From NCBI GenBank assembly GCA_000165345.1, contig CM000434.1, positions 992,001 to 1,056,000 of the forward strand: a stretch of 64,000 nt of DNA. Reading direction: 5' to 3'. Under the pieces are notes generated by a model. The model made no database searches. It saw nothing but the letters and a program-made list of their open reading frames with translations, and was not told the DNA's origin. How positions within the stretch are numbered: the first letter of the stretch is position 1; each line of letters begins with the position of its first letter. Position numbers and translations under genes: made by a program. Below are positions 1 through 64,000 of this stretch, one piece after another.

Positions 1-251
1 GGTTTTGAATTAAATAACTTAGATTTATTGAAATTGAGGAGAATATTTCCGATTAAGCATTATATTATTTTTATGATAAATTTGTTTCTAAGAGTGAAAA
101 GATATGTATGTTATTAAATAATAATAAACCCTTAAAATAAGAATTATAATCGTAATTGCATCAATATATATTGCAATAATAAAAGTGTAAGACTAATTTT
201 TAATTATTAGCTTACCAGTACTTTTTAATCAAGGCTGTTTATTTTATTTGA

Positions 252-271
252 TTTTTTTTTTTTTTTTTTTT
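252..271. repeat. poly(T) homopolymer tract (~20 nt)
   Basis: Uninterrupted T run in 5' spacer. Confidence 0.9.
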
Positions 272-1153
272 AAGTTTAAATCACTCATTGCATTCCACCA
301 GACTTAGATGAAGGTAGAATAGGAGACAATTTGTAATAAAGAAAATATTAATGTATTTATTTTTATATGTTCAAGAAACCTTTATTAGTTTGGTTTTAGT
401 TAATGTTTAAGCCATTGAGATTTTGCTAATTGTGTAATTACTTTTTCAAAAAAAAAGTGAAATAGTATAAAAGCATATGAATGGGAGAATGAATAAAAAG
501 TTTCTTGATATAACTTTTAAAGTAAAACTTCATTAAAATAGTTGAACAAAAGATTAACACAAGTATAAAAGATAAAATTTGGGTGAATAATTAGAAGATT
601 TTATTTTTGCAGAAAAAAAAAGATGAATGATTTACTATTAATTTTTGCTTAAGCAATAAAATTCAATTATAAGAAGGAAGATCTACTAAAATTTTTGAAT
701 ATATTCTTAATATTTATGCAGTCCATTATTAAGAAAATCAAATATGAAACATTAATTTTTAAATTTTGATTTAGTTTGAAATGAAACTTGATGTTAATTT
801 CTTTCAGAAATAAAATTTAAAAGCTTCTCATAAGAGTATCTTTGAAGAAGTATTTTCATTTTTATTAAGTAGCATCTGGAAAATAAGAAATTCTCATTTT
901 TTTTTTGTATATATCATACATTTTAAAACTTAATTTTTCTATTTTCTCATTTTACCGCCATAATCAGAAATACATGTTATTCCTTTTTTCTATTAAAAAA
1001 TTGGTTTCTTGCTAGTAATTCTTTTTTAATAGTTTTATACTCCTTTTCATTAAAGATTAAGTTTTAAATTATTTCTAAATCAGTAAATTTTTTTTTCTTT
1101 GTTCTCATTTCTTTCAGAATTATACTAATTTGTTAGTATTTGACAACTCAAAC

Positions 1154-1174
1154 AGGCGGGCTGCCTTGCATGCA
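1154..1174. promoter_or_regulatory. E2F-like GC box (caggcgggc) plus TGCATGCA box upstream of MO25-like gene
   Basis: GC-rich islands in otherwise more than 75% AT spacer. Motif family recurs in nearly all 5' spacers of this window. Confidence 0.5.
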
Positions 1175-1548
1175 TTTAATTTGTATTGAGTTTTTTTGCA
1201 TCTGATTTTTTCCCCACATTGTACACGTAAGCGATTTCAATTACGTGTTTTTGCGGTAATTAAAATAATAACTATATGCCGGCATTTACATGCCAAATAA
1301 TTTTAAAAAGAAGTGTAGGATTGCATGTGGATGCATGCGAGTAGAATTAGCTGGTGAATAACAAGGAGAGTGCATTAATTAATTTTTGATATGAAAACTT
1401 AGAAGGTGGAAGAAGAGATAAAGTTGAATATATTAATTTTTAGATAGGGTATAAATGTATATTTATATATATTTATATTTTTAATTGACAGTAATGTTTT
1501 AGAGTTGAGCAGATAAGAATCCCATATTATTGCTAAAAGGTGTAATAA

Positions 1549-3110
1549 ATGTTGAACTGGATACATCTGCAAAAGAATTCATCAACTAATCTGGGAGCAG
1601 ATTATGATGATGATGGTAATTATTGCATAAATAATGATAATAAAAGTAATAATATAAGTGATAGTAATGGAATAATAAGTAAGATAGGCAAAAGCATTAT
1701 CGGCAACAATGTTGAAAAAGAGAAAAATAACTTAGAAAATGAAGAATACGAAAAAGTGAAAAGAAAGTTCTTGCAAGTTTGCAATGAAATTAACGTAAAT
1801 ATAATTAAATTAATAAATAGTGTATTAGTTAAAGACGAAGATAATATAGAAAAGTTAGAAAAAAGAGATGAAAGAGAAAAAATTTTTGAGAAAGTTATAA
1901 GTTATAGAAAAGACTTTAATAATATCTTTAGCACTGAAAAGAAGGAATTGAGTTTGAGAGGACCATTGGACGAAATTAAATTTATATTTCTTGATTTGGT
2001 GGATAAACAAGAAAAAGAATTGAATTTGTGGTTAAATGATAGGAATCAACAAAAAATGGAATGGAATGAAAGAGTTGAACGTATTTATAAACAAATATTC
2101 ACTTTATCTGAAATTTTCTGTGATTCTTTACTTCTAAACATAACATGTGTACTAGGATATGTTTCAATGGAAGAGCACTCTTTATGGGTAAGCATAATTT
2201 CTTTGCTTATTGTATTTGAAATAAGAAGTTGTCAGCATACAGTTTTATTAAAAGAAAATGAATTAATTAATGAAATTGATCAAGAAAATTTTGTAATACT
2301 TGAATGGCTTAATAAAAATTGTGATGAATTTTTTTCATTATTACTTAAACAATACTCAATAATTCCAATCACATATAAAATTGGAGAAGTACTTAGAGAT
2401 ATATCTACTATATTAAATCTTGCACAAGGTCCAGGAATTGTTGATAAACAAAATAATAAAACTTTCCCAATCTCAGAATCATTCAAGAATAAAAGTAATG
2501 AAATTGCAGAACATTTAATATATAAACAAGAAATCTTCACCAATTTAATTAAATTATCAGGAAATCAATGTTTTGACATATCTTCTGATTCTATTTCAAC
2601 TTTAAGGTGTTATTTATTTGTTTCACCTAAAATTACGAATGAATACATATTAAAGAATCAACAAGATTTTTTTTCAAATATATTCAAAATTCTAATCCAA
2701 TCAACTGAATATGTACCACAAAGGCATGGTTTAAGATTGTTAAATCAGTTATTATCATTAAAAGAACTCTCAAAAGTAATGACAGCATTTTCAAGTAACT
2801 GTGAATATCTCAAAATTTTTATGAATTTGATCACATCTCACTTAAATACTACTTCATTCGAAGCATTTCATATTTTTAAGCTTTTTGTTGCAAATCCCAA
2901 TAAATCACCAGGAATTCAAAAGATTTTATTTAAAAATAAAGATAAAATAGTTGAATTCCTAATTCATTTCCAAACTTCCAGAACTGATCCACAATTCATT
3001 TCAGATAAACAGGTAAGTCACTTACTTCACACATCAATTATTTTGCTAATAATAACCTTCTATTATTTCAGTTTGTAATTAATAAAATTAAAGATTTAAA
3101 AGCAATCTAA
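1549..3110 (+). CDS. MO25: MO25/Hym1 (calcium-binding protein 39)-like scaffold protein; two exons 1549..3012 and 3072..3110
   Basis: 509-aa ORF; C-terminal half aligns with MO25 family (…SFEAFHIFKLFVANPNK…KDKIVEFL…QTSRTDPQF). ORF read-through ends in junk, but splicing GTAAGT(3013)…AG(3071) in phase 0 restores the conserved MO25 C-terminus (SDKQ|FVINKIKDLKAI*, cf. human DEKTYLVKQIRDLK). Asn-rich N-terminal extension. Confidence 0.85.
3013..3071 (+). other. 59-nt spliceosomal intron of the MO25-like gene (GTAAGT donor, TTTCAG acceptor)
   Basis: cag|gtaagtc at 3010-3019 and ttatttcag|ttt at 3063-3074. Removal keeps frame and recreates the conserved MO25 C-terminal motif. Confidence 0.8.
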
Positions 3111-3144
3111 AATAATTCCTATTTTATATAACCATTTTTGCACA

Positions 3145-3158
3145 TTTTGGCGCCAAAA
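3145..3158. promoter_or_regulatory. perfect 14-bp E2F-type palindrome TTTTGGCGCCAAAA, 98 bp upstream of ATG 3256
   Basis: Exact palindrome. Located in the 145-bp spacer between genes. Confidence 0.6.
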
Positions 3159-3255
3159 TGTCACAGTGGGGAAGTCTGCGGTATTGCAAGAAATTACTAA
3201 AATAAAGAATTATACAAAAAAAGAAGTTTGTATTTGAAGTGATTATATTGACTTT

Positions 3256-6099
3256 ATGAGCACTTATAGTGTTTTTGAGCTTGGGAAACTGGATGAGAAG
3301 GATTTTTCTGCAATAGCATGGTTGAATAATGCATTAAGACGAAGAAATGTAACAGAAAATGGACGTCAATTGGAAGAAGAACTTCTTACAATTTCTCAAT
3401 CATGTATGTATACAATTACTGATTATAATGAACAAATTGAAACAAATATGGATGAAATAAATAACTTAATGACTAGTTTTATTTCTAAAAAAGAAGAAAA
3501 TAATAGAATTTGCAAAGAACTTAATTCAAAGATCAGTGAATTTTCTAATTTATTAATTTTAAATGAAGAAAAATACCTTAATAACAATAATATTGAAAAT
3601 ATATTATCTCTTTTTGAAAAGAAAGAAAAGCTTGAAACTGTTTCACAGATTCTAACAAATAACAGCAAATTTGAATTATTATTCAATGAAATTGAAAGTG
3701 TTCTAAATGACAAAGATACATTCTTATTATTAATTAAAGAACAAGGTCAAGATTTTCATGATATTATTAATAAGGTTTACTCTTTGAGACTTCTAGTCAG
3801 CAGTTTGGAATCAATACCAGAATTCTCTGCTAGAATAGAACGTTATAAAAGTCTTGAAAATACTATACTTAATATATTGGATGATTTCTTTCAAAGTAAA
3901 TTTACTAATGAAACTATTGAAGAAAATACTACTAATGAATTAATTCTAGTTTATTTCAAATTTGGTCATGAAACAAGATTATATAAGAAAACTATGAATA
4001 TTATTAATGAACAAATAGAACAGGTTTGGAAACTTTTATGGTCTTTAACTACTTTTGGATCACAAAATAAAGCATCAGAAATCGATCAATTTAAAAAAAT
4101 GGGCAAAAAAACAAATCAAAATGAAAAACATTCTTCTATTATCTTTCTTCCAGCTATTGAAGATTTAGAATCTGCCTATATTACACAAGATATATTCAGA
4201 ATTAGAGAAGATGAAGCTATTTCTAGATTCTTTTCATGGTTTTCTGAACTTATATGTTCAAGAAATCATATTATTGATCCAATATTATCAAGTAATCATA
4301 CTGCTATTACTATTTCAGAAGTTATCCAATCTATTATTCAGAAATTACTTGGAGTTTGTATTCCAGATATAAAAGAATTTATCAATATTGTAGTTAACTC
4401 AATCACAAGCTCTAAATTTATTTTTCCTGAAAATAATTCAGAAAGCTTTGAAATGGATTCAGATTCTATATTTGAAATGAATCATGATACAATATCAACA
4501 ATTGACGTTAAAGAAATTCGAACAATATGTGAAAGAATATGTAAATCAATCATTAATGGATTAGAACTTGTAATTATTCCTGATTTAAATAAACAAGGAA
4601 TATCAAATTTTATATCAAATCATTTGAATCAAGATCATCTTACTCATATTTCTGATATATTATTAATTAAAGGAAATTTTATACAATCACTTTTGCTTTG
4701 TGATATAGCATGGATTTTCCAAAGTATGAAAAACATTTCATCTAACTTAAAAACATTAATTATTAATCAGTCACCTGTTTCAGAGTATTCATCAGAAATT
4801 GAGTCTAAAAGTTCAATTTTAGTTGAAAGAATTGGAGTGTTACTTTCAAATGAAAGATTTGGTGATTATACACAACTTACTTTAATTCCTTTAGAAAATT
4901 ATATCATTTTCTTTATCTCAATTATTGATTACTCACTCAGATTTTTCCTTGAAAATGATTTAATTTACTTATTAAATCCTATTCAAAGTTCAGTTAGAAC
5001 TGAAACATTAAATTTGATTAAAAGTATTGAGAAGAAACAAAAGAATTCAAATCTGTTATTAACATCAGCTAATGTATTGGATAAAGATTTACTTTCATCA
5101 TGTTTTGCTTTTCATTTTTCATTAATGAAAACCAGAAAGATTTTTTATGATTTATTACAGACTTTAATAGTTCGTTGTAAATCAATATATTCTTCTTCAA
5201 CTGAATCAGAATCTCTTTTATCAAAGATATTTCATGATCAAATATGTTTTAATCAATATTCAATATTTCAAAGAATTCAAGAAACTATATCAGAATCTTT
5301 ATCTATTGAAATTCAAGCTATTCTTACTGGTCAAGAATCTTCTTTAAATCAGTCTAATTTTTTTGATAAATTTGGATCACAAATATTAATTTCTCAGATA
5401 CTCTCAGATTCTATTGATATTATTTCCCAATGTTGTTCATATCCAACTTTAGCATTTTTTGAAGGATATAACCGTCTTAATTCTTGGAGTAAAGAAAACA
5501 TTAATATTATTAAAGAAATTCATAATTTAAAAGATTCTAATGCACAATGTTTAGAAGAAGCTATAATATCCATTATCGAGAATTCAAGTATTCAACCATG
5601 TAGTTCTATTGTTTCTATTGGAGAATATTTATTAAATATTGTTGTAACTTTAGAATCTACATGTAATAATAATCCAGAGATGCAAAATCAAATAGAATCT
5701 GAAAATCTCATTCCAGAACTTGTTAAAAAGGTATCATATATTGTTGAAGATACATATAGACGTCAAATATTTGAAATTGAATACTTAAGTAAGCAAGGAT
5801 GCTTACAATTATATGTTGATTCTAAATATATTTTGAATATATTTGAGATACTTTTACTATATCATAAAAATCCTGAATTAGATAATTCTAATACTCAAAA
5901 AAAATTACAATCTGAAGAAATTATTCAAGATCATAAACAAAACAATAATGAGGTACCTGTTGGTAATGAAATTGTGTCTCTTAATAATGCTTTATTTATG
6001 ATCATCTCAAATACAACAATAGAATCTTCATCAAACAACAATCTTTTAGAATGGTATAATTCTTTGAAACAAAAGATAAAAAATACCGTCCAAGAATAA
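3256..6099 (+). CDS. hypothetical protein, 947 aa, Asn/Ile/Ser-rich, no confident domain (N-terminus weakly resembles CATCHR/COG-type tethering subunit N-termini)
   Basis: 2.8-kb uninterrupted ORF in AT-rich DNA. E2F-type palindrome ttttggcgccaaaa 100 bp upstream. Confidence 0.65.
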   Translation: MSTYSVFELGKLDEKDFSAIAWLNNALRRRNVTENGRQLEEELLTISQSCMYTITDYNEQIETNMDEINNLMTSFISKKEENNRICKELNSKISEFSNLLILNEEKYLNNNNIENILSLFEKKEKLETVSQILTNNSKFELLFNEIESVLNDKDTFLLLIKEQGQDFHDIINKVYSLRLLVSSLESIPEFSARIERYKSLENTILNILDDFFQSKFTNETIEENTTNELILVYFKFGHETRLYKKTMNIINEQIEQVWKLLWSLTTFGSQNKASEIDQFKKMGKKTNQNEKHSSIIFLPAIEDLESAYITQDIFRIREDEAISRFFSWFSELICSRNHIIDPILSSNHTAITISEVIQSIIQKLLGVCIPDIKEFINIVVNSITSSKFIFPENNSESFEMDSDSIFEMNHDTISTIDVKEIRTICERICKSIINGLELVIIPDLNKQGISNFISNHLNQDHLTHISDILLIKGNFIQSLLLCDIAWIFQSMKNISSNLKTLIINQSPVSEYSSEIESKSSILVERIGVLLSNERFGDYTQLTLIPLENYIIFFISIIDYSLRFFLENDLIYLLNPIQSSVRTETLNLIKSIEKKQKNSNLLLTSANVLDKDLLSSCFAFHFSLMKTRKIFYDLLQTLIVRCKSIYSSSTESESLLSKIFHDQICFNQYSIFQRIQETISESLSIEIQAILTGQESSLNQSNFFDKFGSQILISQILSDSIDIISQCCSYPTLAFFEGYNRLNSWSKENINIIKEIHNLKDSNAQCLEEAIISIIENSSIQPCSSIVSIGEYLLNIVVTLESTCNNNPEMQNQIESENLIPELVKKVSYIVEDTYRRQIFEIEYLSKQGCLQLYVDSKYILNIFEILLLYHKNPELDNSNTQKKLQSEEIIQDHKQNNNEVPVGNEIVSLNNALFMIISNTTIESSSNNNLLEWYNSLKQKIKNTVQE

Positions 6100-6189
6100 C
6101 TTTTAAGAATTGATAAACATTATAAAGTAATAACTATATTAATCAAGAAAGATCATCATACCTATTATCATTATTTTAATAATAATATA

Positions 6190-6921
6190 TTAAATAATAA
6201 ATTTCTGTCTATTTTGTATCTTATTTCTGAATTCATCATGTGCTTTTTCCCAAGCTTGAAGAAATTTTTTATTTCTTTCTTCTTTATTAGATGATGTAAA
6301 CCTATTAAACTTTGAAATATCTGTCTCGATACTCCCTTTAAAAATTCTTTTCCACCATAATCTAATACTTGTATTCAATTCTTTCTTTTCTAATTCTAAT
6401 ACTAACATTTTATTAATTATTCTCTTATTTTGAACTTTATCAAATGATTCTACATCTTTAATTGACCAAAATATTGTATTATCATCATATTTTACTTCAT
6501 ATTCAAATTTTTCAAATAGTATTGTCTCTAATCCATACATTATTGTAATACTGTTCTCTGTTACATTTATTTTGAAATCCTTACTTTGCATTTCTGGACT
6601 AATTTCTATCACTATTGTCAAATCATTTTCTGTCTGAGTCCAATAATAACTTTTTCCATTCTTAGATTTCCCCCCAAACACGTAATCGTTTAAAGATGAT
6701 ATCTTCTCCCGTGATACGTGTCCAGGTTCTATTTTTTTTAATTCGTCCACTGTTACATTAGACTTTACCTTATTATCTTCTTCACTTTCTATTTGACCTC
6801 CAATAGTAATTGAGTGAGGAGAGTCAAATCTAGTCACATTACACCTTGAACCAAACTTTTCTGACTCTTCGTCACTGCTAATTTCTATTTTATCCCATTT
6901 TGAATAGTCAATCCCTGACAT
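6190..6921 (-). CDS. NudC/CS (p23-like) domain protein
   Basis: 243 aa. N-terminal DYSKWDKIEISSDEE box, then a CS-domain core (YYWTQTENDLTIVIEI…FEYEVKYDDNTIFWSIKD) and a NudC-like C-terminal helix. Divergent promoter with two E2F-like sites at 6953-6986. Confidence 0.7.
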   Translation of the reverse strand: MSGIDYSKWDKIEISSDEESEKFGSRCNVTRFDSPHSITIGGQIESEEDNKVKSNVTVDELKKIEPGHVSREKISSLNDYVFGGKSKNGKSYYWTQTENDLTIVIEISPEMQSKDFKINVTENSITIMYGLETILFEKFEYEVKYDDNTIFWSIKDVESFDKVQNKRIINKMLVLELEKKELNTSIRLWWKRIFKGSIETDISKFNRFTSSNKEERNKKFLQAWEKAHDEFRNKIQNRQKFII

Positions 6922-6952
6922 CCTTCGGTATTCTATAATTTGTCAGCTGTTC

Positions 6953-6986
6953 ATGGCGCCAGAAAGTCGCATGACTTTGGCGCCAA
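6953..6986. promoter_or_regulatory. pair of E2F-like sites (atggcgccag / tttggcgccaa) in divergent promoter of NudC-like and GPN3 genes
   Basis: Two TGGCGCCA cores 23 bp apart between divergent start codons 6921(-) and 7185(+). Confidence 0.6.
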
Positions 6987-7184
6987 TACCAATCTGACTA
7001 TAAATAAGGGTAAAGGAAAAGTAAAGTTGAAAGAAAAGTGGAAAAAGAGAGTTTTGGAGGATTGAATGTGTATAAATTCTAATATTTTCAATAAAGGTTG
7101 AGGGAAGAAATCTAACAAGAGATCTTACTTTTTTTCTTCTTGCTATTTTAGAATTTAATAAGACTAATTAGTCTTTAAATAGCT

Positions 7185-7988
7185 ATGAGATTCGCTCAAC
7201 TTGTGGTAGGTCCAGCAGGATCAGGAAAATCAACATACTGCTCTACCATCCAAAAACATTGTGAAGTTATTGGCAGAACATGCCATGTAGTTAACCTGGA
7301 TCCAGCTGCAGAACACTTTAACTACGTATCTCAATTAGATATACGAGATTTAATTTCATTGAATGATGTAATGGAAGAGATTCATCTGGGTCCAAATGGA
7401 GGCCAAGTATTTGCTATGGAATACTTTATAGAGAATTTGGACTGGCTAGAAGAACAACTAAATAAGAATTTTGGTGATAATGACTATGTACTGTTTGATT
7501 GTCCTGGGCAAATCGAACTATTTACTCATCTTCCAGTAATGAGAATTCTAGTGACAGCATTGCAAAGATGGGATTTCAGGATTTGTGGTGTTTATTGTTT
7601 AGATGTTGGGTTTCTTACGGATGCAAGTAAGTTTGTAGCAGGATCTGTCTCAGCATTAAGTACAATGATACAACTTGAAATACCACATGTAAATGTTATT
7701 ACAAAATGTGATATAGTCCAGGATGAGAATCTTGTTTCTAGTTTCCTTCAAAAGGATTCTCTTACTCTAATTAGTGATCTTGAAAAGGTGACTCCAAGTC
7801 ATATAATGCCTTTAAATGTTGCTCTAGCCAATCTTCTTGAAGATTATAGCATTGTTTCTTATGTTCCTCTAAAGCCTGATGATGAGGACTCTGTATCAAA
7901 TGTACTATTAAGTATTGATATGAATCTTCAATTCCACGAAGAGCAAGATCCAACCATGAACTTTGATATTAATGGTGATGAATATTAG
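7185..7988 (+). CDS. GPN3: GPN-loop GTPase 3 (GPN3/ATPBD1C family)
   Basis: 267 aa. P-loop GPAGSGKST, GPN motif (HLGPNGG), DCPGQIELF. Collinear with human GPN3 over full length. Confidence 0.9.
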   Translation: MRFAQLVVGPAGSGKSTYCSTIQKHCEVIGRTCHVVNLDPAAEHFNYVSQLDIRDLISLNDVMEEIHLGPNGGQVFAMEYFIENLDWLEEQLNKNFGDNDYVLFDCPGQIELFTHLPVMRILVTALQRWDFRICGVYCLDVGFLTDASKFVAGSVSALSTMIQLEIPHVNVITKCDIVQDENLVSSFLQKDSLTLISDLEKVTPSHIMPLNVALANLLEDYSIVSYVPLKPDDEDSVSNVLLSIDMNLQFHEEQDPTMNFDINGDEY

Positions 7989-8274
7989 ATTTCCTATTAA
8001 AAATCATACTCTTATTTAAATAAGAAGTATTAATTTCTTATTTTGACTTCCAAATTTAGTTATCTTAAAAGCTATTTTTTGACTATTCAACTTTCTAGTC
8101 TTATTAATTCTTCTATTTACGTTTTTCCTTAGTTTCTTAACTTTTTACAATATTATTTTTGTAGACACTATTTTTTAAAATTATGACATGATTTAGACTT
8201 TTTATAGCCAAAAACTTCTCAATCCCACATCTAACATGGAAATCTTTTTAATTCTATTATTATTTGATATGGCA

Positions 8275-8301
8275 TTTCCCGCCAAATCCGCTTGGCGCCA
8301 T
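8275..8301. promoter_or_regulatory. E2F-like sites tttcccgccaaa and ttggcgccat upstream of secreted-protein gene
   Basis: Tandem GC cores ~160 bp upstream of ATG 8458. Confidence 0.55.
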
Positions 8302-8457
8302 ACGTGTCAAAATATTGATAACGGTACCTATGGTTAAATAGGAAGTTAATAATAAATCAAAATATAATTTTTTTTTTCAGTGGATAATTTAGAAAAGGAA
8401 AAATTAGGAGAGTTAAAGAAATTATAGAAAAGATTGTGAATTAAATAATGAGACCTC

Positions 8458-9828
8458 ATGAATAAACATAGAAATTTTTTAAGAAAGTTATGTTCTGGCC
8501 CGATATTATTATTAATAATTTTGAGCTTATCCAATAGTACTGAAGTGGATAAAGCTATTAATTTTAAAGAAAACTTACAATCAAAAGAATCAACATTTTC
8601 AACAGGGCTTAGAATACCAAATTATAATAATCATTCTGAAATTTGTAGATTATGTGGTTGTGACTCTACGAAGAATGTAAATGTAGAAGGTTTTAAATCT
8701 TTTACATGTAGTAACTGCAACAAATCCAAAATTCAAGAAGGAGATTGCATTTTGCAAGGAGCAATAAATGATTCAAACAATAACAAAACTGAACTAGTTC
8801 ATGGACTAGAAACTTCAGTTTTTGGAGATTATAGAAGTTTGTTCTTTGGGAAATCTGACTTTTTAACCAGTAGAAGCTATAGAAATAATCTATTGGCTCG
8901 TATTTTTGAACCAGAATTTACATGGGAAAATTTTTCACATGGAAGTATTAAAGATAATTGTAAAATATACAGAGATGAAAATGATGATTTTGAACATTTT
9001 AAGCTTAGTTTTACTTATACACTACATGGCGACCGAAATTGTACACGTCTTTTACTTCATTTTGTGAATAAACACACTGGAAGTACTCTATATAAGAATT
9101 TAAGTCCATTTAAAGAAATAGAAAGTGATTATGATTTAAATTCATTGATGGTTTTTAGGCATGATGATATCAAAGTTAGAGTAGATTCTCTTGAGAAGGT
9201 TAATCTTCACCAAGAATTCAATATCACTTCATACGACTCACCTCCCAAATTCCTATTTAGTTCTGAACAACAAGAATGGGTACCCGTTAGTTTACGGAAT
9301 CAAGAAATTATTGTTAATCCAAAAATTATTCATGAAAGGTTATTAATTATATTTCAGCTCATTAACTCCCAAAGTTCAACTCCAAGCTGCAAAATGGACA
9401 ATGTTAAAGTCGAAGTTGTTGTTCAATGTAAATCTGTAGCTTTCCCGCCAAACCCAAAATACAATAAGGATTTTGTTCAAGATAAACTTAAGAAAATGCA
9501 TTCTAAGTATGATGATAAAATTTTTAAGCTTTTCTTACAAAAATTTGAAGAAAAACTTATGCATGTTCTTGGCTCAATTCCTAATGCTCTACTCACTACA
9601 AATAGTAACAAGTTAATAACGAATACACCCTTGAGCAACTTTTCAATTCCTTGCAAAGAAGCTATTTATCTTGGCGATATTCCAAAGTTAATGACCAAAT
9701 TTAATTATACCTCTAAATTTAATGAACTTGCTAATTCTGGTTCCTATTCTACTTCAACACCAACTTTTGAAGATGTTGACGAAAATAAGCTTTTTAATGA
9801 CATCGAAGCTGCACTTAATACTAACTAA
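8458..9828 (+). CDS. secreted cysteine-rich hypothetical protein with N-terminal signal peptide
   Basis: 456 aa. Hydrophobic N-terminus (ILLLIILSLSNS), multiple Cys clusters (CRLCGCDS…CSNCNKS) and many N-glycosylation sequons. E2F-like sites at 8275-8301 upstream. Confidence 0.6.
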   Translation: MNKHRNFLRKLCSGPILLLIILSLSNSTEVDKAINFKENLQSKESTFSTGLRIPNYNNHSEICRLCGCDSTKNVNVEGFKSFTCSNCNKSKIQEGDCILQGAINDSNNNKTELVHGLETSVFGDYRSLFFGKSDFLTSRSYRNNLLARIFEPEFTWENFSHGSIKDNCKIYRDENDDFEHFKLSFTYTLHGDRNCTRLLLHFVNKHTGSTLYKNLSPFKEIESDYDLNSLMVFRHDDIKVRVDSLEKVNLHQEFNITSYDSPPKFLFSSEQQEWVPVSLRNQEIIVNPKIIHERLLIIFQLINSQSSTPSCKMDNVKVEVVVQCKSVAFPPNPKYNKDFVQDKLKKMHSKYDDKIFKLFLQKFEEKLMHVLGSIPNALLTTNSNKLITNTPLSNFSIPCKEAIYLGDIPKLMTKFNYTSKFNELANSGSYSTSTPTFEDVDENKLFNDIEAALNTN

Positions 9829-9920
9829 TCAAATCTATTCGTCTTAGATTTCTTTTATTATAATTCTAAACAAACAACAAACTAATATTTACATCTTCAA
9901 CTCTACATGCACTATTTAAA

Positions 9921-10115
9921 TTTTCCCGCCTAAAATTGCTCGTATTTTTTAGAAGTTAGAAAAATTAACGCTTTAGTTTAATAATTAGGATCTACCATGT
10001 ATATCAATGAATTTCTTCTCTTCCATTCTGTGAAAACTCTTTTTTCCTCTTCATACGAGAATTGAAGTAATCCTTTGATAATTTATAAGGGAGGGTGAAA
10101 AGTTAGTTTTGGCGG
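9921..10115. promoter_or_regulatory. E2F-like sites ttttcccgcc (9921-9930) and ttttggcgg (10107-10115) upstream of giant ORF
   Basis: GC cores in the spacer 9829-10242. Confidence 0.45.
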
Positions 10116-10242
10116 TTAACATGGCCTAAGACACCCCTCTGGGCCTGTGAGTATAAGAAAGACCAGGAGGCCATTAATAATAAGAAAAGTGTAAAAAAGA
10201 AGATCAGTCCTTTATGGATATTAAGGATTGATAGAGTAGTGC

Positions 10243-13200
10243 TTGATCATCCTAAAGGAGGCTTGCGTTAAAAAAAAGGACCAAATGGTTCGTAATGGTG
10301 ATCAAAGTCTTATAAACATATCATCTACAGACAAGTCTGATAAATGGGACTTGAAGCATAAAAATGAAGAAATTCCAACCAGAAAAGTGGTGGAGGAATC
10401 AAGTCTAGAATACTACGAGAGATCATCGCGCTCGGCCTCGCACTTTGGTAAGGTTTATAATGGACTATATCCAGTAGGTCCAAGATTACCAAGTTTCTCT
10501 TCATCCAATAAAAGAAGTAGGCTACAGAGTACATATAATGAGGATGAGTTCAGTTCCAGTTCAGCAAATAGTTCTGTTATAAATTCCGATGATAAAATGT
10601 ATATTGATTTTCCAATTCGAAATTTCTGGAAGATTGCAAAGACTCCTATAGACATGGAATCTCCCCAAATTGGGTATTGTCGAGGCTTTTATTATAGATT
10701 GTTAGTTCATCCCAGAGGAGGGAGTTGTAATGATTCTGAAAGCAGCTACTTGAGCGTGTTTTTGGAAGCACTTTACCATGAATCATATCCAGACGATTGG
10801 ATTTTTCCAAATGTTCGATTTCAACTTTCAGTTGTAAACTTTTTAGACCCCAAAGCAAATATCACGTCTTGGGCCCATTGGACATTTTCTCATGATGCAA
10901 TGAGTAGAGGATGGCATAAGATGGTTTCACATGTGAGACTCACTAGAGCTGCAGGTTTTGTTGATGACGAAGGAACCGTGTTAATTAGAGGTAGAGCTGA
11001 GCCTCCATTTCCGAGAATTTGGTCAAGATCTCCTAAATGTAGGCCATGGAGTATATGGGGTACCTTACCCTATAGAAATGCATCAGCATTGGCTCAGTAT
11101 AAGCCTTGTATTACCGGAACCCGCCAAGATCAGAACCAAGGCTGTTCTGATAAGCATGTTATTACAACAAATCTTTGTGCTTTTCATGAATTAGCAGAGA
11201 ATTCTAATAGAGGTCTTCTTTCTTGTAGAGCAGAATCACTATCTTCAGAAAGTTGTGGCATTTCTCAACATCAGTTAGAAGGCTCCTTATTAGTAGGGAG
11301 TACTCCTTTGTCAATTATGGATAGACTTTTATGGTCCAGTAGTAATTTGTTTGTTCCAACTTTAAGATCTCAGCTTAATGTGGACTTTGTTCCTGCATTT
11401 GTCCATTTGCTTTACCATATCAAAGAGTTTAGGAGGGCAATTTTCTCTTGGAACCCACGAATCCCTAAGAAATGTTCAACAAATCAAAATCCCAATTCTT
11501 CAGAAAGGTCAAAGAAGCATGATCCCAATCATTCTCCCGCCTCATTTATAGACCCCCAACAGCCACGTACATCCATTATTGAGGCTCTTCAGAAAACCTT
11601 TGCATATATGACTCTCTGGCCAATTGCCTATTCTGTCAAAAGATCTATCCGACATAGCTGGCAAGAAAGAATAGCCACAGATCCTTCTCTTGTGGACGAT
11701 TGGTGTTTCTCTAAATGTTGTAAATGTGGTGGTGAATTTGACTCTTATCCTAACAGTCCTGAAATGACTGACACTTCATCACTCCATACATCAAATAGCA
11801 GAAATGGCCGGCATTGTGCTTCCGATAAAAGTATTCCAACCCAGAGTTCTATTTTCAAAGAAAAGGAATGTCTCAGATGCAAATTACCTCCTGTTCCAGA
11901 TTGTTCTTGGATTATGAAAGCTTTATATATGAACGATTTACAAAGGATTGATGTTGCTGACCCTCTCATGCGCTTCCATTGCTTCATTTTTGGCGCCATT
12001 TATTTGGAGTCTGCACATGCAATTCTCCAGATTGCCGCGCATCACAGAAAGTCAATTCCACAGAATTTCAGGGGTTCAGAAAAGTTTGCCAATTTAGAGT
12101 CATCTGAAGGGAAGGATGAGTTTGAGAGATCCGAATTAACTGATGGTGAGTATAAAGAGTTTAGAGAGTCGGATGAAAGGAGTTTAGGATCACAAAGAAC
12201 TAGAGATCAGGAACAAAGTCGAGGCCAAGGCCGAGGTCAAGGTCAAAGCCAAAACCAAGATCAAGATCAAAACCAGTACTATGATCATGGACAAACACAA
12301 GGACGAGATATGAATATCTCAATCTCTTCTATTTTTGACTTAGAAGAGGATCTGAGAGTCCCAACAGAGTTTGATAATACTTGCAGAGTATTGTTTTCCA
12401 GTGTAGCTGAAGATGGAGGTGATTGCTTCTCTGACTACTCCACGTGCTGCCTTAGAGCTAAGCATATTCATTCAATCCCCAAAGCTATTGAGCATTATGC
12501 TCACAGATTTAAAAGATTCCCTGAAACACTTTTTATTTACTTCACTCCTCCAAAAAATGCCAAGAAGGGAGAGTTGTTTGACGTTCCTTTTAGGCTTGAA
12601 GCATCATTTTTATTGGAGAATTCCAATGTAAATGTAAATACAGGTATCGGAGTGGTTGATCAAGATTTTAAGGGTATAAAATCTGATAATCGTGGACAAA
12701 ACACTAATCAACAAGAGGATATTCAACCTCTTGTCACTGAACAATTCCAAGATGATGAAGTTATTGATGAAAGTACTCCAGACCTGAAAGGTAAAGTTAG
12801 AGGTAATAAAGAAGCAACAGGCTCTGAATCTGGTCAAAATACAACGAGCGTAGTTTTGGACAATAATGATTCTGCATTATGTGTTGAATCCAATGATGAA
12901 TACTCTTTAGAATACGTCTCAGAGGATGGATTTGATGAGAATCAGGACACCTCTATTCAATCTGATAGTCAGGACGATACAACAGGACATAAAAGTGATG
13001 TCAAATCTCCAAATTCTGAGAACTTCTTTGGATCTTCCAGCCAATATATGGAAAAATGGTACTCATTATATGGAGTGATCATTAAAGAAGGAGACGCTTC
13101 TGGAAGTAATTCTACAAGAAGTGTTCATCAACTTCTAATTAGACCTGAAGAAGATGGTCCATGGTTTAGAATTTGTGATGGTTTAGTTGAAAGACTTATA

Positions 13201-16200
13201 CCAAAGATTGAATTCACAGAGTGGAAATGTCATGGTGGATTCTTTTGTGCTGCTGCTGTATATATTGCTGAGGATTACATTGATTCAATTGCTGCAGGAG
13301 ACGTAATGGCTGATTGTGATATAAAGACTATTAACCCAAAGCTATATCAAGAGACTCTAGATCTTCTGGAAGTTTCTGAGGAAGAACTTCAGTATATCCC
13401 ATCTTGGGTATCTACACAAGTTAATACTTATGGTCCAAACAATGTACATTTGGAGATGCCTTCTTCAGAAGTTGATCATCTTGCAATGTGTGTAGATATT
13501 GCAAACGTTACTGTATGTGACTCAACAACATGTGTATTTGGACATCCTCTAATGGATGCTGGTTTATCAATTGATCCTTACTCTTTATGGATGCTTGTTG
13601 ATTATCGTTGGGGTTGGCCTTTAGTAAACAGCTACTTCCAACTCCAAGAACCTTTGGTTCAAGCTTTTTCAGCAGATCCTTCTGTTATACTTTCTGGGAG
13701 GACTATTCTCACTCCTTCAGCTCAAAAGCTACTCAATTCATTATCATTCAAATCTTTACGAGATTCTATACCAAAGTTTTGGAGCTTATTATTCGATATT
13801 ATGTTAGGACCAGATTTGGATTCTAAGGATCTTGATGCAATTCTACAAGTAGTTCCTCATCTTAGATCTCTATCTGCTAATATATTTCTTGAGATCCATA
13901 GGCTTTTGGAAGAATTTGGTATTTCTGAGGAATCTCAAGATCTTTTATTCTCCCAATCTGAGCTATACTCTGCTTTAGAACCTGATGTTAATCATTGTGA
14001 AATTAATAAAGATGATCTTCAAGATCAAGATCAAGATCAACAACATGATAAAGGCTGTCTAAAAGAGTATTTAAAGAATAACATTACAATCGAAGATAAA
14101 CTGGTACCTTATAATAAAGTAAAAATGATTTTATATCCTTCAATTCCTTCTCATCCTCCAAGCTTCCAACTAAATCAAAATGAAATCACTCCATCTTATA
14201 ATATTGCTCTAAACTTCATTAACAGGCTTCACATCCTTCTTTGGCCTCATCTTATACATTTTATCTATGAGCTTCTTCCTGTTGCAATTACTATCAGACT
14301 AAAAAGACTTCTTTTCAAGAGTAGTGACGACCTCTTATTTGATCCCAGACTTACTCCTGAAGATCTTTGTGCTAGATTCTTAACAGAATCCAAGTTTCTA
14401 TTAGAATCTAGCTGTTGTCCACTTAACTTGATTAGATTCTGTGATAACAAACAGCTTTTGAATGCTGCAATAAACCAGGTAGCAGCAGCTTTAGATATAC
14501 ATGGATCATCATATACAGCAGCTTCTTGTTCTTTATCTTGTCCTACTAATAGAATGATTGATAGATTTGCTTCAGAGCTTGGAAGTTCAAACTTTGTAGT
14601 CCCAATATTGGTATATATTACTCAAATATTACTTTCTGGAACATTATATAGAGTATCATCAAAATTACTTCCACCTGAAGCTTTGTATACTTGGCCTACA
14701 AGTTCTTCAAATCAAGAATCTTTGTCTTTAACAGGTATCGGGAATTTAATTAATCATAAAGATTCCACGCCTTCAAAACAGTCAACTGGATCAAAAAAGA
14801 GGAATTCTTCAAATAAGTCTTCTTCTGGTACAGCAAGTTCTAATGGATTAATTGTACCAAATCCACTCTCAGAAGCAATTCAACATCTTCAAGTGAATCA
14901 GGTATCATTCAGTCATATTGATCCTTATGTATTTATTCCTCTTCATACATTCCACGCTGTATCAACTCCTTTATTGGTAAACATCATCTTTGAAAATGAT
15001 CTTATAGGGAGGAAGTCTTTTGCATCTGAGAGTTTTCTATGTGCTTCCAGAGTCCTTCATGTAAATAGACTTGCAACAGTAAGACATTTATACTCAGCAA
15101 TAAGAAAAGTTCTATATCAACAATTTCTAGATACAAAGATTTCTAATAGTTTAGATACTCCAGATGTAACACCATTAGATACTCCTCAATCTAAGAATAA
15201 TAATGAACATAATACAATAGGAGGAAGACAACAATCTTCTGGTCATACTCATACTAATAAGAAGAATACAATATCAAATATTCCGATACCTATAGATTGT
15301 GAAGGTTTTGATTTAAGTTGGATACCAAGTAATCCATTGGATGTTTTCTGTCTTTACTCTTTAAGACCAGATACTGATCCAACAAGAAGAGGAAGACTTA
15401 AATATACTTATATGCAACCAAATGACTTTCTAGAGAATCATTATTATGGACCTCACAAATCTAATTATGTTACGTATTGTGATGTTGCAATTTTAATTTG
15501 TGTACCTCCAGAATTGAAGCTCCAAATACCTCCAGGATCTCAGAATTCGGATCATATAACAAAAAATTCTTCATCCCAAATGAATACAGTATCGGTATCT
15601 GGAGTAGGGGTACCGGGAAAAGCAGCAAGCTTAATGGGGTCAATATCAGCAGGAATTGGAGAATCTGATTCAGATTGTGCATGTTTGTATACTTGTCCAA
15701 GTCATATAGCTCATTCACCAGTATGTCAGAGTTCAAGGATGATAGAAAAGACTGTTCCAAAAATCGTCTCACCTTTATTCAAGGCTAAACTAATAGATCC
15801 TTTATGGTCAAGTACTAAATTCCCAATGAATGATGATTCAGTTGCTCCTCTTTTGATTTTTAAATGGTTTGATCAGACAACTTTGGATATTACACTGTTA
15901 AGTGCATCAATATGTGAAGCAAGAAAGTCTTTAAGAGATTGTATTGTTTCTTGGGTATTCCCTAGAGCAAGAAGAATGGGATTAATGCCTCAAAATTCTT
16001 CTAAAGAGACTCCAAATGCAGATGATTATACAGTTTTAGAGGAATGTCATATTAGAGTATGTCAAAATGTAAGAAGATGGACTTCATCAATAAAGAAAAT
16101 CAATAGAACAACAGGAGATGTATTTATTGTTCAAAAAAGATACAATAATTTGGGATCATCCCAACCTCTGATTTCTGATTGTTCATTTATATCACCCTTT

Positions 16201-19200
16201 ATATCAGCAGCATTATCATCTAATTCATATTCGGGTATTGTAGATGACTTTCCGCCTTCTCTTTCAAGGGATGAGTTATTAGCTATAATTACTAGTATGA
16301 ATACTAAGAAGATTAACCAGCTTGGGATCTTTAATACTCCAATTAAAGGTATATCAGGAAGCAATTCTCCAACAGTATTAGATCTAAAAAAGAATAGTTT
16401 GGATAGAACTTGGCCGATATCTGCATCTCCTATGGGAGGAGATCCTAAATTAACCTTTTCACAATTCTTTGATATTCTTAAGCATGGGGACGATTCTGGG
16501 GACTTTTTAGCATCCCAAATTGAGGATTTGGATATCTATTCATATCAGAATAGTAGTTGTAAGATTTCTATGGAAGATATTTCTTCATTAAAATCCGGTA
16601 CCGATCAAGGAAATTCATTGAATCAGGCAGAAAAAGGTAATCATTCTGTAACTGGAGTTAGTAATGAAACAACTTCAATAGATTTGAAGTCAGTTACAAC
16701 ATTTACTAATACAAATACAGTACAGATTTTAAATGCAAACAACTCTAATCAAAATGATTTATCTGCAATTTCTAGTAACTCTTTAATTGGAGGAACAGGA
16801 GTGGCGGGAACTTCTGGAGGTGGATCTAAGAAGAAGAAAAAAGCTTCCAAGAAGCTTCCTGGAATTCCATCACTACAGAAATCAAGCATTGTGAAGGCTT
16901 TAAATGCTCAGAGAAGACTAGAATCTCAATCTACAAGACTTGTAGATAATGATTCAGCTGATTTATCAGGATTGAGAGGGAGAGATCAAGGTCAAGATCA
17001 TGATCAAGATCTTGATCATGATCGGAGTCAGGGTCAGAATCAGAATCAGGATCAGGGTCAGGGTCAGGGTCAAGCCCAGGATCATGATCAGGATCAGGAT
17101 CAACATAGTAATCAGTATAATGAAGAGGAATCCAAACAGGATAATAAGGGAAATGAAAAACGCAAAGAAGGTCATAAAGAGAAGGATGTTGAAAGAAGTG
17201 ATATTAAAGTAAACAATTTATCTACAGCTTTGAAAAAGGATGCAAACTCTCCTGAATCTATGGATAAAGCTGGCTTGGAGGCTAAGCCTGATTCATCTTC
17301 TCCTTCTTCCTCCTTTTCTTATGGAACTGTATCTCTTAGACCAGAAAAGCTTCAGAAAGTTCCTGATGAACTTTTTGAAATCGCTCTTGAAAGCTTTTCT
17401 GGAGACTCATTCAGTGTCTCCAGCTTAGTTGGCCGTTTATTGGAGCGTGTTATATGCAGATTTTCTGAGATCTCAAATAGAAAAAAGGAAGACTCCTCAT
17501 CTCATATTTCTGAAACCTTTTCTGATTCTAATAATAGATCCGAATTCCTATTATGGATGAATGGATTAAATGATCTCGTATGTAACTTATCTTTGATTGG
17601 AGGTAGCAAAAAGATTGACCAAACTCTTATTCAAAGAGAAATCATACAACTCCTTAGAAGACTTCTCTCAACTGAGACAAGTTCTCAACAACTTTCTAGT
17701 GTTGCATCTGAAAGTCTTTCATCTATAATTAAATATTTAGAGGATGGAAATCTTGAGCCTTGTTTTAAATCAATAATTTACAATATTCCACAAGTTGGAT
17801 CAGGATCAAGATCATTAATATCGGTACCTGGTTTATTAAAAACGATACCCAAATATGGTAATAATTTTAATAAAGAATCATTTAATAATTATTATAATAA
17901 TATGTATAATATTTTAGTACCAGTACAACAAAGATCTGCTATTTTGTTCACAATATTATTAATTAAAAGTTTAACAATACTGTCTCCAAGTTCAATAATA
18001 GAGATGCATCTTGGATTACTTCCTAAGACGGATTATATAAGATCTAATTCATTAATTAAATCAACAGGTTATAAATCAATTAAGTCGTTTGTTTTGTTAG
18101 CATACTTTTTGAATGTTTTTGGAGTTAAAGATGCAATGGATGTTATTATTTCAATACAAGGAGTTAAAGGATTTGAGAATCTATTGATTAGGATGGCATC
18201 CTATACTATAGGCTTGAGACAATATGCAACTAGTAACTTTATTATAGAGAATATTGAAAAGCTTCATGATCATCATCCATCTTTAGATTGGGTATCGTCT
18301 TTAAGAATTACTGATAAGTTAGCAATCAGTGAGGAAGTTCTTAAGAAGACTTTGGAGACTATTTGTGATCATTTTTCTACAAAGAGTAATTCAGCTTTTG
18401 CTCAGAATAAGAAGACTTTGGATTTAATACAAAATGTTGAAGGAATTGTCAGATTCTCAGATATCAATGATTTTGCATATGAACAGGCTCAATTATTAGA
18501 AATGAGAAAAGTTGGAAAAGATTCTCCTCAAATATTAGTTAATAATGATGACTTATGTATAATACTTAAACCTCCTTTCTGGTATTGTCCAATAGAAGGT
18601 ACAGGGATGGATGAGGATGAACAAGATGAGGAGGATAAACAAGATGAACAAGAAGAAAGTGTAGAATATGAAGAAGAATTAGAATACAAAGAAGATGAAA
18701 CTGATGGTGATAAAATAGAAAATCAAAGAAATGATGACAAGAAAAGAAGAAAGGTAAAAAAGAAGCTTGATCATGATAATATCCAAGATGAAAACAATAA
18801 GGATGAGAAAACAGGTATAAGAAAAGATCTTAAGAATAAAGTATCGAGTATTATAATTAAAGAAGAAGATAATGATTCTGAAATTGAAGTTGAAAAAGAT
18901 AATAATAATAGTAATACTGATGAATTTGAGGAGATTCTAAATAGTGGAAGAATGGAAAGTATCTTGAACTTTTTGAAATTAAGATGTAAAGGAATAGGCT
19001 TAGATTTAAGAGGTAACGAGAAAATGATTAAAAGAATTGGATTAAAACTTGGAGTTGAGATTGGAGGTCCAATATTAATTTTAAAGAATGAAGATATGGA
19101 GAAATACTATAATAAGAATGAGATCTTGAATCAAATTCATTGTCAGTATATATTTTTATGCCATGGACAGATTCAGAATTCTTCTGATAGAAATGTCTCT

Positions 19201-21702
19201 TTATCAAATATTGTCTCAAATGCTTCAAATAGAATATTCTCAAAATGTCTTTCATCAGATGGAGGTGATTCTATTGCAAAATATAATGTTTGTGAACATA
19301 TCAAGTTTAAGAATTATAATAAAGGTTCTCCATCCACATTTTCTTTATGTACATGTATTTCAAAACCCGGTAACGTAAATAAGATTAGAGCTTATATGCA
19401 TCAAATTGGTCATACAATTGTTGGTGATTCTAAACATCTTGGTCAGAAACAACTAAGTTTGGATAGAAGATATTTTCCTAATATATTCTTTTATTGTACT
19501 CATTTGGAGATTCCTTTAATGCAAAATAATAATGTTAAAAAAGATGGTGATCATGAAATAGAGGAAAAGCGTGATGGGAATACAATAATATTGGATAGTA
19601 ATGCAATAATAAATAAAGAAAGTATTAAAGTTATGGCTCCAGTTTCAAGAGATATAATGGAACTTCTTGAGAATGATTTTGAAATTACAGAAAAGTTCTC
19701 AGATATGTACTTTTGTCATTTTTATAAGACTAATGTTGAACTTGAAAAGTTGGATAAAGCTGAAAAGACTTCACAAGTTACCCCTTCTGATGCTGATATA
19801 GAAACTAGAGTTGGGGATGATTTAGTAGAGTATAATGAAATTAAGGCTACAAATATGAAATCTGGTAATGTTATTATTAATGATGAAAAAGATAAAAGAA
19901 AATGTTCAGAAAGTACAGAAAATGATAATTTTGAGCCTCTTAGTATATCAAATACTCTGATAGCTTCTCTTCCTGGACTTGGATTTGGACTTACACCATT
20001 TCTTGGTATGCCTAATTCTCAATATGCTGCAAGTGTGAATTGTTCTCAAGATGAGAAATCATTGGAACGTAAACAAAACCAGCGATTATCATTATCTTCT
20101 TCTTCCTCCTCTTCTTCTTCCTCCTCTTCTTCCTCCTCTTCTTCTTCCTCCTCTTCTTCCTCCTCTTCCTCCTCTACTTCTTCTTCAGTTCATACTATGA
20201 TACCGCCAGATTCGGCTAGCTTATCTTCTCCAACTCCGGCATCAACTTTACATGCAAAGACAAATGCTGGAGTATTTACATCATTTGGATTTGGAAGGAA
20301 TTTTCTAACATCTTCTGTTGATAATTCAACAAACTCTGCAAGCATTGGAGGTGGGATTGGAAGAGTTGGAGGAGGAATTGGAAATATTAGAGGTGGAGGT
20401 ATATCATCTACTGGTGGTATGACAGTTAATAATACTGGTTTAAGGCATTTGGTATCTCAACACAACCAATCCGGAGGTGGAAATGGAGATGGAAGTAGTA
20501 TCATTAACAGCAATAGTAACAATAGTGGTAATAACAATAATAGTAGTTCTCTTCCTATAAAGACTCATCCAAGCTTGGTTTCTTGTCTTACAGAATTAAA
20601 CTCAAAATCAGATGGATCTGCACTGGGAATTGGACTAAGTACGAGCAATTTGGTGCCTGGAGGAGGAAATATCTTCCATCAACAAAACTTCATGCAGGGA
20701 ATAATGACAGGAGGAACAGGAGGAATAGGATTGGGAGGTATAGCAGGAAGTTTAGCAGGTGGAGCTGCAGGTGGGGTAACAGGTGGGGTTGCAGGCGGAG
20801 TGGCAGGTGGAGCTGCAGGAGGTTTAACAGGAGGTGGAGTAGCAGGAGTAGGAGTTTCACCATCACCAATTTTCCAACATCACGGGAACAATACAGCTGG
20901 AATTGTAAATAGTGGAAGATATGGAAGCTTAACAATGAACAGTGGTATTAGAATGGATGCAGGCACTGGTACGTTAGGTAATAATGCAGTACAAATGCAT
21001 CATCAACAGCATCAACAACAACAACAAAGTTCAGGGGCAAAACAGGGCTGGAATACTCAAGATCTGCTTCAAAATCCAAGATGGACTTCATCTGAAGTTA
21101 ATAACGATGGTTTTGGAGGTGGAGTCAATAGAATTGTAGGAGGAGGAGGAGGAGTCTCTGAAGAAATGAATGTAAATCAATGGAATAATGGAATTGGCGG
21201 GAATTTCAGAGCTTTAAACTCAAGAGGAATTAATAATTCTGGAGGATTAAACCTGTCAACAGTTAACTTGGTTACAGGAATAGGTATTGGCGGCAACATC
21301 GGTATCAATAGTAATATTGGTATTGGCAGTAATATTGGTAATGGAAATAGTACCACTGGATTAGGAAATATAAATGTAACAGAAGGTACCGGTATAACAA
21401 TTGGATCAGGAGTAACAATGGGACCAGGAGTAACAATAGGACCAGGAGTAACAATAGGACCAGGTTTATGGGGACAACATGCTGCCCAACAGCAACCCTC
21501 AATCATTGTTGATCCTCCGTCTCAGGGGAAACATTCGTCAATGCAACAACAAATTGGAGGAATTCCCAATATTGTCTCAAATCTACATGCCAAAAACATA
21601 CAAGACGGAATTAGTTCCCAAAGATTTGATACTTTTCCTCATGAAAGGGGTGAAACTACTGAGCATTTGGAATCTAGACAAGGAAAGAAATCTCCATTTT
21701 AA
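10243..21702 (+). CDS. giant multidomain protein (3819 aa): MATH domain + degenerate USP-like region + low-complexity tracts + C-terminal RluA-type pseudouridine synthase-like domain
   Basis: Single 11.46-kb ORF. MATH/TRAF-like block (YIDFPIRNFWKI…GFVDDEGTVLIRGRAEP). USP-like Cys-box and His-box analogues with catalytic residues not obviously conserved (…FVHLLYHIKEFRRAIF…; YSLYGVIIKEGDASG…WFRICDGLVERL). RluA motifs ILVNNDDLCIILKPPFWYCPIEG … QYIFLCHG … KIRAYMHQIGHTIVGD … FFYCTHLEIPL. In-frame microsatellites. Alternative start MVRNGD at 10285. Confidence 0.8.
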   Translation: MIILKEACVKKKDQMVRNGDQSLINISSTDKSDKWDLKHKNEEIPTRKVVEESSLEYYERSSRSASHFGKVYNGLYPVGPRLPSFSSSNKRSRLQSTYNEDEFSSSSANSSVINSDDKMYIDFPIRNFWKIAKTPIDMESPQIGYCRGFYYRLLVHPRGGSCNDSESSYLSVFLEALYHESYPDDWIFPNVRFQLSVVNFLDPKANITSWAHWTFSHDAMSRGWHKMVSHVRLTRAAGFVDDEGTVLIRGRAEPPFPRIWSRSPKCRPWSIWGTLPYRNASALAQYKPCITGTRQDQNQGCSDKHVITTNLCAFHELAENSNRGLLSCRAESLSSESCGISQHQLEGSLLVGSTPLSIMDRLLWSSSNLFVPTLRSQLNVDFVPAFVHLLYHIKEFRRAIFSWNPRIPKKCSTNQNPNSSERSKKHDPNHSPASFIDPQQPRTSIIEALQKTFAYMTLWPIAYSVKRSIRHSWQERIATDPSLVDDWCFSKCCKCGGEFDSYPNSPEMTDTSSLHTSNSRNGRHCASDKSIPTQSSIFKEKECLRCKLPPVPDCSWIMKALYMNDLQRIDVADPLMRFHCFIFGAIYLESAHAILQIAAHHRKSIPQNFRGSEKFANLESSEGKDEFERSELTDGEYKEFRESDERSLGSQRTRDQEQSRGQGRGQGQSQNQDQDQNQYYDHGQTQGRDMNISISSIFDLEEDLRVPTEFDNTCRVLFSSVAEDGGDCFSDYSTCCLRAKHIHSIPKAIEHYAHRFKRFPETLFIYFTPPKNAKKGELFDVPFRLEASFLLENSNVNVNTGIGVVDQDFKGIKSDNRGQNTNQQEDIQPLVTEQFQDDEVIDESTPDLKGKVRGNKEATGSESGQNTTSVVLDNNDSALCVESNDEYSLEYVSEDGFDENQDTSIQSDSQDDTTGHKSDVKSPNSENFFGSSSQYMEKWYSLYGVIIKEGDASGSNSTRSVHQLLIRPEEDGPWFRICDGLVERLIPKIEFTEWKCHGGFFCAAAVYIAEDYIDSIAAGDVMADCDIKTINPKLYQETLDLLEVSEEELQYIPSWVSTQVNTYGPNNVHLEMPSSEVDHLAMCVDIANVTVCDSTTCVFGHPLMDAGLSIDPYSLWMLVDYRWGWPLVNSYFQLQEPLVQAFSADPSVILSGRTILTPSAQKLLNSLSFKSLRDSIPKFWSLLFDIMLGPDLDSKDLDAILQVVPHLRSLSANIFLEIHRLLEEFGISEESQDLLFSQSELYSALEPDVNHCEINKDDLQDQDQDQQHDKGCLKEYLKNNITIEDKLVPYNKVKMILYPSIPSHPPSFQLNQNEITPSYNIALNFINRLHILLWPHLIHFIYELLPVAITIRLKRLLFKSSDDLLFDPRLTPEDLCARFLTESKFLLESSCCPLNLIRFCDNKQLLNAAINQVAAALDIHGSSYTAASCSLSCPTNRMIDRFASELGSSNFVVPILVYITQILLSGTLYRVSSKLLPPEALYTWPTSSSNQESLSLTGIGNLINHKDSTPSKQSTGSKKRNSSNKSSSGTASSNGLIVPNPLSEAIQHLQVNQVSFSHIDPYVFIPLHTFHAVSTPLLVNIIFENDLIGRKSFASESFLCASRVLHVNRLATVRHLYSAIRKVLYQQFLDTKISNSLDTPDVTPLDTPQSKNNNEHNTIGGRQQSSGHTHTNKKNTISNIPIPIDCEGFDLSWIPSNPLDVFCLYSLRPDTDPTRRGRLKYTYMQPNDFLENHYYGPHKSNYVTYCDVAILICVPPELKLQIPPGSQNSDHITKNSSSQMNTVSVSGVGVPGKAASLMGSISAGIGESDSDCACLYTCPSHIAHSPVCQSSRMIEKTVPKIVSPLFKAKLIDPLWSSTKFPMNDDSVAPLLIFKWFDQTTLDITLLSASICEARKSLRDCIVSWVFPRARRMGLMPQNSSKETPNADDYTVLEECHIRVCQNVRRWTSSIKKINRTTGDVFIVQKRYNNLGSSQPLISDCSFISPFISAALSSNSYSGIVDDFPPSLSRDELLAIITSMNTKKINQLGIFNTPIKGISGSNSPTVLDLKKNSLDRTWPISASPMGGDPKLTFSQFFDILKHGDDSGDFLASQIEDLDIYSYQNSSCKISMEDISSLKSGTDQGNSLNQAEKGNHSVTGVSNETTSIDLKSVTTFTNTNTVQILNANNSNQNDLSAISSNSLIGGTGVAGTSGGGSKKKKKASKKLPGIPSLQKSSIVKALNAQRRLESQSTRLVDNDSADLSGLRGRDQGQDHDQDLDHDRSQGQNQNQDQGQGQGQAQDHDQDQDQHSNQYNEEESKQDNKGNEKRKEGHKEKDVERSDIKVNNLSTALKKDANSPESMDKAGLEAKPDSSSPSSSFSYGTVSLRPEKLQKVPDELFEIALESFSGDSFSVSSLVGRLLERVICRFSEISNRKKEDSSSHISETFSDSNNRSEFLLWMNGLNDLVCNLSLIGGSKKIDQTLIQREIIQLLRRLLSTETSSQQLSSVASESLSSIIKYLEDGNLEPCFKSIIYNIPQVGSGSRSLISVPGLLKTIPKYGNNFNKESFNNYYNNMYNILVPVQQRSAILFTILLIKSLTILSPSSIIEMHLGLLPKTDYIRSNSLIKSTGYKSIKSFVLLAYFLNVFGVKDAMDVIISIQGVKGFENLLIRMASYTIGLRQYATSNFIIENIEKLHDHHPSLDWVSSLRITDKLAISEEVLKKTLETICDHFSTKSNSAFAQNKKTLDLIQNVEGIVRFSDINDFAYEQAQLLEMRKVGKDSPQILVNNDDLCIILKPPFWYCPIEGTGMDEDEQDEEDKQDEQEESVEYEEELEYKEDETDGDKIENQRNDDKKRRKVKKKLDHDNIQDENNKDEKTGIRKDLKNKVSSIIIKEEDNDSEIEVEKDNNNSNTDEFEEILNSGRMESILNFLKLRCKGIGLDLRGNEKMIKRIGLKLGVEIGGPILILKNEDMEKYYNKNEILNQIHCQYIFLCHGQIQNSSDRNVSLSNIVSNASNRIFSKCLSSDGGDSIAKYNVCEHIKFKNYNKGSPSTFSLCTCISKPGNVNKIRAYMHQIGHTIVGDSKHLGQKQLSLDRRYFPNIFFYCTHLEIPLMQNNNVKKDGDHEIEEKRDGNTIILDSNAIINKESIKVMAPVSRDIMELLENDFEITEKFSDMYFCHFYKTNVELEKLDKAEKTSQVTPSDADIETRVGDDLVEYNEIKATNMKSGNVIINDEKDKRKCSESTENDNFEPLSISNTLIASLPGLGFGLTPFLGMPNSQYAASVNCSQDEKSLERKQNQRLSLSSSSSSSSSSSSSSSSSSSSSSSSSSSTSSSVHTMIPPDSASLSSPTPASTLHAKTNAGVFTSFGFGRNFLTSSVDNSTNSASIGGGIGRVGGGIGNIRGGGISSTGGMTVNNTGLRHLVSQHNQSGGGNGDGSSIINSNSNNSGNNNNSSSLPIKTHPSLVSCLTELNSKSDGSALGIGLSTSNLVPGGGNIFHQQNFMQGIMTGGTGGIGLGGIAGSLAGGAAGGVTGGVAGGVAGGAAGGLTGGGVAGVGVSPSPIFQHHGNNTAGIVNSGRYGSLTMNSGIRMDAGTGTLGNNAVQMHHQQHQQQQQSSGAKQGWNTQDLLQNPRWTSSEVNNDGFGGGVNRIVGGGGGVSEEMNVNQWNNGIGGNFRALNSRGINNSGGLNLSTVNLVTGIGIGGNIGINSNIGIGSNIGNGNSTTGLGNINVTEGTGITIGSGVTMGPGVTIGPGVTIGPGLWGQHAAQQQPSIIVDPPSQGKHSSMQQQIGGIPNIVSNLHAKNIQDGISSQRFDTFPHERGETTEHLESRQGKKSPF
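12210..12275 (+). repeat. in-frame (GGY/CAA/GAT)n-type microsatellite encoding GQGRGQGQSQNQDQDQNQ in giant ORF
   Basis: caaggccgaggtcaaggtcaaagccaaaaccaagatcaagatcaaaaccag. Confidence 0.8.
16981..17105 (+). repeat. second in-frame GAT/CAG/GGT trinucleotide repeat (encodes DQGQDHDQDLDHD…QNQNQDQGQGQGQAQDHDQDQDQ) in giant ORF
   Basis: gatcaaggtcaagatcatgatcaagat…cagggtcagggtcagggtcaa. Confidence 0.8.
20092..20188 (+). repeat. (TCT/TCC)n microsatellite encoding a ~30-residue poly-serine tract in giant ORF
   Basis: tcttcttcttcctcctcttcttcttcctcc… continuous for ~95 nt. Confidence 0.9.
20707..20855 (+). repeat. Gly-rich GGxAGG hexapeptide-type repeat (ggtggggtaacaggtggggttgcaggcggagtggcagg…) in giant ORF
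   Basis: Repeated ggNgSNgcagg units encoding GGVAGGVAGGAAGGLTGGGVAGVG. Confidence 0.75.
21403..21465 (+). repeat. tandem 18-nt repeat (ggaccaggagtaacaata x ~3.5) encoding GPGVTI repeats
   Basis: ggatcaggagtaacaatg ggaccaggagtaacaata ggaccaggagtaacaata ggaccagg. Confidence 0.9.
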
Positions 21703-21850
21703 CAAGACAAAACAAAAAAATGTAACTTATAGCTTTTTCTTTTAAATTAAATATATATTTAAATTTGTCTCCCTTTTCTTTTTCTTTTTCTTCTTCTTCT
21801 TCTTCCTTATTTTTTTGGTCCTTTCAATATTTTGCATCCTCCATTTTTAC

Positions 21851-21884
21851 ATGCATGCAGAACTTTTGGCGCCACCCCACACTA
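21851..21884. promoter_or_regulatory. composite ATGCATGCA + E2F (ttttggcgccacc) + G-box-like (ccccacacta) module upstream of gene 22221
   Basis: Contiguous 34-nt GC-rich module. 20-mer almost identical to module at 53535-53558. Confidence 0.6.
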
Positions 21885-22220
21885 CCGGCATTGGATGCAT
21901 TTATTAGTAGTGGGCGAGGCACTCTAAGAGGTTTTTTTCTTTTTTTTTTTTATTATTTAAATTAAAATTCTAAAGTATTGGTAATAATAATCATAAAAAA
22001 AGTTTATATAATTATAACCACATTGATTAATATTTATTTCTAAATATTAATACTAATATTGTTTTCTATAAAATATCACTTCCTTGAATGTAATATTAAT
22101 ATCCTAATCTTCTTTCCCCTCTATATTAAAAATATTTCGAAAGAAGGGAATGAGGAAAAGTTGTTTAAGACATTAATAACTATTTGGAATAATTGTGTAT
22201 AAATAAGGGGGAAAAAAAGG

Positions 22221-24395
22221 ATGATTCCGAATGGATCAAAACTTGAGCTTGGAACTTTAGTATTAGGTTCTGAAACAGTAAGAAAAGGATGGAATGCATT
22301 TTCAACTTTAAATAATGCAATAGATGGAGTTAGAAAAGTGGCAAATGATGTAGTAGGATATAATAATTCAACAACAATAGGAAATGAGAATTATAAAGGA
22401 GAATTGGAAAATAATAAAATAGTAAGTATAATAGAGAAAATAGAAGTAGGACAGGTATATGGAAGATTAAAAAATGATTTAAAATTAATACAAATATTTG
22501 AAAGAGAAACAAAATCAATGGGAACTTTAGAAATTATTTCAATTAATAATAATTTAGACTTTTCATATTTAAATATAAGATGGAGACGAAAAATGGGTGA
22601 AAAATTAATTGATATACAAGGTAAAGATTCAAGCCTAAAATATAACTTAACAGCTGATGATGTAGGAACAATTATTATTATAGAAATATATCCAAAAGGA
22701 GAAGCAAATGATCCTTTAAATATTACATATTGTGAATTAGGACCTATAGAAATAGATGATACAACAAAGATATCTTTATCAAAATCTTTAAAAACAGGTC
22801 TTATTAGATTCCCTGTAGAAATTATAAAAGATGAATTTGAAAGCTTAATAAATCCAGAAAATTCTTCAAAAGAATTAAAAAATGATGAAGATTCAATAAT
22901 GACAAAAGATATTTTGGTAGTAACAAATGATGATGTTAAAGTAATTAAAAATGGAATGACAAGTTCAAATTCAAACTTTGAAAAGAAAATTGTATGGTCA
23001 GCAAAATACTTTGGTGGTAATATACATATTCAATTAAATCATCAATCATCATCTTGTCAAGAATTCACTCTTTGTTCTGGATACGATATTCATAAACAAA
23101 AGATATCAATTAAAACAACAAGTAGAAATGCTAGAGATATTGCAGCTTTAACAATTAGATGTTTAAATATTAGACACACAATATCATTAGAAGCTATAAT
23201 TGGAGGTGGAGTTTCCTGGATCCCAAAAAACTCAACAGTAAATGATTCAGATAATATGGAAATTGAAGAAAATAGAAAATTAAATATTTTTGCTTATATA
23301 GGACGTCTAGAAGATGAAATTGCAAATTTAGAGAATAACAAGGAAAAACTGAACGAAGATAAAAAACTTCTTCAAACTGAAAAAGCTATTTTAGAAAATG
23401 AATTAGCTGAGACAATTTCAGCTTATCAAGATATAATTTCTCAATATCAACAAGAAAAAGATACTAAAACCAATACTAACAAACAAACCAAAGAATTTAA
23501 CATAGAATTTGGGCTTGAAAAGAACACAGGAATTAAACAATCCAACAATAGTCCAAACAAAAAGTCGATTCAATCAAATTCAAATAATTCTCATAAATCT
23601 ACCTTACTACATGGTTACAGTGGTACCTATCCTATAAATAATTCAAAACAAGATGGATCTAGCAATTCAGAAAATAATAATAACTCACAGAAAAATGAAT
23701 CCATTCAACAAAATTCCACTGAAATTAATAAAATAATTGAAGAAAATGCTTCTCTTAAAGAGTCCATTTCTCAACTTAATAAAAAATTTGAAAATGAAAT
23801 TGGCGCCAAAGAGTCAATGGAGCGCATGCATGCAGAAATTGAAGAATTGCGCGGGAGATTGGAAAGGTCGGAAAAAGAAAAGGAAGACTATAAAAGATTA
23901 AATGAAAAATTAGATGGCGAAATCTTTGTTAAAAATCAAGAATTAGAGAGTATTAAGTTAGGACAATGTTTAAATTCGACTAGAAATATAGAAAAGATAC
24001 AGCAATTGGAAGATCGCATATTGGATCTTCAGAGTCAGAATTCTGAAAAACAACAAGCTATTCAAACTTTATCAACAGAAAAATCAAAGCTTCTAAAAGA
24101 CTTTTCATCATTAAAATTAGACTTTGATAAGCTTAAGGAGCAACATAATCAACTAAATAAGAGATACATAAGCTTAAATCTTGAGAATTCAAGAATTCAT
24201 GATCAAGAAAAATCATCAAAATTTGACAATGAACTCATGAATTCTGACTCTCAAAACAAAAATGACCAAGCTGTTGATATTACAAAACTAAAAAGTGAGC
24301 TTGAAGATTATAAGAAAACTAATTGTGAGCTTAACCAGACTATAACTCAACTTAAAACAAGAATACGAAGGTTAGCAATGATCAATTCTACTTAG
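22221..24395 (+). CDS. hypothetical protein, 724 aa, with C-terminal coiled-coil region
   Basis: Long ORF. C-terminal 300 aa heptad-rich (LEDRILDLQSQNSEKQQAIQTLSTEKSKLLKDF…). E2F/G-box/GCATGCA module 350 bp upstream. Confidence 0.65.
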   Translation: MIPNGSKLELGTLVLGSETVRKGWNAFSTLNNAIDGVRKVANDVVGYNNSTTIGNENYKGELENNKIVSIIEKIEVGQVYGRLKNDLKLIQIFERETKSMGTLEIISINNNLDFSYLNIRWRRKMGEKLIDIQGKDSSLKYNLTADDVGTIIIIEIYPKGEANDPLNITYCELGPIEIDDTTKISLSKSLKTGLIRFPVEIIKDEFESLINPENSSKELKNDEDSIMTKDILVVTNDDVKVIKNGMTSSNSNFEKKIVWSAKYFGGNIHIQLNHQSSSCQEFTLCSGYDIHKQKISIKTTSRNARDIAALTIRCLNIRHTISLEAIIGGGVSWIPKNSTVNDSDNMEIEENRKLNIFAYIGRLEDEIANLENNKEKLNEDKKLLQTEKAILENELAETISAYQDIISQYQQEKDTKTNTNKQTKEFNIEFGLEKNTGIKQSNNSPNKKSIQSNSNNSHKSTLLHGYSGTYPINNSKQDGSSNSENNNNSQKNESIQQNSTEINKIIEENASLKESISQLNKKFENEIGAKESMERMHAEIEELRGRLERSEKEKEDYKRLNEKLDGEIFVKNQELESIKLGQCLNSTRNIEKIQQLEDRILDLQSQNSEKQQAIQTLSTEKSKLLKDFSSLKLDFDKLKEQHNQLNKRYISLNLENSRIHDQEKSSKFDNELMNSDSQNKNDQAVDITKLKSELEDYKKTNCELNQTITQLKTRIRRLAMINST

Positions 24396-24546
24396 ATTTT
24401 AAACTTCTATCTTTTTCTTTAAGTCCAATTATCTCCAAATATTTATAAATCTATTTCTTATTTATTTATTATAGTTATTTAATTATTAAATAGTCCATTT
24501 ATTTATTTGTCCACCTTTTTTTACCTTTATATTTTGTGGCCTCACT

Positions 24547-24558
24547 TTTTGGCGCCAA
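24547..24558. promoter_or_regulatory. E2F-like site ttttggcgccaa, 60 bp upstream of TRAPPC8-like ATG
   Basis: TGGCGCCA core in spacer. Confidence 0.55.
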
Positions 24559-24618
24559 GTGTGAATATTCATCTTTAAAGCTTTATTATGAACAGAAATC
24601 TATAGTTATGCAGACAAA

Positions 24619-27600
24619 GTGAAGAATATGCAAAGGGATGTAAATTTGAGGAGATACATTCTCCAAGTATTTTCTTCTCCAAATGTCGTAGCATTTGCTT
24701 CTGAAAAAGCCAGGAATATATTGGATAATGAATTTGGAGTATCACTTAATTCATTATTAAGGCCTCTTGGCGTGGAATCACCTTCAAAGTTTCTATGGCC
24801 TCCAAATGAAACTTCTAAAAGAAGTGAAGAATATACTTTAGATTATAACTGGCAAAATAGAATATGTAGAGAAAGTTGTCCAGCCTTCTTGTCTTTAAAA
24901 GAGGTATTCCAAAATAAACCAAAAGGATCACCAAATATATGGACTCCTCAAAATACTATTGAGGAAATTACTATTACTATGCAAGATAAAGAATATAGAA
25001 ATGATCATTTTGAGGTTAGATTTATATCTCTTTGTGATCATGAAAAAATCATACCGGAAAATGATAATCAAACAATATATTGTACAAATTTGGAAGCAAT
25101 AAAGTCTTATGGAGACTTTATTAAACAATTTCCATATAATGATCTTATTTCATCTAGTCTCCTTTATAGTGGAGGAAAGCAATTTGAATCAATGTTTAAA
25201 GAGTTTCTACAAGATGATTTTGAAATTAATGTTAATGATGATGTTATAGAATTTAATAGTGAATTACCTTTTTGGTTTGAAAGATGGTTAGAAGCTTTTA
25301 ATGAAAAATTCAACTTTTTAAATCATGAAAGTATATCTCAGCCTATAGGGGGTATCGTATTTGTTGATATTTCAGAAGATGATCCAATAGAATCTATTAT
25401 TGAAATTACTAATTCACTTAAAACTGGTAAAAATTTTGAAAAACTTGGAGGAAATCCTGGATACTATCTTTTTGGTAAAAAAAGTCATTTAGGATTCATC
25501 AATCATTCTAATTATTTATCCGATACCTGTAAGATCACGAAACCACATTATTTACAAGAATCATATTTGAATGATTTTCCACTCATTTATATATTTATTA
25601 ACGATGAAAAGTCGAATTTTGATTTAATGGAAACTGATCATAATATTATTTCAAGCTTTAAACTTTCATTTCCAGAAAGTATTTGTTATATTTGGAACAT
25701 TAAAGGTCATAATGCTTTGGGAGAAATTCAAGATCCAAGTAAAATTGTTTGGCCTGGAACGTTTTCACATCCATTTAAGGATTTTAATCCAACATTTTCT
25801 GCTAATAGATTCTTTGATTGTAATGAAATGGAACAACTTAATAGCTTTATTATTGATTCAATCAAAAATAGCTTTGTTCCTTGGTTAGAAGATACTATTA
25901 ATAGACTATGTAATCATGTAATTCAGTCAAGAAAAGGACTAAAAAATCATCTAAGAATTCTTTGGAGAAGACCTAGAAATGATACTAGTTCAAATTCAGA
26001 TGGACTACTTTCTAATCTTGGAGTTGGTTCAACATTTAGTAATATAGAAGAAAGATCACAAATTTTTGAACATGAAATCTCACTTTTCTCTTCTAAATCT
26101 AGTTCAAATGGAAATAATAGTTATAAAGGATCAAATACATCTACATGTGTATATTATTCTTCAGGATCTCTTGAAGGTCAAACAAGATTAGTTGCAGATC
26201 TATGTTTAGTATCAGGAATTTATTCTCAATCAATACATTATTATAAGCAGATATTGTCAGAATATAAGTTGGATAAATCATTCTTACATATTGGATCAGC
26301 ATTTTTCTCAATGGCAATTGCTGAGATACTTTCAGATTTTGATCTTGAGACGGTAACTGAATATTGTACAAATTCTTCAAATTCATTCTTAAAAAGTACT
26401 GATGAAATTGGTACTATTTCTGCTATTAAATCACTATTATTTCTCAGTTTGGTGATTTTAAACTCATTCAATTATAAAAAGAGATCTCAAGATCATATTA
26501 CAACTCAGGATGTTAATTCTTTTATGATCAATAATGTATGTAAGAATATTGTAAATGCTTTATCAAAGATATCTAATGAATTTCAAATTTCCCAACCAAA
26601 TCTAAGACCAAGATCTCTTTTCTCAATTAATAAGATGGATTCTCAAGATCATTCAAAAGATTCCATTACTAATCAATATTTATCAGATCTTAAATCGATA
26701 TCCGATATATCAAATATTTATAGAGAAAATTGTATTTTAAGTATATTTGGAGTAATAAACTATGTAATTTCAAGAGTTTTGTATTTATCATCAAGCTTAT
26801 CAAATTTGAACTTTAGAATTCACTTAGATCCAATAAATCTTTCACATTGTTGGAGTATCCATACAGCTCAAGCTGCTCAAGTTTTTCAAGATCTTGGACT
26901 TTTTGGAATATCTCTTAAACATTATTTAACAATTCTTCTTCATATGGATAGATTTTCATATAAACATATTCATAGATACCTTAAATTAAATTCTGCAAGA
27001 CTTTGTCAAAAACTTTCTTTACTTGCTCAATCAACTTTACTTTATTCAAGCTTAATACTAGATATTATTAATGATAAGATCTCATCAAATAATGTGATCC
27101 ATTCTAATCAAAATTCTAACCCCGAAACTTTATGGTTTCAAACTAATGAATCCAACTCTTTATCATTAGTTAATGAACAAGAAATTGAAATCAGTTTAAT
27201 TTGCTATAGAGAATTCATTCGATCTTTTGTAATATATAAACAAGGAGGATTAAAATCTATTACTCCAAGTTCAGAACAAAATGAATTATTTTCAACAATT
27301 TTATCAAATAAATTTTCAAATTTATCACTTTCTCAAACTCCAAGTACATTCCTTAAAATCCCACTTCCTCTCCTACTTGCTGTTGGAGCAGTACTTATTC
27401 TTGAGACGGACTATGAATCACTATTTAAAGCATTTGGAAAGAAAGAAAACAATACAATAAATCAAACAAAATGTACTTGTAATGAAAAAATTCCAAATAT
27501 ACTTGATCAAAAAAAGTTTTGTAATCATTATTTTAAACCTATGAATATAGAGGTACCGGGTACCATATTAAGATCGAGATCACAAAATGAAAATTTTCAA

Positions 27601-30423
27601 GTTTCAGGACAGAATTTGTTTAAGCCAATAAGTCCAAAACACTATAACAATAGAAATGAAGATGATTTTCAGAATTTACTTGAAAAAGTTAACCGACTAT
27701 TAGATCATGATTCTTTTCTGGAAAGCTCAGAAGCTGCAGAACTTAGATCTCAGTATATTTTAAGACGAATTAAGGAGAATAACTGCATAAAAAACACTAA
27801 TCATAACCAACCTCCTTTGGTAAACCCATCCCATTTTTCCAACTCTATCAGATTTTCATTTATTGGTAAAGTTTGTAGTATTGAATTTTACCTTTATAAT
27901 CCTCTTTCATTTCCAATAGTTTGTGAATCTCTACAAATATGGGGTCATTTAAGACTTCATGATGGATCTACTGCTAATAACCATACTATTAAAGATACTG
28001 GTAACTATAATATTGATCAGCCATCTAAAGGAACAGTTTTCTTTGAAAAATCTATTATTCTTAATCCTAATGAAACAATAATCCAGAAACTTTCTGTTAT
28101 TCCTTTTGAAGCTGGAGAATTATTCCTTGTTGGTATTTCATTCCTTTTAGATGGAAAAATACCAATTAGACAAAACTTTGGAACTACTTATATTAATCTT
28201 GACAGACGAATCTCATCTAAAATTGCACAAAATGCAAACCTTAATTTTTCCAACTCCAATAAAGAACACTTTGGAATACAAAGAATTAATATTCTTGGGC
28301 ACTCAAATAGTTCAACCATACATTTTGGAAATATCTCACAAAAATTACTCAATTCTAATCTTTTAATTAATTTGTCTCAAGATCAAGGTATCGATAGGTA
28401 TCGTAATTCTCAAGATCCACATAAAATAAAAGATGATCCAATTGAAAAGAATTCACCTGTTTTATATTCAGGAGTTTCATATACAATTCCAATAAGTATA
28501 TCCAATGAAAAAAATAACACCAATACTTCTTTAAAGGGTTCTACTTTGTTAGTAATTCCACATTTTTCCAATAATTTTAATATCCAAATGAGTTATAAAA
28601 ATCCTCCTCCTGAAATGCATAACTCAACTATTAATTTTAATAATTCCGGTTGTATTTTTAAACTACCAAATATTGAATTTCAAAAAGATCATGAATTTTA
28701 TCTTACATTATGGGTCAACTCTCAATGTTCTGGTAATGTTTACTTTTTGTTACTTAATTCCAATAAGCCATATGAAAATCTTGGAGTATCTGGTGATATC
28801 CCTTTATCTTCATCGTCATCATTGTTATCTTCCCCATCTTCTTCTTCAAGATCTAAAACTAATAGAAGTATTGTATTTGCCAGCTTATGTTTCTATTTCA
28901 GGGATTCTGTATCAATGTCTTGTACTGTTTTACCAGGGGAAGAGGAAACATTAAACAAACTTCTGCTTAGAATTAGAAACCAAGTTCCTAAAGAATTATT
29001 AATTTATGATATCTCTGCCTATCCAAGTAAATGGGTTGAAAAATACGATACAGAATTAAAAACGAATATTATTCAACAAACCCCAACTTTAACGTTATCT
29101 TTAAAAAATAATTCATCCAAAGAGTTTCTTAATGGAAATTTTTCTTCAAGTTATCAAATTAAGAGAATACCTCCGAATGGAACTTACCAGATCTTTTTGA
29201 ATCTTGAAACCAAAGATAAAATTACTTTTTCTATTTCAAAAATTAACCTAGTATTATCATGGATACTTAATGAAAATGATCAATCTTTAGATCATATTCA
29301 TTCTAATCATCCTCTTTCTGGACAAATCTCTATATATAATATTAATCTATTCGATCCTTATTCGATACCTTTTAATGGTAACAAAAATGATCAAGATAAA
29401 TATCAACCACTCTCTATTTCTATTAATATTAAAGATATTGATAATTTATCTGATCATTCTCCATTAAATGGAGATATTCATCTTGTTGAGACTAATATTA
29501 CATTAACAAATATTACAATACATTCAATTATTATCTGTAGTTTAATATGTAATTCCAAATTTCTTACATCCCAAGGCCTCCAAGATGATCTTCTATTACC
29601 TTCAGAATCTATTATTCAAAATCAAAATAACCAAGAAAATTCTACTATTTTAACTCAAGATGATCAAAATTTCTATCTAAATCAATCTATTTCTTCAGCA
29701 TTAGAATCTGGTGAACTTAAATGGGTTGGACCAACTGTTACCCATATTCAATTATATCCAAGATCATCTAAAAGATTAAAATTGATAGCAGTTGTTCCAT
29801 TTAAAGGTATATTTTCAACAAATACAATACAATTATTGATTAGAGAGAAATATCCATTCTTTCCTAATTATATTAAAACTGGTAATAAAGGAGATCTCAA
29901 GAATTATACCCATAAAAACTATAATTATAATATATTCTTTTATATTAGTTATATGAATTGGATACCTAAAATATTTATAAATTCAAATGACAAACTAATT
30001 TCTAGGTACCCTATAAAAACTGATCAAGATTATCTAATCCATACATTTTCTTTTTCTAAAGGAAAATCAAGTTATAGTGATAAGAACAATAATAGAAGCC
30101 TACTTCCAGCTTATATAGAGAATAAGGCTAATTCTAATAAGAAAACTGGAATATATGAATCGGATACAAAATCCTCTATTGAAGCTAAATCTAAAGAAAA
30201 CCTATTTATCCAACAAGATCATATTAGTAATATTAATAAACTAAATATAACAATTCTTGATAAATGGCTTAAAAATAACGAAATAGCCTTCGATAATGGA
30301 GGTAACATTAAAATGATCAATAATTCTAATGTATATAAAACTGTAAATCTTCCCCAAAACTATCTAAAGAGGAGACTAATCGTCCAAAGATCTCATCAAT
30401 CTTACTTTCTCATTAGAATGTAG
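24619..30423 (+). CDS. TRAPP complex subunit TRAPPC8/Trs85-like protein
   Basis: 1934 aa. Signature block QTRLVADLCLVSGIYSQSIHYYKQILSEYKLDKSFLHIGSAFFSMAIAE matches the Trs85/TRAPPC8 core (RK.ADL.FL..DY.LA…Y…K.DF..D.A…A.EM). E2F site ttttggcgccaag at 24547. Confidence 0.65.
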   Translation: MKNMQRDVNLRRYILQVFSSPNVVAFASEKARNILDNEFGVSLNSLLRPLGVESPSKFLWPPNETSKRSEEYTLDYNWQNRICRESCPAFLSLKEVFQNKPKGSPNIWTPQNTIEEITITMQDKEYRNDHFEVRFISLCDHEKIIPENDNQTIYCTNLEAIKSYGDFIKQFPYNDLISSSLLYSGGKQFESMFKEFLQDDFEINVNDDVIEFNSELPFWFERWLEAFNEKFNFLNHESISQPIGGIVFVDISEDDPIESIIEITNSLKTGKNFEKLGGNPGYYLFGKKSHLGFINHSNYLSDTCKITKPHYLQESYLNDFPLIYIFINDEKSNFDLMETDHNIISSFKLSFPESICYIWNIKGHNALGEIQDPSKIVWPGTFSHPFKDFNPTFSANRFFDCNEMEQLNSFIIDSIKNSFVPWLEDTINRLCNHVIQSRKGLKNHLRILWRRPRNDTSSNSDGLLSNLGVGSTFSNIEERSQIFEHEISLFSSKSSSNGNNSYKGSNTSTCVYYSSGSLEGQTRLVADLCLVSGIYSQSIHYYKQILSEYKLDKSFLHIGSAFFSMAIAEILSDFDLETVTEYCTNSSNSFLKSTDEIGTISAIKSLLFLSLVILNSFNYKKRSQDHITTQDVNSFMINNVCKNIVNALSKISNEFQISQPNLRPRSLFSINKMDSQDHSKDSITNQYLSDLKSISDISNIYRENCILSIFGVINYVISRVLYLSSSLSNLNFRIHLDPINLSHCWSIHTAQAAQVFQDLGLFGISLKHYLTILLHMDRFSYKHIHRYLKLNSARLCQKLSLLAQSTLLYSSLILDIINDKISSNNVIHSNQNSNPETLWFQTNESNSLSLVNEQEIEISLICYREFIRSFVIYKQGGLKSITPSSEQNELFSTILSNKFSNLSLSQTPSTFLKIPLPLLLAVGAVLILETDYESLFKAFGKKENNTINQTKCTCNEKIPNILDQKKFCNHYFKPMNIEVPGTILRSRSQNENFQVSGQNLFKPISPKHYNNRNEDDFQNLLEKVNRLLDHDSFLESSEAAELRSQYILRRIKENNCIKNTNHNQPPLVNPSHFSNSIRFSFIGKVCSIEFYLYNPLSFPIVCESLQIWGHLRLHDGSTANNHTIKDTGNYNIDQPSKGTVFFEKSIILNPNETIIQKLSVIPFEAGELFLVGISFLLDGKIPIRQNFGTTYINLDRRISSKIAQNANLNFSNSNKEHFGIQRINILGHSNSSTIHFGNISQKLLNSNLLINLSQDQGIDRYRNSQDPHKIKDDPIEKNSPVLYSGVSYTIPISISNEKNNTNTSLKGSTLLVIPHFSNNFNIQMSYKNPPPEMHNSTINFNNSGCIFKLPNIEFQKDHEFYLTLWVNSQCSGNVYFLLLNSNKPYENLGVSGDIPLSSSSSLLSSPSSSSRSKTNRSIVFASLCFYFRDSVSMSCTVLPGEEETLNKLLLRIRNQVPKELLIYDISAYPSKWVEKYDTELKTNIIQQTPTLTLSLKNNSSKEFLNGNFSSSYQIKRIPPNGTYQIFLNLETKDKITFSISKINLVLSWILNENDQSLDHIHSNHPLSGQISIYNINLFDPYSIPFNGNKNDQDKYQPLSISINIKDIDNLSDHSPLNGDIHLVETNITLTNITIHSIIICSLICNSKFLTSQGLQDDLLLPSESIIQNQNNQENSTILTQDDQNFYLNQSISSALESGELKWVGPTVTHIQLYPRSSKRLKLIAVVPFKGIFSTNTIQLLIREKYPFFPNYIKTGNKGDLKNYTHKNYNYNIFFYISYMNWIPKIFINSNDKLISRYPIKTDQDYLIHTFSFSKGKSSYSDKNNNRSLLPAYIENKANSNKKTGIYESDTKSSIEAKSKENLFIQQDHISNINKLNITILDKWLKNNEIAFDNGGNIKMINNSNVYKTVNLPQNYLKRRLIVQRSHQSYFLIRM

Positions 30424-30485
30424 TCAAAAAGATCCACTTGATAATTTTAAGTACGAAATTTCCTGTTTTAAAATAAATTATTACT

Positions 30486-30506
30486 ATTATTATTATTATT
30501 ATTACT
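30486..30506. repeat. (ATT)7 microsatellite in 3' spacer
   Basis: tattattattattattattat. Confidence 0.85.
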
Positions 30507-30743
30507 TTCTACTAAAAAAAGAATCTAAAAGACTAAGGATGTGTATTAAAGCTAGAAATGCATGCATGCATGCAATTATAACGGTATCGATTAAACCAGC
30601 TTAAGAATTTTCTTTTCTTGAGGGTGAAAAAAAAAAATTCACTCCTAGATTATCTCATTTTCTGTTGTATTCCTTTCTTAGAGTGTTACAAAAGTCCTGA
30701 ATATACTAAACTTAGTAAACATGTAATTAAAAAAATCAATAAT

Positions 30744-31334
30744 TTATCGATTTGCTTTAGCAACACGTTCTACCTCATCCTTTCTCTTAATAGCATAGCT
30801 ATTTGGATTTTCCTTGGCACAGTTCATAATTTCATCAGCCAAGCATTCAGCAATGGTCTTGATGTTTCTGAAAGCCTGAGTACGAGCACCAGTACAAATA
30901 AGATAAATAGCTTGGTTGACACGTCTCAATGGTGAAACGTCAACAGCTTGACGTCTGACAGCACCAGCAGAACCAATACTAGTAGAATCTTCACGAGGAC
31001 CTCCATTCTTAACAGCATCTACAAAGACTTGAATTGGATTTTGATCAGTGACGAGATGAATAATATCAAAAGCAGCACGAACTATACGTATAGCCTGGTT
31101 CTTTTTACCATTGTTTCTACCATGCATCATTAAAGAACATACAAGTCTTTCAACAATTGGGCAAAGAGCCTTTCTAAAACGCTTAACTTGGTATCTACCT
31201 GCAGTAACTGGAGCATATACGCAAGCCTTGTCCTTGACGGCAATGTAATCTACAAGAGATAAGTCAGAAACATTGACATCGTCATAAGACCACTTGCCGA
31301 ATAATTTAACATCAGAAGTAGAGAAAGTTGCCAT
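30744..31334 (-). CDS. RPS5: 40S ribosomal protein S5 (uS7)
   Basis: 196 aa collinear with eukaryotic RPS5 throughout (KLFGKWS…[10 protein letters not shown]…[19 protein letters not shown]). Confidence 0.95.
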
Positions 31335-31650
31335 TTTGACTTCGTTTCTTAAACCAATTTTTTTAAATTAATTAATCCTTAAAAGTCTTTCCTTCTTAGT
31401 AAACTTGTACTAGAAATTCTCAACAAAGCTAATTCCTCTCAATTTAAAAAGCCTTTCTTGATTTATTTGTCAAATATTTTCTATTAGTTTTAATAGGTAG
31501 ACACGAAAATGTGTTTATTGAATAAATTTATTAATATTATTTTTTTAAAAAAATTTATTTTAAATTAAAAATTATTTATTTTATTTATTAATATTGTTTT
31601 ACTATGACTCGTCTAAATAAGCCGTCTCAAATATACATTCAGCGTGGAAT

Positions 31651-31673
31651 GCCCGCCTAAATTTTGGGCGGGC
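31651..31673. promoter_or_regulatory. near-palindromic double E2F half-site gcccgcctaaattttgggcgggc ~320 bp upstream of RPS5
   Basis: Inverted GGCGGG cores separated by taaatttt. Confidence 0.5.
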
Positions 31674-31741
31674 AGTTGGAATCATTAATATTAAATGTGG
31701 GAGAAAAAATTAAATGATTTTAATTAATTTGTTTAGAATAA

Positions 31742-32695
31742 TTAAAAATGATTATTAGTATTACTACTACTACTGCTATTACTACAATTTTTAGTATTTT
31801 GGTGATTACGCCTAGAATTTGGATAGATTCTTGTTGTAGTTCTTTCATTATCCTCTAAATGGTGTGAAGAGTTCCATTTAATACAAATACACACTCGTCT
31901 CGGATTATTTTGAGAATAGTCTTTGTGGCTAGTATCTTCATATTGTCTAATATTGTGGTCATACAATACAATCTGACTAATTGCGCAATTTTCACACGGG
32001 AAAATGGCAGACTCCTCTAAGGATGGGAGAGGACTTCTATGCATGAATAGTCTCTTCATTATCATATCTTGAAAAAGTCCATGACTAATTAGAATATTAG
32101 TATTTCCTTGATATTCGGTACCTTTTTTTTGCAAATCTTCGCAACTAATTTCCCATAATAATTCTGCAACTTTTTGTGCTCTCTCAGAGGCCTCTTTGAA
32201 AGTTTCTTGAGGTTTTCCCCACCACCCTTTTTCTGTGATCCTATCATCTAATTGAAAATTTGGGAATTCTTCCATTATTTCACTCCTTTTTTTCCCGCCA
32301 CAAACTTCTTTTGATTCTCTGGGACTATAGACATGTCTTCTGCCTTTAAAAACTCCTCCAACTTCACATAGATCTGGATTTACAAATACTGGAATACTAA
32401 GAATTTTCTGGATCTCATTTGCAGTCTCTAATGACCTTTGCATTGGCGAACAATAAATTGCTTTGAATGTTGGACTAGCCAAATTCATTGACTTCTGGTC
32501 TTCCCTTTCTTGTTTCCACACCTTAACACTTTCTGAAGCTAAATATAATCCAGTTTTTTCTGCCTGTATACGTCCTAACTCCGTTAATGTTGGATCTGGA
32601 ACTCTTTCATCACTATACTTTTCTCCTAAATCTGTTGAATCATTGTTATTGGTTGCATTGTTTGCTGACTCTGCATGCCTAATAAAAAACCACAT
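31742..32695 (-). CDS. histidine phosphatase superfamily (phosphoglycerate mutase-like) protein
   Basis: 317 aa. N-terminal catalytic RHAES (RHG-type) motif at residues 6-10 and a second His region (ILISHGLF). C-terminal basic/Ser-rich tail. Confidence 0.7.
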   Translation of the reverse strand: MWFFIRHAESANNATNNNDSTDLGEKYSDERVPDPTLTELGRIQAEKTGLYLASESVKVWKQEREDQKSMNLASPTFKAIYCSPMQRSLETANEIQKILSIPVFVNPDLCEVGGVFKGRRHVYSPRESKEVCGGKKRSEIMEEFPNFQLDDRITEKGWWGKPQETFKEASERAQKVAELLWEISCEDLQKKGTEYQGNTNILISHGLFQDMIMKRLFMHRSPLPSLEESAIFPCENCAISQIVLYDHNIRQYEDTSHKDYSQNNPRRVCICIKWNSSHHLEDNERTTTRIYPNSRRNHQNTKNCSNSSSSSNTNNHF

Positions 32696-32746
32696 TGATC
32701 CTATTCTCTAGTCTTAATCAATATTTTAAATTTCTTGATCAAGAAG

Positions 32747-33120
32747 TTGGCGCCAAATATATGCATGCTTTATTCTTCAAATCTATTAATATTTTCTACA
32801 TGTAAATCCTTTTCTAAGCCAAGTCTTTTTTTTGTAATAACTAATATTTTATACTCAAATATAAATTTCCACTCTAACGATATTTTTTGCCTTATTAACC
32901 TCTCAAACCTAATCCATTATGTTTTAACAACCCTATCAACTTCATATCCTTCTAATCAAACTCTAGAAACATCAATATTCTATCTCCTAATATACCCAAT
33001 ACCCTCCTATCTAAAGTTATTCCTCTAACTCCAATCTTCCTTGCATGCAAGTTCTTTATTCACTTTCTTTTATTATCCTCGAATTTATGTCTACCACACT
33101 TTAATAGTTTTGGCGGGAAA
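32747..33120. promoter_or_regulatory. divergent promoter (histidine phosphatase / myosin): ttggcgccaaat (32747), atgcatgc (32761), tgcatgca (33042), ttttggcgggaaa (33108)
   Basis: Four GC-rich motif occurrences in the 518-bp spacer between divergent ATGs. Confidence 0.55.
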
Positions 33121-33213
33121 GTCTACCAACATGTTAAAGGCTTTTTATTAATGGATAAAAGTAAATTTGATAAATAGAAAAGGCTGAATTACCTTTTTGA
33201 AAATTGGGAAAAG

Positions 33214-36200
33214 ATGGATCTCCAGTTAGAAAAAAAGGAAGTTCTAGAGAGCAGAAGTTTGGTTTGGGTAAAGCACCCAAAATTGGCTTGGGCTCCAGCC
33301 ACTATATTAAGAAGAGAGGAACAAGGTTTTGTGGCTAGAGTTGAGGATGGCTTAGAGGTAAAGATTACCAGTGAACATGCTGAGAAGCATTCTGTTCATA
33401 AATCTAGTTTATCTGGTATACCTAATCTTTTAGTTTTGGGAGATTATTGTGAGGGAGCTTTGTTACATAATGTAAGAACAAGGTATTACCAAGATAACAT
33501 ATATACTTGTATAGGAAATCTTATATTAATTAGTATCAATCCATATAAGGTAATCCCAGAGCTTTATGGTAGAAATCTGTTTAATTTATATAGAAATGGC
33601 TTAGAATCTGTGAACTCTATGAATTCTAGCCAAAAATCTGACGAGAATAAAAGTGACCAATACAGTGGACTACCTCCTCATATTTTTAAGATGGCTCAGA
33701 ATGCATATGACTCCTTATTTAAAGATAAGAAGAGTCAGAGCATTATAATTACTGGAGAAAGTGGAGCAGGGAAAACAGAAGCAACAAAGATCATTCTATG
33801 CTATTTAGCAAATATACAAAAATCTACATCCTCTTTTGATTTTACTGGTGGTCGTCCTAATTCTGCCTTAAGTCCCTCAATTTACTCATGTAATGCAAGT
33901 CCTATAAGTTTAGTTTCCCCAAAGACTGATGATTCTTCAATAGAGAATCTTGTGTTAAGAAGTAATCCTATCTTAGAAGCTTTTGGTAATGCAAAAACAA
34001 TAAGAAATGATAACTCATCTAGATTTGGAAAGTTCATAGAAATCTATTTTGATGCAACTGGGAAGTTAAGAGGAGCATCTATTTCGAACTACCTTTTAGA
34101 GAAATGTAGGCTTACAAACCAACAAGAAGGTGAAAGGAATTACCATATATTCTATTGTCTTGCAGCAGGAGTATCCAAAGGGATCTTCCCAGAATCAATT
34201 TCAGAAGAGCTTAATATTAAGTTTCAGGAAGATTTTGAGATCATTAGAGAGAACATTGAGATTCCAGGAAGAGATGATTGTTCTGAAATGAAGGAAGTTT
34301 TAGAGTGTTTAAAGTGTATTGGACTTTGTGAATCTGAAATTTTTGAGATCTTGAGAATATGTGCCGGTATACTACATCTTTGTAACTTTGATTTTATTCA
34401 AGAAAGTGCAAGTGATGCTCCGAAGGTACGAGATGACCAGATGGATTCTTTTAATTCAGCCTATAAATTACTTAAATTGGATCCAAATGAACTTTTGAAT
34501 GTATTTCAATGGAAGAAACTTAAAGATCCTGAGACAGGAAGAATTATAAGGATGCCAGTTTCATTAGAAGCAGCTTTTCAAACAAGAGACTCAATGGCAA
34601 AAGCAATATACTCGAAATTATTTGATTGGTTAGTTTTTAGAATTAATAAATCCATGACAAATGGATTGATGAATAATAATATTGGAGGAGGTACCGGACA
34701 AGATATTTTGTCTAAGAAGAATTTTTCAGGAAGATCAATAGGTCTTTTGGATATTTATGGTTTTGAAGTCTTTGATTGTAACTCTTTTGAACAATTTTGT
34801 ATTAACTTTAGTAACGAAAAGCTTCAACAACAGTTTAATCATCAGATGTTCCAAGAAGAACAACAAGTTTACGAAGGAGAAGGTATCGACTGGACAAGGA
34901 TTGATTTTATTGATAATAAGGTAATTATTGATTCTCTTGAAAAGAAGCCAAATGGTATTTTTCCACTATTAGATTCCGAATGTTTAATGCCTCAAGGATC
35001 AGATTCATCATTCTTAAATAAGATTTTAAAGTTGTCAGGAGATTCAAATAAGACTCATAATAGTAATCAGATAATTTATAAACCAAGTAAGATGTCAAAT
35101 AGCAGCTTTGCTGTTTCACATTATGCTGGTCCAGTAATTTACGATACCAGAGGATTTTTGGAGAAGAACAGAGATCAACTTCATTCAGATGTTACAGATC
35201 TTTTAAAGTTATCAGAATCATGTCTAATAATTGAATTATTTAATTCCAGACAATCAAATGAAAATTTAGCAAAAAGATCTTCAATTTCAAGATCCGGTAC
35301 CGGTATAAAATTGAGTGAAGATCAATCATCAAATGCAAATTCAAATACAATTAATCGACCAAAAGGAATTCTAGTAACAGTTAGTGGAGCTTTTAGAGAT
35401 CAGCTTAATGGACTGATTGAGACTTTGAATAGTACATCTCCAAGCTATATTAGGTGTATAAAGCCAAATAGTAGAAAGGCAGTGCATGAATTTGATAGCT
35501 TGGATGTATTACGTCAATTAAGATGTGCGGGTATGCTTGAGAGTATTAGGATTCGAAGATCTGGATACAGTGTAAGAAGAAAGTTTAAAGATTTTTATAA
35601 TAGATATAAGATCCTTTATCCCTCTTTTGAGTCTCACGACTTTACTGGAGCTAAGAATTACTCATTGATTTGTAGGAAGATCTTAGAGAAGTTTCAGAGT
35701 GATCTTCAGGAGGGTCTAAATGAGGAGGAAAGAAGAAAGTGGGATTATTCTTGGCAAATTGGAAAGACTCAAGTTTTTGTTAAAGATTCTTTACAAACTC
35801 ATCTAGAACATTCAGTATCTGAAGCTTGTCACAAATATTGTACAAGTATCTCAGCAACTTGGAGGATGTACAAAGCAAAGAAAGAGTATAAACAAATTAG
35901 AAAAGCTTCATTTAGTATCCAATCAAGATGGAGGTCATTCCAGATTAGGAAATCTTTCTTAGCAATTTTGGGATCTAGAATTCAAGCTGCAAGGGTTATT
36001 CAAAGGAGATATAGAGATCATTTGAAAATAAAGGAACAAATTAAACAGAAAGAAATCAGAAATATACCCGAATTGAATACGGTACCTAAAGATATTGATC
36101 ATGATCAAAAGGTACCGAAATTATTGGATAGAATTGAAAATCAAGATAATGATCAGAATTTATCGTCAAACTCAGTTCCAACAAATGTTTCAAGACTTTG

Positions 36201-37656
36201 GGAGATTTTGGATTCTTTACAGACAAATAGTGACAAAACTAGACAAGATCTAGAACAAAATAAGGAGGTAGTAGAGAGAAAGGATGAAGAGATTGCAAAT
36301 TCAAAGATAGAAATAGGATCACTCAAAGATAGAATAACTTTATATGAGGGCCAAATTAGCTCTTTAGAGTCAAAGATTAAGTTAATGGAATCTGAGCATA
36401 AAAGAATCATCAGTGATTTAGAATATAAGATGGAGATTTCAAAGATTTCTATGGAGACTGAGACTAGTAGGATTTCAGAATCCTATGAATCACAGAAATC
36501 TGATCTCAATAACAAGATCTTGGTTTTAGAGCAGAAAATAGAGGTTGAGAAGAACAGAGTATTGTATTTGGAAAGACTCTTAGAGCAATCTGATAAGGAT
36601 TTGTCAGCTCTTAGAAAGCAGTTTTCTGCAGAAATTGAGGATAGACAACATGAGAGAGAATATTGTATGAAAGAGACAGAAAGGTACCGTGAAACACAGG
36701 TAAAACTTCAAAGTCAGCTTTCCATTCTAGAGCAGTCCAGATTAGCCTCTTTGAAGAATGTAGAAGATCTGAATAAGTATAAAACAAGAACTCAAGAGCT
36801 TGAGAAGGAGAATTCTGCTCTAAGACAGGAACTTAGTGAAAAGAATGAACGAATTTCCCAGCTAGAGGCAGCAAATCAACAACTAAAGTCCTCAAAACAG
36901 TTGGGATCGCAAAAACTCGACCATAGTTACTCAACCATAATGAGTAGATCTGATATTTCTACATGTGAAGATGTTATTTCTCTAAGCGGAAGCGGAACTC
37001 CAAACTACTACCATATTCACCCTTCACAAAAGTCTTCAGCAAATTCTTTAAGGTTAGCAGAATTAGAAAACCAATACTCTGAACTTGTCGATATCAATAA
37101 CCAATTAAGAGAAAATGTTGATATCTTAGAGGACGATAAAGCAACCTTGCAAAAAAGGATTCTTGAACTTTTTGTTGAAAGAAGAGCATTAATGGACGAA
37201 AATAAGTCTTTAAATGTTAGAGTTCGTCAGAAATCTACACAAGTTGATGCCCTTAAATCTACTCTAACAGAACTCAGGAATACCGCTGAAAACAGTCTAA
37301 ATGAGATCAGAAGTGAATGGGAAAGTTGTGTTCAAAGACTAGAAGCTACTCAATATGCTTTAATGGAATCCAGCAAAGAATTGGAAGTAGTTCGATCAGA
37401 AAGAGACGAGCTTCTAGCTTGTCTAGATGATGTACAACACTTCACTGAAGCTACGATGAAAAGAAGACAAAGATCTCTAACTTCTTGCATCACCGCCAAT
37501 GATCCTGATCATATAACCGCTGAATCTTCTGAAATTCCAAGCTATATTCCTTACGATAACAATATAGACTCCTCGAACAATCTTAATATCATGAATACTC
37601 ACTCTCCTATGGTTAATTCTTATAGAAGAAAACATAATAAAGGTACAGAGAATTAA
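33214..37656 (+). CDS. myosin heavy chain (unconventional myosin with IQ region and long coiled-coil tail)
   Basis: 1480 aa. Motor-domain P-loop GESGAGKTE, switch I NDNSSRFGK, switch II LDIYGFE, IQ-like basic repeats, then a ~500-aa coiled coil. Confidence 0.9.
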   Translation: MDLQLEKKEVLESRSLVWVKHPKLAWAPATILRREEQGFVARVEDGLEVKITSEHAEKHSVHKSSLSGIPNLLVLGDYCEGALLHNVRTRYYQDNIYTCIGNLILISINPYKVIPELYGRNLFNLYRNGLESVNSMNSSQKSDENKSDQYSGLPPHIFKMAQNAYDSLFKDKKSQSIIITGESGAGKTEATKIILCYLANIQKSTSSFDFTGGRPNSALSPSIYSCNASPISLVSPKTDDSSIENLVLRSNPILEAFGNAKTIRNDNSSRFGKFIEIYFDATGKLRGASISNYLLEKCRLTNQQEGERNYHIFYCLAAGVSKGIFPESISEELNIKFQEDFEIIRENIEIPGRDDCSEMKEVLECLKCIGLCESEIFEILRICAGILHLCNFDFIQESASDAPKVRDDQMDSFNSAYKLLKLDPNELLNVFQWKKLKDPETGRIIRMPVSLEAAFQTRDSMAKAIYSKLFDWLVFRINKSMTNGLMNNNIGGGTGQDILSKKNFSGRSIGLLDIYGFEVFDCNSFEQFCINFSNEKLQQQFNHQMFQEEQQVYEGEGIDWTRIDFIDNKVIIDSLEKKPNGIFPLLDSECLMPQGSDSSFLNKILKLSGDSNKTHNSNQIIYKPSKMSNSSFAVSHYAGPVIYDTRGFLEKNRDQLHSDVTDLLKLSESCLIIELFNSRQSNENLAKRSSISRSGTGIKLSEDQSSNANSNTINRPKGILVTVSGAFRDQLNGLIETLNSTSPSYIRCIKPNSRKAVHEFDSLDVLRQLRCAGMLESIRIRRSGYSVRRKFKDFYNRYKILYPSFESHDFTGAKNYSLICRKILEKFQSDLQEGLNEEERRKWDYSWQIGKTQVFVKDSLQTHLEHSVSEACHKYCTSISATWRMYKAKKEYKQIRKASFSIQSRWRSFQIRKSFLAILGSRIQAARVIQRRYRDHLKIKEQIKQKEIRNIPELNTVPKDIDHDQKVPKLLDRIENQDNDQNLSSNSVPTNVSRLWEILDSLQTNSDKTRQDLEQNKEVVERKDEEIANSKIEIGSLKDRITLYEGQISSLESKIKLMESEHKRIISDLEYKMEISKISMETETSRISESYESQKSDLNNKILVLEQKIEVEKNRVLYLERLLEQSDKDLSALRKQFSAEIEDRQHEREYCMKETERYRETQVKLQSQLSILEQSRLASLKNVEDLNKYKTRTQELEKENSALRQELSEKNERISQLEAANQQLKSSKQLGSQKLDHSYSTIMSRSDISTCEDVISLSGSGTPNYYHIHPSQKSSANSLRLAELENQYSELVDINNQLRENVDILEDDKATLQKRILELFVERRALMDENKSLNVRVRQKSTQVDALKSTLTELRNTAENSLNEIRSEWESCVQRLEATQYALMESSKELEVVRSERDELLACLDDVQHFTEATMKRRQRSLTSCITANDPDHITAESSEIPSYIPYDNNIDSSNNLNIMNTHSPMVNSYRRKHNKGTEN

Positions 37657-38178
37657 TGCTTTTTTTTTTCTTTATAATCTTTCAAGTTACCTATATGCAT
37701 GCATGCAAATTCCTAGACGAGACGAGACGAACGTGTGAAAATATATCCATGCTTTAAAATTGAAAATTTAACTTTCAGATTTGATAGCTCTTGGAGCTGT
37801 AATATTGAAATGGTGATGACAATATTAATTTTAGAAAATAAATAAGTTTTTTTGATACTTTGTTAGTGAATAAATTAGTAGGAACATTTAGCTTTGATAC
37901 CTTAATCTATTTATATATGTTTTTGAATACGCGCCTTGTTTGAATCTGTCTCATATATTCCTTTTAATTTAAGAAGAAATTAATCAAAAAAAAAAAGGAG
38001 AGGAAGAAAGAAAGAAAACTAATCCTAAATATGTTCAAAAAACAAAAGGGAAATGAATATCTAGTAAACTCAATATTAAAATTACTCCACAAAAATCCAT
38101 TCGCATCCCATTGTTTGCAGTCTCACTCTACTTCCATGCAAGTATTTTTTATGGGCCCGCCATTTTAATCCACCCAAT

Positions 38179-38230
38179 CCCCACACTTAGATAATCTAAA
38201 AAGGGTTTCTCTTTTTGGCGGCAAACCCGC
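38179..38230. promoter_or_regulatory. G-box-like ccccacact (38179) and E2F-like tttttggcggcaaacccgc (38212) upstream of Rpt1
   Basis: GC cores ~200-240 bp upstream of ATG 38424. Confidence 0.5.
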
Positions 38231-38423
38231 ACCCCCCCATAATAATTTCTTTATATCCCACAAAAATTAATTAAATTGGTTAAAAGCTGAAAGAGGGATA
38301 GAGGAGAGGAGGGCGGTAAAAGGGGAAAAAGAATTAAAGAGGAGAAAAAGAAATAATGCAAAGAAAGGTTTGAATCCCAAAGAAAAGAGTGAAAGGAAGA
38401 AATCAAAGGGGAAATAAGGAAAA

Positions 38424-39722
38424 ATGGCAGTAAAGCCACAGATTAAAACAGAAAAAGATGGAGGAAAAGAAGAGGAAGACCAGTCTCGTCCTCTTGATCA
38501 AGTTGATATAGATATAATGAGAAAGTATGGAATGGGGCCATATGTGTCAAAGATTAAACAGGTGGAAACCGAGGTCAAAGATTTAATGTCAGCTATTTCA
38601 AAGCTGAATAGTATAAGAGAGTCAGATACAGGTTTGGCTCCTCCATCTCAATGGGATCTGGCAGCTGATAGACAAAATATGCAAATGGAACAGCCCTTAC
38701 AGGTCGCAAGATGCACAAAAATTATAGATGCTGGTACAGAGGAAGCAAAATATATGATCAACATTAAACAAATGGCCAAGTATGTAGTTGGACTAGGAGA
38801 TAAAGTTGCTCCAACTGATATAGAAGAAGGAATGAGAGTAGGTGTTGATCGTACCAAGTATAAGATTCAGATACCTTTACCACCAAAAATAGACCCCTCA
38901 GTTGCAATGATGACTGTAGAAGATAAACCTGATGTTACTTATAATGACATTGGAGGAGCAAAAGAGCAGTTGGAACGTCTAAGAGAAGTTGTGGAAATGC
39001 CTTTATTACATCCTGAGAGATTCGTACAATTAGGTATTGACCCGCCAAAAGGAGTATTATTGTATGGCCCTCCTGGTACTGGAAAGACTCTAACAGCAAG
39101 AGCCGTAGCAAATAGAACAGATGCATGTTTCATATGTGTTATTGGCTCCGAGTTGGTACAGAAATATGTTGGAGAAGGAGCAAGAATGGTTAGAGAACTT
39201 TTTAAATTAGCTAGAAGTAAGAAAGCATGTATATTGTTTATAGATGAAGTAGATGCAATAGGAGGAGCAAGAGGTGATGAAAGTGCTCATGGAGATCATG
39301 AGGTTCAAAGAACTATGCTTGAAATTGTGAATCAACTCGATGGATTTGATGCAAGAGGTAATATCAAGGTCCTTATGGCAACTAACAGGCCAGATACTTT
39401 GGATCCTGCTCTTCTTAGACCAGGAAGATTAGATAGAAAAGTTGAGTTCGGACTTCCAGATTTGGAAGGAAGAACCCAGATTTTTAGAATCCACGCTAAA
39501 GTAATGAGTATGGAAAGAGATATCAGATTTGAGCTCCTTTCTAGACTTTGTCCAAACTGTACAGGTGCCGATATAAGATCAGTCTGTACTGAAGCTGGAA
39601 TGTTTGCAATTAGAGCAAGAAGGAAAAGTATCAGTGAAAAAGATCTTTTGGATGCCATTAACAAAGTTGTTAAAGGTTACAAGAAGTTCTCTGCAACAGC
39701 AAAGTATATGGTTTACAATTAA
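38424..39722 (+). CDS. RPT1: 26S proteasome regulatory ATPase subunit Rpt1 (PSMC2/S7 orthologue)
   Basis: 432 aa, near full-length collinear with human PSMC2 (…[16 protein letters not shown]…GPPGTGKTL…[11 protein letters not shown] identical C-terminus). Confidence 0.95.
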
Positions 39723-39811
39723 AAATTACAAGGATGATGCAAGTAAATATCAAAAGAAGAAAATAGCAATAATAATAATAAAACTTAAGTTAAATATAAG
39801 AATATACCATT

Positions 39812-40519
39812 CTAGTAGTCATTCATTGCATTGTATCCATAATACTCGTTTTTAAGATTTTGATACTCATACCAAGTATCCTCCTCAAAATCTTTTTCAG
39901 CTCTTAACTTTCTATATCTTTGAGCATATGCAATAAAAGCTACCAACAATAGAAATATACCTCCCAAAGCTATAGCAAATGAGACGCTTGGCTGTGGAAC
40001 TGGATAATATCCAACACTATTGATTATTCCAAATGCTTCGTTCATCAAGAATGCATATAGACATAATGTTAGTGAACATATCAAAAAAGCAGCGAAACTG
40101 AAGGCTGTGGATAATCTCAAGCTTGAAATGTTACTCCTTAAGGAGCAAATCATTGCTCCTGTTAACATTCCGCATGTTATTGCCAAAACTATAGCTGTAG
40201 CATATGAGATATTCTTTACGATTCTATATGCATCACACTTGTGCGAGTACCAAATACATAATGGGGATGAGCAAGTCAAACCAAGTGCAAGCTTTCCTGC
40301 TGTTATACATGCAATTTCCCAAACCTCATTGTGTGACTGTGTCCTTCTGCCTATTACTGTTAAGAGCCCCCAATAACGTGGGTAGGGATAAAACCCCTTC
40401 CCTGCTGCATTATATAGCCAAGAAGATAGAAATATACTCATCATTAAAAGTACCATAGATCCAACACTAGCTGATAGTGCTGCTATATTTAAATCGAACT
40501 TTCCCTTTTTTTTTGCCAT
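39812..40519 (-). CDS. four-transmembrane PMP22/claudin-like small membrane protein
   Basis: 235 aa. Four predicted TM helices. First extracellular loop contains WGLL…C. Acidic/Tyr-rich cytosolic tail. E2F-like gtttggcgggc at 40582 upstream. Confidence 0.55.
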   Translation of the reverse strand: MAKKKGKFDLNIAALSASVGSMVLLMMSIFLSSWLYNAAGKGFYPYPRYWGLLTVIGRRTQSHNEVWEIACITAGKLALGLTCSSPLCIWYSHKCDAYRIVKNISYATAIVLAITCGMLTGAMICSLRSNISSLRLSTAFSFAAFLICSLTLCLYAFLMNEAFGIINSVGYYPVPQPSVSFAIALGGIFLLLVAFIAYAQRYRKLRAEKDFEEDTWYEYQNLKNEYYGYNAMNDY

Positions 40520-40581
40520 CTCGAATTACACTCTTCTATTCTTCATTTTAACTTAGAAAATGCATGAGTTAATCAACTGGT

Positions 40582-40592
40582 GTTTGGCGGGC
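40582..40592. promoter_or_regulatory. E2F-like gtttggcgggc, 63 bp upstream of 4-TM protein gene (minus strand)
   Basis: GGCGGG core just 5' of start codon 40519(-). Confidence 0.5.
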
Positions 40593-41140
40593 TTTTCCCA
40601 AGAAAAGTAATATTGGCACACGGAAATAAATTAAATAATAATAATTTTTGTGTGGCCAAAGTAAAAGTTAAAAATGAATGTGTGAAATATCTATTTAGTA
40701 AAATAAAAGGATTTGGTTTTACATTAGTTTTGGTTTTTTTAGTATTTATTATGTACGGTAGCATTGGTAGTGTATTGTACAATCAATAATTATATATTAA
40801 TAGTAAATACCAAATTCCAGAAATGAGTTGATTTTACTCTGTTAAGTTTTCTGAGAGGCTTTTATTGAATAAATTTACTTCATTTAGTTTATTAAAGATT
40901 CTGAAGAAATATAACTTAGGGTCTTATATTTCGAATAATTTTAAATATTAGATGTTCTGAATGAGAATTTAAATATTAGTAGTGAAATAAAATAGTTTCT
41001 GAGTATGTCCAAAGCATTATTATATTGGATTTACTTGATTTTTGGGAAAAAATCAAATAATATTGAATAATTGGTGATCTTAAAATGCTCTCTATAAGAA
41101 GTACCAATAAAAAGAAATAGGAAATAAATGGAGTTAACAA

Positions 41141-42811
41141 TTAACCATCAAGAATTTTGAGGAAAAGCCCACGTAAAAATGACTCAGCTTCAGTGTCAAG
41201 AATTTGAATCAAAATATTAATGGTTTCTTGAATCAAATTTTTTGAAGAGAATTTTTCAATGATAAAATTGGTAATAGTATTCAAAGCATTTGGATCAGAT
41301 TCACCAATAATACGTTTCATTTCCAATTCAACATATTCTTTATAATTCTCAAATTGGACTGATTTTAATATATTTTTCCAATTTTCTGCAGAAAATACCT
41401 CTTCTTTGCTATTAACTAAATGATTAATATCTTTCATCAGATTAAGAGAAGAACTAGAAGACGAGTTGTTATTACTTCCATCAATATTATTAATATTTTC
41501 AAGACTTTCAATAGGATTTTCAAATTGATGTTTCTGAAATTTGGGTAAATTAATAGAAATCTTTTCCATATTAGTATTATTGAAAACACTGTTGTTTTGA
41601 GTTCCAGTATTTAGAGTATTATTTGCTTCTTTTTTAATGGATTTATTAGGACTAAGAATGTTTTCAAAGTATTTGTGAGGTTTATTGGGGCTAAATGAAA
41701 TAGATTCAGCCCTGGACTTTGAGTTAGCATCACTTTCATGATCATAAATTTCTGAATCAATATTATAATCAGAATGAGAATAATCCAGTTGCTTTGACTG
41801 AATCAATTCTTTATCAGATTGAATAATCTCAGAAATCATATCAAAAGTTTTCTTATTGGAGGATGATATGAACTTAAAATTATGATAAGATTCTTGCAAG
41901 ATATCAAGCAAATATCTAAATGTTAAATCATTAGAAATGTCCATCTTTTCTGGAAATAACTTAACAAGTTCATATAGTTCATCATCTAATTCTTGTAGCT
42001 TTTTCTCAAACTTTTTATTTTTTTCCTCAAATCTTTTCATTCTTAATTTCTCCTTTGGGTTTTGTGGGAACCCAATTAGTACTCCACTCTTGTGCATTTG
42101 TGAACTTATCCCTGAGTCATCTAAATTTGAATATGAAATTCTCTTGTTATTTCTTTCTTGATCATCATTGTTTGAACTTTTATTATCGCCATGCTCTGTA
42201 GATGTTTGTTCTTGTTCTGAATCCAATTCAAATGTCATCCCTGCCAATAAACGCTGAATTGATATTCTCAGTTTTGAATCTGAAGTTGAAAGTTCATTAA
42301 GTATCGTTTCAATTGTACAATCTCCCCCTCTATGCTTCAGTAACTCATTAATTCGATTACTTTGCCATTTTGCTATTTCTTTATCAATTCCATGCTGGTA
42401 CTTTACTAACAACTGTCCACCTGAAATCTTTATTCCATTCAAAGCACTAACTGCATTTATAACACCTTCTGGAGAATCAAACTCACATAAACCAAAAGAT
42501 GAAAGCTTCTTTGTTGTTGGATCCTCCTGACGGCTCCATCTCAAAATCGTACCGCATTCACTTAGTAACTTTCGAATGTGTGTATTTGTGACTTGAGCTG
42601 GAATCTTCCCAACATATACCGTTGTCATTCCTGGTGTTGCATTTGAGTCAATTCCAATTTCCTTTGACTTTGAATTAATATTTGACCATTTTGAATTCTG
42701 AAAAGCTATTGATTGACTCTTTATTACCCCCCTTCCTTGGTTTGATAACCCCAATCCATGATAACGAGTTTTTGTCGTTTCATCCTTCTTACTTGGATTC
42801 TGATTTGACAT
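41141..42811 (-). CDS. RRM-domain RNA-binding protein with C-terminal PWI-like domain (RBM25/Snu71-type splicing factor)
   Basis: 556 aa. RRM (TVYVGKIPAQVTNTHIRKLLSECGTI…FGLCEFDSPEGVINAVSALNG), central ER/K-rich region, C-terminal PWI-like helix bundle. Confidence 0.7.
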   Translation of the reverse strand: MSNQNPSKKDETTKTRYHGLGLSNQGRGVIKSQSIAFQNSKWSNINSKSKEIGIDSNATPGMTTVYVGKIPAQVTNTHIRKLLSECGTILRWSRQEDPTTKKLSSFGLCEFDSPEGVINAVSALNGIKISGGQLLVKYQHGIDKEIAKWQSNRINELLKHRGGDCTIETILNELSTSDSKLRISIQRLLAGMTFELDSEQEQTSTEHGDNKSSNNDDQERNNKRISYSNLDDSGISSQMHKSGVLIGFPQNPKEKLRMKRFEEKNKKFEKKLQELDDELYELVKLFPEKMDISNDLTFRYLLDILQESYHNFKFISSSNKKTFDMISEIIQSDKELIQSKQLDYSHSDYNIDSEIYDHESDANSKSRAESISFSPNKPHKYFENILSPNKSIKKEANNTLNTGTQNNSVFNNTNMEKISINLPKFQKHQFENPIESLENINNIDGSNNNSSSSSSLNLMKDINHLVNSKEEVFSAENWKNILKSVQFENYKEYVELEMKRIIGESDPNALNTITNFIIEKFSSKNLIQETINILIQILDTEAESFLRGLFLKILDG

Positions 42812-43077
42812 TTATTATTGCTCTTAGCTTCCTTATCAAAGAAAAATTAGTAACATCCAGTACAAGTATTACAACTATCTCAGTTTCTTTGTTAGTTTTC
42901 CTCTACTCAAAGTCCAATACCTCTTGATATTAATTTCCAAATAAAATTCTCTTTTTTGAATTTAGCTATTTTCAAAAAAAGGATTACCAAATTGTATCAA
43001 TTAGCTCAACTTATTCATTAAAAAATACTGCAAATATAATTTAACTAATTAATGTAAGCATATTGACATTTTTTTGT

Positions 43078-43530
43078 CGTGCCGCCAAATTTCCATTTGT
43101 ATTTTATTATTTTAAATTATATACACTCGTTGCTGCTAAGCTATTGATTCTTTGACAATAAAAAAAAGTTAAATTTTACAAGCAGTTCTCTGCTTTTGAT
43201 CATACAATCAAGCTTATTCCGCCTTGATATTTCTTTATTATCATTTCTTCTCTTTTTCTTTTTGTTTAATTCACGATTTTTTTTTTCTCTTTTATTATCT
43301 TCATTTAAAATGCCAACATAAATATTTTTATAAAATTTCAAAAATCTGCATTTCCACATTAATACGTAATTATTTCTGCATGCAAACACCGGCACGCTGA
43401 CAATTATTTAATGAAAAATTTTGTTTGTTTGCATGTAATGCCGGTATATTAATTAGGAAAAAAAAAATGTGCGCCTAATTCGAAAATTATTTTCTGTAAT
43501 TTATTATTAATCAGGTTCGATTCCCACACT
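43078..43530. promoter_or_regulatory. divergent promoter (RRM gene / PP2A B'' gene): cgtgccgccaaatttcc (43078), gcatgcaaacaccgg (43378), cccacacta (43522)
   Basis: E2F-like, AP2-like and G-box-like elements in 880-bp spacer. Confidence 0.5.
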
Positions 43531-43693
43531 ACCCATTTTTTTATTATTTTGAGTGGATGAGGGGCCACACAGTGAAATTTTGCCCTCTTTATTTTTTGCT
43601 TGTTTACATGTTAAATATTTGGGAGGGTAGGAGGCAAGAAAAAAAAACAATTAAAATAAAAATTGCCTCATTAATAACTTTAATGGAGTCAAT

Positions 43694-45184
43694 ATGAATC
43701 ATGTCACTGCTTTCTTGGAGCGAATGGATGACCTTTCAAGAAAGAATTACATAGAAAGAAATGGAAAGGGAAAATTATTCGATTTACTAAGGAAAACTGC
43801 TACCCAGATTTCTTTAAAAAATCAACTTTTTTATACAGAATATAAAACAGGGAAAACTTTAACTTTCTTTGAGGAACTTAATAGAAGCTTTCCCATTATC
43901 TGTTTGTTATTATTTGAAAGAAGAGTAAGGTCAAAATCAGACGGAATTGTAGTTAGATATAAAGAGTTTAGAAGATGTAGAGATCATTGCCCTGAAATTT
44001 TTAGTCAATTCTTAACCCCGTCTATGTATGCAAAGATGTTCAAAGATTGTTATGGGTTTATTTCTCCAACAAAGTTCATTAATACATGTCTAAAAATACT
44101 TTATACTTTCCAAATCAGATCAGAACTGGGATATATTAATCCCATGGAAGAAGTGATCACATACTACGATTTCTTATATTGGATAAAAAACTCTATTCGA
44201 GAGAATTCTGAGACAAAACTGGGCCTTGTAAGACAATTTTCTATAAATCATCCTAATTTTGAGAACTTTTATGCTAATTATGTAATAGAAAGAATAATTT
44301 TTTTTTCTGGTTCAAAGAATAGTATAATAAGAATTCAAGATCTAATTTCTTCCGATCAATTTGCAAGGTTCCTAGAATTAAGACTTGCTGATACTTCAGA
44401 ATCTGAAAATCCATTTAATCCTCAGCTAATTTTTCAAATATTTGAGTGGTTTGAGTACAGAACCAAATCAATTAATACAGAACAAAATGGTCAATTCACT
44501 AATGAAGATAGTGAAGACCAAAACCAGAATCTATCAGTTGGAAACTTTGAAGATAAGCTATTTTTACCAGAAATGCTTCAGCAATTACTTATGGACTTTG
44601 AATACATTATTCCAATCTTTGTAATTTATAGAATTTTTGAGGTTCATTCAGAAAATTGTAAGTCTATAACTGATTCTAATGGACAAACAAGAACTGCTAT
44701 AGGAATTAAGACAGTTTTTAAAGTATTGTTTTCATTAGAATTCAGAGAATCACCGCAATCAATCAATTGGTTTTGGAATATTTTAGATCTAAATGAGACA
44801 GGATATATTGACCAATCAGTAATTAGCTGTTTCTGGAAGAGTATGGTTGCAAGTATCGAACAAATCTATTCAATTGAATCTCTACCTCTTTTTGAACATA
44901 TAAGTGATGAGATTTTTGATATGATTTGTCCTGGAGAATTGAATGGTAAAATTTACAAGAAGGCTTTTAAAGATTCTCCTATGGCTTCAACAGTAATTTC
45001 CTATCTTTGTGACCCAAAAGCTTTCATTGCAATTGAAATGAGAGAGGAAATTATCGCTCAGAATGCTTCAAGAAATTTAGAAGACAACCAAACCAGTCTT
45101 GATCTCGAAAAACCTTCATATAACGACTCTGAGTCAAATTCAGATACAATAGATTGCTCTCAAGAATCTATCAGTGTTACTTAG
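43694..45184 (+). CDS. protein phosphatase 2A regulatory subunit B'' (PR72/PR130 family)-like, EF-hand region
   Basis: 496 aa. Block WFWNILDLNETGYIDQSVISCFWKSMV…FDMICPGELNGKIYKKAFKD matches the B'' EF-hand core (WFRCLDLDGDGVLS…EL..F…DM..P…G.I.L.DLK). Confidence 0.65.
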   Translation: MNHVTAFLERMDDLSRKNYIERNGKGKLFDLLRKTATQISLKNQLFYTEYKTGKTLTFFEELNRSFPIICLLLFERRVRSKSDGIVVRYKEFRRCRDHCPEIFSQFLTPSMYAKMFKDCYGFISPTKFINTCLKILYTFQIRSELGYINPMEEVITYYDFLYWIKNSIRENSETKLGLVRQFSINHPNFENFYANYVIERIIFFSGSKNSIIRIQDLISSDQFARFLELRLADTSESENPFNPQLIFQIFEWFEYRTKSINTEQNGQFTNEDSEDQNQNLSVGNFEDKLFLPEMLQQLLMDFEYIIPIFVIYRIFEVHSENCKSITDSNGQTRTAIGIKTVFKVLFSLEFRESPQSINWFWNILDLNETGYIDQSVISCFWKSMVASIEQIYSIESLPLFEHISDEIFDMICPGELNGKIYKKAFKDSPMASTVISYLCDPKAFIAIEMREEIIAQNASRNLEDNQTSLDLEKPSYNDSESNSDTIDCSQESISVT

Positions 45185-45386
45185 ATTTTTTTTTTTTTTT
45201 ACTTTATAATTAGCATAGAATTATTCATTAAACCGTTAATACTTGACTCTTTTTTTAGTGCTAAAATAAAAATGAATCAGATCATTTAAAAAAAAACATT
45301 TTAAATACTCATTTATCAATATACAAATACAAAAAAAAAACTTCAAATAATATTTATTTGATGCATATGAAAATCCTACTTAAACC

Positions 45387-47120
45387 TTACCTAAATGTAG
45401 AGGGAGCAAAATTTGGGTACTGGGGATTTTGTCTTGGGTCAGAGGAATAGTTATTAAACTGTCTTGCAGTAGAAATTTGTTGTGCTTGACCCATTTTATG
45501 AGGTAAATTATTAACTTGAGAAAAATTTGCAATCCTAACATTAACGCTGGGTTGAGGATTACTCGGTCTAAAATTGGTTTCGTAATTGCTAATTCGAATT
45601 GCATTAAATGTGTTAGTACTAACATTTGGATTTGATGAACAAGTTTGGTGATATATATTAGGTATTTCAACTCTTTGATTATTGTTAGAATTGTTCGGAA
45701 AGATTACCTGAGACTTAGGAGGAGCAAGTCTATATGTGATTGTATTGGTAGTATGTGGCTCATTATTTATGGGTATAGAGGTATTATATATAGTAGATTC
45801 AATATCTTGGGTCTTTTTTGGGGTTGCTGCTCTTACTCCGTTTGATTCTGTTTGTACTCTTTCATTATTTGTAGTAGTATTTGTTGCCTTATTGCTTGTA
45901 TGTTCATTAGATTCTTCAGTATCTGCTGATTGCTCCATCTCCTTATACCATTGTGTAATTAATGGATAAGACATAACAGCTTGAAAAAGATCATGTAATT
46001 TTGGGAATTCTTCGAGTAGTTTTTCTGTAGAAACATCATTCTCATTTAGGAATTTGGAATTTTCTTTGATTAGAATAGAATCATCATAAATAATACTGAA
46101 TAAGAAAAGCTCAGAATAGCTTGGGCAATTACACAATTGTCTTGGGACTTCTTTACCTTCTGCTGTAGTAGAATCCAAAGCAATAGCTTCGCCTTTTAAT
46201 GGAATAAATGGATTTGCAGAAAAATTGGACAAAATAGCTTCAACAGATTTAAAGAATTTTCTTCTAGATTTCAGATAATTCTTATAGTAATTATCATCAG
46301 AAACTGCAGCTCCAGAGGTCTTTTTTGTATCTTCAATAATTTTGTTAATATTTCTACTGAAGTTTGTCATTCTAGAACTGTTCAAATCTGTTTCAGTAGC
46401 TTCTTCTTTTGTATCTTGGAACATTTTACTTTCGGAAATTTTCTCAAGTATTGCAAGAAGCAGCTCATTTCTCCACTCAGAAAGGGTTTCAGAAAATATA
46501 TCCAAAGCATAGTCCCTATATGCATCAATTCCATACTCACCTATCTTTTTGGCAATATATCTCAAAGTAGGAACAGTACCAAATAAATGAAACTTATTGT
46601 TATGTATGATCAATGGATAAGAAAATCCAGAATCTTGATCAACTGAGGAAGAATAAACACCAATATTAATGTTCTCATCATTCAATGAAATATTAACAAA
46701 TGAGTGCTTAATTTGCTTGCAAAGCATAAAGAATCGGATTGCCCCACCAAGTCCTACATATTTTCCTAGATCATAATAATGAGCAACAACACTTCCAATA
46801 TCAGTGATAGAAACAATTTGCTTCATTCCAGAAATTGAAGTATATGCTGCAGTTGTAAAGTTTGGAATACTTGGAGAAAATTGGGAATAATCCATTGGGT
46901 TTACAAAATTATTTCCTCTTTGATAAATATCCTTTGGAGAAACCCCATGCAAATTCTGATATGAAACAAATCTATTTCCATTACCTTGTACACCCCAATA
47001 GTGAGGGTCATTGCCTTGATTAGGTATGTTTGCTTCTCCTGTCATATTTTCCCTCTGATTTCTTCCCATATTCAACAAGTTTGCCAGCCCTGAAGTCCAG
47101 GAATTTATTGTATTATTCAT
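45387..47120 (-). CDS. GST-fold (thioredoxin-like N + helical C domain) protein with N/Q-rich N- and C-terminal extensions
   Basis: 577 aa. Central region shows GST-like betaalphabeta (KQIVSITDIGSVVAHYYDL…), the GTVPTLRYIAKKIGEYG motif, and a C-terminal helix EFPKLHDLFQAVMSYPLITQWYKEM. Flanked by Asn/Gln/Pro-rich low complexity. Confidence 0.55.
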   Translation of the reverse strand: MNNTINSWTSGLANLLNMGRNQRENMTGEANIPNQGNDPHYWGVQGNGNRFVSYQNLHGVSPKDIYQRGNNFVNPMDYSQFSPSIPNFTTAAYTSISGMKQIVSITDIGSVVAHYYDLGKYVGLGGAIRFFMLCKQIKHSFVNISLNDENINIGVYSSSVDQDSGFSYPLIIHNNKFHLFGTVPTLRYIAKKIGEYGIDAYRDYALDIFSETLSEWRNELLLAILEKISESKMFQDTKEEATETDLNSSRMTNFSRNINKIIEDTKKTSGAAVSDDNYYKNYLKSRRKFFKSVEAILSNFSANPFIPLKGEAIALDSTTAEGKEVPRQLCNCPSYSELFLFSIIYDDSILIKENSKFLNENDVSTEKLLEEFPKLHDLFQAVMSYPLITQWYKEMEQSADTEESNEHTSNKATNTTTNNERVQTESNGVRAATPKKTQDIESTIYNTSIPINNEPHTTNTITYRLAPPKSQVIFPNNSNNNQRVEIPNIYHQTCSSNPNVSTNTFNAIRISNYETNFRPSNPQPSVNVRIANFSQVNNLPHKMGQAQQISTARQFNNYSSDPRQNPQYPNFAPSTFR

Positions 47121-47493
47121 TTTCCCACTTGTAATTATTTTTAAAGATACTGAGCAATGCTTTATAGTTTTTAAAAGTCAAGAAAATCCACAGTCCATCC
47201 ATGTACATGGGTATTGCATCCCCAATGATAATTACTTTAAGTTTAATTTTTGTTTGAGCGCGCTTAGTGTGGATTATAATGTTGAGATCTTTAATTAATC
47301 AATTCAGAAAATTATATATTATTTGTGATTGCACCCCTCCTTGTTCAAATAAAAACTTTCATACAATATTTCAATTATTTACATAAAACTCTTATCTTTC
47401 TTTAATTTCCGTTTTAATATAACCCTTTTTTTTGCTTGTATTATTTTTTTTCTTCTAATTTAATTTAATGTTATAAATATTAATTTAAAAAAT

Positions 47494-47818
47494 CATGTGG
47501 ACATTGCATGAATTTTTCTTTTCAACATGCAATAATTCTTATTGCTAATCGCCGGTATAGAAAAAATTCACTTACTCACATTTACACGTATGCAACTGGC
47601 ATGCATGCAATTACAATGCAAGCTCATGTGGACAAATAAATTATTAAAAAAAACAATGTACAAGGTTCTAAAAAAATCTTAAATTCAATATAATTTTAAC
47701 TGCTTTATTTATTTTCTATAATTTTTAATTAAACAAGAAAAAACAATTTTTAAGTTTTTTTCAAATATATTTGCAAAGTATCACCTCAAATAATTTGAGA
47801 AAAAAAAATGCGGGAAAG
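47494..47818. promoter_or_regulatory. divergent promoter (GST-like / ProRS): catgtggacattgcatgaattttt (47494), ggcatgcatgcaa (47598), tgcgggaaag (47809)
   Basis: Motif cluster in 850-bp spacer. 24-mer shared with 58683-58704. Confidence 0.5.
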
Positions 47819-47971
47819 CTGCTTTATATGGGAATTGTCCCAATTTTATTAGTCAAATTGAAATGAAACCCGTAATAATTATTTAAAAAAAAAAAGCCAT
47901 CAAAAAATAAATTTATTAAAAGTACCAAAAGAAATAATAAACAACTAAAAGTTATAGAATTTAAGATAAAG

Positions 47972-50038
47972 ATGTCAGTGGATGAAAAACTATACTCCGA
48001 GGTATTAGATCAATTGAGCAAGCTCTCTATAAACTATTCTAAGTTTGATCATGATGCTACCCCAAATATGGAATCTATGGTGGAAGTGCTTAAAGAGCAG
48101 GCAGAAAAACACAATACTGACTTTGCAAAAAATCTATTAATAAAATCAAAAGGTAACGAAGGCTTATTTTTTGTTTTGGCACACCACGAAACCGATACGA
48201 AAATGAAGAACCTTGGGCAGATCTTTGGTGTGAGTGGAAACAAGCTTAGATTAGCTGATGAAGATGTTTTAAATGATACTCTTAAGGTAAAAAGGGGATG
48301 CTTAACTCCTTTATCTTTAATATTTGAGAAATCTGGAGGAATTCAAGTTTACTTTGATGAATGTCTTAAAGACAAGAAAGTATTTGTACATCCACTAACC
48401 AATACTGAAAGCTTTTCAATCCATATTAATGACATTGTAAAATTTGCTGAATCATGTGGAAAGAAAGTTAAATGGTTTTCTATGGATAATTTAGAGGAAC
48501 AGAAACCTGCAGGAAAGCCTGAAGAATCTAAGGAAAACGAAAGTTTGCTTGGAATTACAGCAGACAAAATAACTTCTTTTGCAGACTGGTATTCCCAAGT
48601 TATAGTAAAGTCTGAAATGATTGAATACTATGATATCTCTGGGTGTTACATATTACGCCCATGGAGTTACTTTATTTGGGAAACAATTCAAAGCGTTTTC
48701 GATCAGAAAATCAAACAACATGATGTACAAAATGCCTATTTCCCCATTTTTGTAACCCAAAAAAAGTTAGAAACTGAAAAAGATCACGTTGAAGGATTCT
48801 CTCCTGAAGTTGCATGGGTAACTAAATCAGGAAAATCAGATTTAGCCGAGCCAATAGCTATCCGTCCAACATCTGAAACAATCATGTATCCATATTTTGC
48901 CAAATGGATTAGATCCCATAGGGATTTGCCACTTAAGATTAATCAATGGACTTCCATTGTAAGATGGGAATTTAAGCATCCAACTCCATTCATCAGAACA
49001 CGTGAATTTTTATGGCAAGAAGGACATACAGCCCATTCTACTAGAAAAGAGGCTTTAGAAATGGTTGACATCATTTTAAATGAATATGCATCTATTTATG
49101 AAGATTTATTGGCAACTCCTGTAGTTAAAGGTACCAAATCTGAGAATGAAAAATTCCCTGGGGGTGATATAACTAAATCAATTGAAGGATTCATTCCAGA
49201 AATTGGTCGCGCTGTTCAGGCTGCAACTTCTCATTTACTTGGACAAAACTTTAGCAAAATGTTTGGTGTTGAATTTGAAGATGAAAAAGGAAACAAAGAA
49301 TATGCACATCAAACTTCTTGGGGCTTAACTACAAGAGCTATTGGTGTTATGATTATGACACATGGAGATAATAAAGGTTTAGTATTGCCACCTAAGGTTG
49401 CACCTGTACAAGTTATTATTATTCCCATCATTTTTAAAACCGTTATCACTGAGGAACAGAAGAAAATCTGCAATGAAGTGGAGTGTATTTTGAAGAAGGC
49501 TGGGGTTAGAGTAAAGATCGATGATAGATCTAACTATACTCCTGGCTGGAAATATAACCATTGGGAAGTTAAAGGTGTATGCTTGAGATTTGAAGTTGGA
49601 CCGCGTGATATCGAAAAGAGAAGTGTTCGTGTTGTTGTTAGAGATAATATGGAGAAAATGGATATTCCAATTTCCGAATTGGAATCAAAGATACCAAAGT
49701 TGTTGGAAGAATTCCAAAATAGACTGTTATTTAAGGCCAAACAACGACAAAATGAATCTATCATAAGAGTTGATACATTTGACAAAGTTATGGATACACT
49801 GAACCAAAAGAAGATGGTTATAGCTCCTTGGTGTGAGGATGTATCATGCGAGGAAGAAATTAAAAAGGAAACTGCAAGACTTAGTTTGGATAATGAAGAC
49901 AATCAGTCCATGACCGGTGCAATGAAATCCTTGTGTATACCTAATGATCAAATATTTAAAATAGAAGAAGGAAAAACAAAGTGTTTCTTCTGTGATAAAC
50001 TCGCAAAGAAATTTACACTATTTGGAAGAAGTTACTAA
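47972..50038 (+). CDS. prolyl-tRNA synthetase (class II) with N-terminal YbaK/ProX-like editing-type domain
   Basis: 688 aa. Class II motifs, eukaryote/archaeal-type ProRS C-terminal zinc-binding domain ending …FTLFGRSY*. ~200-aa N-terminal YbaK-like domain typical of apicomplexan ProRS. Confidence 0.95.
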   Translation: MSVDEKLYSEVLDQLSKLSINYSKFDHDATPNMESMVEVLKEQAEKHNTDFAKNLLIKSKGNEGLFFVLAHHETDTKMKNLGQIFGVSGNKLRLADEDVLNDTLKVKRGCLTPLSLIFEKSGGIQVYFDECLKDKKVFVHPLTNTESFSIHINDIVKFAESCGKKVKWFSMDNLEEQKPAGKPEESKENESLLGITADKITSFADWYSQVIVKSEMIEYYDISGCYILRPWSYFIWETIQSVFDQKIKQHDVQNAYFPIFVTQKKLETEKDHVEGFSPEVAWVTKSGKSDLAEPIAIRPTSETIMYPYFAKWIRSHRDLPLKINQWTSIVRWEFKHPTPFIRTREFLWQEGHTAHSTRKEALEMVDIILNEYASIYEDLLATPVVKGTKSENEKFPGGDITKSIEGFIPEIGRAVQAATSHLLGQNFSKMFGVEFEDEKGNKEYAHQTSWGLTTRAIGVMIMTHGDNKGLVLPPKVAPVQVIIIPIIFKTVITEEQKKICNEVECILKKAGVRVKIDDRSNYTPGWKYNHWEVKGVCLRFEVGPRDIEKRSVRVVVRDNMEKMDIPISELESKIPKLLEEFQNRLLFKAKQRQNESIIRVDTFDKVMDTLNQKKMVIAPWCEDVSCEEEIKKETARLSLDNEDNQSMTGAMKSLCIPNDQIFKIEEGKTKCFFCDKLAKKFTLFGRSY

Positions 50039-50207
50039 TACTTTGGACTTTATGGCTTTTAAAATTGTATTAAAAAGTTAAGGAATTAAAAAAAGCAAAA
50101 ACCATATCAAGCATTACATTTATTAATCATTTTTTTTTCCTTTTCAAATATACAATTTTACTATAACTACCAAAGTGCTAAAGTTTAGCTTAAGAGATAA
50201 AGATATT

Positions 50208-53200
50208 CTACCAATTAAGATCAAGCCTTTTGATTTGCTCCCCAATAGAATTCACATCCTTTCTAACTTTGGTTCTTCTATAAAATATAGGGCAATCTCT
50301 TGAAGTACAAATAATATCTTGGAAAGCACTTCCTTGGCACCTTTGGCACTGAGTCCAGAGTGAATTATATTCAATTTCTTTTTCTCTGAATTCATGAAGT
50401 TTATTAATAAGTACCGAACATTCCATATTTTCTTGTTTGGAACAATCTTTACAAAGTGGACCTTCCTTTATAATTGTTTTACAATTCATACACTGAAGAC
50501 CCTTCTTTACAAATCCTGCTAGAGCGCCTCCTGTAACACTCAAAACAGTTACAGATCTTGTATGGCTTCCTGAAAAGAGTTTTTCAGGATCCTTCATGAC
50601 TCCTTCAAAAACTCGAATTACTGAAGATTTTAGTGTATCTACATAATGTTGTGTATCAATTGCGAGATTATTTTCGAGTACATATAATGGATCTTCAGCG
50701 CGATCATATTGAGGCTGACCTTTAGCACCTTTAATTACTACATAAGAGACTCTGTCTCCAATATTTGGTGCAGATCCTGGGTCTCTTAATTTAAGCCTTT
50801 TTGCTAACTCAACATGAGCGAGTTTTGCAGTATAATCATCTTTTCCAAGACTCTTACTAACTACCAACAAAGACAAGTCTATTTTATTCTTTAGTAAGTC
50901 TGAAATTACATTTCTGGTATATTGTTTGGCTGCTTCAACATCTTTATCAACTAGAATCTTCTTTAAGACAGTATCAACCACTTTTTGTACAAGAAGACAG
51001 TTATCTCTTCTAACAGTCTCAATTCCCTTACAATCAATTCTCTCATGGAATTGTGGATTCTTAAAAAGTACTCCAGCATATCTTTTTTTATTCATCAATA
51101 AGAATGGACAATATACTTTTTCAAATTCTAATTTAATTGGTTTTACAAAGAGCTTACTTATTGAAGTTGCAGCTTCCAAACCAAGTTTCATTGCTTCTCC
51201 AATATCTGATACTCCAAACTGAATCATTACAGAATCTGTGTCACCATAAACAACTTTGGCATCAGCAGAATAACCATTTTCTTTTCTATATATCTTTTCA
51301 ACCTCATTTTTGGTAATATCAATCATTGCTCTACCATATGAAGTAATACTTGTTGAAAGTTCCAAGCATGGAAGTTGGCCTCCAGCCACTGCACCAGTAT
51401 ATCCATAAACACTATTTGCTGAAGTCTTTAAAGCAAGTTGTCTACCATTTAAAATAGAGATTAATGTTGGATCAGTTGCTTCCTCCATTTCTTTTTTGGC
51501 TTTCTTTCTTGCAGCTATAAGCTCTTCAACAATTAATGGAAGTATACCCTTTCTGACTGAAGATAATACAAAAGAATGACCAGTTGGAGAAGTCTTTCTT
51601 AAATCTTCTGGTACATTTTTAAGATTAAGTGGAGGAATTAGTGTAGAATAGCAAATATTGTGAGCAATCATAATTGAGGGATACAAAGAAGCAAAATCTA
51701 AAGTAGAAATTGGGTCCTTATAAAATCCTTTTAAAGGTTCTAATACAGTTGCTCCTTCATATTGGTTATCCCCATCAGATTGATTCTTTACTGTTGGCAT
51801 CAAGAAGTTGGTAGACTTACATTTCCTCAAGATTTGGCTTGTAACTTTAATTTGTTGGCCTCTACTTAGCAAAATATCTATTGTGGTACCCGTTACTCTT
51901 GCCATTTCTATAATATTTGGGAATAATTTCAAATGTTTCATAAGCCTTAATGGAAGTATTGAATCTTTGAGACAATATATTGCAATTCTCTTTCTTGTTT
52001 CAGGATTTCCATCTTGTAAGCCTCTAATCATTGAATAATGAACATCTTCTTTTTGTTCTTTTAGAAAGTTTGTGGAAACGTAGTTCAAAGAATAGCTTTT
52101 TAATTTGTGCTCTCTACGAATAGTCTCCAAAATATCCCATAGAATCCTTCCTTCAATATTAATCAATTTACTCTCATGAGTTCCAAATGCTCTGGATGAA
52201 AATCTGGTATCTTTACTTGTAATTTTTGTTTTAGCTAGCCTTGTAAAGAAGAAAAAATCATTCAATTGGAATAATTTAGCTCTTTCTAATAGGTAATTCA
52301 TATCAAAATTGATGCAATTATAACCTGTAATGACATCTGGATCTAATGCCAATAAAAAATCCTTCCATGCTAATAACATATCTTTTTCAGACTCAAACCA
52401 AAATACAAAAGCTTCAGCTACTGATGCACATTCTTTGAGAGTAAATATTACATTACAAATGGATTCAGGGCTATCTAGAAGTGTTACTACTGAAGATATT
52501 TGGATAACAGAATCTTTATGTGGCTCTGGAAATCCTACTCCAGACTCTGTAATGCATTCAATATCAAAAGAAAGTATTCTTATTGGTGGTAAAGTTGCCC
52601 ATTTCCCTGAGCTTCCAAGCACTATCAAATCGTCATAGAAAAGATCCATTTCTATTTGGCATGAACTAATTCTTTGAAATGGGCTTATCCTTACAAAACC
52701 TGCATCTTTAAAATCAAATTCTTGTCCTCCAAGTCTAATATACGATTTTTGCTTCGGTATCGATACCCATGATCCGGTACTTAAATCTCTATCAATTAAA
52801 TATCTTAGAATAAAAGGTATATTTGCTTCGTAAGCTTGAGGAATACAATCTAAATTCCCATTTTCTATCATAGATCTACAGGTGGGAACTAAGTTTGGTA
52901 GTTGTAGAGTGATTTTGTAGAACTGGGAATCTTCTATTTCTGAATCGCCTTTGTAATGCATTATTGATTCTTTTTTTAAAACTTGTACATTAAGGACATT
53001 TTTTCCTTCTGTTGCTCCTAATCCACTTTCAATTTGAGTTTTAATCTTTTCTGGATTAGGAGGTGTGCTTTTAGGTACTTCACAGTAGAGATAAGGAAAG
53101 AAACAGTGAATATTTATTAAAACTGTTATTCCGGTGCTGGTTGACCCAAATAGTTGTATTATTGGTGTTTCAATGTTGTCTTGGTTAGTCTTATTAGAAA

Positions 53201-53462
53201 ATACATTGTAAGAGCTTGAATTATACTTTTCATAAAACTCAGGTGATGGATTTTGGGAAGGAAATTTCCCAGTTGAAAACTTGGCATCCAATATGCAAAA
53301 GTCTAAATTATCATCTTTTGAAATATTCCCACATTGTGGATCAAGACTAACTTTGTTTCTTCTCCATCTATCCAGACAATTCTCAAAAAGCTTCCGAGAA
53401 GCTTCTGCATTCTCTTGGGTGAATCCTATGGTAGAAATTATTTCTTCCCCCTTTTCCATCAT
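50208..53462 (-). CDS. POLD1: DNA polymerase delta catalytic subunit (family B)
   Basis: 1084 aa. Exonuclease motifs (FDIE, YNCINFD), polymerase motifs (DFASLYPSIM, KxxxNSxYG, YGDTDS), C-terminal CysA/CysB zinc modules. Collinear with human POLD1. Confidence 0.95.
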   Translation of the reverse strand: MMEKGEEIISTIGFTQENAEASRKLFENCLDRWRRNKVSLDPQCGNISKDDNLDFCILDAKFSTGKFPSQNPSPEFYEKYNSSSYNVFSNKTNQDNIETPIIQLFGSTSTGITVLINIHCFFPYLYCEVPKSTPPNPEKIKTQIESGLGATEGKNVLNVQVLKKESIMHYKGDSEIEDSQFYKITLQLPNLVPTCRSMIENGNLDCIPQAYEANIPFILRYLIDRDLSTGSWVSIPKQKSYIRLGGQEFDFKDAGFVRISPFQRISSCQIEMDLFYDDLIVLGSSGKWATLPPIRILSFDIECITESGVGFPEPHKDSVIQISSVVTLLDSPESICNVIFTLKECASVAEAFVFWFESEKDMLLAWKDFLLALDPDVITGYNCINFDMNYLLERAKLFQLNDFFFFTRLAKTKITSKDTRFSSRAFGTHESKLINIEGRILWDILETIRREHKLKSYSLNYVSTNFLKEQKEDVHYSMIRGLQDGNPETRKRIAIYCLKDSILPLRLMKHLKLFPNIIEMARVTGTTIDILLSRGQQIKVTSQILRKCKSTNFLMPTVKNQSDGDNQYEGATVLEPLKGFYKDPISTLDFASLYPSIMIAHNICYSTLIPPLNLKNVPEDLRKTSPTGHSFVLSSVRKGILPLIVEELIAARKKAKKEMEEATDPTLISILNGRQLALKTSANSVYGYTGAVAGGQLPCLELSTSITSYGRAMIDITKNEVEKIYRKENGYSADAKVVYGDTDSVMIQFGVSDIGEAMKLGLEAATSISKLFVKPIKLEFEKVYCPFLLMNKKRYAGVLFKNPQFHERIDCKGIETVRRDNCLLVQKVVDTVLKKILVDKDVEAAKQYTRNVISDLLKNKIDLSLLVVSKSLGKDDYTAKLAHVELAKRLKLRDPGSAPNIGDRVSYVVIKGAKGQPQYDRAEDPLYVLENNLAIDTQHYVDTLKSSVIRVFEGVMKDPEKLFSGSHTRSVTVLSVTGGALAGFVKKGLQCMNCKTIIKEGPLCKDCSKQENMECSVLINKLHEFREKEIEYNSLWTQCQRCQGSAFQDIICTSRDCPIFYRRTKVRKDVNSIGEQIKRLDLNW

Positions 53463-53534
53463 CTTTGTTTCTTAATACCCCCTGTTTTCTTTTTTTATTT
53501 TGACAAGAGAAAACTCCTTTAGTTTAAGGCAAGC

Positions 53535-53558
53535 AAAAGGCGCCACCTCCCCACACTA
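53535..53558. promoter_or_regulatory. E2F + G-box module aaaaggcgccacctccccacacta in 233-bp bidirectional promoter of DNA pol delta and RecQ
   Basis: Only GC-rich element between divergent ATGs 53462(-) and 53696(+). Near-identical to 21864-21884. Confidence 0.65.
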
Positions 53559-53695
53559 TGTTAATTCTTATTGAAATGAATTATTTAAAATATAGTCAAT
53601 TTTATGTTTTTAGGTATTTTTGCATCAAGAAAAAAGGGACAAGAGTATTATTTCTTTTTTCCTTTAATATTGTGAGAAATAATATAACCCAATAA

Positions 53696-56668
53696 ATGGA
53701 AGATGAATCAGAATTTCAAGAAACTCATAAGAGTAGTTTAGAGTCGGAATTAAGATGGTATAAGGAGAATTTTGAACAAATAAAAAACGATTTACTCTCT
53801 AAATTGAATAAAGGCAGAAGTTCTAACTCAGAAATATCATGTGTGCTGCAAAATGAAACAAACAATATCGGTAAAATCTTTTTCGGAAAACCTATCAGAG
53901 ACTTTTCCTCGTTTTCCAATGTAATTCGAAATGTTTCAAAAAAAATTACCTTCAATAGTGATAGCCATGCATGCACACACCCGCATGCAAACACCGGTAT
54001 TGAAAATACATACGTGGCAGAGATTTCGGATAATCATGTGGACAACATAATTAGTAATCACAAAAAAGTTGAAGAGTTGTGTAAGGAAGAGAATGAAGAT
54101 GAAGTTATAGAATTGAAAGTATTGGGATGTGGAGGAAGGGAAGTAGAGGAGATTGTATCAAGCTCATCTTCTAGCAAGGAGAATTTATATACAATTTTGA
54201 ATATCCTGCCAAATTCTGACTTTTCAACGGTTAAAACAAAGTCCAGAAAGAATACAACAAAGAAAAGCTCTTCAAACGAGAAAAAGTTATTGAATTGCAG
54301 GAGAAAAGTTCAGGTCAATGAGAAGGACCAAGATTGGGAAAGGGAAGATTTTGAATGGTCAGAGGATATGAAAAGAATCAATGAGCAAGTTTTTGGCAAT
54401 GAATCATTTAGGTCAAATCAAAGACAGATAATGAATGCAGTGGTTTCTCAAAGGGACGTTTTTGTTATGATGCCAACAGGAGGAGGAAAGTCACTTTGTT
54501 TCCAGCTTCCTGGCCTTTTAAAATATAACAACCCTGCAAGTGTGACGGTGGTTATCATGCCCTTAGTTGCACTTATGGTTGACCAAATTGAACAGTTGAA
54601 TATACTCGGCATTAAATGTGCAAGTTTGAATAGTAATCAGTCTGCAGATGAGTTGAATCATATTACATCCTTACTGAAGAAGGGAGATCCTGAAACATGT
54701 CCTGCCTTTCTATTTGTAACTCCCGAAAAGCTTAAGCATTCAAAGACTTTGTTTTCACTACTAAAGCAAATTAATGATGAATCAAGATTATTAAGATTTG
54801 CAATTGATGAGGCTCATTGTGTTTGTCAATGGGGATTTGACTTTAGACCTGACTATATTCAACTTTGTAAACTCAGAGAAGAGTTCCCAAATGTCCCGAT
54901 AATAGCATTAACTGCCACTGCCACTCATAGTATTTTGAGTGATGTAATTAAACAACTAAAGATGCGATCTCCTGCTATCTTTAGTCTTTCTTTTGACAGA
55001 CCAAATCTAAAATATGAGGTAAGAGCTAAAAGTGGAAGTAAAAAAAAGATGCTCAATGAGATCTGTGAGCTGCTTAGATCTCCACGGTTTTGTAGATCAA
55101 CAAGTATTATCTACTGTTTGAGCAGAAATGAGTGCGAAGAAGTCTCCAAAGATTTGAACAAGGAAGGAATTTCTGCAACATATTACCATGGATCCATGAA
55201 AGAAGATAAGCGGAATCTGGCACAAAGAAGATGGATGAATGACGAAAAGCAGGTCATGGTAGCAACCATAGCATTTGGAATGGGAATCAATAAAAAAGAT
55301 GTTAGACTTGTGATTCATCTATCCATGCCAAAATCCCTTGAAAACTATTACCAAGAAAGTGGTAGAGCTGGAAGAGATGGACTAGAGTCTAAATGTATAT
55401 TATATTACTCTTACAAAGATGTCTCTAGATTACAAACTTTAGCAGGAGTTAACATTGAAAAACCTTCCAAAAAGTATTATACCTCCAAGAATAACTCTTC
55501 AAATAACAAATCCACAATTGATGGACTTTTAGGTATGGTGAAATATTGTGAAGAACAATATAAATGCAGAAGAACAATGATTCTAAGCCATTTTGGAGAG
55601 GATTTTAAAGGAAAATGTAAGGTTAAATGCGATAATTGTATGAGATCTGAATTAGAAAAGCCGACTAACATTAATGTGGAAGGTCTTGCTCGTCAAGTCT
55701 TTCACTCAGTAAGAATGAGCCTTCAAGAACAGGCAAGAGCTACAAAAACCTATGGATTTTTAACTTTATCTAGCTTAGCAGAAATCTTAAAAGGAAAGAA
55801 AAAGAAAGATAAGCAATCAAAAGGCTCCCTTAAAGACTGTATTGGTCTTCTTAATGATACAAATATTTGGAAGCCAGGAAATCTGCAAAGATTCCTGCAT
55901 TTGTTTATTATTAATCAGCTTTTTTCTGAGAATTTGGTTCAACTCAAAAATGGAGTATCAGTTGCTTCTCTTAAAATTGATAAACAAGCAGAAAAACAAG
56001 ATATCTATGAACTCGACTTTTCTTGTTTCAAAGCCTTACAGTTAGAGTCCATCTACTCTACTCCAATTCCAGAATCAAATAATGTTAATTTGGGCCATAA
56101 TATTAACTCATCTCTTTCCTTGTATTCTTTTAACTCAAAACAATCTTCTTCAGATATTAATTTTGCTAATAATGGCTTAATATCTAACTCTAACAACATA
56201 GAGAACTTGAATCACGATAAGAATCTCAAGGAATCCAGAAGAAAAAGACAATTCATTGATAAAGGATCTCCCCATTCAATAGTTAAGAAGAAGCAGGCAA
56301 ATTTGATGTATCAAGAATCTAACAGTGAAAATGAACAGCTTAAAGATTTTAGAAATCAATTACTTTTACTAAGAAGAAACTTAGCTGCAGAGTTTGGAAT
56401 CTCTAATACCAACTCTATTGCATCAAAGGAAGCTATTGATGCTCTTGTTGAGAATCTCCCGCTTTCATTAGATGCTCTTAAAACACTTCCTGGATGGGGC
56501 GCAAGGCAAAAACTTGAAAGATTTGGTCTCAGATTCATCTCAAAGGTCAGAGATTTTGTTGATTCCAAGTCAACCAATATGTTTTATACCGAAAAGAATT
56601 ATACTTGTCCAATTGACCTTATTAATCCTGAAGATCTGGACAAAGAACTAGATCTTATTTGGCAATAA
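53696..56668 (+). CDS. RecQ-family ATP-dependent DNA helicase
   Basis: 990 aa. Helicase core (MPTGGGKSLCFQLPG, DEAHCVCQWGFDFRPDY, RQ-C zinc region), C-terminal HRDC-like domain. Non-conserved 220-aa N-terminal extension. Alternative in-frame ATG at 54368. Confidence 0.9.
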   Translation: MEDESEFQETHKSSLESELRWYKENFEQIKNDLLSKLNKGRSSNSEISCVLQNETNNIGKIFFGKPIRDFSSFSNVIRNVSKKITFNSDSHACTHPHANTGIENTYVAEISDNHVDNIISNHKKVEELCKEENEDEVIELKVLGCGGREVEEIVSSSSSSKENLYTILNILPNSDFSTVKTKSRKNTTKKSSSNEKKLLNCRRKVQVNEKDQDWEREDFEWSEDMKRINEQVFGNESFRSNQRQIMNAVVSQRDVFVMMPTGGGKSLCFQLPGLLKYNNPASVTVVIMPLVALMVDQIEQLNILGIKCASLNSNQSADELNHITSLLKKGDPETCPAFLFVTPEKLKHSKTLFSLLKQINDESRLLRFAIDEAHCVCQWGFDFRPDYIQLCKLREEFPNVPIIALTATATHSILSDVIKQLKMRSPAIFSLSFDRPNLKYEVRAKSGSKKKMLNEICELLRSPRFCRSTSIIYCLSRNECEEVSKDLNKEGISATYYHGSMKEDKRNLAQRRWMNDEKQVMVATIAFGMGINKKDVRLVIHLSMPKSLENYYQESGRAGRDGLESKCILYYSYKDVSRLQTLAGVNIEKPSKKYYTSKNNSSNNKSTIDGLLGMVKYCEEQYKCRRTMILSHFGEDFKGKCKVKCDNCMRSELEKPTNINVEGLARQVFHSVRMSLQEQARATKTYGFLTLSSLAEILKGKKKKDKQSKGSLKDCIGLLNDTNIWKPGNLQRFLHLFIINQLFSENLVQLKNGVSVASLKIDKQAEKQDIYELDFSCFKALQLESIYSTPIPESNNVNLGHNINSSLSLYSFNSKQSSSDINFANNGLISNSNNIENLNHDKNLKESRRKRQFIDKGSPHSIVKKKQANLMYQESNSENEQLKDFRNQLLLLRRNLAAEFGISNTNSIASKEAIDALVENLPLSLDALKTLPGWGARQKLERFGLRFISKVRDFVDSKSTNMFYTEKNYTCPIDLINPEDLDKELDLIWQ

Positions 56669-56947
56669 CTTATCATAGTTATCTCTAATTTGCTTAATTA
56701 AACTATTTTTCTTATAAGTCTCTTTAACCAGATAATCATAATATTTATTCTTTACTAGAATCCATTTAATGTTATTAATATGGCAATTTGGCGGGAATTT
56801 TATGCAATTCTTATTTGTTGTGCATGGCCTCGTTTGGCGCCCAGTCTGTGTATAAATGAGGTATAATGTTCAACTTGTATTTTAATAGAAGTTGTTGGTT
56901 CAAATTTGTAGATCCAAAGTTCGTTATGATCTTATTGCATTTCCAAG

Positions 56948-57952
56948 CTAGGGATCAATGGGTTGTTTATTCAACAAGATTCCATTGAAAGATACACATA
57001 GTTTGTTGACGGATTGTCCATGTTCTAAAAAGCTGGTATTTTGTGTTTTAGATCTACTATGATATTTTGGAGCTGGAGAGAACTCTACTAAAGGGTAATT
57101 CTCAAGCTTTTTTCCTCTGAATGAAATGGTTTCTATTGATCTTCGATGTCTAAAATTGTATTTATCTTTAGTCTCAAGCTCTATTCGATCTTTATTTTTG
57201 TTAACTAAATTAGTCTCCTCTTCACTATTGGAGGAATTCTCATCATTAGAAACTTCTAAGCAGCTTGAATCAGAAGTGCAAAGATCAGTGTTTGATTCTG
57301 AGCTTATTAATAAAATTGGCTCTTCGTTCACTTGAGTATATTTACAAACATTAATTTCTTCTTGGATATTATTCGAGAAATAATGTTTAATTTTTGTCTT
57401 GAGATTATTTGCTGAGCTGTTCAGTGAATCTATTTTGTTTAATAAATCTAATTTATCTTTTTGAGAAGGCTTTTCTTTCTTTGAGATTGATATTTCCTTC
57501 AAAATATTATTTGTTTTTTTAACAAGATTGGAGTCACTTTTTCCTTCGAAAAGTTTACAACTAATCCTAAAATGAGTACAATTCTTGAAAATATAGTTTA
57601 ATTTCCTTAGTTCAAGTGTATGAAAGTGGACATCCTCCAACTCACAATCATTCTTAAGACTTATGAAAGCAAGAAACATCTTTGAGTAAGAAAGCACTAA
57701 AAATTTGTAATAAGCATCAAGTTTGTTCATGTTTGTAATTCTTTGTATTTCACTACTCATTGTTATTTTATAAGCATTGGATTCATTTCTCAAGCTAATT
57801 TCCCTGAATATATTTCCAAGTTTATTTTCAATCCTTTCACTGCATTTTTGTGAGCTTTCTGTGACTTTTCTTTCCTTATTATTTTTGAGCTTTTGTAAAA
57901 CTAAATTGTTATGTTTATAGCCATCAAAAGCTATTTTGTCAGAAATCTCCAT
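56948..57952 (-). CDS. hypothetical protein, 334 aa, Lys/Asn/Ser-rich, no recognisable domain
   Basis: 1-kb uninterrupted ORF on minus strand in 70% AT DNA. No homology recognised. Confidence 0.5.
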   Translation of the reverse strand: MEISDKIAFDGYKHNNLVLQKLKNNKERKVTESSQKCSERIENKLGNIFREISLRNESNAYKITMSSEIQRITNMNKLDAYYKFLVLSYSKMFLAFISLKNDCELEDVHFHTLELRKLNYIFKNCTHFRISCKLFEGKSDSNLVKKTNNILKEISISKKEKPSQKDKLDLLNKIDSLNSSANNLKTKIKHYFSNNIQEEINVCKYTQVNEEPILLISSESNTDLCTSDSSCLEVSNDENSSNSEEETNLVNKNKDRIELETKDKYNFRHRRSIETISFRGKKLENYPLVEFSPAPKYHSRSKTQNTSFLEHGQSVNKLCVSFNGILLNKQPIDP

Positions 57953-58024
57953 GTTTTTACTTTGTTCCTTCCTTTCACTCTAAATTAATCCTTGAATTTT
58001 AAAATTTATATGTATAAACAAAAA

Positions 58025-58065
58025 TATATGAATATATATATTAACCCAATATATATATTCATATA
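58025..58065. repeat. perfect 18-bp inverted repeat (tatatgaatatatatatt / aatatatatattcatata) with 5-bp spacer aaccc
   Basis: Arms are exact reverse complements. Lies 72 bp upstream of minus-strand ATG 57952 in a 1-kb divergent spacer. Confidence 0.9.
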
Positions 58066-58964
58066 AATATATATATTGGATTAATATGTAAGTTTATTAA
58101 AAAACATTATTTTTTGAGAAAGCCAGAATGAATTCTAGAGCTTTTCAATTGAAGAAAGAAAGCGAAATGTATACAATTTGAATATTTTGACAAATTTTAA
58201 TCTTCATGTAAGTTTTAATTAATTTACCGGTACTTTTGCCTTGTCATTAATATGTGCACCCGAGTGTGCACACAGCATTGCCTCGATGTGATTTCAAAAG
58301 AATTATTAAAAATAATAATTGAGTGAAAATCTGGCAAATTTAAGACATGTCTACACAAATATTTTGAGTAATCTTTTCTTTTCCCGTCAAATGCTTAATT
58401 TCATATTCATCAACCATTTTCTTTCACCCAAATATGTAATCCTATGTGGGCAATATTAAATTAATTTAATAGAATTTTTCGTATTCAACAAGTAATGAAC
58501 TTTTTAAGACTAAATTAAGTTTTGATATTATTTCTATCGCAAATACCTAAATAAATATTTACTAGCTTACTCTACAATTCGACTTTAGTTGTTTTATCTC
58601 CTATCTTTTTCTCCACCCCAATTTTTTTTTTTATTTAATTGTTGACATTTACCGGTACATGCAATTTTGCTTGCATGAAATTCATGTGGATAATGCATGA
58701 ATTTAGAAAAAAAATATTCAATACCGGTGAAGGATTTAATGTGGATGCATGCAATAATGTTATTATGGGACTAAGTAGAGGAAATTTTCGTCAAATAATG
58801 AATGAGAAAAAAAATAAGTAGAAAGTGGAAAAGGAAAATAGGAATAATTATTGTTAATTTTGTATATTAGTGTAGAAAATAATATACATATATGTAAAAG
58901 AGAACAAAAAGAGTTAGGTTTTTTTTAAGAGTTTAACCATAGTTGTTGATTTTTATTAAAAAAT

Positions 58965-60242
58965 TTGAATAAGATTATTAAAGAAGAGCCAATGTCTGAA
59001 AAGAATATTATACCATTTCAGGAGGAAGAGACGAATAATGAAAAAAAGTTGGGAGTTTATGAAAAACAGGATTTGAGTGAAAGGAGGAAAGAGCTTTGGA
59101 TAATTTCAAAAAGTCTTGGGGCAATTACATTGGTATCTGCAGTAATGAATCTGGTTTTGGTTGGGATAATGATATTTATGGTAAACAGCCTAATTAAAGG
59201 CATAATATCAGAACATTCCAGGCAAATAGCAATTCAAAAGGGGATGTTATCAAACTTTATTGAAAGGAATTCAAGAATAGAAAAAAGTGTTCATAATGAA
59301 AGGATGAATTTTAACGATCATTGGAGGAAAGGAGCTGGAATACTTCCATTAAATATGCTTTACAATGCGCCATTAAAAAGTCTAGAGAATGTAGATGCTA
59401 TCATACTAGAGTTTGATGAACCAGAACAAATCGAATCTGGAAATCAAGAGAAAAAAATTAAAGGAAAAAGGCACCAGCATATGTATCATGTTGAATCCAT
59501 TACAAGAGAAGTTTCAGTAGAAGAGATGGAAGGAGGAAAACATAAAAAAAAAGAGGAAGCTGTATTAAAGTTTAACTTAACCAATCAAGGTACACTCACT
59601 GTTTATAAGGATAAAGCTATTTTAAGAGATAGGTTAGGAAACAAAGTGCATGAACTTTTCTTTGAATCAGAAAATCAAACTCATGAATATCAAAGCAAAG
59701 AAGCGGAAAAATTGCTCAGATCCGACTCAAAAGACGAGGAAAATGAAAAACAAGGTCACATACAACCTAATAATAGAAAGCTTATATCTTCCAATTCACA
59801 CAAGCACTCAGCATCCCATTCTTTGAAAACTCAAAGTGGTTATATGGCAGCTGTATGTAAATATGGATGCGGAGAAATGGGAGTAACCTACCCCTATTAC
59901 TATCGCCCCTTCTTTGGATATGGATTTCCTTTACTAGGTACTGAACCGTATTTCCAAAGTGGATATGGAGGTAATGTTGAAACTGCCATGAATAATAATA
60001 TGTTCAACCCTGAATCAGCTGGTCCTCGTCCTCCAGGAGTACAAGCAACTCCACAAACTTCACCATTTGCAATGGGCGAAAATCCATATAGCTATCCATA
60101 CTCATCTAGCCCAGGAGGAGGATACTATTATTACTATAACTTCTACCCTCCACCTCCCCCAATGCAACCAGAACCGTTCCCATATTACGAAGAAAGCTAT
60201 TACAATATTCCCCAAAATAACACAGAAGAAGAAGAAGAATAA
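58965..60242 (+). CDS. type II single-pass membrane protein with Tyr/Pro/Gly-rich C-terminus
   Basis: 425 aa. One TM helix (AITLVSAVMNLVLVGIMIFMV) near the N-terminus. C-terminal 120 aa extremely rich in Tyr/Pro/Gly (YPYYYRPFFGYGFP…GGGYYYYYNFYPPPPPMQPEPFPYY), acidic tail. Confidence 0.6.
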   Translation: MNKIIKEEPMSEKNIIPFQEEETNNEKKLGVYEKQDLSERRKELWIISKSLGAITLVSAVMNLVLVGIMIFMVNSLIKGIISEHSRQIAIQKGMLSNFIERNSRIEKSVHNERMNFNDHWRKGAGILPLNMLYNAPLKSLENVDAIILEFDEPEQIESGNQEKKIKGKRHQHMYHVESITREVSVEEMEGGKHKKKEEAVLKFNLTNQGTLTVYKDKAILRDRLGNKVHELFFESENQTHEYQSKEAEKLLRSDSKDEENEKQGHIQPNNRKLISSNSHKHSASHSLKTQSGYMAAVCKYGCGEMGVTYPYYYRPFFGYGFPLLGTEPYFQSGYGGNVETAMNNNMFNPESAGPRPPGVQATPQTSPFAMGENPYSYPYSSSPGGGYYYYYNFYPPPPPMQPEPFPYYEESYYNIPQNNTEEEEE

Positions 60243-60387
60243 TCCCCTCCTTCTCCCCACATATCCTCTATCAAGTCTTTATCTAAGCAGAATAATAATA
60301 AATTCTCTCTGTAAAACGATTGCCGCCAATACTATGACTACCCATTTTGCATGTACCAGTCATTTGTTAACTTTGACGTGTTTATTA

Positions 60388-60401
60388 TTGGCGCCAAATT
60401 T
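60388..60401. promoter_or_regulatory. E2F palindrome ttggcgccaaattt 54 bp upstream of small Tim ATG
   Basis: TGGCGCCA core. Supports reality of the 95-aa gene. Confidence 0.55.
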
Positions 60402-60454
60402 CTAAGGTTAAAAAAGAAATCGAGGGAATAAAGTTGAAAAGAAAAGGACTAATC

Positions 60455-60742
60455 ATGGAGGGAGAAAAGGAGAACAGTTCTATTCAGGCTATTGAAAAAC
60501 TTCAACTACTGCAAAGAGTTGTAGAATCACAGAAGATGATGGCAAAGTTGACTTCTAGGTGTTATAAGAAGTGTGTTGTGGGAGGATCAGGAGGTGGAGG
60601 AAAGAGTCTAACGAGGAAAGAGAAACTTTGTTTGTGGAACTGTGCCCAGAACTTTCTTGAGAGTTCGGAATTCGTTGCTTCAAGAATCACGATGGTGGAA
60701 GATACGTCTTTATCCAATCAAAAGGACTCGGAGAAGTCTTAA
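60455..60742 (+). CDS. small Tim (Tim8/Tim13 family) mitochondrial/mitosomal intermembrane-space chaperone
   Basis: 95 aa from first ATG (the ORF track starts at an in-frame TTG at 60434). Twin CX3C motifs (CYKKC … 18 aa … CLWNC) with the family-typical GG…L…E.C spacing. E2F palindrome ttggcgccaaattt at 60388-60401 immediately upstream. Confidence 0.65.
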   Translation: MEGEKENSSIQAIEKLQLLQRVVESQKMMAKLTSRCYKKCVVGGSGGGGKSLTRKEKLCLWNCAQNFLESSEFVASRITMVEDTSLSNQKDSEKS

Positions 60743-61013
60743 AGCTAAATAACAAAAAAGCCCAAAAATAGAAATTATCTCAAATCTAATACTTTAATAA
60801 TATAAATAACCTCTTACTACGATTAAATTATTGAACAACCACTTAATAATGTTTGAAAAAAAAGAAAAGCCGAGAGATATGTTCAACAAATTGGTTCGAA
60901 TCTATCACTATGTATCATATTGGTACTTCAACTTAGAGATTACTTATATTCGAGTTATCAAATTCAAATCAAAACAACGGATTCATCAATCGCAGCTCCC
61001 AATATTAAATTAA

Positions 61014-64000
61014 TCAATGGTATGTTGCGGCTTCTCTCCACATGACAAAGTTCTCAATAATTCCATCTCTTTCACTCTTTGATTTTGCTTTTAATGAAAG
61101 TTCCATACCCTGTGGCTGGTCTTCTGATGGTGGCCCAACTACTACAAAGCAAGTAGGTCCAGTAATCTTCCTTGGTTCTACCATATTTGCAGCCTTCAAA
61201 ACCGTACTTTGGAGGCCTTTCCAAATGTTTCTAATCTTTCCAATTGGCAAGGAGTTATTGAAATCATTATCTTTAGTACCAACCTTCCATTCAAGTTTGT
61301 ACAAGTCTTGAGAAGCTCTCCATGTAAACTCATCTCTTGACTTCCCATCCAAAACTATCTTAAGTTTTCCACCGTTTCTCAAGAAGTCTTTGGTCTCCTT
61401 TGGCAAATCTTGTACACCATTTGGATAAGGTTCAACATTCCAATGAGTAATATCGAAGTCAAATTCACCACAAAGAACTGATAAAGCTGAGTAATCACCA
61501 GACATTATGGCTGTGCTTACACCTGTGACGAAGTCCTTTCTTGCTCCTTTTGCTTTAGAAGCTGAATTTTCTAAAGCATTTCTAAAGTCATCATTTACTA
61601 TTCCTGGAACTAAATCTAACGCGTATTTGCTCAAGAATGAAATATACTGACATATCAAAGCAGTAGAATCCATATCAGAAGCAAAAATTGTCATTACTTT
61701 GCTCATTACATTCACAGTTTCACTGTTTGCTATTGATTCAATACATAAATTCTCAGAAAGTAAATAAGCCATAATACCAAATCCAGCTCTCATTAAACGA
61801 AGATGTCTTCCATTCTCCTCCTTGTGAATTGCATGATTCACAGATTTTACAATTGCATTGCAATCATTCACATCCAACTGGCAAACTTGGTATCCTTTTG
61901 GTGCATCAGCTGCACTATATTCTGAGTCTGGGCTTCCTGAATAAAGAAGTCCAAGCAATACACGAATAGCTTCTACAAGAACAAGAGTCTGATCTGAGCT
62001 ATTCTTGATAGATTCACAAATTGACTGTGCTCCACCAATACTAAGGAAGTCTAAAGCATTGCTTGGATCTGACATACAACGACGAAGGAGTCTGAAAGCT
62101 GCAATCTTAAGATCTGAACTACCTTCTTTACCTTCAACAATGCTAATAATAACTCTATATATACCAGCAGAAACCAAGTAATCCATTTGTTCAGGAACTG
62201 AAGTCTGATATGATAAAAGATGAATAGCAGAGGTCATTAATCCTGTATCATAATCGTTCTTTAGTAATTGTTTAATTACTATATCAGTTCCATTTGCCTT
62301 AAAGAAGTCTGCTGCATTACTTGGACTTCTACAAAGCATTGAAAGAACATCGAAACATAATCTCTTGATGTCTGGATCATCTCCTGGAGCGTTTAATACT
62401 AAATTCAACAATGGTTGAATTAAAATATTAAATGAAGCTAATTGACTTGCCTCATTCTCAGATGCAATATTACATAAAGTACGTAATTCCATCAAAATTG
62501 TTTCTTTTGGTAAGTTGGAAGAAACTTCTAATAAATGATTGAAAACTTTCTCTATATGACTTGAAGCGAAAACTGCGATATTTGGAGTGTATAAACACAT
62601 ATTTGCTACAGCTTTTAATACTGACATAAAAGCCCTTGTTGCGATTCTTTCTTGCTCTCCATTATAAGAGTTTAAGAATTGAACAATTAATGCAGGGATA
62701 CCAGAAGATCCAAGTTCTTTCTTTGTTTCGTCTTTCTTGTATCCAAGATTTACAATCAAAACACCCAAAGAATTTATTACATCCCAATAGCCAATGTAAG
62801 AATTAAACAAAGACTTTATAATTTCTGGACCTTTTGATTTGGTAAAGATTTGTTTATTATTGGTATGTTGAATGGTTAAATTTGCTAAAGCTAAACAACC
62901 ATTTGTTACTGTTGGAGAAATCTGTTCTGGTGGCATCTTGATTGAAGCTCTAAGTAACTCACATATTGAATCAATACCACCATTCTCTCCAATTTCTGAT
63001 TTAATATTTGGAATAATTGCAAGAGAACCCAACAAATACAAAACATCTGGAAGAACTCCAATATCATTCTTTGCTTTAATGATTGCAATCAATCTCTTTA
63101 ATACATTTGCATTCAATAAAGCGCTAACAAAGTCATCAGACACAATTCTTCTTAAAGCTCTAAATACATGTCTCAAGATATTTAAAGAGTACTTTTTATT
63201 ATCATAGGCTTCCCAAATTGAAAGCAATATATCAAGCATTGAGGTTCCTACGAAGAGTTGTCTGCTAACAGCAATTTTCTCAACCAGTTGGATGCGTACA
63301 ATCAATAATTCTTCTTTTTTTGCTTCATCCATTGGACTTGCGTGGATTTCCTGAACAAAATCACAACATATCTGAGCAGTACCTGGTGCTGTTGCACATT
63401 GAATCGCTGCTTTATCAGACTTTGCAATATCAATGAGACCACTTGCAATAGCTTGTTTTGTATCACAATCTTGATTTTGAATATTTAATAACATAGTTTT
63501 TGGCCATTGGTTATCAACCAAATATTCAACATCTTCAGGAATGCTTGATATTACTTGAGCAGCCATACATCCAAATTTAAAATCAATGGAAGTTGGTCCA
63601 TCCATTTTTTGAGTAACAAGCTGAGACATTGTTTGAACAAGATACTCTAACTTCTCAGCTACAGCTGTTGACTCTGTAATACTGAGAGAAAGTCCTTCAG
63701 CTTCTCTACGTTTGAGCATATCATACACAACCTTGAGTGAAAGTTCTGCTGGTATATCAGAAGCCATGGTATTTGTAATCTCTTCAACCTTTGCCTTCAA
63801 AGCTTGTCCAAATTCATCACCATAATAATCTCCAAGCTGTGAAATTGCATTAAGTATATCATCAGTACATTGATTTTGGGACATCTCTACACCCATTCCT
63901 TGAATCTGAGCGAGATTAAGCATTAAATCAGCAACTGCATCAGCTGCATATGGATCAGCTGTTACTACTGGTAATGCAGAAGTTGCAAGAATTGGGAGTA
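61014..64000 (-). CDS. armadillo/HEAT-like repeat protein with C-terminal PH-like domain (5' end of gene lies beyond window; reading frame stays open upstream of Met at 63923)
   Basis: At least 969 aa. Repeated amphipathic helical repeats, C-terminal beta-rich PH-like segment (EFTWRASQDLYKLEWKV…CFVVVG…IIENFVMW). Minus-strand frame has no stop between 63924 and 64000, so N-terminus is probably truncated by the window edge. Confidence 0.6.
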   Translation of the reverse strand, partial: LPILATSALPVVTADPYAADAVADLMLNLAQIQGMGVEMSQNQCTDDILNAISQLGDYYGDEFGQALKAKVEEITNTMASDIPAELSLKVVYDMLKRREAEGLSLSITESTAVAEKLEYLVQTMSQLVTQKMDGPTSIDFKFGCMAAQVISSIPEDVEYLVDNQWPKTMLLNIQNQDCDTKQAIASGLIDIAKSDKAAIQCATAPGTAQICCDFVQEIHASPMDEAKKEELLIVRIQLVEKIAVSRQLFVGTSMLDILLSIWEAYDNKKYSLNILRHVFRALRRIVSDDFVSALLNANVLKRLIAIIKAKNDIGVLPDVLYLLGSLAIIPNIKSEIGENGGIDSICELLRASIKMPPEQISPTVTNGCLALANLTIQHTNNKQIFTKSKGPEIIKSLFNSYIGYWDVINSLGVLIVNLGYKKDETKKELGSSGIPALIVQFLNSYNGEQERIATRAFMSVLKAVANMCLYTPNIAVFASSHIEKVFNHLLEVSSNLPKETILMELRTLCNIASENEASQLASFNILIQPLLNLVLNAPGDDPDIKRLCFDVLSMLCRSPSNAADFFKANGTDIVIKQLLKNDYDTGLMTSAIHLLSYQTSVPEQMDYLVSAGIYRVIISIVEGKEGSSDLKIAAFRLLRRCMSDPSNALDFLSIGGAQSICESIKNSSDQTLVLVEAIRVLLGLLYSGSPDSEYSAADAPKGYQVCQLDVNDCNAIVKSVNHAIHKEENGRHLRLMRAGFGIMAYLLSENLCIESIANSETVNVMSKVMTIFASDMDSTALICQYISFLSKYALDLVPGIVNDDFRNALENSASKAKGARKDFVTGVSTAIMSGDYSALSVLCGEFDFDITHWNVEPYPNGVQDLPKETKDFLRNGGKLKIVLDGKSRDEFTWRASQDLYKLEWKVGTKDNDFNNSLPIGKIRNIWKGLQSTVLKAANMVEPRKITGPTCFVVVGPPSEDQPQGMELSLKAKSKSERDGIIENFVMWREAATYH

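Follow-up and report, generated by a model that had tools for sequence, protein, structure and literature searches.

An E2F-like promoter motif in a stretch of Cryptosporidium parvum chromosome 6: enrichment, placement and conservation of its sites

The described motif and the window on chromosome 6

The most over-represented upstream motif in Cryptosporidium parvum is an E2F-like one, 5'-TGGCGCCA-3' or GGCGGG, with a consensus of TGCGCCA type, and its over-representation was first noticed in the non-coding DNA of chromosome 6 (PMC3734150). It has been described by Bankier 2003 (for chromosome 6 itself), Mullapudi 2007, Oberstaller 2013/2014 and a 2025 ATAC-seq preprint. Of 200 co-expression clusters, 161 have the motif upstream (PMC4117751); lncRNA promoters carry it (PMC7840661), and it is the most prominent one in sporozoite ATAC-seq peaks (bioRxiv 10.1101/2025.01.17.633476). 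Alone among the apicomplexans studied, Cryptosporidium has retained E2F/DP winged-helix heterodimers, and it is reported to be the one apicomplexan genus with both the factor and the motif. In C. parvum there are two E2F genes, cgd1_1570 and cgd6_1430, and two DP genes (PMC3734150, bioRxiv 10.1101/2025.01.17.633476). Most partner proteins of animal E2F are reported to be absent from it (PMC3734150), and most regulatory components are, according to a 2025 review, without functional validation (PMC12246861).

We analysed a stretch of 64 kb (the window), in which boxes of the form TTTGGCGCCAAA or TTTGGCGGGAAA recur between genes. The window is part of C. parvum chromosome 6. It maps to CP029785.1 and BX526834.1, its gene order is syntenic, and its proteins match chromosome 6 entries of C. 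parvum Iowa II exactly (CAD98468.1/EAK90025.1, CAD98469.1/EAK90027.1, CAD98258.1/EAK90037.1); a 456-aa protein encoded at 8458-9828 has an identical counterpart in C. parvum only. A sequence-only reading had placed the window in Cryptosporidium, and protein comparison agrees, down to the species. The compact layout, taken together with the E2F-type motif and the TGCATGCA boxes, is enough to assign an anonymous window such as this to the genus. The intron-poor, compact organization that had been remarked on is evident as well: there are 23 genes, 83% of the window is coding, and the ORFs coincide with the annotated CDS. No E2F_TDP domain was found among the window's proteins, either in a Pfam scan of ten of them or in the precomputed Pfam hits of the called genes; the published E2F and DP genes are located outside the window.

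The boxes of the window are the E2F-like promoter motif already described for C. parvum; they are real but ordinary. Organism, chromosome, consensus ([C/G]GCGC[G/C] or GGCGGG) and intergenic enrichment are the same, and so is the co-occurrence with TGCATGCA (AP2_1) and with the G-box. There is no essential difference between the two; what the window adds is the conservation of individual sites and some exceptions to their placement. The canonical E2F/DP site of animals and plants, TTTSSCGC (in Arabidopsis TTTGGCGGG or TTTCCCGCC), has the same 12-bp layout, with a symmetric CG core between a T-rich and an A-rich flank. The motif of the window is not confined to cell-cycle genes; it is found at about 87% of promoter-bearing spacers.

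Enrichment and placement of the boxes

The 18 positions listed by the sequence-only reading all carry the sequence given for them. At 16 the GGCGSS core (GGCG[CG][CG]) is complete, and the remaining two, 10107 (TTTTGGCGGTTAA) and 47809 (TGCGGGAAAG), are merely weak variants or half sites. Expected counts for the window were obtained from 100 dinucleotide-preserving shuffles. TTTGGCGCCAAA with at most one mismatch occurs 7 times (0.08 expected); TTGGCGSS occurs 28 times (0.41 expected) and TGGCGCCA 10 times (0.03 expected), and none of the 100 shuffles reached the observed counts. The figure of about 0.2 chance occurrences per 8-mer suggested earlier was of the right order of magnitude, if slightly high. 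When intergenic DNA is scanned for k-mers without bias, the E2F-like motif and TGCATGCA rank at the top, GGCGCCAA being found 13 times against 0.04 expected. The enrichment is specific to the motif and is not one of general GC-richness; the only all-G/C hexamers enriched are GGCGCC, CCCGCC, GCCCGC and GCCGCC. Counted position by position, 23 intergenic sites yield the consensus T(T)TGGCG[CG][CG]AAA, whose T-rich 5' and A-rich 3' flanks extend it to TTTGGCGC. This is compatible with TTTSSCGC, and the core is the symmetric [C/G]GCGC[G/C] or GGCGGG of an E2F/DP site.

The second strongly enriched palindrome is the GCATGCA box, known from the literature as AP2_1 and also pointed out by the sequence-only reading. 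There are 13 copies of TGCATGCA against 0.68 expected and, in intergenic DNA, 38 of CATGCA against 2.7 and 15 of ATGCATGC against 0.16. A palindromic GCATGC core enriched between genes is what characterizes this ApiAP2 box, which is bound by cgd2_3490. It occupies the same spacers as the E2F boxes, often within tens of bases of one (21852/21867, 23801/23827), and it is present in two long divergent spacers without E2F cores (47602, 58746). The two boxes differ in their core and in the family of the binding protein, which for AP2_1 has been demonstrated experimentally.

Of the 33 GGCGSS cores in the window, 23 lie in its 10.6 kb of intergenic DNA and 10 in its 53.4 kb of coding DNA, an 11.6-fold difference in density per base (binomial P = 2e-11). 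GC content is 26% in intergenic and 32% in coding DNA; the intergenic excess of cores holds although the DNA there is the more AT-rich. At least one core is found in 13 of 15 promoter-bearing spacers and in 1 of 7 convergent ones (Fisher P = 0.0023), so that the comparison of 5' with 3' spacers, proposed earlier as a check, gives a significant contrast per spacer. The contrast per base is not significant (2 cores in convergent spacers, 3.4 expected, P = 0.31) because these spacers total only 1.4 kb. Promoter-bearing non-coding DNA is enriched in cores relative to coding DNA and to chance, as E2F/DP sites would be. Site-to-gene assignments, tallied for genes with their 5' end inside the window, give a core to about 18 of 22, and the description of the motif as near-universal was a fair one. 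Location in 5' spacers is a tendency when counted per spacer, but it is not a rule. One 3'/3' convergent spacer has strong sites at 56790 and 56836, and the 10 cores in coding sequence include full palindromes at 11991 and 23801. The convergent-spacer sites, the palindromes inside two CDSs and the lack of a significant per-base contrast were counted against an explanation by E2F/DP.

The cores are spread over promoters more evenly than random placement would have it (P = 0.028), and the median distance from a site to the nearest ATG is 146 bp. In tandem spacers the distance from the sites to the downstream ATG is no shorter than that to the upstream stop codon, which counts against the E2F/DP reading.

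Individual sites and their fate in related species

The perfect 12-bp palindrome TTTGGCGCCAAA (3146..3157) stands 104 bp upstream of the ATG of a COG7-like gene, in the tandem spacer 3079-3255. Two GGCGCC sites, ATGGCGCCAG (6953) and TTTGGCGCCAAT (6976), together spanning 6953..6987, share the 263-bp divergent spacer between a CS-domain gene (-) and GPN3 (+); C. ubiquitum retains the two of them, and C. ryanae retains the first. The pair TTTCCCGCCAAA and TTGGCGCCAT (8275..8301), likewise kept in C. ubiquitum, is 161-177 bp upstream of the gene for the 456-aa protein, which has a signal peptide. The spacer upstream of a 3805-aa gene holds a site of the GGCGGG type, TTTCCCGCCTAA (9922..9933, minus strand), together with the weaker variant at 10107. 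Further along, TTTGGCGCCACC (21865..21876) precedes a 724-aa gene by 350 bp, with TGCATGCA directly 5' of it at 21852, and TTTGGCGCCAAG (24548..24559) precedes a TRAPPC8-like gene by 74 bp. An inverted pair, GCCCGCC-N8-GGGCGGGC (31651..31674), is found some 320-335 bp upstream of the gene for ribosomal protein S5 (-). In the divergent spacer 32696-33213 each gene has its own site: GTTGGCGCCAAA (32746..32757) is 56 bp upstream of a histidine-phosphatase gene (-), and TTTGGCGGGAAA (33109..33120, plus strand) is 99 bp upstream of a myosin gene (+). The proteasome gene Rpt1 has GGGCCCGCCATT (38153) and TTTGGCGGCAAA (38214) 204-265 bp upstream (38153..38225). For a 235-aa gene (-) the site is TTTGGCGGGCTT (40583..40594), 69 bp upstream, kept as AAGCCCGCCAAA in C. 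meleagridis and C. canis. The divergent spacer RRM556/hyp496 contains CGTGCCGCCAAA (43078..43089), kept in C. meleagridis. Finally, ATTGCCGCCAAT (60319) and ATTGGCGCCAAA (60387) lie 62-130 bp upstream of a 95-aa Tim10 gene (60455-60742, +), over 60319..60398; both are kept in C. meleagridis, and GGCGCC sites are retained in C. canis.

The sites away from annotated promoters are TTTGGCGGGAAT (56787) and TTTGGCGCCCAG (56833), spanning 56787..56844 in the convergent spacer between RecQ and a 334-aa gene; a cluster of ATTGGCGCCAAA, GCATGCATGCA and TTGCGCGGGAG (23799..23872) inside the 724-aa CDS, where composition is promoter-like; and TTTGGCGCCATT (11989..12000) inside the 3805-aa CDS. Those in the convergent spacer may form the promoter of a transcript that is antisense or has escaped annotation.

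The motif is also present at a classical pair of E2F targets, DNA polymerase delta and RecQ helicase. Their divergent promoter carries a composite G-box and E2F element, GTGTGGGGAGGTGGCGCCTTTT (53536..53559, minus strand). In an alignment of this spacer from four species, with a mean identity of 41%, the sole long invariant block is GTGTGGGGAnnTGGCGCC, that is, TGGCGCC and the adjoining G-box. Invariant blocks at the motif are seen in spacer alignments with mean identities of 41-61%, and the motif is kept at orthologous promoters in C. meleagridis, C. canis, C. ubiquitum and C. ryanae, the pattern expected of purifying selection; the exact core is not so kept in C. andersoni and C. serpentis.

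Three syntenic loci of the gastric clade (two of C. andersoni, one of C. serpentis; 65.5 kb with 28 spacers) contain no GGCGSS, in a sample that is less than 1% of a genome and in which two of the three loci share orthologous spacers. This absence was counted against the E2F/DP explanation. A GCGC core is present 18 times in promoter-bearing spacers of these loci against 2.0 expected, in 12 of 19 such spacers and in 0 of 9 convergent ones, and its hexamer is AGCGCT, AGCGCC or AGCGCG. At the orthologous PolD1/RecQ promoter, C. serpentis keeps the G-box, but after it the TGGCGCC of intestinal species is replaced by TTAAGCGGGTAAA. The comparison points to a change from G to A in the palindrome's outer base in the gastric clade, possibly one that co-evolved with E2F/DP specificity. 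Since GGCGSS is absent from the gastric loci, the exact GGCGCC/GGCGGG core looks like an intestinal-clade form. We consider that restriction tentative and on balance doubtful; it conflicts with Liu et al. 2016, where the legend to Fig. S1 gives TGGCGCCA as dominant in C. andersoni too. The boxes had been called a genus-level signature, and while the genus was assigned correctly, the genus-wide occurrence of the exact palindrome is itself in doubt.

What might bind the boxes, and what they mean

We put at about 80% the probability that the boxes are binding sites for E2F/DP, in promoters that are compact and often bidirectional. Sequence, enrichment, placement and conservation are from the present analysis, and the E2F/DP genes and the location in open chromatin are from the literature. 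If correct, each box would be bound by an E2F/DP winged-helix heterodimer, whose preferred targets would be TTTGGCGCC or TTTGGCGGG, and most genes would be preceded by a short, nucleosome-free spacer with one or two such sites. Since the core is a palindrome or close to one, both genes of a divergent pair could be served by one site or one pair of sites (CS/GPN3, PolD1/RecQ). ApiAP2 boxes, namely TGCATGCA and the G-box GTGGGG, would act alongside and add stage specificity. That E2F/DP binds at these sites and activates transcription we infer, and the label E2F-type, apt for the consensus and for a species with E2F/DP genes, should be read as putative binding only. Near-ubiquity beyond cell-cycle genes, unlike classical E2F regulons, was counted against the E2F/DP explanation.

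Other readings can be considered. The boxes could be genuine promoter elements bound by something else, such as an ApiAP2 domain, a zinc-finger or a Myb protein, their resemblance to TTTSSCGC being coincidental. The literature cited reports no direct E2F/DP binding assay in C. parvum, presence at nearly all promoters is atypical for E2F, and motif-bearing ribosomal genes are not expressed in step with the E2F genes (PMC3734150). Yet protein-binding microarrays with C. parvum AP2 domains gave TGCAT, CACACA and the G-box rather than GGCGCC, and E2F is listed among the motifs unbound by AP2 (PMC4117751). The arrangement over 12 bp, a 6-bp CG core between T-rich and A-rich flanks, also matches an E2F/DP site closely, and factor and motif are reported to coexist in Cryptosporidium alone among apicomplexans. 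We consider a different binder unlikely.

It is very unlikely, in our estimate, that the boxes are mainly a general core-promoter or chromatin-opening element with a constitutive binder and not a regulated switch, marking nucleosome-free regions or fixing bidirectional start sites. Such an element would fit the one or two sites per promoter-bearing spacer whatever the function of the gene (ribosomal protein, proteasome, myosin, tRNA synthetase neighbours, DNA polymerase), the more even than random spread over promoters, and the motif's dominance in ATAC-seq peaks and presence upstream of lncRNAs and between polycistron genes (bioRxiv 10.1101/2025.01.17.633476, PMC7840661). Sites in the convergent spacer and in coding sequence would be compatible with cryptic or antisense start sites. 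E2F/DP could, however, be the protein bound there, and published clustering ties the motif to expression peaks, for instance at 2 h post-infection (PMC3734150). An artefact of composition or chance, or a repeat remnant, has nothing to recommend it beyond the shortness of the motif and is refuted by the shuffles and by cross-species footprints. No dispersed repeat family spans the sites, their flanks are unrelated to one another, and the sites are kept across species in spacers that have otherwise diverged.

The main finding is a re-derivation of a motif known since the chromosome 6 paper and now seen as the dominant element in promoters of C. parvum; the useful additions are at the level of sites. 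The conserved composite of G-box and E2F site at the DNA polymerase delta / RecQ promoter would be a good test case for a reporter. Transcripts that have escaped annotation may be marked by the E2F sites in a 3'/3' spacer and within a coding sequence. The outer base of the palindrome may differ in gastric-clade species, and if this difference is genome-wide, it would be a natural experiment on the co-evolution of a factor and its site in a genus whose transcription factors are very few.

Source of the sequence and its genes

Three proteins encoded in the window match Cryptosporidium parvum Iowa II entries exactly, and this identity bears out the assignment to Cryptosporidium that had been made from the sequence alone. 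A fast-evolving protein of 456 amino acids with a signal peptide (SP456) is identical in C. parvum only; its versions in C. hominis and C. tyzzeri differ. The window corresponds approximately to positions 989,154-1,053,153 of CP029785.1 and is also part of BX526834.1. BX526834 is the sequence that Bankier et al. 2003 gave for chromosome 6.

There are 22 long ORFs in the window, matching annotated genes with identical proteins in public assemblies, and one more gene below the ORF threshold, which encodes Tim10 (95 aa, 60455-60742). This gives 23 genes and 83% coding sequence. Each gene is a single ORF, the last extending past the end of the window, so the layout was correctly described as compact and intron-poor. 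The spacer 60243-61013 cannot be counted as convergent because it holds the Tim10 gene; the site at 60390 is therefore an ordinary 5' site of Tim10.

The motif and where it occurs

All 18 positions named in the sequence-only reading bear the sequence claimed for them. Sixteen have the full GGCG[CG][CG] core (GGCGSS), while 10107 (TTTTGGCGGTTAA) and 47809 (TGCGGGAAAG) are variants only. Measured against dinucleotide-preserving shuffles of the window, the palindrome TTTGGCGCCAAA with at most one mismatch occurs 7 times (0.08 expected), TTGGCGSS 28 times (0.41 expected) and the palindromic 8-mer TGGCGCCA 10 times (0.03 expected). A motif-agnostic k-mer test of intergenic DNA places at the top GGCGCCAA (13 against 0.04) and TGGCGCCA (8 against 0.017), together with ATGCATGC and TGCATGCA. 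Since this ranking is unbiased, both the E2F-type boxes and the GCATGCA boxes, which had also been pointed out from the sequence, are real; TGCATGCA itself is found 13 times against 0.68 expected. The sites share the consensus T(T)TGGCG[CG][CG]AAA, with a T-rich flank on one side and an A-rich flank on the other.

Simple GC-richness does not account for the signal. Among hexamers made only of G and C, enrichment is confined to GGCGCC, CCCGCC, GCCCGC and GCCGCC; the other such hexamers are not enriched, and this, with the dinucleotide shuffles, rules out chance or composition as the source of the motif. A dispersed repeat or mobile-element remnant is also ruled out, no repeat family spanning the sites.

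The window has 33 GGCGSS cores. Intergenic DNA, with 10.6 kb, holds 23 of them and coding sequence, with 53.4 kb, the other 10, an 11.6-fold difference in density per base (P = 2e-11) despite intergenic DNA being more AT-rich. Spacers with a gene start at one or both ends carry a core in 13 of 15 cases, convergent spacers in 1 of 7 (Fisher P = 0.0023). The distribution over promoters is more even than random placement would give (P = 0.028), and the median distance from a core to the nearest ATG is 146 bp. In tandem spacers there is no systematic bias of sites towards the downstream ATG. Within the window the per-base contrast between 5' and 3' spacers is not significant (2 cores observed in convergent spacers, 3.4 expected, P = 0.31), a test of little power, given that only 1.4 kb of the window is convergent spacer. 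The proposed 5' placement stands as a preference for promoter-bearing spacers, but there are exceptions in a convergent spacer and in coding sequence, and restriction to 5' regions is a tendency.

The exceptions deserve a description. Two full palindromes lie within coding sequence, at 11991 and 23801. A promoter-like cluster of motifs (ATTGGCGCCAAA, GCATGCATGCA and TTGCGCGGGAG within 75 bp, 23799-23872) is found inside the CDS for a 724-aa protein, about 530 bp ahead of its stop codon. Two strong sites, TTTGGCGGGAAT at 56790 and TTTGGCGCCCAG at 56836, are in a genuine 3'/3' spacer, and no ORF or annotated gene accounts for either. This spacer (56669-56947), between RecQ and the gene for a 334-aa protein, is of unusual length (279-302 bp) in C. 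parvum and C. meleagridis, whereas C. canis, C. ryanae and C. serpentis have only 44-87 bp there; one of its two good E2F boxes is kept in C. meleagridis. At 88% identity, the alignment of the spacer between C. parvum and C. meleagridis is too similar to be informative. The spacer may serve as promoter for a transcript that is unannotated or antisense.

Some arrangements of other boxes can be mentioned here. The two long divergent spacers without an E2F core (47602-47664 and 58682-58753) have in common a pairing of TGCATGCA with (T)CATGTGGA, which is seen again at 1295-1338 and 53968-54074, upstream of Mo25 and within the 5' part of the RecQ CDS. ATGTGG is enriched in intergenic DNA (12 against 2.1). 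Overlapping tandem TGCATGCA boxes, (TGCA)n, occupy 3' positions at 30559-30574 and 37696-37707; one set lies between TRAPPC8 and RPS5, in their convergent spacer, and the other follows the myosin stop codon by 40 bp, in the spacer upstream of the proteasome gene Rpt1 but at the end away from that gene. At 31651-31674, about 320-335 bp upstream of the gene for ribosomal protein S5, the GGCGGG boxes are arranged not as a single palindrome but as an inverted pair, GCCCGCC-N8-GGGCGGGC.

Comparison with other Cryptosporidium species

Syntenic loci were compared around the DNA polymerase delta gene PolD1 (C. meleagridis, L015; C. canis, L016; C. ryanae, L017; C. serpentis, L018), around GPN3 (C. ubiquitum, L014; C. 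ryanae, L021; C. andersoni, L019) and around Rpt1 (C. andersoni, L022). Gene order is kept throughout. At the intestinal-clade loci the cores are in matching spacers: the Tim10 promoter, RecQ/PolD1, hyp496/RRM556, the hyp235 promoter, CS/GPN3, the SP456 promoter and the promoter of the giant gene, which encodes 3805 amino acids. In a four-species alignment of the bidirectional RecQ/PolD1 promoter mean identity is 41%, and the one long stretch without variation is GTGTGGGGA-nn-TGGCGCC, in which a G-box adjoins the E2F core. The two GGCGCC cores of the CS/GPN3 spacer are unchanged from C. parvum to C. ubiquitum, and C. ryanae also has the first of them. We read the conserved blocks as phylogenetic footprints of functional elements.

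The composite G-box and E2F element of PolD1/RecQ, GTGTGGGGAnnTGGCGCC, occupies 53536-53559 of the window, within a spacer of 233 bp (53463-53695), and is near 9920-9940 in L015-L018; it and is invariant in four intestinal-clade species. G+C content is 47% at the C. canis locus, compared with 31-33% in C. parvum and C. meleagridis, yet E2F boxes are still found in matching spacers; Tim10 is there too, at 3042-3335 of L016, although uncalled in that assembly.

On the genus-level signature that had been proposed, our data diverge from the sequence-only reading: the exact palindrome is missing from the loci of the gastric species, and it may not be genus-wide. In the 65.5 kb of C. serpentis and C. 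andersoni loci (L018, L019 and L022) there is no GGCGSS core, coding or non-coding, against 33 in the C. parvum window of similar size. What is enriched in the intergenic DNA of these loci is GCGC, which occurs there 18 times where 2.0 would be expected (the highest count in 300 shuffles is 7), and only 11 times in 54 kb of coding sequence. It is found in 12 of 19 promoter-bearing spacers and in none of 9 convergent ones. The hexamers are AGCGCT (6), AGCGCC (4) and AGCGCG (3), while 10 of the 14 NGCGCN sequences in C. parvum intergenic DNA are GGCGCC. The C. serpentis PolD1/RecQ promoter has GTGGGGTAGAATTAAGCGGGTAAAG, in which the box comes after the G-box in an AGCGGG form. A change of the outer palindrome base from G to A between the clades is a tentative suggestion from a small sample in which two loci share orthologous spacers. 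It also conflicts with Liu et al. 2016, where the legend of Fig. S1 gives TGGCGCCA as the dominant motif of C. andersoni too. For these reasons we consider the clade shift a lead and not a result.

C. andersoni carries one gene more between GPN3 and the SP456 orthologue (L019, 11477-12835). Its product is a 2-oxoacid dehydrogenase E2 acyltransferase with a lipoyl domain, and C. parvum, C. ubiquitum and C. ryanae lack the gene in the corresponding place. Its presence is consistent with the TCA cycle that gastric species retain (Table 2, PMC5146892).

E2F/DP as the likely binding factor

The consensus of the sites is the canonical E2F/DP site, TTTSSCGC. The E2F motif 5'-TGGCGCCA-3' is the most over-represented upstream motif in C. 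parvum, whose genome has genes for E2F and DP, absent from other apicomplexans (Oberstaller et al. 2013, PMC3734150); the E2F genes are cgd1_1570 and cgd6_1430. It is borne by 161 of 200 co-expression clusters, and AP2 domains bind other motifs (Oberstaller et al. 2014, PMC4117751). In ATAC-seq peaks no other motif is as prominent, and it lies upstream of polycistrons and even of the genes for E2F/DP (2025 preprint, bioRxiv 10.1101/2025.01.17.633476); upstream of lncRNAs, too, it is the top motif (PMC7840661).

Several other explanations can be imagined. The boxes might be bound by a protein other than E2F/DP, they might have a mainly structural, core-promoter role, or the pattern might be an artefact. 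Given the match to the canonical site and the identification of the motif in C. parvum by others, E2F/DP sites in compact promoters are the best explanation, to which we would give a probability of about 0.8. Its trans-factors and chromatin accessibility come from the papers cited, its sequence, enrichment, placement and conservation from the present analysis, and actual binding is inferred. In its essentials, the interpretation as an E2F-type promoter motif of Cryptosporidium is supported. If E2F/DP does bind, a site with a palindromic core could serve both directions of transcription, and the sites would act in combination with ApiAP2 boxes.

The motif was seen earlier by Bankier et al. in non-coding DNA of chromosome 6 (as related in PMC3734150 and PMC12246861). 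What we describe is therefore the known E2F-like motif of C. parvum, on the chromosome where it was first noticed, and the finding is not new. Classical E2F regulons are limited to cell-cycle genes, whereas in C. parvum the motif is nearly ubiquitous, a difference that has itself already been published.

Follow-up and report, generated by a model that had tools for sequence, protein, structure and literature searches.

Deubiquitinases of the USP7/HAUSP type (peptidase family C19) are built from a MATH domain, a USP fold and ubiquitin-like domains, in that order, and the MATH domains of USP7, SPOP and the TRAFs bind short peptide motifs. The RluA family of pseudouridine synthases, represented by RluC, RluD, RluA and RPUSD1/RPUSD4 (PF00849), carries a catalytic Asp that is strictly required in all pseudouridine synthase families. 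Inactive USP folds also occur within RNA machinery, as in USP39/Sad1. A further described system is PAN2 (USP52), which consists of WD40, an inactive UCH domain and an exonuclease (PMC4158885); its pairing of a dead USP fold with an RNA domain demonstrates that such an arrangement can work without deubiquitination. Here we report the analysis of a giant predicted protein encoded in a 64,000-nucleotide stretch of a Cryptosporidium genome (hereafter the window, whose first nucleotide is position 1; all features described lie on its plus strand). Like PAN2, this protein would hold a catalytically dead USP/UCH fold and an RNA-processing domain in one polypeptide. PAN2, however, has a DEDD exonuclease and WD40 where the window protein has a pseudouridine-synthase fold and MATH, and the RNA enzyme is active in PAN2, whereas the synthase of the window protein is without its catalytic residue; the likeness drawn here is one of architecture.

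The gene occupies an uninterrupted open reading frame of 3819 codons (10243..21702), and the ORF listing contains no overlapping frame of 150 aa or more on either strand of this interval. The TTG at 10243 is the ORF lister's choice of start; the first ATG lies at 10285, and the likely coding sequence runs from there to the stop at 21700-21702, giving 3805 aa. The annotated CDS of the C. hominis orthologue has the identical start and end (MVRNGDQS... and ...KKSPF), forms a single CDS with the gene order unchanged, and is 96% identical at 100% coverage, with all 14 indels between the two in frame. In a second Cryptosporidium species the orthologue is likewise one CDS and the gene order is kept. 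With the base composition of the window, a stop is expected every 12.6 codons, and the probability of 3819 stop-free codons is ~1e-137. The listing, this chance estimate and the C. hominis CDS together bear out the single stop-free frame claimed in the initial annotation, and we interpret the 11.5-kb ORF as a genuine, undivided gene that encodes a giant Cryptosporidium protein. The alternative, in which the locus reflects an error of assembly or annotation, or comprises two genes, with a hidden intron or stop or two separate mRNAs dividing the MATH-USP part from the RluA part, could draw on the ~770 poorly conserved residues that join the two halves. This linker has a dN/dS of 0.15-0.30 and is still coding sequence, however, and the length of the open frame, the continuous CDS in two other Cryptosporidium assemblies and the single transcripts of Selenidium and Gregarina that span MATH through synthase all stand against a division, leaving this alternative with hardly any likelihood.

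The three modules named in the initial annotation (MATH, USP-like and RluA-like) were correctly identified, as Pfam, family profiles, orthologues and a fold search together indicate. They differ in how readily they are found. Whole-protein Pfam and NCBIfam scans and six segment scans yielded MATH by direct Pfam matching, whereas UCH and PseudoU_synth_2 were not matched directly and emerged through profiles and orthologues; direct Pfam alone would therefore fail two of the three modules, and only profile methods and orthologues recover the USP-like and RluA-like parts. Even the MATH/TRAF domain (10588..11037; aa 102-251) is missed when the whole protein is scanned with Pfam. When its segment is scanned alone it matches MATH_2 (PF22486) above the curated threshold (41.2 bits, cutoff 32; E 2.4e-10) at about nt 10612-10971, over profile positions 5-128 of 136, which upholds the proposed TRAF/MATH block. 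Our family HMM scores the MATH domains of the family at 243 bits or more and all other MATH proteins at 92 or less. This domain is the most conserved part of the protein (dN/dS 0.00-0.005).

The USP-like block (11305..13305; aa 341-1007) is interrupted by long low-complexity inserts and has no direct Pfam match and no PDB sequence match, phmmer included. Its assignment comes from relatives. Gregarine orthologues, which are 38-39% identical over the block, match PF00443 (UCH) at 38-39 bits (E ~1e-9; threshold 23.9 bits) over profile positions 11-240 of 254; an HMM made from 31 alveolate MATH-USP catalytic domains matches the window block at 21 bits (hmmsearch, P 7.9e-9); and hhalign aligns the family profile with alveolate MATH-USP catalytic domains at a probability of 96.2% (E 2.7e-9, 309 columns). 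These three results agree with the USP-like region of the initial annotation. PDB searches with the family USP profile and with the gregarine USP segment returned chance matches only, namely a de novo Trp protein and T4 lysozyme. Structure prediction by AlphaFold2 for nt 11305-13305, from 11 sequences, gave a model of low confidence (mean pLDDT 38, pTM 0.23), and because this model failed the predicted USP fold is a matter of sequence profiles only. The block has a dN/dS of 0.08-0.09.

The Cys box of this domain is degenerate (LNVDFVPAFVHLLYH; 11374..11418). It matches GATCYMNGLLQSLFH+EFRR of MATH-USP enzymes without gaps, with Asp367 (nt 11383-11385) aligned on the catalytic Cys, and where those enzymes carry the nucleophilic Cys of GNTCY the window box reads NVDF. 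Neither at the nucleophile position nor adjoining it is there a Cys in Cryptosporidium or coccidia (NVDF and GADY, respectively). Of the 18 family sequences inspected, 15, spread over Cryptosporidium, coccidia, piroplasms and gregarines, have Asp at this position, and the exceptions are B. duncani (His), Vitrella (Thr) and P0033 (Tyr). The His-box region (SVHQLLIRPEEDGPWFRICDG; 13120..13182) is aligned by hhalign to the USP7-like His box, and the window His (VHQ) falls within one residue of the aligned catalytic position, beside an alignment gap; C. muris has Tyr at the catalytic-His position, which gregarines and piroplasms lack. Cys, Ser or Gly is found at the third triad position. Taken at face value, the replacement of the catalytic Cys suggests that the USP-like domain would have lost the ancestral reaction here. 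Asp in 15 of 18 sequences is nevertheless above expectation for a position freed from constraint, which raises the thought that Asp in place of Cys points to a novel chemistry or to a defined contact with a ligand such as a ubiquitin-like modifier, and not simply to inactivation. We regard this as improbable, as the three exceptions deviate at this very position, the remaining triad positions are unconserved, and an Asp nucleophile is, to our knowledge, undescribed among USP-fold enzymes. Between the Cys-box helices and a QQD-like box lies a Cys-rich insert with two CxxC motifs (CCKC ... CLRC; 11716..11886), which is kept in Cryptosporidium and coccidia, is not present in gregarines, and may form a zinc ribbon.

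Further evidence of USP7 descent is provided by a predicted USP7-type pair of ubiquitin-like domains downstream of the USP-like block (15283..16176; aa 1667-1964, VFCLYSLRPD... to PLLIFKWFD...GDVFIVQKR). Direct Pfam and PDB sequence searches with this pair were empty, as was the search of its profile against the PDB, and it came to light only when its profile was compared with that of USP7-like C-termini; aligned to the C-terminal regions of 21 alveolate MATH-USP proteins by hhalign, it reaches a probability of 96.9% (E 1.4e-10, 170 columns). The pair is kept in coccidia, piroplasms and gregarines, with a dN/dS of 0.07-0.11. Pfam USP7_ICP0_bdg and USP7_C2 are unmatched in the window protein, and only two ubiquitin-like units were found. 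The arrangement is that of the USP7 subfamily, with MATH N-terminal of the USP fold and ubiquitin-like units C-terminal of it, and the best matches of the MATH+USP profile outside the family are alveolate MATH-USP enzymes whose GATCYMN Cys box is intact, and with which the window protein also has in common the EFRR motif in the helix after the Cys box. We thus assign the N-terminal half, on these profile comparisons, to a diverged USP7-type module of MATH, USP fold and ubiquitin-like pair; the comparison with USP7 made in the initial annotation was right, and the ubiquitin-like pair makes it stronger than was claimed. Relative to USP7/HAUSP, the window protein has Asp for the catalytic Cys and unconserved residues at the other triad positions, carries long low-complexity inserts and the CxxC...CxxC insert, shows two detected ubiquitin-like units, and is three times longer, with a C-terminal RNA-enzyme fold.

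This C-terminal domain (18487..19734; aa 2735-3150) is predicted to adopt the RluA-family pseudouridine-synthase fold; after strand 1 the fold is broken by an acidic, disordered stretch of ~110 aa (nt 18595-18924). Searched directly with Pfam, or with phmmer against the PDB, the block is empty, and NCBIfam offers only TruC at E 0.024. Profiles are far more informative: one made from Cryptosporidium sequences only matches E. coli RluC in the PDB at E 2.2e-6, and the family profile matches RluC (3.7e-19), RluD (1e-13), RPUSD1 (2.5e-12) and RluA (1.5e-10). PF00849 is present in the orthologues of Toxoplasma and Gregarina. The AlphaFold2 model of the domain, although built from only 8 sequences, has a core pLDDT of 70-87, and the top 20 Foldseek matches to it in the PDB are all pseudouridine synthases (E 1e-7 to 6e-4, probability 1.0). 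Target-normalised TM scores are 0.48-0.57 for the leading RluA-family matches and 0.31-0.46 for several lower ones; the low query-normalised TM is due to the disordered insert. Together, the profile matches to RluC and the fold search bear out the proposed RluA-type domain. In accordance with this, the RluA motifs quoted in the initial annotation are all found in place, namely ILVNNDDLCIILKPPFWYC starting at nt 18532, QYIFLCHG within 19141-19167, KIRAYMHQIGHTIVGD within motif III (GNVNKIRAYMHQIGHTIVGD; 19369..19428) and FFYCTHLEIPL at 19486-19518. Fold and motif order are those of RluC, RluD, RluA and RPUSD1/RPUSD4, and motif III, equivalent to GRTHQIRVH..GHPIVGD, is kept as ..KIR..GH.IVGD with its Arg. 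A difference from these synthases is that no S4 domain was detected in the window protein.

The decisive departure from the RluA family lies in motif II (IGLKLGVEIGGPILILK; 19036..19086), where Gly2923 (nt 19051-19053) sits at the position of the catalytic Asp of HRLD. The motif reads KLGVEIGG in the window, with KLG for HRLD, and both the HMM alignment to RluC (HRLDRDTSG) and the family alignment place the Gly on the Asp. By contrast, the orthologues of Toxoplasma and Besnoitia (HRTDLETSG) and of Gregarina and Selenidium (HRIDLETSG) keep HRxDxxTSG, and C. muris keeps the Asp (TFDDEISG), so loss of synthase activity may not hold across the genus. The Tyr of QY (K/QxY motif) is retained in the window together with the motif III Arg, neither motif III nor the beta-1 strand varies within the genus, and dN/dS of the synthase core is 0.058 in the comparison with C. 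hominis and 0.074 in that with a more distant species. We infer that the RluA-like domain is here a pseudo-enzyme, its catalytic Asp replaced by Gly and its ~110-aa acidic insert and 3805-aa host protein setting it further apart from the family. The initial annotation had spoken of a pseudo-enzyme for the ubiquitin-system part; that label would stand for the USP part and extend to the RluA-like domain. One could instead imagine a bifunctional protein, with deubiquitinase and pseudouridine synthase both active in a single chain, given that both folds are present and under purifying selection, that the USP part still has a His close to its catalytic position, and that the synthase Tyr and Arg are kept. 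Such an enzyme would have to act with no Cys at or adjoining the nucleophile position, in Cryptosporidium as in coccidia, and with Gly for the strictly required synthase Asp, which makes it most improbable.

The remainder of the protein is less conserved. Outside Cryptosporidium, aa 1008-1666, 1965-2734 and 3080-3300 are only faintly conserved, and they do not match USP7 C-termini. The least conserved part is a low-complexity tail rich in Ser, Gly and Asn (19735..21699) with tandem repeats at the DNA level, in which poly-Ser (20095-20186), a Gly-rich run (20743-20849) and GPGVTI x4, an 18-bp DNA tandem repeat (21376-21464), follow one another, and most of the in-frame length differences from C. 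hominis lie here. A weak Pfam match to AAA_lid_TANC1 (18 bits, below the cutoff of 29) was rejected, as were sub-threshold matches to TUG-UBL1, eIF-3_zeta, Presenilin and BUD22; most sub-threshold Pfam matches fall in low-complexity or acidic sequence. Among five Cryptosporidium sequences, invariant positions per 100 aa amount to 2-34% in the C-terminal half and 40-90% in most of the N-terminal half. This gradient, the loss of the synthase catalytic Asp and the piroplasm orthologues, which have no synthase domain altogether, would fit a protein in which only the USP7-like half matters and the synthase-like domain and tail are a decaying in-frame relic. Decay is at odds, however, with the dN/dS of the synthase core, which is as low as that of the USP-like and ubiquitin-like parts, with a synthase fold that is still confidently predicted in its core, and with the invariance of motif III and the beta-1 strand, and we consider a relic unlikely. 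As judged by dN/dS, both enzyme folds are still under purifying selection.

Comparison across the Apicomplexa shows that the fusion is ancient. The Toxoplasma protein (6535 aa) and the Gregarina protein are collinear with the window protein by BLAST over MATH, USP, the middle region and the synthase, and a complete transcriptome ORF of Selenidium (4462 aa) has all modules on one transcript. Identity among the Cryptosporidium orthologues is 76-96%. Of the two origins offered in the initial annotation, a lineage-specific fusion is right, whereas joining by stop-codon loss, at least as a recent event, is contradicted by the presence of the fusion in coccidia and gregarines and by the single Selenidium transcript. 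The architecture can already be read from public names. The Cryptosporidium orthologues are called 'large having a MATH plus UBC hydrolase plus type I pseurousyn plus hexapeptide' in GenBank, and the T. gondii orthologue is annotated 'RNA pseudouridine synthase superfamily protein', a product name that several T. gondii genes bear. The architecture had been described as unknown from model organisms, where PAN2 is a partial precedent; our literature searches found no paper describing it, but the GenBank product names spell it out, and hence it is not new. Several elements of these and other public names are unsupported in the window protein. LRR and WD40 profiles have no match in whole-protein or six segment scans, and Pfam Hexapep finds nothing in nt 19702-21699 even at E up to 10; 'LRR' and 'WD40/YVTN' are thus without support here, and the 'hexapeptide' is the 18-bp repeat encoding GPGVTI x4 together with Gly-rich low complexity.

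The orthologues of C. hominis and B. bigemina are named 'MATH and LRR domain-containing protein', which is the Swiss-Prot name of P. falciparum PFE0570w. PlasmoDB calls this gene (PFE0570w / PF3D7_0511500) 'RNA pseudouridylate synthase'. On these shared public names only, it is probably the Plasmodium orthologue. Its piggyBac mutant shows a 57% growth attenuation (PMC2952599) and gametocyte over-production (PMC10269797).

Our findings are best explained, and with reasonable though far from complete confidence, by a Cryptosporidium orthologue of one giant Apicomplexa-wide gene whose product acts as a non-catalytic reader or scaffold. Neither the USP nor the synthase domain would catalyse its ancestral reaction here, and the most likely role of the protein would be to link the recognition of ubiquitin and peptide motifs to RNA binding. 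Partner proteins would dock on the MATH domain through short peptide motifs, the dead USP fold would join with the ubiquitin-like domains in binding ubiquitin or in keeping the module intact, and the dead synthase fold would still serve to bind RNA or RNPs. Where HRxD is intact, in coccidia and gregarines, this scaffold probably brings about true pseudouridylation, and the lack of a synthase in the piroplasm orthologues points to the USP7-like half as the bearer of the core function. We acknowledge that the near-invariant Asp at the Cys position could signal a new activity rather than mere loss, that among Cryptosporidium species the synthase part is much more variable than the N-terminal half, and that it is dispensable in piroplasms. 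A more ambitious version, which we hold only tentatively and think unlikely as it stands, is a conserved apicomplexan adaptor that physically couples ubiquitin or degron-like peptide recognition, by MATH and the dead USP with its invariant Asp, to RNA modification or binding and is directed by the ubiquitination of a partner. Ubiquitination of, for example, a ribosomal or spliceosomal partner would then direct pseudouridylation or RNP handling, and Cryptosporidium would represent an end state in which both activities are gone and the coupling scaffold alone is under selection.

The gene is among the largest in a very compact parasite genome. Its conservation extends from gregarines to coccidia and apparently as far as Plasmodium, in which mutants with a transposon in the likely orthologue show poor growth and an excess of gametocytes (PMC2952599, PMC10269797). 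The public names hydrolase and pseudouridine synthase can now be refined, in that the N-terminal half would be a USP7 descendant with a conserved Cys-to-Asp replacement, and the Cryptosporidium synthase domain is without its catalytic Asp yet is under purifying selection. Rather than a new kind of system, the finding represents a useful correction of the annotation and gives parasite cell biology a reasonable target, for which the family itself offers a clear experimental contrast between Toxoplasma, where HRxD is intact, Cryptosporidium, where the motif would be dead, and the piroplasms, which have no synthase domain.

The gene at window positions 10243-21702 on the forward strand is one open reading frame of 3819 codons, and the ORF listing of the window holds no overlapping ORF of at least 150 aa on either strand. 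From the base composition of the window (31% G+C) a stop is expected once per 12.6 codons, and the probability of 3819 open codons is therefore about 1e-137. The TTG start at 10243 is a choice of the ORF listing; the first ATG, at 10285, gives a protein of 3805 aa. The closest protein match is from Cryptosporidium hominis (96% identical, with 100% of the length covered), and the annotated orthologue in that species has the same start (MVRNGDQS...) and end (...KKSPF) as the window protein. The window is AT-rich, ORF-dense, compact eukaryotic sequence, in which G+C is 0.29-0.39 per 2 kb across the giant ORF (10001-22000) and 0.24-0.28 in the flanking 2-kb windows. The neighboring genes encode a GPN-loop ATPase (7185-7988; Pfam ATP_bind_1, E 6.5e-76), ORFs of 456 aa (8458-9828) and 724 aa (22221-24395) without Pfam matches (455 and 723 aa in the locus comparison), and a TRAPPC8/Trs85 homologue (24619-30423; an ORF of 1934 aa with GTG as its listed start). 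The synteny comparison proposed in the initial annotation recovered this order (GPN-loop ATPase, 455-aa ORF, giant gene, 723-aa ORF, TRAPPC8) in two further Cryptosporidium assemblies, where the orthologous locus was compared in C. hominis and in a second species, with the giant gene called as a single CDS in each.

The initial annotation described this frame as joining MATH, USP-like and RluA-like modules. The observation is real, the domain calls are correct and every quoted peptide motif lies in its place; in the Pfam check on the translated ORF, MATH passes, and the other two blocks gave no direct hit. The MATH segment searched alone matches Pfam MATH_2 at 41.2 bits against a curated threshold of 32 (E 2.4e-10), and MATH went undetected in the whole-protein Pfam scan, presumably due to composition corrections on a long, low-complexity protein. 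The USP-like block (nt 11305-13305, forward strand, aa 341-1007) has no direct Pfam or PDB sequence match, even with the family profile, and its AlphaFold2 model has a mean pLDDT of 38. Three independent results nevertheless argue, at the level of sequence, that it has a USP fold. In the gregarine orthologues, which lack the inserts of the window block and share 38-39% identity with it, PF00443 UCH scores 38-39 bits against a cutoff of 23.9 (E ~1e-9, profile positions 11-240 of 254); the Toxoplasma orthologue scores 25.4 bits. An HMM of 31 alveolate MATH-USP catalytic domains matches the block at 21 bits (P 7.9e-9) in two collinear stretches, the Cys-box helices and the His box. Finally, hhalign of the family profile, with the window sequence as its first row, against these 31 domains gives a probability of 96.2% (E 2.7e-9) over 309 aligned columns, from the Cys-box helix through the C-terminal strand. 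A CxxC pair (CCKC ... CLRC, window 11716-11886), inserted between the Cys-box helices and the QQD-like box, is kept in Cryptosporidium and coccidia and absent from gregarines; it may be a zinc ribbon, placed elsewhere than the canonical zinc site of the USP fingers.

An ungapped alignment of the helix that follows the Cys box, between the window (LNVDFVPAFVHLLYHIKEFRRAIF) and the MATH-USP enzymes (GATCYMNGLLQSLFHVGEFRRIVY), puts Asp367 on the nucleophilic Cys. All eight Cryptosporidium sequences examined have Asp at this position, as do Toxoplasma, Besnoitia, Cystoisospora, Gregarina, Blabericola and Selenidium and the piroplasms Theileria equi, T. parva and Babesia bigemina. The exceptions are His in B. 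duncani, the sole such change among the piroplasm proteins from Theileria and Babesia (P0020-P0023), Thr in the homologue from the chromerid Vitrella, and Tyr in a further related protein (P0033). Neither the His-box His nor the third triad position is conserved family-wide, and C. muris (P0005) has Tyr where other Cryptosporidium species keep the His-box His.

Between the USP-like and RluA-like blocks, aa 1667-1964 (nt 15283-16176) are conserved in piroplasms, coccidia and gregarines and align with the part of 21 alveolate MATH-USP proteins that follows their catalytic domain (hhalign probability 96.9%, E 1.4e-10, 170 columns). The alignment covers two consecutive USP7-type ubiquitin-like units, namely PLLIFKWFD...GDVFIVQKR and the unit preceding it. 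When 1.84 billion proteins were searched exhaustively with the MATH+USP profile, the best matches outside the family were MATH-USP enzymes with an intact Cys box (GLKNHGATCYMN), two of which carry, by Pfam, MATH+UCH or UCH and a weak USP7_C2. On these grounds the N-terminal 2000 residues of the window protein form a diverged USP7-type module. Window positions 14150-14500 (~aa 1300-1400) are 69% invariant in five Cryptosporidium sequences; this segment matched no known domain, and its similarity in piroplasms and Selenidium is faint.

For the RluA-like block (nt 18487-19734, forward strand, aa 2735-3150), NCBIfam TruC reached no better than E 0.024, and its assignment comes from profiles and structure. 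A profile of five Cryptosporidium sequences alone matches the E. coli RluC catalytic domain (E 2.2e-6), and the family profile matches RluC (3.7e-19), RluD (1e-13), RPUSD1 (2.5e-12) and RluA (1.5e-10). The AlphaFold2 model has a core pLDDT of 70-87, with a disordered acidic insert, and in the PDB its best 20 Foldseek matches are without exception pseudouridine synthases (E 1e-7 to 6e-4, probability 1.0), with RPUSD1, RluC, RluA and RluD first and target-normalized TM scores of 0.48-0.57 for the leading ones. The Foldseek matches also include the RluA-like chains 6yxx_EC, 7aoi_XP and 7am2_BZ of trypanosomatid mitoribosome assembly intermediates, which are pseudouridine-synthase folds within RNP assembly complexes. 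Whether the window protein is aligned to RluC by HMM or to the rest of its family, Gly2923 (KLGVEIGG) falls on the catalytic Asp of HRLDRDTSG, a residue established as indispensable in every pseudouridine-synthase family. Motif II is intact in Toxoplasma and Besnoitia (HRTDLETSG) and in Gregarina and Selenidium (HRIDLETSG); it reads KFGVDIGA in the C. ryanae orthologue and a close relative. The C. muris protein (aa ~2440-2460) has TFDDEISG, keeping an Asp at the catalytic position without the preceding His-Arg, and since it also has the His-box Tyr, the catalytic residues appear to have been lost stepwise within Cryptosporidium. With Asp at the Cys position and Gly at the Asp position, the window protein is predicted to lack both ancestral activities.

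Selection was estimated as dN/dS by the Nei-Gojobori method for the window against C. hominis and the second Cryptosporidium species, values being given in that order. The synthase core (aa 2881-3085) gives 0.058 and 0.074, alongside MATH (0.00 and 0.005), the USP-like block (0.090 and 0.078) and the ubiquitin-like pair (0.108 and 0.074); the inter-module region (aa 1965-2734) gives 0.30 and 0.15 and the C-terminal tail 0.25 and 0.19. The synthase fold is being maintained, and a retained non-catalytic role is therefore most likely. Genus-wide, the C-terminal half is far more variable than the N-terminal half, and the last 650 residues are of low complexity, rich in Ser, Gly and Asn and built of tandem repeats at the DNA level. 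The gene differs in length from its C. hominis orthologue at 14 places, every one of them in frame and inside a low-complexity repeat; most (e.g., 18 Ser codons at nt 20095 and 6 codons at 21421) fall in four in-frame tandem repeats: (GATCAG)n with Asp/Gln/Gly runs (16983-17103), (TCT)n coding poly-Ser (20095-20186), a Gly-rich 24/48-bp repeat (20743-20849) and an 18-bp GPGVTI repeat (21376-21464). These repeats could act as typing markers.

The initial annotation had raised the loss of a stop codon between two genes as one origin of the ORF; as a recent event this is ruled out, the fusion being common to coccidia and gregarines. BLAST aligns the window protein collinearly with the Toxoplasma protein (6535 aa) and with that of Gregarina, from MATH and USP through the ubiquitin-like region to the synthase domain. 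In Selenidium pygospionis a single transcript, with a complete transcriptome ORF of 4462 aa, encodes every module, and in Gregarina a transcript contig extends from MATH into the synthase domain. The collinear matches and these transcripts therefore place the fusion before the split of gregarines and Cryptosporidium from coccidia, and the window gene is a lineage-wide orthologue, not a Cryptosporidium novelty. The piroplasm orthologues (Theileria, Babesia; 2557-2801 aa) combine MATH with the dead USP fold and the ubiquitin-like pair; they end after the conserved middle region, and no synthase domain was detected in them even at permissive thresholds. The Vitrella homologue corresponds to the USP-like part, and no synthase was detected in it.

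The architecture itself was already known from public annotation, although our literature search found no paper describing it. GenBank names the Cryptosporidium orthologues 'large having a MATH plus UBC hydrolase plus type I pseurousyn plus hexapeptide' and the Toxoplasma orthologue 'RNA pseudouridine synthase superfamily protein'; for the latter, MATH and PF00849 hits are precomputed. The "hexapeptide" corresponds to the 18-bp repeat coding GPGVTI, which matches no Hexapep profile. The orthologues of C. hominis and B. bigemina carry the further name 'MATH and LRR domain-containing protein', which is the Swiss-Prot name of P. falciparum PFE0570w, and we infer that PFE0570w is orthologous to the window gene, although the protein searches returned no Plasmodium sequence. 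LRR and WD40 profiles match nowhere in the window protein. A model-organism precedent is PAN2 (WD40, inactive UCH and exonuclease), in which a dead USP fold likewise lies beside an RNA enzyme (PMC4158885). What is added here is the USP7 ancestry, the Cys-to-Asp change throughout the family, the loss of the synthase Asp specifically in Cryptosporidium while purifying selection continues, and the lack of a synthase in piroplasms.

We propose that the giant protein may be a non-catalytic scaffold or reader. The MATH domains of SPOP, USP7 and TRAF bind short peptide motifs, and by analogy the nearly invariant MATH domain would do the same. Inactive USP folds, such as those of PAN2 and USP39, bind ubiquitin or stabilize a module, and the dead USP fold, in which the Asp is conserved, could act in either way together with the ubiquitin-like pair. 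The synthase fold would bind RNA, which coccidian and gregarine orthologues probably still modify and the window protein would not. We hold the structural and evolutionary description with high confidence and offer the scaffold mechanism tentatively, as a doubtful extension by analogy; taken together, the two are somewhat favored. Because the piroplasm orthologues lack the synthase, the phyletic pattern suggests that the USP7-like half is the bearer of the core function.

Follow-up and report, generated by a model that had tools for sequence, protein, structure and literature searches.

Locus and host gene

The window analysed here is a 64,000-nucleotide stretch of contig CM000434.1 (assembly GCA_000165345.1, positions 992,001 to 1,056,000 of the forward strand). 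A giant single-exon open reading frame occupies positions 10243-21702 of its forward strand and encodes 3819 aa when counted from a mechanical TTG start; the ATG of the annotation lies at 10285. This frame is gene cgd6_4290 of Cryptosporidium parvum chromosome 6, which encodes a MATH-domain giant protein. The identification is given by the MLVA primers of cgd6_4290_9811, which map to 20060/20200 (20095-9811+1=10285, the annotated ATG), and the products of the adjoining genes are identical to C. parvum Iowa II proteins. The N-terminal part carries a MATH/TRAF domain (10609-11010, forward strand; aa 124-243) that matches Pfam MATH_2 with E=1.5e-9 and 38.6 bits against a cut-off of 32. MATH domains are protein-protein adaptors, and this one is 93-95% identical to its counterpart in C. 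ryanae and 90-93% to that in C. muris. Far downstream in the same protein, at about aa 2761-3146 (nt 18523-19680), lies an RluA-like domain. A published 'WD-40' label for the cgd6_4290 orthologue (PMC7718795) was set aside, no WD40 match being present in any Pfam scan carried out here.

Homology and predicted fold of the RluA-like domain

The fold encoded at 18523-19680 is genuinely that of an RluA-family pseudouridine synthase. A phmmer search with the domain against 1.84 billion proteins gave 75 matches at E<=1e-3, with values outside the orthologues down to 3e-11, and all nine of the non-orthologous matches sampled are PF00849 (PseudoU_synth_2) proteins. The Cryptosporidium profile matched other apicomplexan giant proteins at 1e-31 to 1e-41 and canonical synthases at 1e-13 to 1e-32, and a profile made from Cryptosporidium only finds the RluC crystal structures 1v9k and 1xpi at E about 3e-7 (2.8e-7 for 1v9k). 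The orthologues were reached through the downstream neighbour gene and an exhaustive protein search; C. felis was left out, as its contig ends at the neighbour gene.

Other searches returned little. The construct with the acidic insert deleted found nothing by phmmer against the PDB. A word-indexed protein search gave one bacterial RluD-like protein (E=4.8e-3) among the matches listed when the insert was included, where acidic low-complexity words probably crowd the candidates, and nothing when the insert was left off. PF00849 itself did not match C. parvum at E<=10, whether the whole protein, overlapping 600-aa pieces, a 550-aa segment or the insert-deleted construct was scanned, and the C. 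muris orthologue reaches 18.5 bits (E=0.0025), under the Pfam gathering threshold of 26.8 bits. The original prediction had named the want of any PF00849 match as one outcome that would refute it. Formally C. parvum has no such match, but this does not refute homology, because the more sensitive phmmer and profile searches establish it with significant scores.

The AF2 model of the domain is predicted to adopt an RluA-type catalytic-domain fold, with a well packed core at pLDDT 85-94. Its best Foldseek matches are RluA 2i82 (E=4.8e-10), RPUSD1, RluD, RluC and RPUSD4, a result not independent of sequence homology in that the AF2 input alignment held canonical RluA-family proteins. The assignment to RluA made from the sequence alone was borne out by phmmer, by profile matches and by the predicted fold. 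The limits then given to the domain, 18540-19520, were too narrow, the conserved C-terminal element IKVMAPVSRDIMELLENDF ending at 19680, beyond a second short variable insert.

Parts of the domain and losses at the active site

The domain (all parts on the forward strand) opens at 18523-18600 with beta strands that include motif I (SPQILVNNDDLCIILKPPFWYCPIEG), aligned to the (v)KPxG/FW strand of homologues and modelled by AF2 as strands E23-27 and E31-36 at pLDDT 92-93. The last part of this segment, IILKPPFWYCPIEG at 18559-18600, is directly followed by the acidic stretch (18601-18933). Helix alpha-1 (ILNSGRMESILNFLKLRCK, 18934-18990; AF2 H150-159 and H167-174, block pLDDT 82-86) carries the subfamily motif SG+xES, also kept in the Besnoitia, Selenidium and Cardiosporidium homologues. 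Next comes a loop, GIGLDLRGNEKMIKRIG (18991-19041), that differs in length and sequence between species and has about 28 extra residues in C. ryanae.

Motif II follows in degenerate form as LKLGVEIGG (19042-19068), aligned to HR[LIT]DxxTSG with an ungapped register that is identical by BLASTP, hmmalign and profile-versus-RluC alignment. Its HRLD has become LKLG (His to Leu, the uridine-flipping Arg to Lys, Asp to Gly) and its TSG has become IGG. The Gly codon, GGA at 19051-19053, stands in the catalytic Asp column, where 57 of 57 aligned non-Cryptosporidium homologues have Asp. The original prediction had rightly seen that an HRLD motif is absent. Its best candidate for the catalytic motif, GIGLDLRGNE (18991-19020), was rejected; it belongs to the loop of variable length that precedes motif II, and even in the C. 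parvum clade the Asp is unconserved, being missing in C. ubiquitum and the chipmunk genotype.

Motif IIa (K.Y..L.HG) is represented by CQYIFLCHG at 19141-19167. The active-site Tyr, present in all 59 non-Cryptosporidium homologues, is kept in C. parvum and has given way to Phe in C. bovis and C. ryanae. Motif III, KPGNVNKIRAY at 19363-19395, is aligned to xTGRTHQIRVH and reads GNVNKIR for GRTHQIR. Both its first Arg and its His are Asn, and only the terminal IR, with the Arg of QIR, remains of the (T)GRxHQIR pattern; other homologues have Arg (65/67) or Lys (2/67) in the first Arg column. The strand NIFFYCTHLEIP (19480-19515) is the equivalent of the (L/M)FLHA motif with His changed to Tyr, and is followed by a short variable insert that has about 55 extra residues in C. 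ubiquitum. The last strand and helix, IKVMAPVSRDIMELLENDF at 19624-19680, are conserved and equivalent to the canonical 'f.APlP.dm..lL' C-terminus, where P0001 has the comparable NFVAPLPEDMEKILQTL; AF2 places them at E387-391 and H396-405, with block pLDDT of 90 (residues 381-390) and 84 (391-400). A thumb-loop NRIFSK is conserved as well.

Species of the genus differ in what they have kept. The columns of the catalytic Asp, the motif III Arg and the Tyr read G/N/Y in C. parvum, G/N/F in C. ryanae and D/S/Y in C. muris, and the gastric species C. muris, C. andersoni and C. serpentis all have VTFD[DY]EISG. When set against the active enzymes RluA, RluC, RluD and human RPUSD1 and RPUSD4, the cgd6_4290 domain lacks the Asp, the HR, the TS and both the Arg and the His of GRTHQIR, and, unlike the active RluA family (PF00849), it has neither an S4 domain nor any Pfam score.

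The acidic insert

The segment directly after motif I (18601-18933; aa 2787-2897) comprises 111 aa, counted between the last residue of strand beta-1 and the first of the conserved helix ILNSGRMES. It is of low complexity, 40% of its residues are Asp or Glu, and its net charge is -24. It is predicted to be disordered (AF2 pLDDT <50 over model residues 48-140). An acidic insertion of about 130 aa had been described here; its acidity and its place directly behind motif I hold, and its size is smaller. Likewise, the idea that the catalytic core tolerates a disordered insertion stands as to tolerance and predicted disorder, but the segment lies in a surface loop after beta-1 and does not split the core.

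The position is that of the forefinger loop of the RluA family (PMC3919597), which binds the RNA minor groove in RluA, RluB and RluF complexes. The loop after beta-1 is already expanded in all eukaryotic relatives. The insert is present in C. parvum, C. meleagridis, C. ubiquitum and chipmunk genotype I and is about 35 aa long in C. canis; in the species alignment it is absent from C. bovis, C. ryanae and C. muris. Its dN/dS is 0.30. Apicomplexan proteins commonly expand their loops with low-complexity sequence, and this insert is a lineage-specific expansion of a surface loop rather than a split of the catalytic core. The 111-aa segment would represent a recent, fast-evolving, disordered growth of the forefinger loop that stands outside the conserved mechanism. 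A loop that contacts RNA but carries a charge of -24 speaks against RNA binding of the canonical kind in the C. parvum clade.

Selection and conservation of the core

The core of the domain is under strong purifying selection. Its dN/dS is 0.090 against C. meleagridis, 0.078 against the chipmunk genotype and 0.089 against C. ubiquitum, versus 0.12-0.26 in neighbouring regions of cgd6_4290; these comparisons are confined to the three closest species, dS being saturated for C. canis, C. bovis and C. ryanae. Of six C-terminal segments compared, the core ranks lowest against C. meleagridis and among the lowest in the other two comparisons. The reading frame is open in all seven species examined, and long blocks, among them NRIFSKCLSSDG..SIAKY and SPSTFSLCTC..K.GN.NKIR.YMH.IGHTIVGD, hardly vary between C. 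parvum, C. bovis and C. ryanae. The constraint is real, though not the strongest in the protein. Across the genus the N-terminal two thirds of cgd6_4290 are better conserved than the domain, which has 37-52% identity to C. muris versus the 90-93% of the MATH domain. The core has a net charge of +12, versus a mean of +8.5 in homologues.

Apicomplexan relatives and probable order of loss

Giant proteins with a MATH domain and a PseudoU_synth_2 domain in Besnoitia (BESB_018670), Selenidium pygospionis (P001374) and Cardiosporidium (KAF8819531) have an architecture like that of cgd6_4290. They are homologous along its length, including the MATH domain, the block at aa 345-1007, the synthase domain with its SG+xES helix and the expanded loop after beta-1. 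A Selenidium protein (P0074) combines MATH_2, USP7_ICP0_bdg and PseudoU_synth_2 (76 bits), a gregarine protein (P0141) combines MATH_2 and PseudoU_synth_2, and a Besnoitia protein named as MATH domain-containing (P0104) has HRTDLETSG. These other apicomplexan giants keep HRxDLETSG, TGRTHQIRVH and FLH and score 73-76 bits on PF00849, whereas the Cryptosporidium proteins do neither. Pseudouridylate synthase and TRAF-like regions have been described in the largest protein of Plasmodium vivax (PMC10993292), which probably belongs to the same kind. The homologues of Plasmodium, the Toxoplasma group and the gregarines look catalytically competent.

The Cryptosporidium domain probably derives from a canonical synthase domain, apparently active, that occupies the same place in the homologous giant MATH proteins of other apicomplexans (Besnoitia, Selenidium, Cardiosporidium, other gregarines). 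Inactivation seems to have set in on the Cryptosporidium stem, given that the gastric clade, which retains the Asp, already lacks HR, GRTH and TS. The change of Asp to Gly would have come later, on the branch that gave rise to C. bovis, C. ryanae and the intestinal species.

Interpretation

The C. parvum domain is probably an RluA fold that no longer isomerises uridine and has been kept as a conserved non-catalytic module of the cgd6_4290 scaffold. According to bioRxiv 10.1101/2023.02.23.529727, which cites Del Campo et al. 2001, all pseudouridine synthases conserve the catalytic Asp and depend on it for catalysis. Loss of activity in C. parvum would follow, because the residue is universally required in the superfamily. 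The original prediction had offered a non-catalytic domain as one of two alternatives, and the joint replacement of the Asp, the Arg, the His, TSG and GRTHQIR speaks for this choice at the level of sequence. Its further term 'remnant' is not supported, the core dN/dS of about 0.08-0.09 being lower than that of the flanking parts of cgd6_4290. The fold is under strong purifying selection and would therefore work as a non-enzymatic module of the scaffold. Most likely it still acts as a binding surface for nucleic acid or for a partner. That RNA in particular is bound may be put at an even chance, a view drawn from the net positive core and the conserved thumb loop.

That the domain is still an active synthase, using another acidic nucleophile and tolerating the insertion, is extremely improbable. 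C. parvum still has the fold, the QIR arginine and the active-site Tyr, the core is under purifying selection and C. muris has its Asp, all of which would suit such an enzyme. The two residues that could stand in for the Asp are the Glu of KLGVEIGG, two positions after the Gly, and the Asp of GIGLDLRGNE. The Glu is no replacement nucleophile, because its column is that of the non-catalytic D/E which canonical enzymes carry in addition to the Asp (HRxD-x-[DE]-TSG), and the Asp has the defects of position and conservation given above. Four more conserved pocket positions have gone together (HR, TS, GR-H and LH), the change of Tyr to Phe in C. bovis and C. ryanae indicates relaxed catalytic constraint, and an enzyme of this kind would run against the essential, universally conserved Asp of the cited account. 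Nearly as implausible is a decaying, functionless relic carried along inside an essential giant gene. Stepwise loss of active-site residues, failure of Pfam to recognise the domain, low-complexity insertions built up at two loops and weaker conservation than in the N-terminal part of the protein are what decay could leave behind; the low core dN/dS, the long blocks nearly invariant as far as C. bovis and C. ryanae, the frame open in every species examined and the well packed AF2 core all count against it.

A re-purposed fold that serves as a protein-protein or purely structural module without RNA binding, with the acidic insert either repelling nucleic acid or mimicking it so as to recruit basic partners, is somewhat better placed and is still unlikely. 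Under it the disordered, strongly negative segment has replaced a loop that contacts the minor groove in RluA, RluB and RluF complexes, the base-flipping Arg is gone, and the host is built around a MATH domain, a protein-protein adaptor. But the insert is missing in C. bovis, C. ryanae and C. muris, whose remaining degenerate domain is alike, and because of this it cannot define a conserved function. The core is also at least as basic as that of canonical enzymes, and the NR motif of the thumb loop and the QIR Arg are kept. The conserved non-catalytic module, set out at the head of this section, is the reading followed below.

A domain of this description is of a kind already known, that of RluA-family pseudoenzymes such as RPUSD3, with mt-LAF3 named beside it, and it extends a known theme. 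In human RPUSD3, which is regarded as a pseudoenzyme, the catalytic Asp has been replaced by Gly (bioRxiv 10.1101/2023.02.23.529727; PMC12710931). In both proteins an RluA-family fold has lost HRLD and has Gly for the Asp (RASG in the published description of RPUSD3, LKLG here), and the cgd6_4290 domain pairs this non-acidic column with purifying selection on its core. RPUSD3 is regarded as non-catalytic yet functionally required, and belongs to the mitochondrial 16S rRNA module. It is a small stand-alone mitochondrial protein, whereas the cgd6_4290 domain is embedded in a 3.8-kaa MATH-domain protein, carries the 111-aa acidic insert in its forefinger loop and has lost its Asp independently, within one apicomplexan genus. 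The assayed functions of Trypanosoma brucei mt-LAF3, namely bloodstream-form growth, mitochondrial membrane potential and the levels of mitochondrial rRNA and mRNA, are independent of its Asp (bioRxiv 10.1101/2023.02.23.529727). Unlike the cgd6_4290 domain, mt-LAF3 (Tb927.9.3350; PDB 6yxx chain EC) keeps the Asp, is mitochondrial and single-domain, and has a known RNA partner.

The block upstream and a possible USP7-like module

The block at aa 345-1007 of cgd6_4290 is conserved in the Besnoitia, Selenidium and gregarine homologues. By eye, LNVDFVPAFVHLLYHIKEFRRAIF within it resembles a Cys box without its Cys and YSLYGVIIKEGD a His box without its His. An N-terminal MATH domain, as in the USP7/HAUSP architecture, is present (MATH_2, see above). 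A USP catalytic domain (UCH, PF00443) gave no Pfam match in the C. parvum, Selenidium or gregarine homologues, and profiles A3 and A4 found no USP in the PDB. The AF2 model of the block (pLDDT 30) is unusable. The C-terminal UBL/ICP0-binding domain of USP7 had no match in C. parvum; PF12436 scores 27.7 bits in Selenidium P0074, barely exceeding the cut-off of 27. A dead USP7-like protease domain at aa 345-1007 is a lead, not a result.

A wider scheme can be drawn, which we regard as very improbable. The giant scaffold, specific to the apicomplexan lineage, would join an RluA synthase to a USP7-like module made up of MATH, a Cys-less USP-like block and UBL domains. Both enzyme halves would be dead in Cryptosporidium, the synthase would have become a regulated clamp for RNA or a partner, and the forefinger loop of the C. 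parvum clade would serve as an RNA-mimicking auto-inhibitory tail of charge -24. If true, the USP7-like/RluA fusion would couple recognition of substrate or adaptor to RNA modification.

Implications

cgd6_4290 and its orthologues carry only the names 'MATH domain-containing' or 'hypothetical', and Pfam-based pipelines overlook the synthase domain entirely. Function should not be carried over to Cryptosporidium from the homologues of other apicomplexans. The genus and its relatives offer a natural series for studying a synthase fold stripped of its chemistry, from the canonical site of other apicomplexans, through C. muris, C. andersoni and C. serpentis with the Asp only, to the Gly of C. bovis, C. 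ryanae and the intestinal clade.

Identity of the host gene

The region is AT-rich (GC 23-39%) and densely packed with long, intron-free ORFs, seven of which, including those for MO25, GPN-loop GTPase 3 and RPT1, are exactly identical to C. parvum Iowa II chromosome 6 proteins. The ORF that hosts the RluA-like domain (10243-21702, forward strand) spans 3819 aa counted from a mechanical TTG start. A poly-Ser TCT/TCC array of ~30 codons in its C-terminal tail (20095-20186) corresponds to the C. parvum MLVA typing marker published as cgd6_4290_9811 (MSC6-5), and it is flanked by the published primers, all four of which match exactly (20060/20200 and 19976/20266). As 20095-9811+1 = 10285, the gene is cgd6_4290 with its annotated ATG at 10285; residues are numbered here from 10243, and subtracting 14 gives the annotated numbering. 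The protein was not found in a large protein collection by word-indexed search or by exact look-up from the ATG, while all of its neighbours are present. No description of the pseudo-synthase domain was found in the literature, where papers naming cgd6_4290 are, by their titles, on VNTR typing or reference services, plus one labelling its orthologue a 'WD-40' protein (PMC7718795). No Pfam scan of the whole protein or of pieces gave a WD40 match; the sole Pfam domain detected is MATH_2 (aa 124-243).

A divergent member of the RluA family

PF00849 gave nothing at E<=10 with whole cgd6_4290, overlapping 600-aa pieces or an insert-deleted construct, and phmmer with that construct found no match among PDB sequences. 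The one match listed by the word-indexed search was a bacterial S4 plus PF00849 (RluD-like) protein, with 28% identity over 182 residues. When phmmer compared the core downstream of the insert (18931-19689) with 1.84 billion representative proteins, it returned 75 matches at E<=1e-3, of which four are orthologous giant proteins and the rest have E-values from 3e-11 upward; each of the nine non-orthologous matches sampled is a PF00849 protein (69-117 bits). On PF00849 the orthologue from C. muris stays below threshold (E=0.0025), and a Cryptosporidium-only profile matches two crystal structures of E. coli RluC, 1v9k and 1xpi (E ~3e-7). In an AlphaFold2 model of aa 2741-3190 the core blocks have pLDDT 85-94 and the insert is disordered (model residues 48-140 <50); Foldseek places RluA 2i82 at the top (E=4.8e-10), followed by RPUSD1, RluD, RluC and RPUSD4. 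Since the input alignment contained canonical family members, the fold corroborates the sequence evidence and is not independent of it. These results show that the missing PF00849 match in C. parvum reflects divergence, not missing homology. The original prediction would have been given up for want of any PF00849 hit; such a hit is literally absent from C. parvum, but homology stands by phmmer and by the profile match to RluC.

Loss of the active site

Motif I, DLCIILKPPFWY (18550-18585, forward strand), is present as originally quoted. The same ungapped register downstream is given by BLASTP, hmmalign to the orthologue profile, and the profile against RluC. In this register motif II, HR[LIT]D-x-[DE]-TSG, is replaced by LKLGVEIGG (19042-19068, forward strand), motif III, xTGRTHQIRVH, by KPGNVNKIRAY (19363-19395, forward strand), and the FLH motif by FFY. 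No HRLD occurs anywhere in the C. parvum domain region, as had been predicted, and the catalytic Asp column holds Gly2937 (codon GGA, 19051-19053, forward strand). That column, whose conservation had been singled out for checking, is Asp in 57/57 non-Cryptosporidium homologues and Gly in the C. parvum clade, C. bovis and C. ryanae; the gastric species C. muris, C. andersoni and C. serpentis keep it (VTFD[DY]EISG) and have already lost the HR of motif II. The first Arg of motif III (Arg in 65/67 and Lys in 2/67 non-Cryptosporidium homologues) is Asn in the C. parvum clade, C. bovis and C. ryanae and Ser in the gastric clade. The motif IIa Tyr is kept in 59/59 non-Cryptosporidium homologues, the C. 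parvum clade and the gastric clade, and is Phe in C. bovis and C. ryanae. The domain belongs to the RluA family by homology and fold and fails enzyme membership by the family's defining catalytic motifs.

GIGLDLRGNE (18991-19020), earlier proposed as the best catalytic candidate, is rejected: it sits in a length-variable loop upstream of motif II, which in C. ryanae is ~28 residues longer, and its Asp is unconserved, being absent from C. ubiquitum and the chipmunk genotype.

The acidic insert

An acidic stretch is present, as predicted, though at 111 aa (aa 2787-2897; 18601-18933, forward strand; 40% Asp+Glu, net charge -24) rather than ~130, and it does not split the catalytic core. It lies between strand beta-1 and helix alpha-1, directly followed by the helix ILNSGRMESILNFL. 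Orthologous loci were taken in six species as the 10 kb upstream of the downstream neighbour gene. The insert is full length in C. parvum, C. meleagridis, C. ubiquitum and chipmunk genotype I, ~35 residues in C. canis, and missing from C. bovis, C. ryanae and C. muris; against C. meleagridis it evolves faster than the core (dN/dS 0.30 vs 0.09). In all eukaryotic relatives within this RluA subfamily the loop is already enlarged by 25-45 aa and leads into a conserved SG+xES motif, so the insert is a low-complexity enlargement of a surface loop, specific to its clade.

Other features of cgd6_4290

The MATH domain (10609-11010), with 90-95% identity between C. parvum and both C. ryanae and C. muris (whole protein 50% and 38%), is among the most constrained parts of the protein. 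A large block after it (aa 359-1021; 11317-13305, forward strand) is kept across Cryptosporidium and in the giant proteins of Besnoitia, Selenidium and gregarines, with HMM scores of 226-297 bits. On visual inspection the block looks like a USP protease without its catalytic Cys and His (LNVDFVPAFVHLLYHIKEFRRAIF; YSLYGVIIKEGD...WFRICDG); no USP came up when the PDB was searched with profiles, and the AlphaFold2 model of the block has pLDDT 30.

In-frame tandem arrays occur at 16983-17103, 20344-20397, 20743-20849 and 21301-21464, including GATCAG hexamers (DQ/GQ runs) and Gly/Ala/Val and Gly-Pro-Gly-Val/Ile-Thr-Ile repeats of period 12-48. They are the likely sites of the indels that a comparative-genomics paper (PMC7718795) reports for cgd6_4290 in every C. 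hominis and C. meleagridis genome. Within the otherwise fast-evolving low-complexity tail, 23 residues identical in C. parvum and C. muris, SLPGLGFGLTPFLGMPNSQYAAS (19966-20034), look like a conserved short linear motif. For the C. canis orthologue (JAPCXC010000008.1, 1-9627) the annotation gives two genes (1445 aa and 1874 aa), separated by two small antisense ones; a single frame is open throughout the 9.6 kb, and this is probably a split gene model, not a real difference.

Maintenance and possible function

By Nei-Gojobori, core dN/dS (aa 2903-3095, ATG numbering) is 0.090, 0.078 and 0.089 against C. meleagridis, chipmunk genotype I and C. ubiquitum, vs 0.12-0.26 in neighbouring regions of cgd6_4290. 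Stretches such as NRIFSKCLSSDG..SIAKY and SPSTFSLCTC..K.GN.NKIR.YMH.IGHTIVGD hardly vary between C. parvum and the more distant C. bovis and C. ryanae. A neutral relic is accordingly most improbable, even though the domain is less conserved across Cryptosporidium than the N-terminal 2000 residues and its identity to C. muris is 37-52% vs 90-93% for the MATH domain. Continued activity through another carboxylate, for which the retained motif IIa Tyr might speak, is, if anything, even harder to credit. The domain is most likely a pseudoenzyme, catalytically dead and selectively maintained: an RluA fold incapable of the Asp-dependent isomerisation and serving the cgd6_4290 scaffold in a binding or structural capacity.

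If the domain is dead but maintained, the chances that it binds RNA are roughly even. The basic core (net charge +12 from alpha-1 to the FFY strand; mean +8.5, SD 5.7, in 50 homologues) and conserved thumb loop favour RNA binding; the canonical mode is disfavoured by loss of the flipping Arg and, within the C. parvum clade, by the forefinger insert with its charge of -24. A purely protein-binding role, with no RNA, is unlikely. In human RPUSD3, too, Gly takes the place of the catalytic Asp; that protein is considered a pseudoenzyme on which mitochondrial 16S rRNA function depends (bioRxiv 10.1101/2023.02.23.529727; PMC12710931). T. brucei mt-LAF3 is an RluA-family ribosome assembly factor with HNLD, whose D211A mutant complements fully in the functions assayed (bioRxiv 10.1101/2023.02.23.529727). 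These two are the closest precedents.

Evolution among apicomplexans

Outside the genus, the best scores of the Cryptosporidium profile belong to giants of other apicomplexans: Selenidium pygospionis (4462 aa; MATH_2, USP7_ICP0_bdg at 27.7 bits with a cut-off of 27, and PseudoU_synth_2 at 76 bits in Pfam), Besnoitia besnoiti BESB_018670 (6719 aa, named 'MATH domain-containing protein'), a Cardiosporidium cionae protein named 'RNA pseudouridine synthase superfamily protein', and two gregarine transcripts; one gregarine protein has MATH_2 and PseudoU_synth_2 in Pfam. All the giants found retain HRxDLETSG, TGRTHQIRVH and FLH. According to a survey of large apicomplexan proteins, the largest P. 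vivax protein has a pseudouridylate synthase domain and a TRAF-like region (PMC10993292). MATH plus a canonical synthase across apicomplexans makes the architecture pan-apicomplexan and ancestrally catalytic-looking. Degeneration is restricted to Cryptosporidium and stepwise; the residue distribution suggests that the genus lost the pocket residues in its stem and the Asp later, after the gastric clade had split off.

Several eukaryotic relatives of this particular RluA subfamily carry ubiquitin-related domains, e.g. P0072, a 1004-aa phmmer match from a Logan assembly outside the window, with PseudoU_synth_2, UBA and UIM. Such proteins are a second, independent tie of the synthase subfamily to ubiquitin-system modules.

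The domain is a further case of the already known dead RluA-type synthases, of independent origin and embedded in a giant protein with several domains. A specialist would not be surprised by it; the finding is useful for annotation, as Pfam-based annotation overlooks the synthase domain, and the Cryptosporidium and other apicomplexan homologues serve as an evolutionary series.

Follow-up and report, generated by a model that had tools for sequence, protein, structure and literature searches.

The window, a stretch of 64,000 nucleotides of Cryptosporidium parvum chromosome 6 (GCA_000165345.1, contig CM000434.1, positions 992,001 to 1,056,000), carries the intronless gene cgd6_4290 at positions 10285–21702 of the plus strand, encoding a giant MATH-domain protein of 3,805 amino acids. 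Wherever compared (22,175 nt; also 8458–19828), the window shows no difference from CP029785.1, where the NCBI gene call has the same ATG and the same length of 3,805 aa. The gene was delineated using the ORF, its translation, orthologues, and the MATH_2 domain: according to the ORF listing and translation, a single ORF spans 10243–21702, with the first ATG at 10285 and 3,805 codons. Orthologues are present across Cryptosporidium, Toxoplasma, and gregarines, and annotated orthologues of similar length are found in at least eight Cryptosporidium species. Identity to the C. hominis orthologue (ChUKH1_12010) is 96% at the amino acid level and 97.7% at the nucleotide level. The MATH_2 domain lies at amino acids 110–229 (39.4 bits; cut-off 32), the N-terminus (MVRNGDQSLINISSTDK...) is hydrophilic and, judged by eye, has no signal-peptide-like segment, and the C-terminal ~600 aa form a low-complexity Gly/Ser/Asn-rich tail (18.5% Gly, 16% Ser). 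Apicomplexan orthologues bear pseudouridine-synthase or ubiquitin-hydrolase (UCH) domains. The C. meleagridis orthologue of the gene downstream of cgd6_4290 has the tag cmbei_6004300.

The five repeat tracts listed in the initial annotation share one reading frame inside this ORF and together form a group of coding micro- and minisatellites, all in frame, within the low-complexity parts of cgd6_4290. The most prominent one, at positions 20095–20175 (plus strand), consists of 27 uninterrupted Ser codons, TCT and TCC only, followed by ACT (Thr), TCT, TCT, and TCA. Thus, the earlier description of a perfect TCT/TCC repeat encoding about 30 Ser was essentially right; the range given for it, 20092–20188, contains the tract, takes in a TTA codon in front, and reaches into a GTT codon behind it. 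Rather than a plain (TCT)n repeat, the tract is a succession of (TCT)3(TCC)2 and (TCT)2(TCC)2 blocks, with run lengths 3+2, 3+2, 2+2, 3+2, 2+2, 1+2, 1, and TRF finds periods 3, 12, 15, and 27, of which the latter three outscore period 3 (best score 143). Chance cannot account for the tract: with the Ser content of the protein, 1.7e-21 runs of at least 27 Ser would be expected, the longest single-residue run among 2,000 residue shuffles is 7, and the TRF score of 143 is matched in none of 200 codon shuffles.

The codon listing, TRF, and primer positions identify this tract as the VNTR cgd6_4290_9811, or MSC6-5, allele 27, an already validated marker for C. parvum outbreak typing. The Ser run begins at nucleotide 9811 of the coding sequence, counted from the ATG at 10285, which is the number in the marker name, and all four published primers (Table 1 of PMC9043402) flank the tract. 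The forward sizing primer CATTGGAACGTAAACAAAACCA matches exactly at 20060–20081 (plus strand) and the reverse complement of the reverse sizing primer CTAGCCGAATCTGGCGGTAT at 20200–20219 (minus strand), yielding an in silico MLVA fragment-sizing amplicon of 160 bp (20060–20219); the Sanger-confirmation primers, located outside the sizing primers, are exact at 19976–19997 and 20266–20289 (an amplicon of 314 bp, 19976–20289). In C. hominis, the four primer sites have zero, one, zero, and two mismatches. The locus, primers, gene, and offset in the coding sequence all coincide, and nothing differs between the marker and the tract in the window. In Robinson et al. 2022 (PMC9043402), MSC6-5 is attributed to Xiao & Ryan 2008, and the VNTR candidate set is credited to Perez-Cordon et al. 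2016. Hence, the suggestion, made by analogy with gp60, that the tract could be used for typing is already MLVA/MLST practice, and the proposed typing locus is correct yet not new. Since the 27 and 18 uninterrupted Ser codons seen in assemblies equal the two alleles most often reported, the repeat unit of the marker is likely 3 bp.

The tract is variable in length, again as predicted from the sequence. It has 27 Ser codons in the window, BX526834.1, and CP029785.1, and 18 in GCA_048859185.1 (within C. parvum, the comparison drew on three full assemblies and on short-read contigs, which break at the tract). The 27- and 18-Ser assemblies are only two substitutions apart in 9.5 kb, and the 18-Ser allele arises from a single 27-nt deletion, TCTTCTTCCTCCTCTTCTTCTTCCTCC. 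In the literature, the locus is polymorphic among C. parvum IId isolates; 213 C. parvum samples yielded six alleles with 13–31 repeats and HGDI 0.547 (PMC10665698), and published profiles show alleles 27, 18, 23, and 36, so that repeat numbers in C. parvum span 13–36; the values 27 and 18 are reported most often. The count in the window, 27, is the most recurrent allele among the published profiles examined. The documented alleles 13, 18, 23, 27, 31, and 36 are separated by steps of 5, 5, 4, 4, and 5 codons, a pattern derived from six values in the texts of papers, which the sixth allele of the 13–31 set (PMC10665698), not among these values, could break. The identical lengths that the initial annotation had named as evidence against variability are found in C. 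hominis and not in C. parvum: the C. hominis tract, which has nine Ser and an interrupting TCA, does not vary among three assemblies and was monomorphic in 53 specimens (PMC3810731). The Ser runs of other relatives are 13 (C. tyzzeri), 12 (C. meleagridis), and 4 (chipmunk genotype I), and P0003 to P0005, the most distant three of the orthologues, lack a poly-Ser run around the conserved GLGFGLTPFLGMPNSQY motif.

The prediction of length polymorphism holds for the remaining four tracts (all on the plus strand) only in part, in that one of them varies within species and the other three are constant in the C. parvum sequences considered (the sample being six C. parvum, three C. hominis, and two C. 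meleagridis assemblies, from which rare alleles could escape). The variable one, at 16981–17105, is an imperfect hexanucleotide repeat, GATCAR/GGTCAG, encoding Asp-Gln, Gly-Gln, and His-Asp (TRF periods 6/18/30; score 96, reached in none of 200 codon shuffles). Its length varies within three species. In C. parvum, the alleles are (GGTCAG)3 and (GGTCAG)4, and the latter (+6) occurs in GCA_048859185.1 and at least four Logan contigs (DRR7292xx runs); between assemblies, the difference amounts to 24 nt in C. hominis and 6 nt in C. meleagridis. The Gly-rich 12/24/48-nt repeat of A/V/T-G-G units at 20707–20855 (TRF score 120, beyond all 200 codon shuffles) has a constant length in six C. parvum assemblies and differs between species only: relative to C. 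parvum, by +15 in C. tyzzeri, −99 in C. meleagridis, and −60 in chipmunk genotype I, while in C. hominis −12 and +12 give a net change of zero. The 18-nt tandem reported at 21403–21465 is confirmed as a minisatellite at 21395–21464, encoding the GPGVTI hexapeptide in 3.9 copies with 94% matches (TRF score 119, also beyond all 200 codon shuffles); six C. parvum assemblies share the same sequence here, and variation is seen between species only: compared with C. parvum, C. hominis and C. tyzzeri lack one unit, C. meleagridis lacks two, and chipmunk genotype I lacks three. Finally, the weak, degenerate 6/18-nt repeat at 12210–12275 (QG/QS/QN/QD) has TRF scores 31–48, and the score of 48 is not significant: 31 of 200 codon shuffles attain it at some position of the gene. 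Between species, this tract differs by +6 in C. hominis and −12 in C. tyzzeri, and the C. parvum loci that span it (L017–L022) are free of indels there. We found no typing scheme in the literature that uses the tracts 16981–17105, 20707–20855, or 21403–21465.

All 17 indels between C. parvum and C. hominis in the gene are multiples of three, and so is each indel found when the other species are compared. Eleven of the 17 fall inside the tandem arrays, which make up 7.9% of the gene (binomial P = 6e-9), and beyond the repeats, on their downstream side, the sequence is conserved, as with QQQPSIIVDPPSQGKHS in P0002.

The tract resembles the repeat of gp60 (cgd6_1080), the standard Cryptosporidium subtyping marker, in being a coding TCN trinucleotide repeat for poly-Ser on the same chromosome, polymorphic in length, used for subtyping, and with alleles named by repeat count. 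The gp60 repeat is formed by TCA/TCG/TCT codons; the protein, a surface glycoprotein, is secreted, O-glycosylated, and subject to immune selection, and extensive sequence diversity in its flanks defines subtype families. In contrast, the cgd6_4290 tract has TCT/TCC codons, nearly invariant flanks, and a giant MATH-domain host that looks intracellular; a gp60-type surface-antigen context was considered for it and rejected on the basis of the N-terminus as judged by eye, the MATH domain, and the orthologue domains. It also discriminates less, with HGDI of 0.32–0.55 (PMC9043402, PMC10665698) compared to 0.74 for gp60 (PMC9043402 panel). The seven-locus MLVA scheme also contains other in-frame minisatellites of C. 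parvum genes that are analyzed by fragment sizing, such as MSF/cgd5_10_310, cgd4_2350_796, and MM19/cgd8_4840_6355. The stated units of MSF/cgd5_10_310 and cgd4_2350_796, 12 bp and 15 bp, respectively (PMC10665698), are similar to the effective 12/15-nt step of the poly-Ser tract, which, unlike these two loci, is apparently counted in 3-bp units.

Could the tracts be non-coding, with a fortuitous or intron-bearing ORF that makes "in-frame" meaningless? The ORFs were called mechanically with the bacterial code, and the first Pfam scan, with the whole protein, gave no match; however, chance cannot yield a stop-free frame of 11.4 kb in ~30% GC DNA, and the orthologues of similar length, the exclusively in-frame indels, the conserved sequence 3′ of the repeats, and the N-terminal MATH domain make this reading barely conceivable. 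The length differences might also be ascribed to misassembly of low-complexity sequence rather than to real alleles. Logan short-read contigs of C. parvum indeed break within the poly-Ser tract, starting at window-equivalent positions 20140 and 20145, so the region is hard to assemble. Still, separate C. parvum chromosome 6 records, BX526834.1 and CP029785.1, contain the same 27-codon tract, the alleles 27 and 18 of the assemblies are the commonest ones reported from Sanger-confirmed PCR fragment sizing, and the +6 allele at 16981–17105 is shared by one NCBI assembly and at least four Logan contigs; an artefact is thus largely refuted and very improbable.

Diversifying or antigenic selection on the repeats, as in gp60, with length variation being selected rather than neutral, is unlikely as well. 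In its favour are the encoded poly-Ser, as in gp60, the differing tract lengths in all species examined, and the fairly fast evolution of the gene suggested by the amino acid and nucleotide identities to C. hominis; older MLST literature names MSC6-5 a "hypothetical trans-membrane protein." Against it stand the intracellular make-up of a 3,805-aa MATH-domain host whose orthologues carry pseudouridine-synthase or ubiquitin-hydrolase domains, the hydrophilic N-terminus, by eye unlike a signal peptide, the monomorphic tract in C. hominis, and copy-number steps of block size with hardly any accompanying substitutions.

Taken together, a typing-marker locus within a cluster of coding repeats, block-wise slippage or recombination, frame constraint, and a dispensable linker very probably explain these observations jointly. 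The poly-Ser tract is a higher-order array of 12-nt (TCT)2(TCC)2 and 15-nt (TCT)3(TCC)2 blocks with a combined period of 27 nt, and therefore misalignment would occur in register with the blocks, producing steps of 4, 5, or 9 codons and not of one. Its length may shift via strand slippage, to which the initial annotation had expected such repeats to be prone, or via unequal recombination among its own internal blocks, of which the products are what we observe. Only in-frame changes would survive, because the conserved C-terminal end needs translation. Long pure tracts, such as those of C. parvum (18–36 codons), would be unstable, and short interrupted ones, such as that of C. hominis (nine codons, TCA), stable. 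The repeats most likely encode a dispensable disordered linker, neither a functional nor an antigenic element, and the poly-Ser tract is probably neutral, since it is absent in other species. What is added to the known marker is its construction from 12/15-nt blocks: the documented alleles and the one observed pair of assemblies differ by whole blocks.

The tract described in the initial annotation as TCT/TCC-encoded poly-serine is real and consists of 27 consecutive, uninterrupted Ser codons on the forward strand (20095..20175), all of them TCT or TCC, followed by ACT, TCT, TCT, and TCA. With 12.5% Ser in the host protein, about 1.7e-21 Ser runs of at least 27 would be expected; 2,000 residue shuffles produced no single-residue run longer than 7, and the best TRF score of the tract (143, period 27) was reached in none of 200 codon shuffles of the gene. 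The array is not a homogeneous (TCT)n: its run-length encoding is (TCT)3(TCC)2, (TCT)3(TCC)2, (TCT)2(TCC)2, (TCT)3(TCC)2, (TCT)2(TCC)2, TCT(TCC)2, TCT, and TRF periods 12, 15, and 27 outscore period 3.

All five repeat tracts, noted earlier as in-frame, indeed share one frame within a single ORF of the AT-rich window (GC about 24–39%), namely 10243–21702 on the forward strand, whose first ATG is at 10285 and which encodes 3,805 aa (cgd6_4290). The NCBI gene call on CP029785.1 starts at the identical ATG and gives the same 3,805 aa. Exact-sequence look-up with the two small flanking genes led to the C. parvum chromosome 6 records CP029785.1 and BX526834.1. The former matches the window without any difference over 12221–34395 (22,175 nt) and over 8458–19828, and hence the window corresponds to about 989,154–1,053,153 of that sequence. 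BX526834.1 shows a single coding SNP and three intergenic indels of one base each over 12221–34395, and one more substitution at 8817, within the 456-aa gene upstream. The upstream COG7-like gene (about 3256–6099) has an annotated length of 886 aa in BX526834.1, against 947 aa in CP029785.1 and the other assemblies; comparison of its coordinates in two retrieved locus records (4949–7642 in L021, 4799–7642 in L016) indicates that this appears to reflect a different annotated start codon.

Homology search with the giant protein yielded full-length orthologues in other Cryptosporidium species, including ChUKH1_12010 of C. hominis (3,770 aa, 96% identity), and partial matches to giant proteins of Toxoplasma, Cystoisospora, and gregarines, whose Pfam domains are MATH, pseudouridine-synthase or ubiquitin-hydrolase; no C. 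parvum entry was among the matches. No Pfam family was recognised by hmmscan in the whole 3,805-aa protein (10285–21699). When only the N-terminal 420 aa (10285–11544) were scanned, a MATH_2 domain above the curated cut-off appeared at residues 110–229, and the segment-wise scan of the C. parvum protein identified the MATH domain only, with no pseudouridine-synthase or UCH domain at threshold, although both are present among the orthologues. Real domains can be lost when very long low-complexity proteins are scanned whole. The last ~600 residues form a low-complexity, Gly/Ser/Asn-rich tail, which holds the poly-Ser tract, a Gly-rich repeat, and a GPGVTI repeat.

The suggestion that the poly-Ser tract is a candidate typing locus had been anticipated in the literature, as the tract is an already published MLVA/MLST marker with exact primer matches and published alleles. 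Robinson et al. (2022) list cgd6_4290_9811, alternatively named MSC6-5 and credited to Xiao and Ryan (2008), among the seven loci of their C. parvum MLVA scheme and give primers for fragment sizing and sequencing (PMC9043402). The four primers have exact matches in the window on either side of the tract, the predicted amplicons being 160 bp and 314 bp long, and the first Ser codon of the run starts at CDS nucleotide 9811 counted from the ATG at 10285, the same number as in the marker name. In 213 samples, the locus showed 13–31 repeats, 6 alleles, typability of 99.5%, and HGDI of 0.547 (PMC10665698); HGDI in the validation panel was 0.32 (PMC9043402), and published profiles include alleles 27, 18, 23, and 36. 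MSC6-5 has long been used in MLST schemes, and IId isolates of C. parvum are described as differing at it (PMC7437029, PMC3936226); in C. hominis, 53 specimens showed no polymorphism at this locus (PMC3810731). Thus, the principal tract is a validated, routinely used typing marker and is not new. Another marker, MSC6-7, was considered as a possible part of the giant gene and rejected, since it maps to 12.4–12.9 kb of chromosome 6. The chromosome-6 MLST loci of PMC3810731 leave a gap from C6-4110 (about 957 kb) to C6-5110' (about 1,206 kb), and the window, at about 989–1,053 kb, falls inside it.

The alignment covered the 3'-terminal 9.5 kb of the gene in three assemblies each of C. parvum and C. 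hominis, two of C. meleagridis, and one of C. tyzzeri, and the whole gene in chipmunk genotype I. The expected length polymorphism of the poly-Ser tract between isolates was borne out by this cross-assembly alignment: the run comprises 27 uninterrupted Ser codons in the window (identical to CP029785.1) and in BX526834.1, and 18 in C. parvum GCA_048859185.1. In the other species it comprises 13 uninterrupted codons (C. tyzzeri), 12 (both C. meleagridis assemblies), four (chipmunk genotype I), and nine with a TCA interruption (all three C. hominis assemblies); in the three most distant orthologues of the set (P0003 to P0005), no poly-Ser run was found near the conserved GLGFGLTPFLGMPNSQY motif. 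Metagenome scans with the conserved flanks of the tract gave no match. A single 27-nt deletion, against a 9.5-kb background with only two substitutions, separates the C. parvum alleles 27 and 18, which are the two most frequently reported by PCR; this fits counting in 3-bp units.

Every one of the 17 indels separating C. parvum and C. hominis in this gene has a length divisible by three, as have all indels in the remaining comparisons, and 11 of the 17 fall within tandem arrays, which make up 7.9% of the gene (binomial P = 6e-9). The sequence 3' of the repeats is conserved between species, and thus frameshifts would be selected against. The same multiple-of-three rule, together with the 11.4-kb open frame and the existence of orthologues, excludes the reading of the tracts as non-coding. 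Assembly artefact as the source of the main poly-Ser alleles is likewise excluded, because separate assemblies concur with one another and with the PCR-based alleles. An antigenic role of the tract, by likeness to gp60, the poly-Ser surface glycoprotein serving as the standard subtyping marker, is unlikely, given that the host protein, with its large size and MATH domain, appears intracellular and has an N-terminus unlike a signal peptide, and that copy number accounts for nearly all the variation. The observation made in the initial annotation is confirmed and its interpretation is correct, the principal tract being already known.

The documented alleles 13, 18, 23, 27, 31, and 36 are separated by steps of 5, 5, 4, 4, and 5 codons (the 13–31 series having one more allele), and the directly observed 27-nt deletion equals one 4+5 codon unit. 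Length change would then proceed by misalignment in register with the 12/15-nt blocks of the tract, via replication slippage or unequal exchange in the obligatory sexual cycle, and the locus may act as a 12/15-nt minisatellite merely counted in 3-nt units. Steps of 4, 5, or 9 codons help in reading fragment-sizing bins. We tentatively propose, while holding it somewhat short of an even chance, that the tract at 16981–17105 is a within-species VNTR unused in typing and, separately, that poly-Ser alleles may change only in blocks of 12, 15, or 27 nt. If change is indeed limited to blocks, the allele bins could be restricted and intermediate peaks treated as stutter.

The prediction that the other tracts also vary in length between isolates held for one of the four. 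The imperfect hexanucleotide coding repeat at 16981–17105 (TRF score 96, reached in 0/200 codon shuffles) varies within three species, its length relative to the window being 0 or +6 nt in C. parvum, +12 or +36 nt in C. hominis, and −60 or −54 nt in C. meleagridis; in both C. tyzzeri and chipmunk genotype I it is −72 nt. The alleles in C. parvum, as well as the 6-nt difference between the two C. meleagridis assemblies, are (GGTCAG)3 vs. (GGTCAG)4, and the +6 allele is present in GCA_048859185.1 and at least four short-read contigs from DRR7292xx runs. In C. hominis GCA_045269125.1 (L010), (GATCAG)n is 24 nt longer than in UKH1 and SRR29134127 (L011, L012), hence the 3,778-aa vs. 3,770-aa protein; the poly-Ser run of L010 still has nine codons, and the whole difference in protein length lies within (GATCAG)n. 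In C. hominis, where the established poly-Ser marker is monomorphic and uninformative, this repeat varies, and a single amplicon over 16981–17105 could therefore be informative for all three main human-infecting species. The literature search found no typing scheme using it.

For the remaining three tracts, no length difference was seen within C. parvum in the assemblies and loci compared. Those at 20707–20855 and 21403–21465 (TRF scores 120 and 119, each reached in 0/200 codon shuffles) do not vary among six C. parvum assemblies; between species, the former changes by +15 nt in C. tyzzeri, −99 in C. meleagridis, −60 in the chipmunk genotype, and net 0 in C. hominis, and the latter by −18 to −54 nt. 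The weak, degenerate repeat at 12210–12275 (TRF 48, reached in 31/200 shuffles) is constant in the covering C. parvum loci, with +6 nt in C. hominis and −12 nt in C. tyzzeri. Five further in-frame repeats of the gene, (TCAAGA)n at 14019–14040, an acidic 9/27-nt repeat at 18613–18657, CAA/CAT poly-Gln/His at 20997–21027, (AGG)n poly-Gly at 21138–21154, and an 18-nt GI(N/G)SNI repeat at 21301–21340, carry between-species indels and are invariant among three C. parvum assemblies. The intergenic (TTC)n at 21774–21814 and the AT-rich repeat at 24440–24507 are invariant within the C. parvum assemblies checked. In the intergenic region that follows the giant gene on its downstream side, the window (as CP029785.1) is one base short at both of two sites rich in homopolymers, 21941 and about 22206–22220, and the five other C. 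parvum assemblies compared all keep both bases (intergenic length 520 vs. 518 nt); the missing bases are probably homopolymer errors of CP029785.1 and not real alleles.

C. parvum Logan contigs from DRR729242, DRR729222, and DRR729259 (L006, L007, L008) begin inside the poly-Ser tract (20140–20145), along with about 20 similar entries, and upstream-side contigs (L017, L018, L020, L022) end within or just short of it. As short-read assemblies break here, the allele is not callable and in silico MLVA from them fails; calling this locus requires long reads or genotyping at the read level.

Thus, a locus spotted from sequence alone is an outbreak-typing marker of the UK and France reference laboratories. 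The value of the finding is mainly confirmatory, with block-wise alleles, the variability of 16981–17105 in three species, and short-read breaks at poly-Ser as modest additions, and it leaves the understanding of Cryptosporidium biology unchanged.
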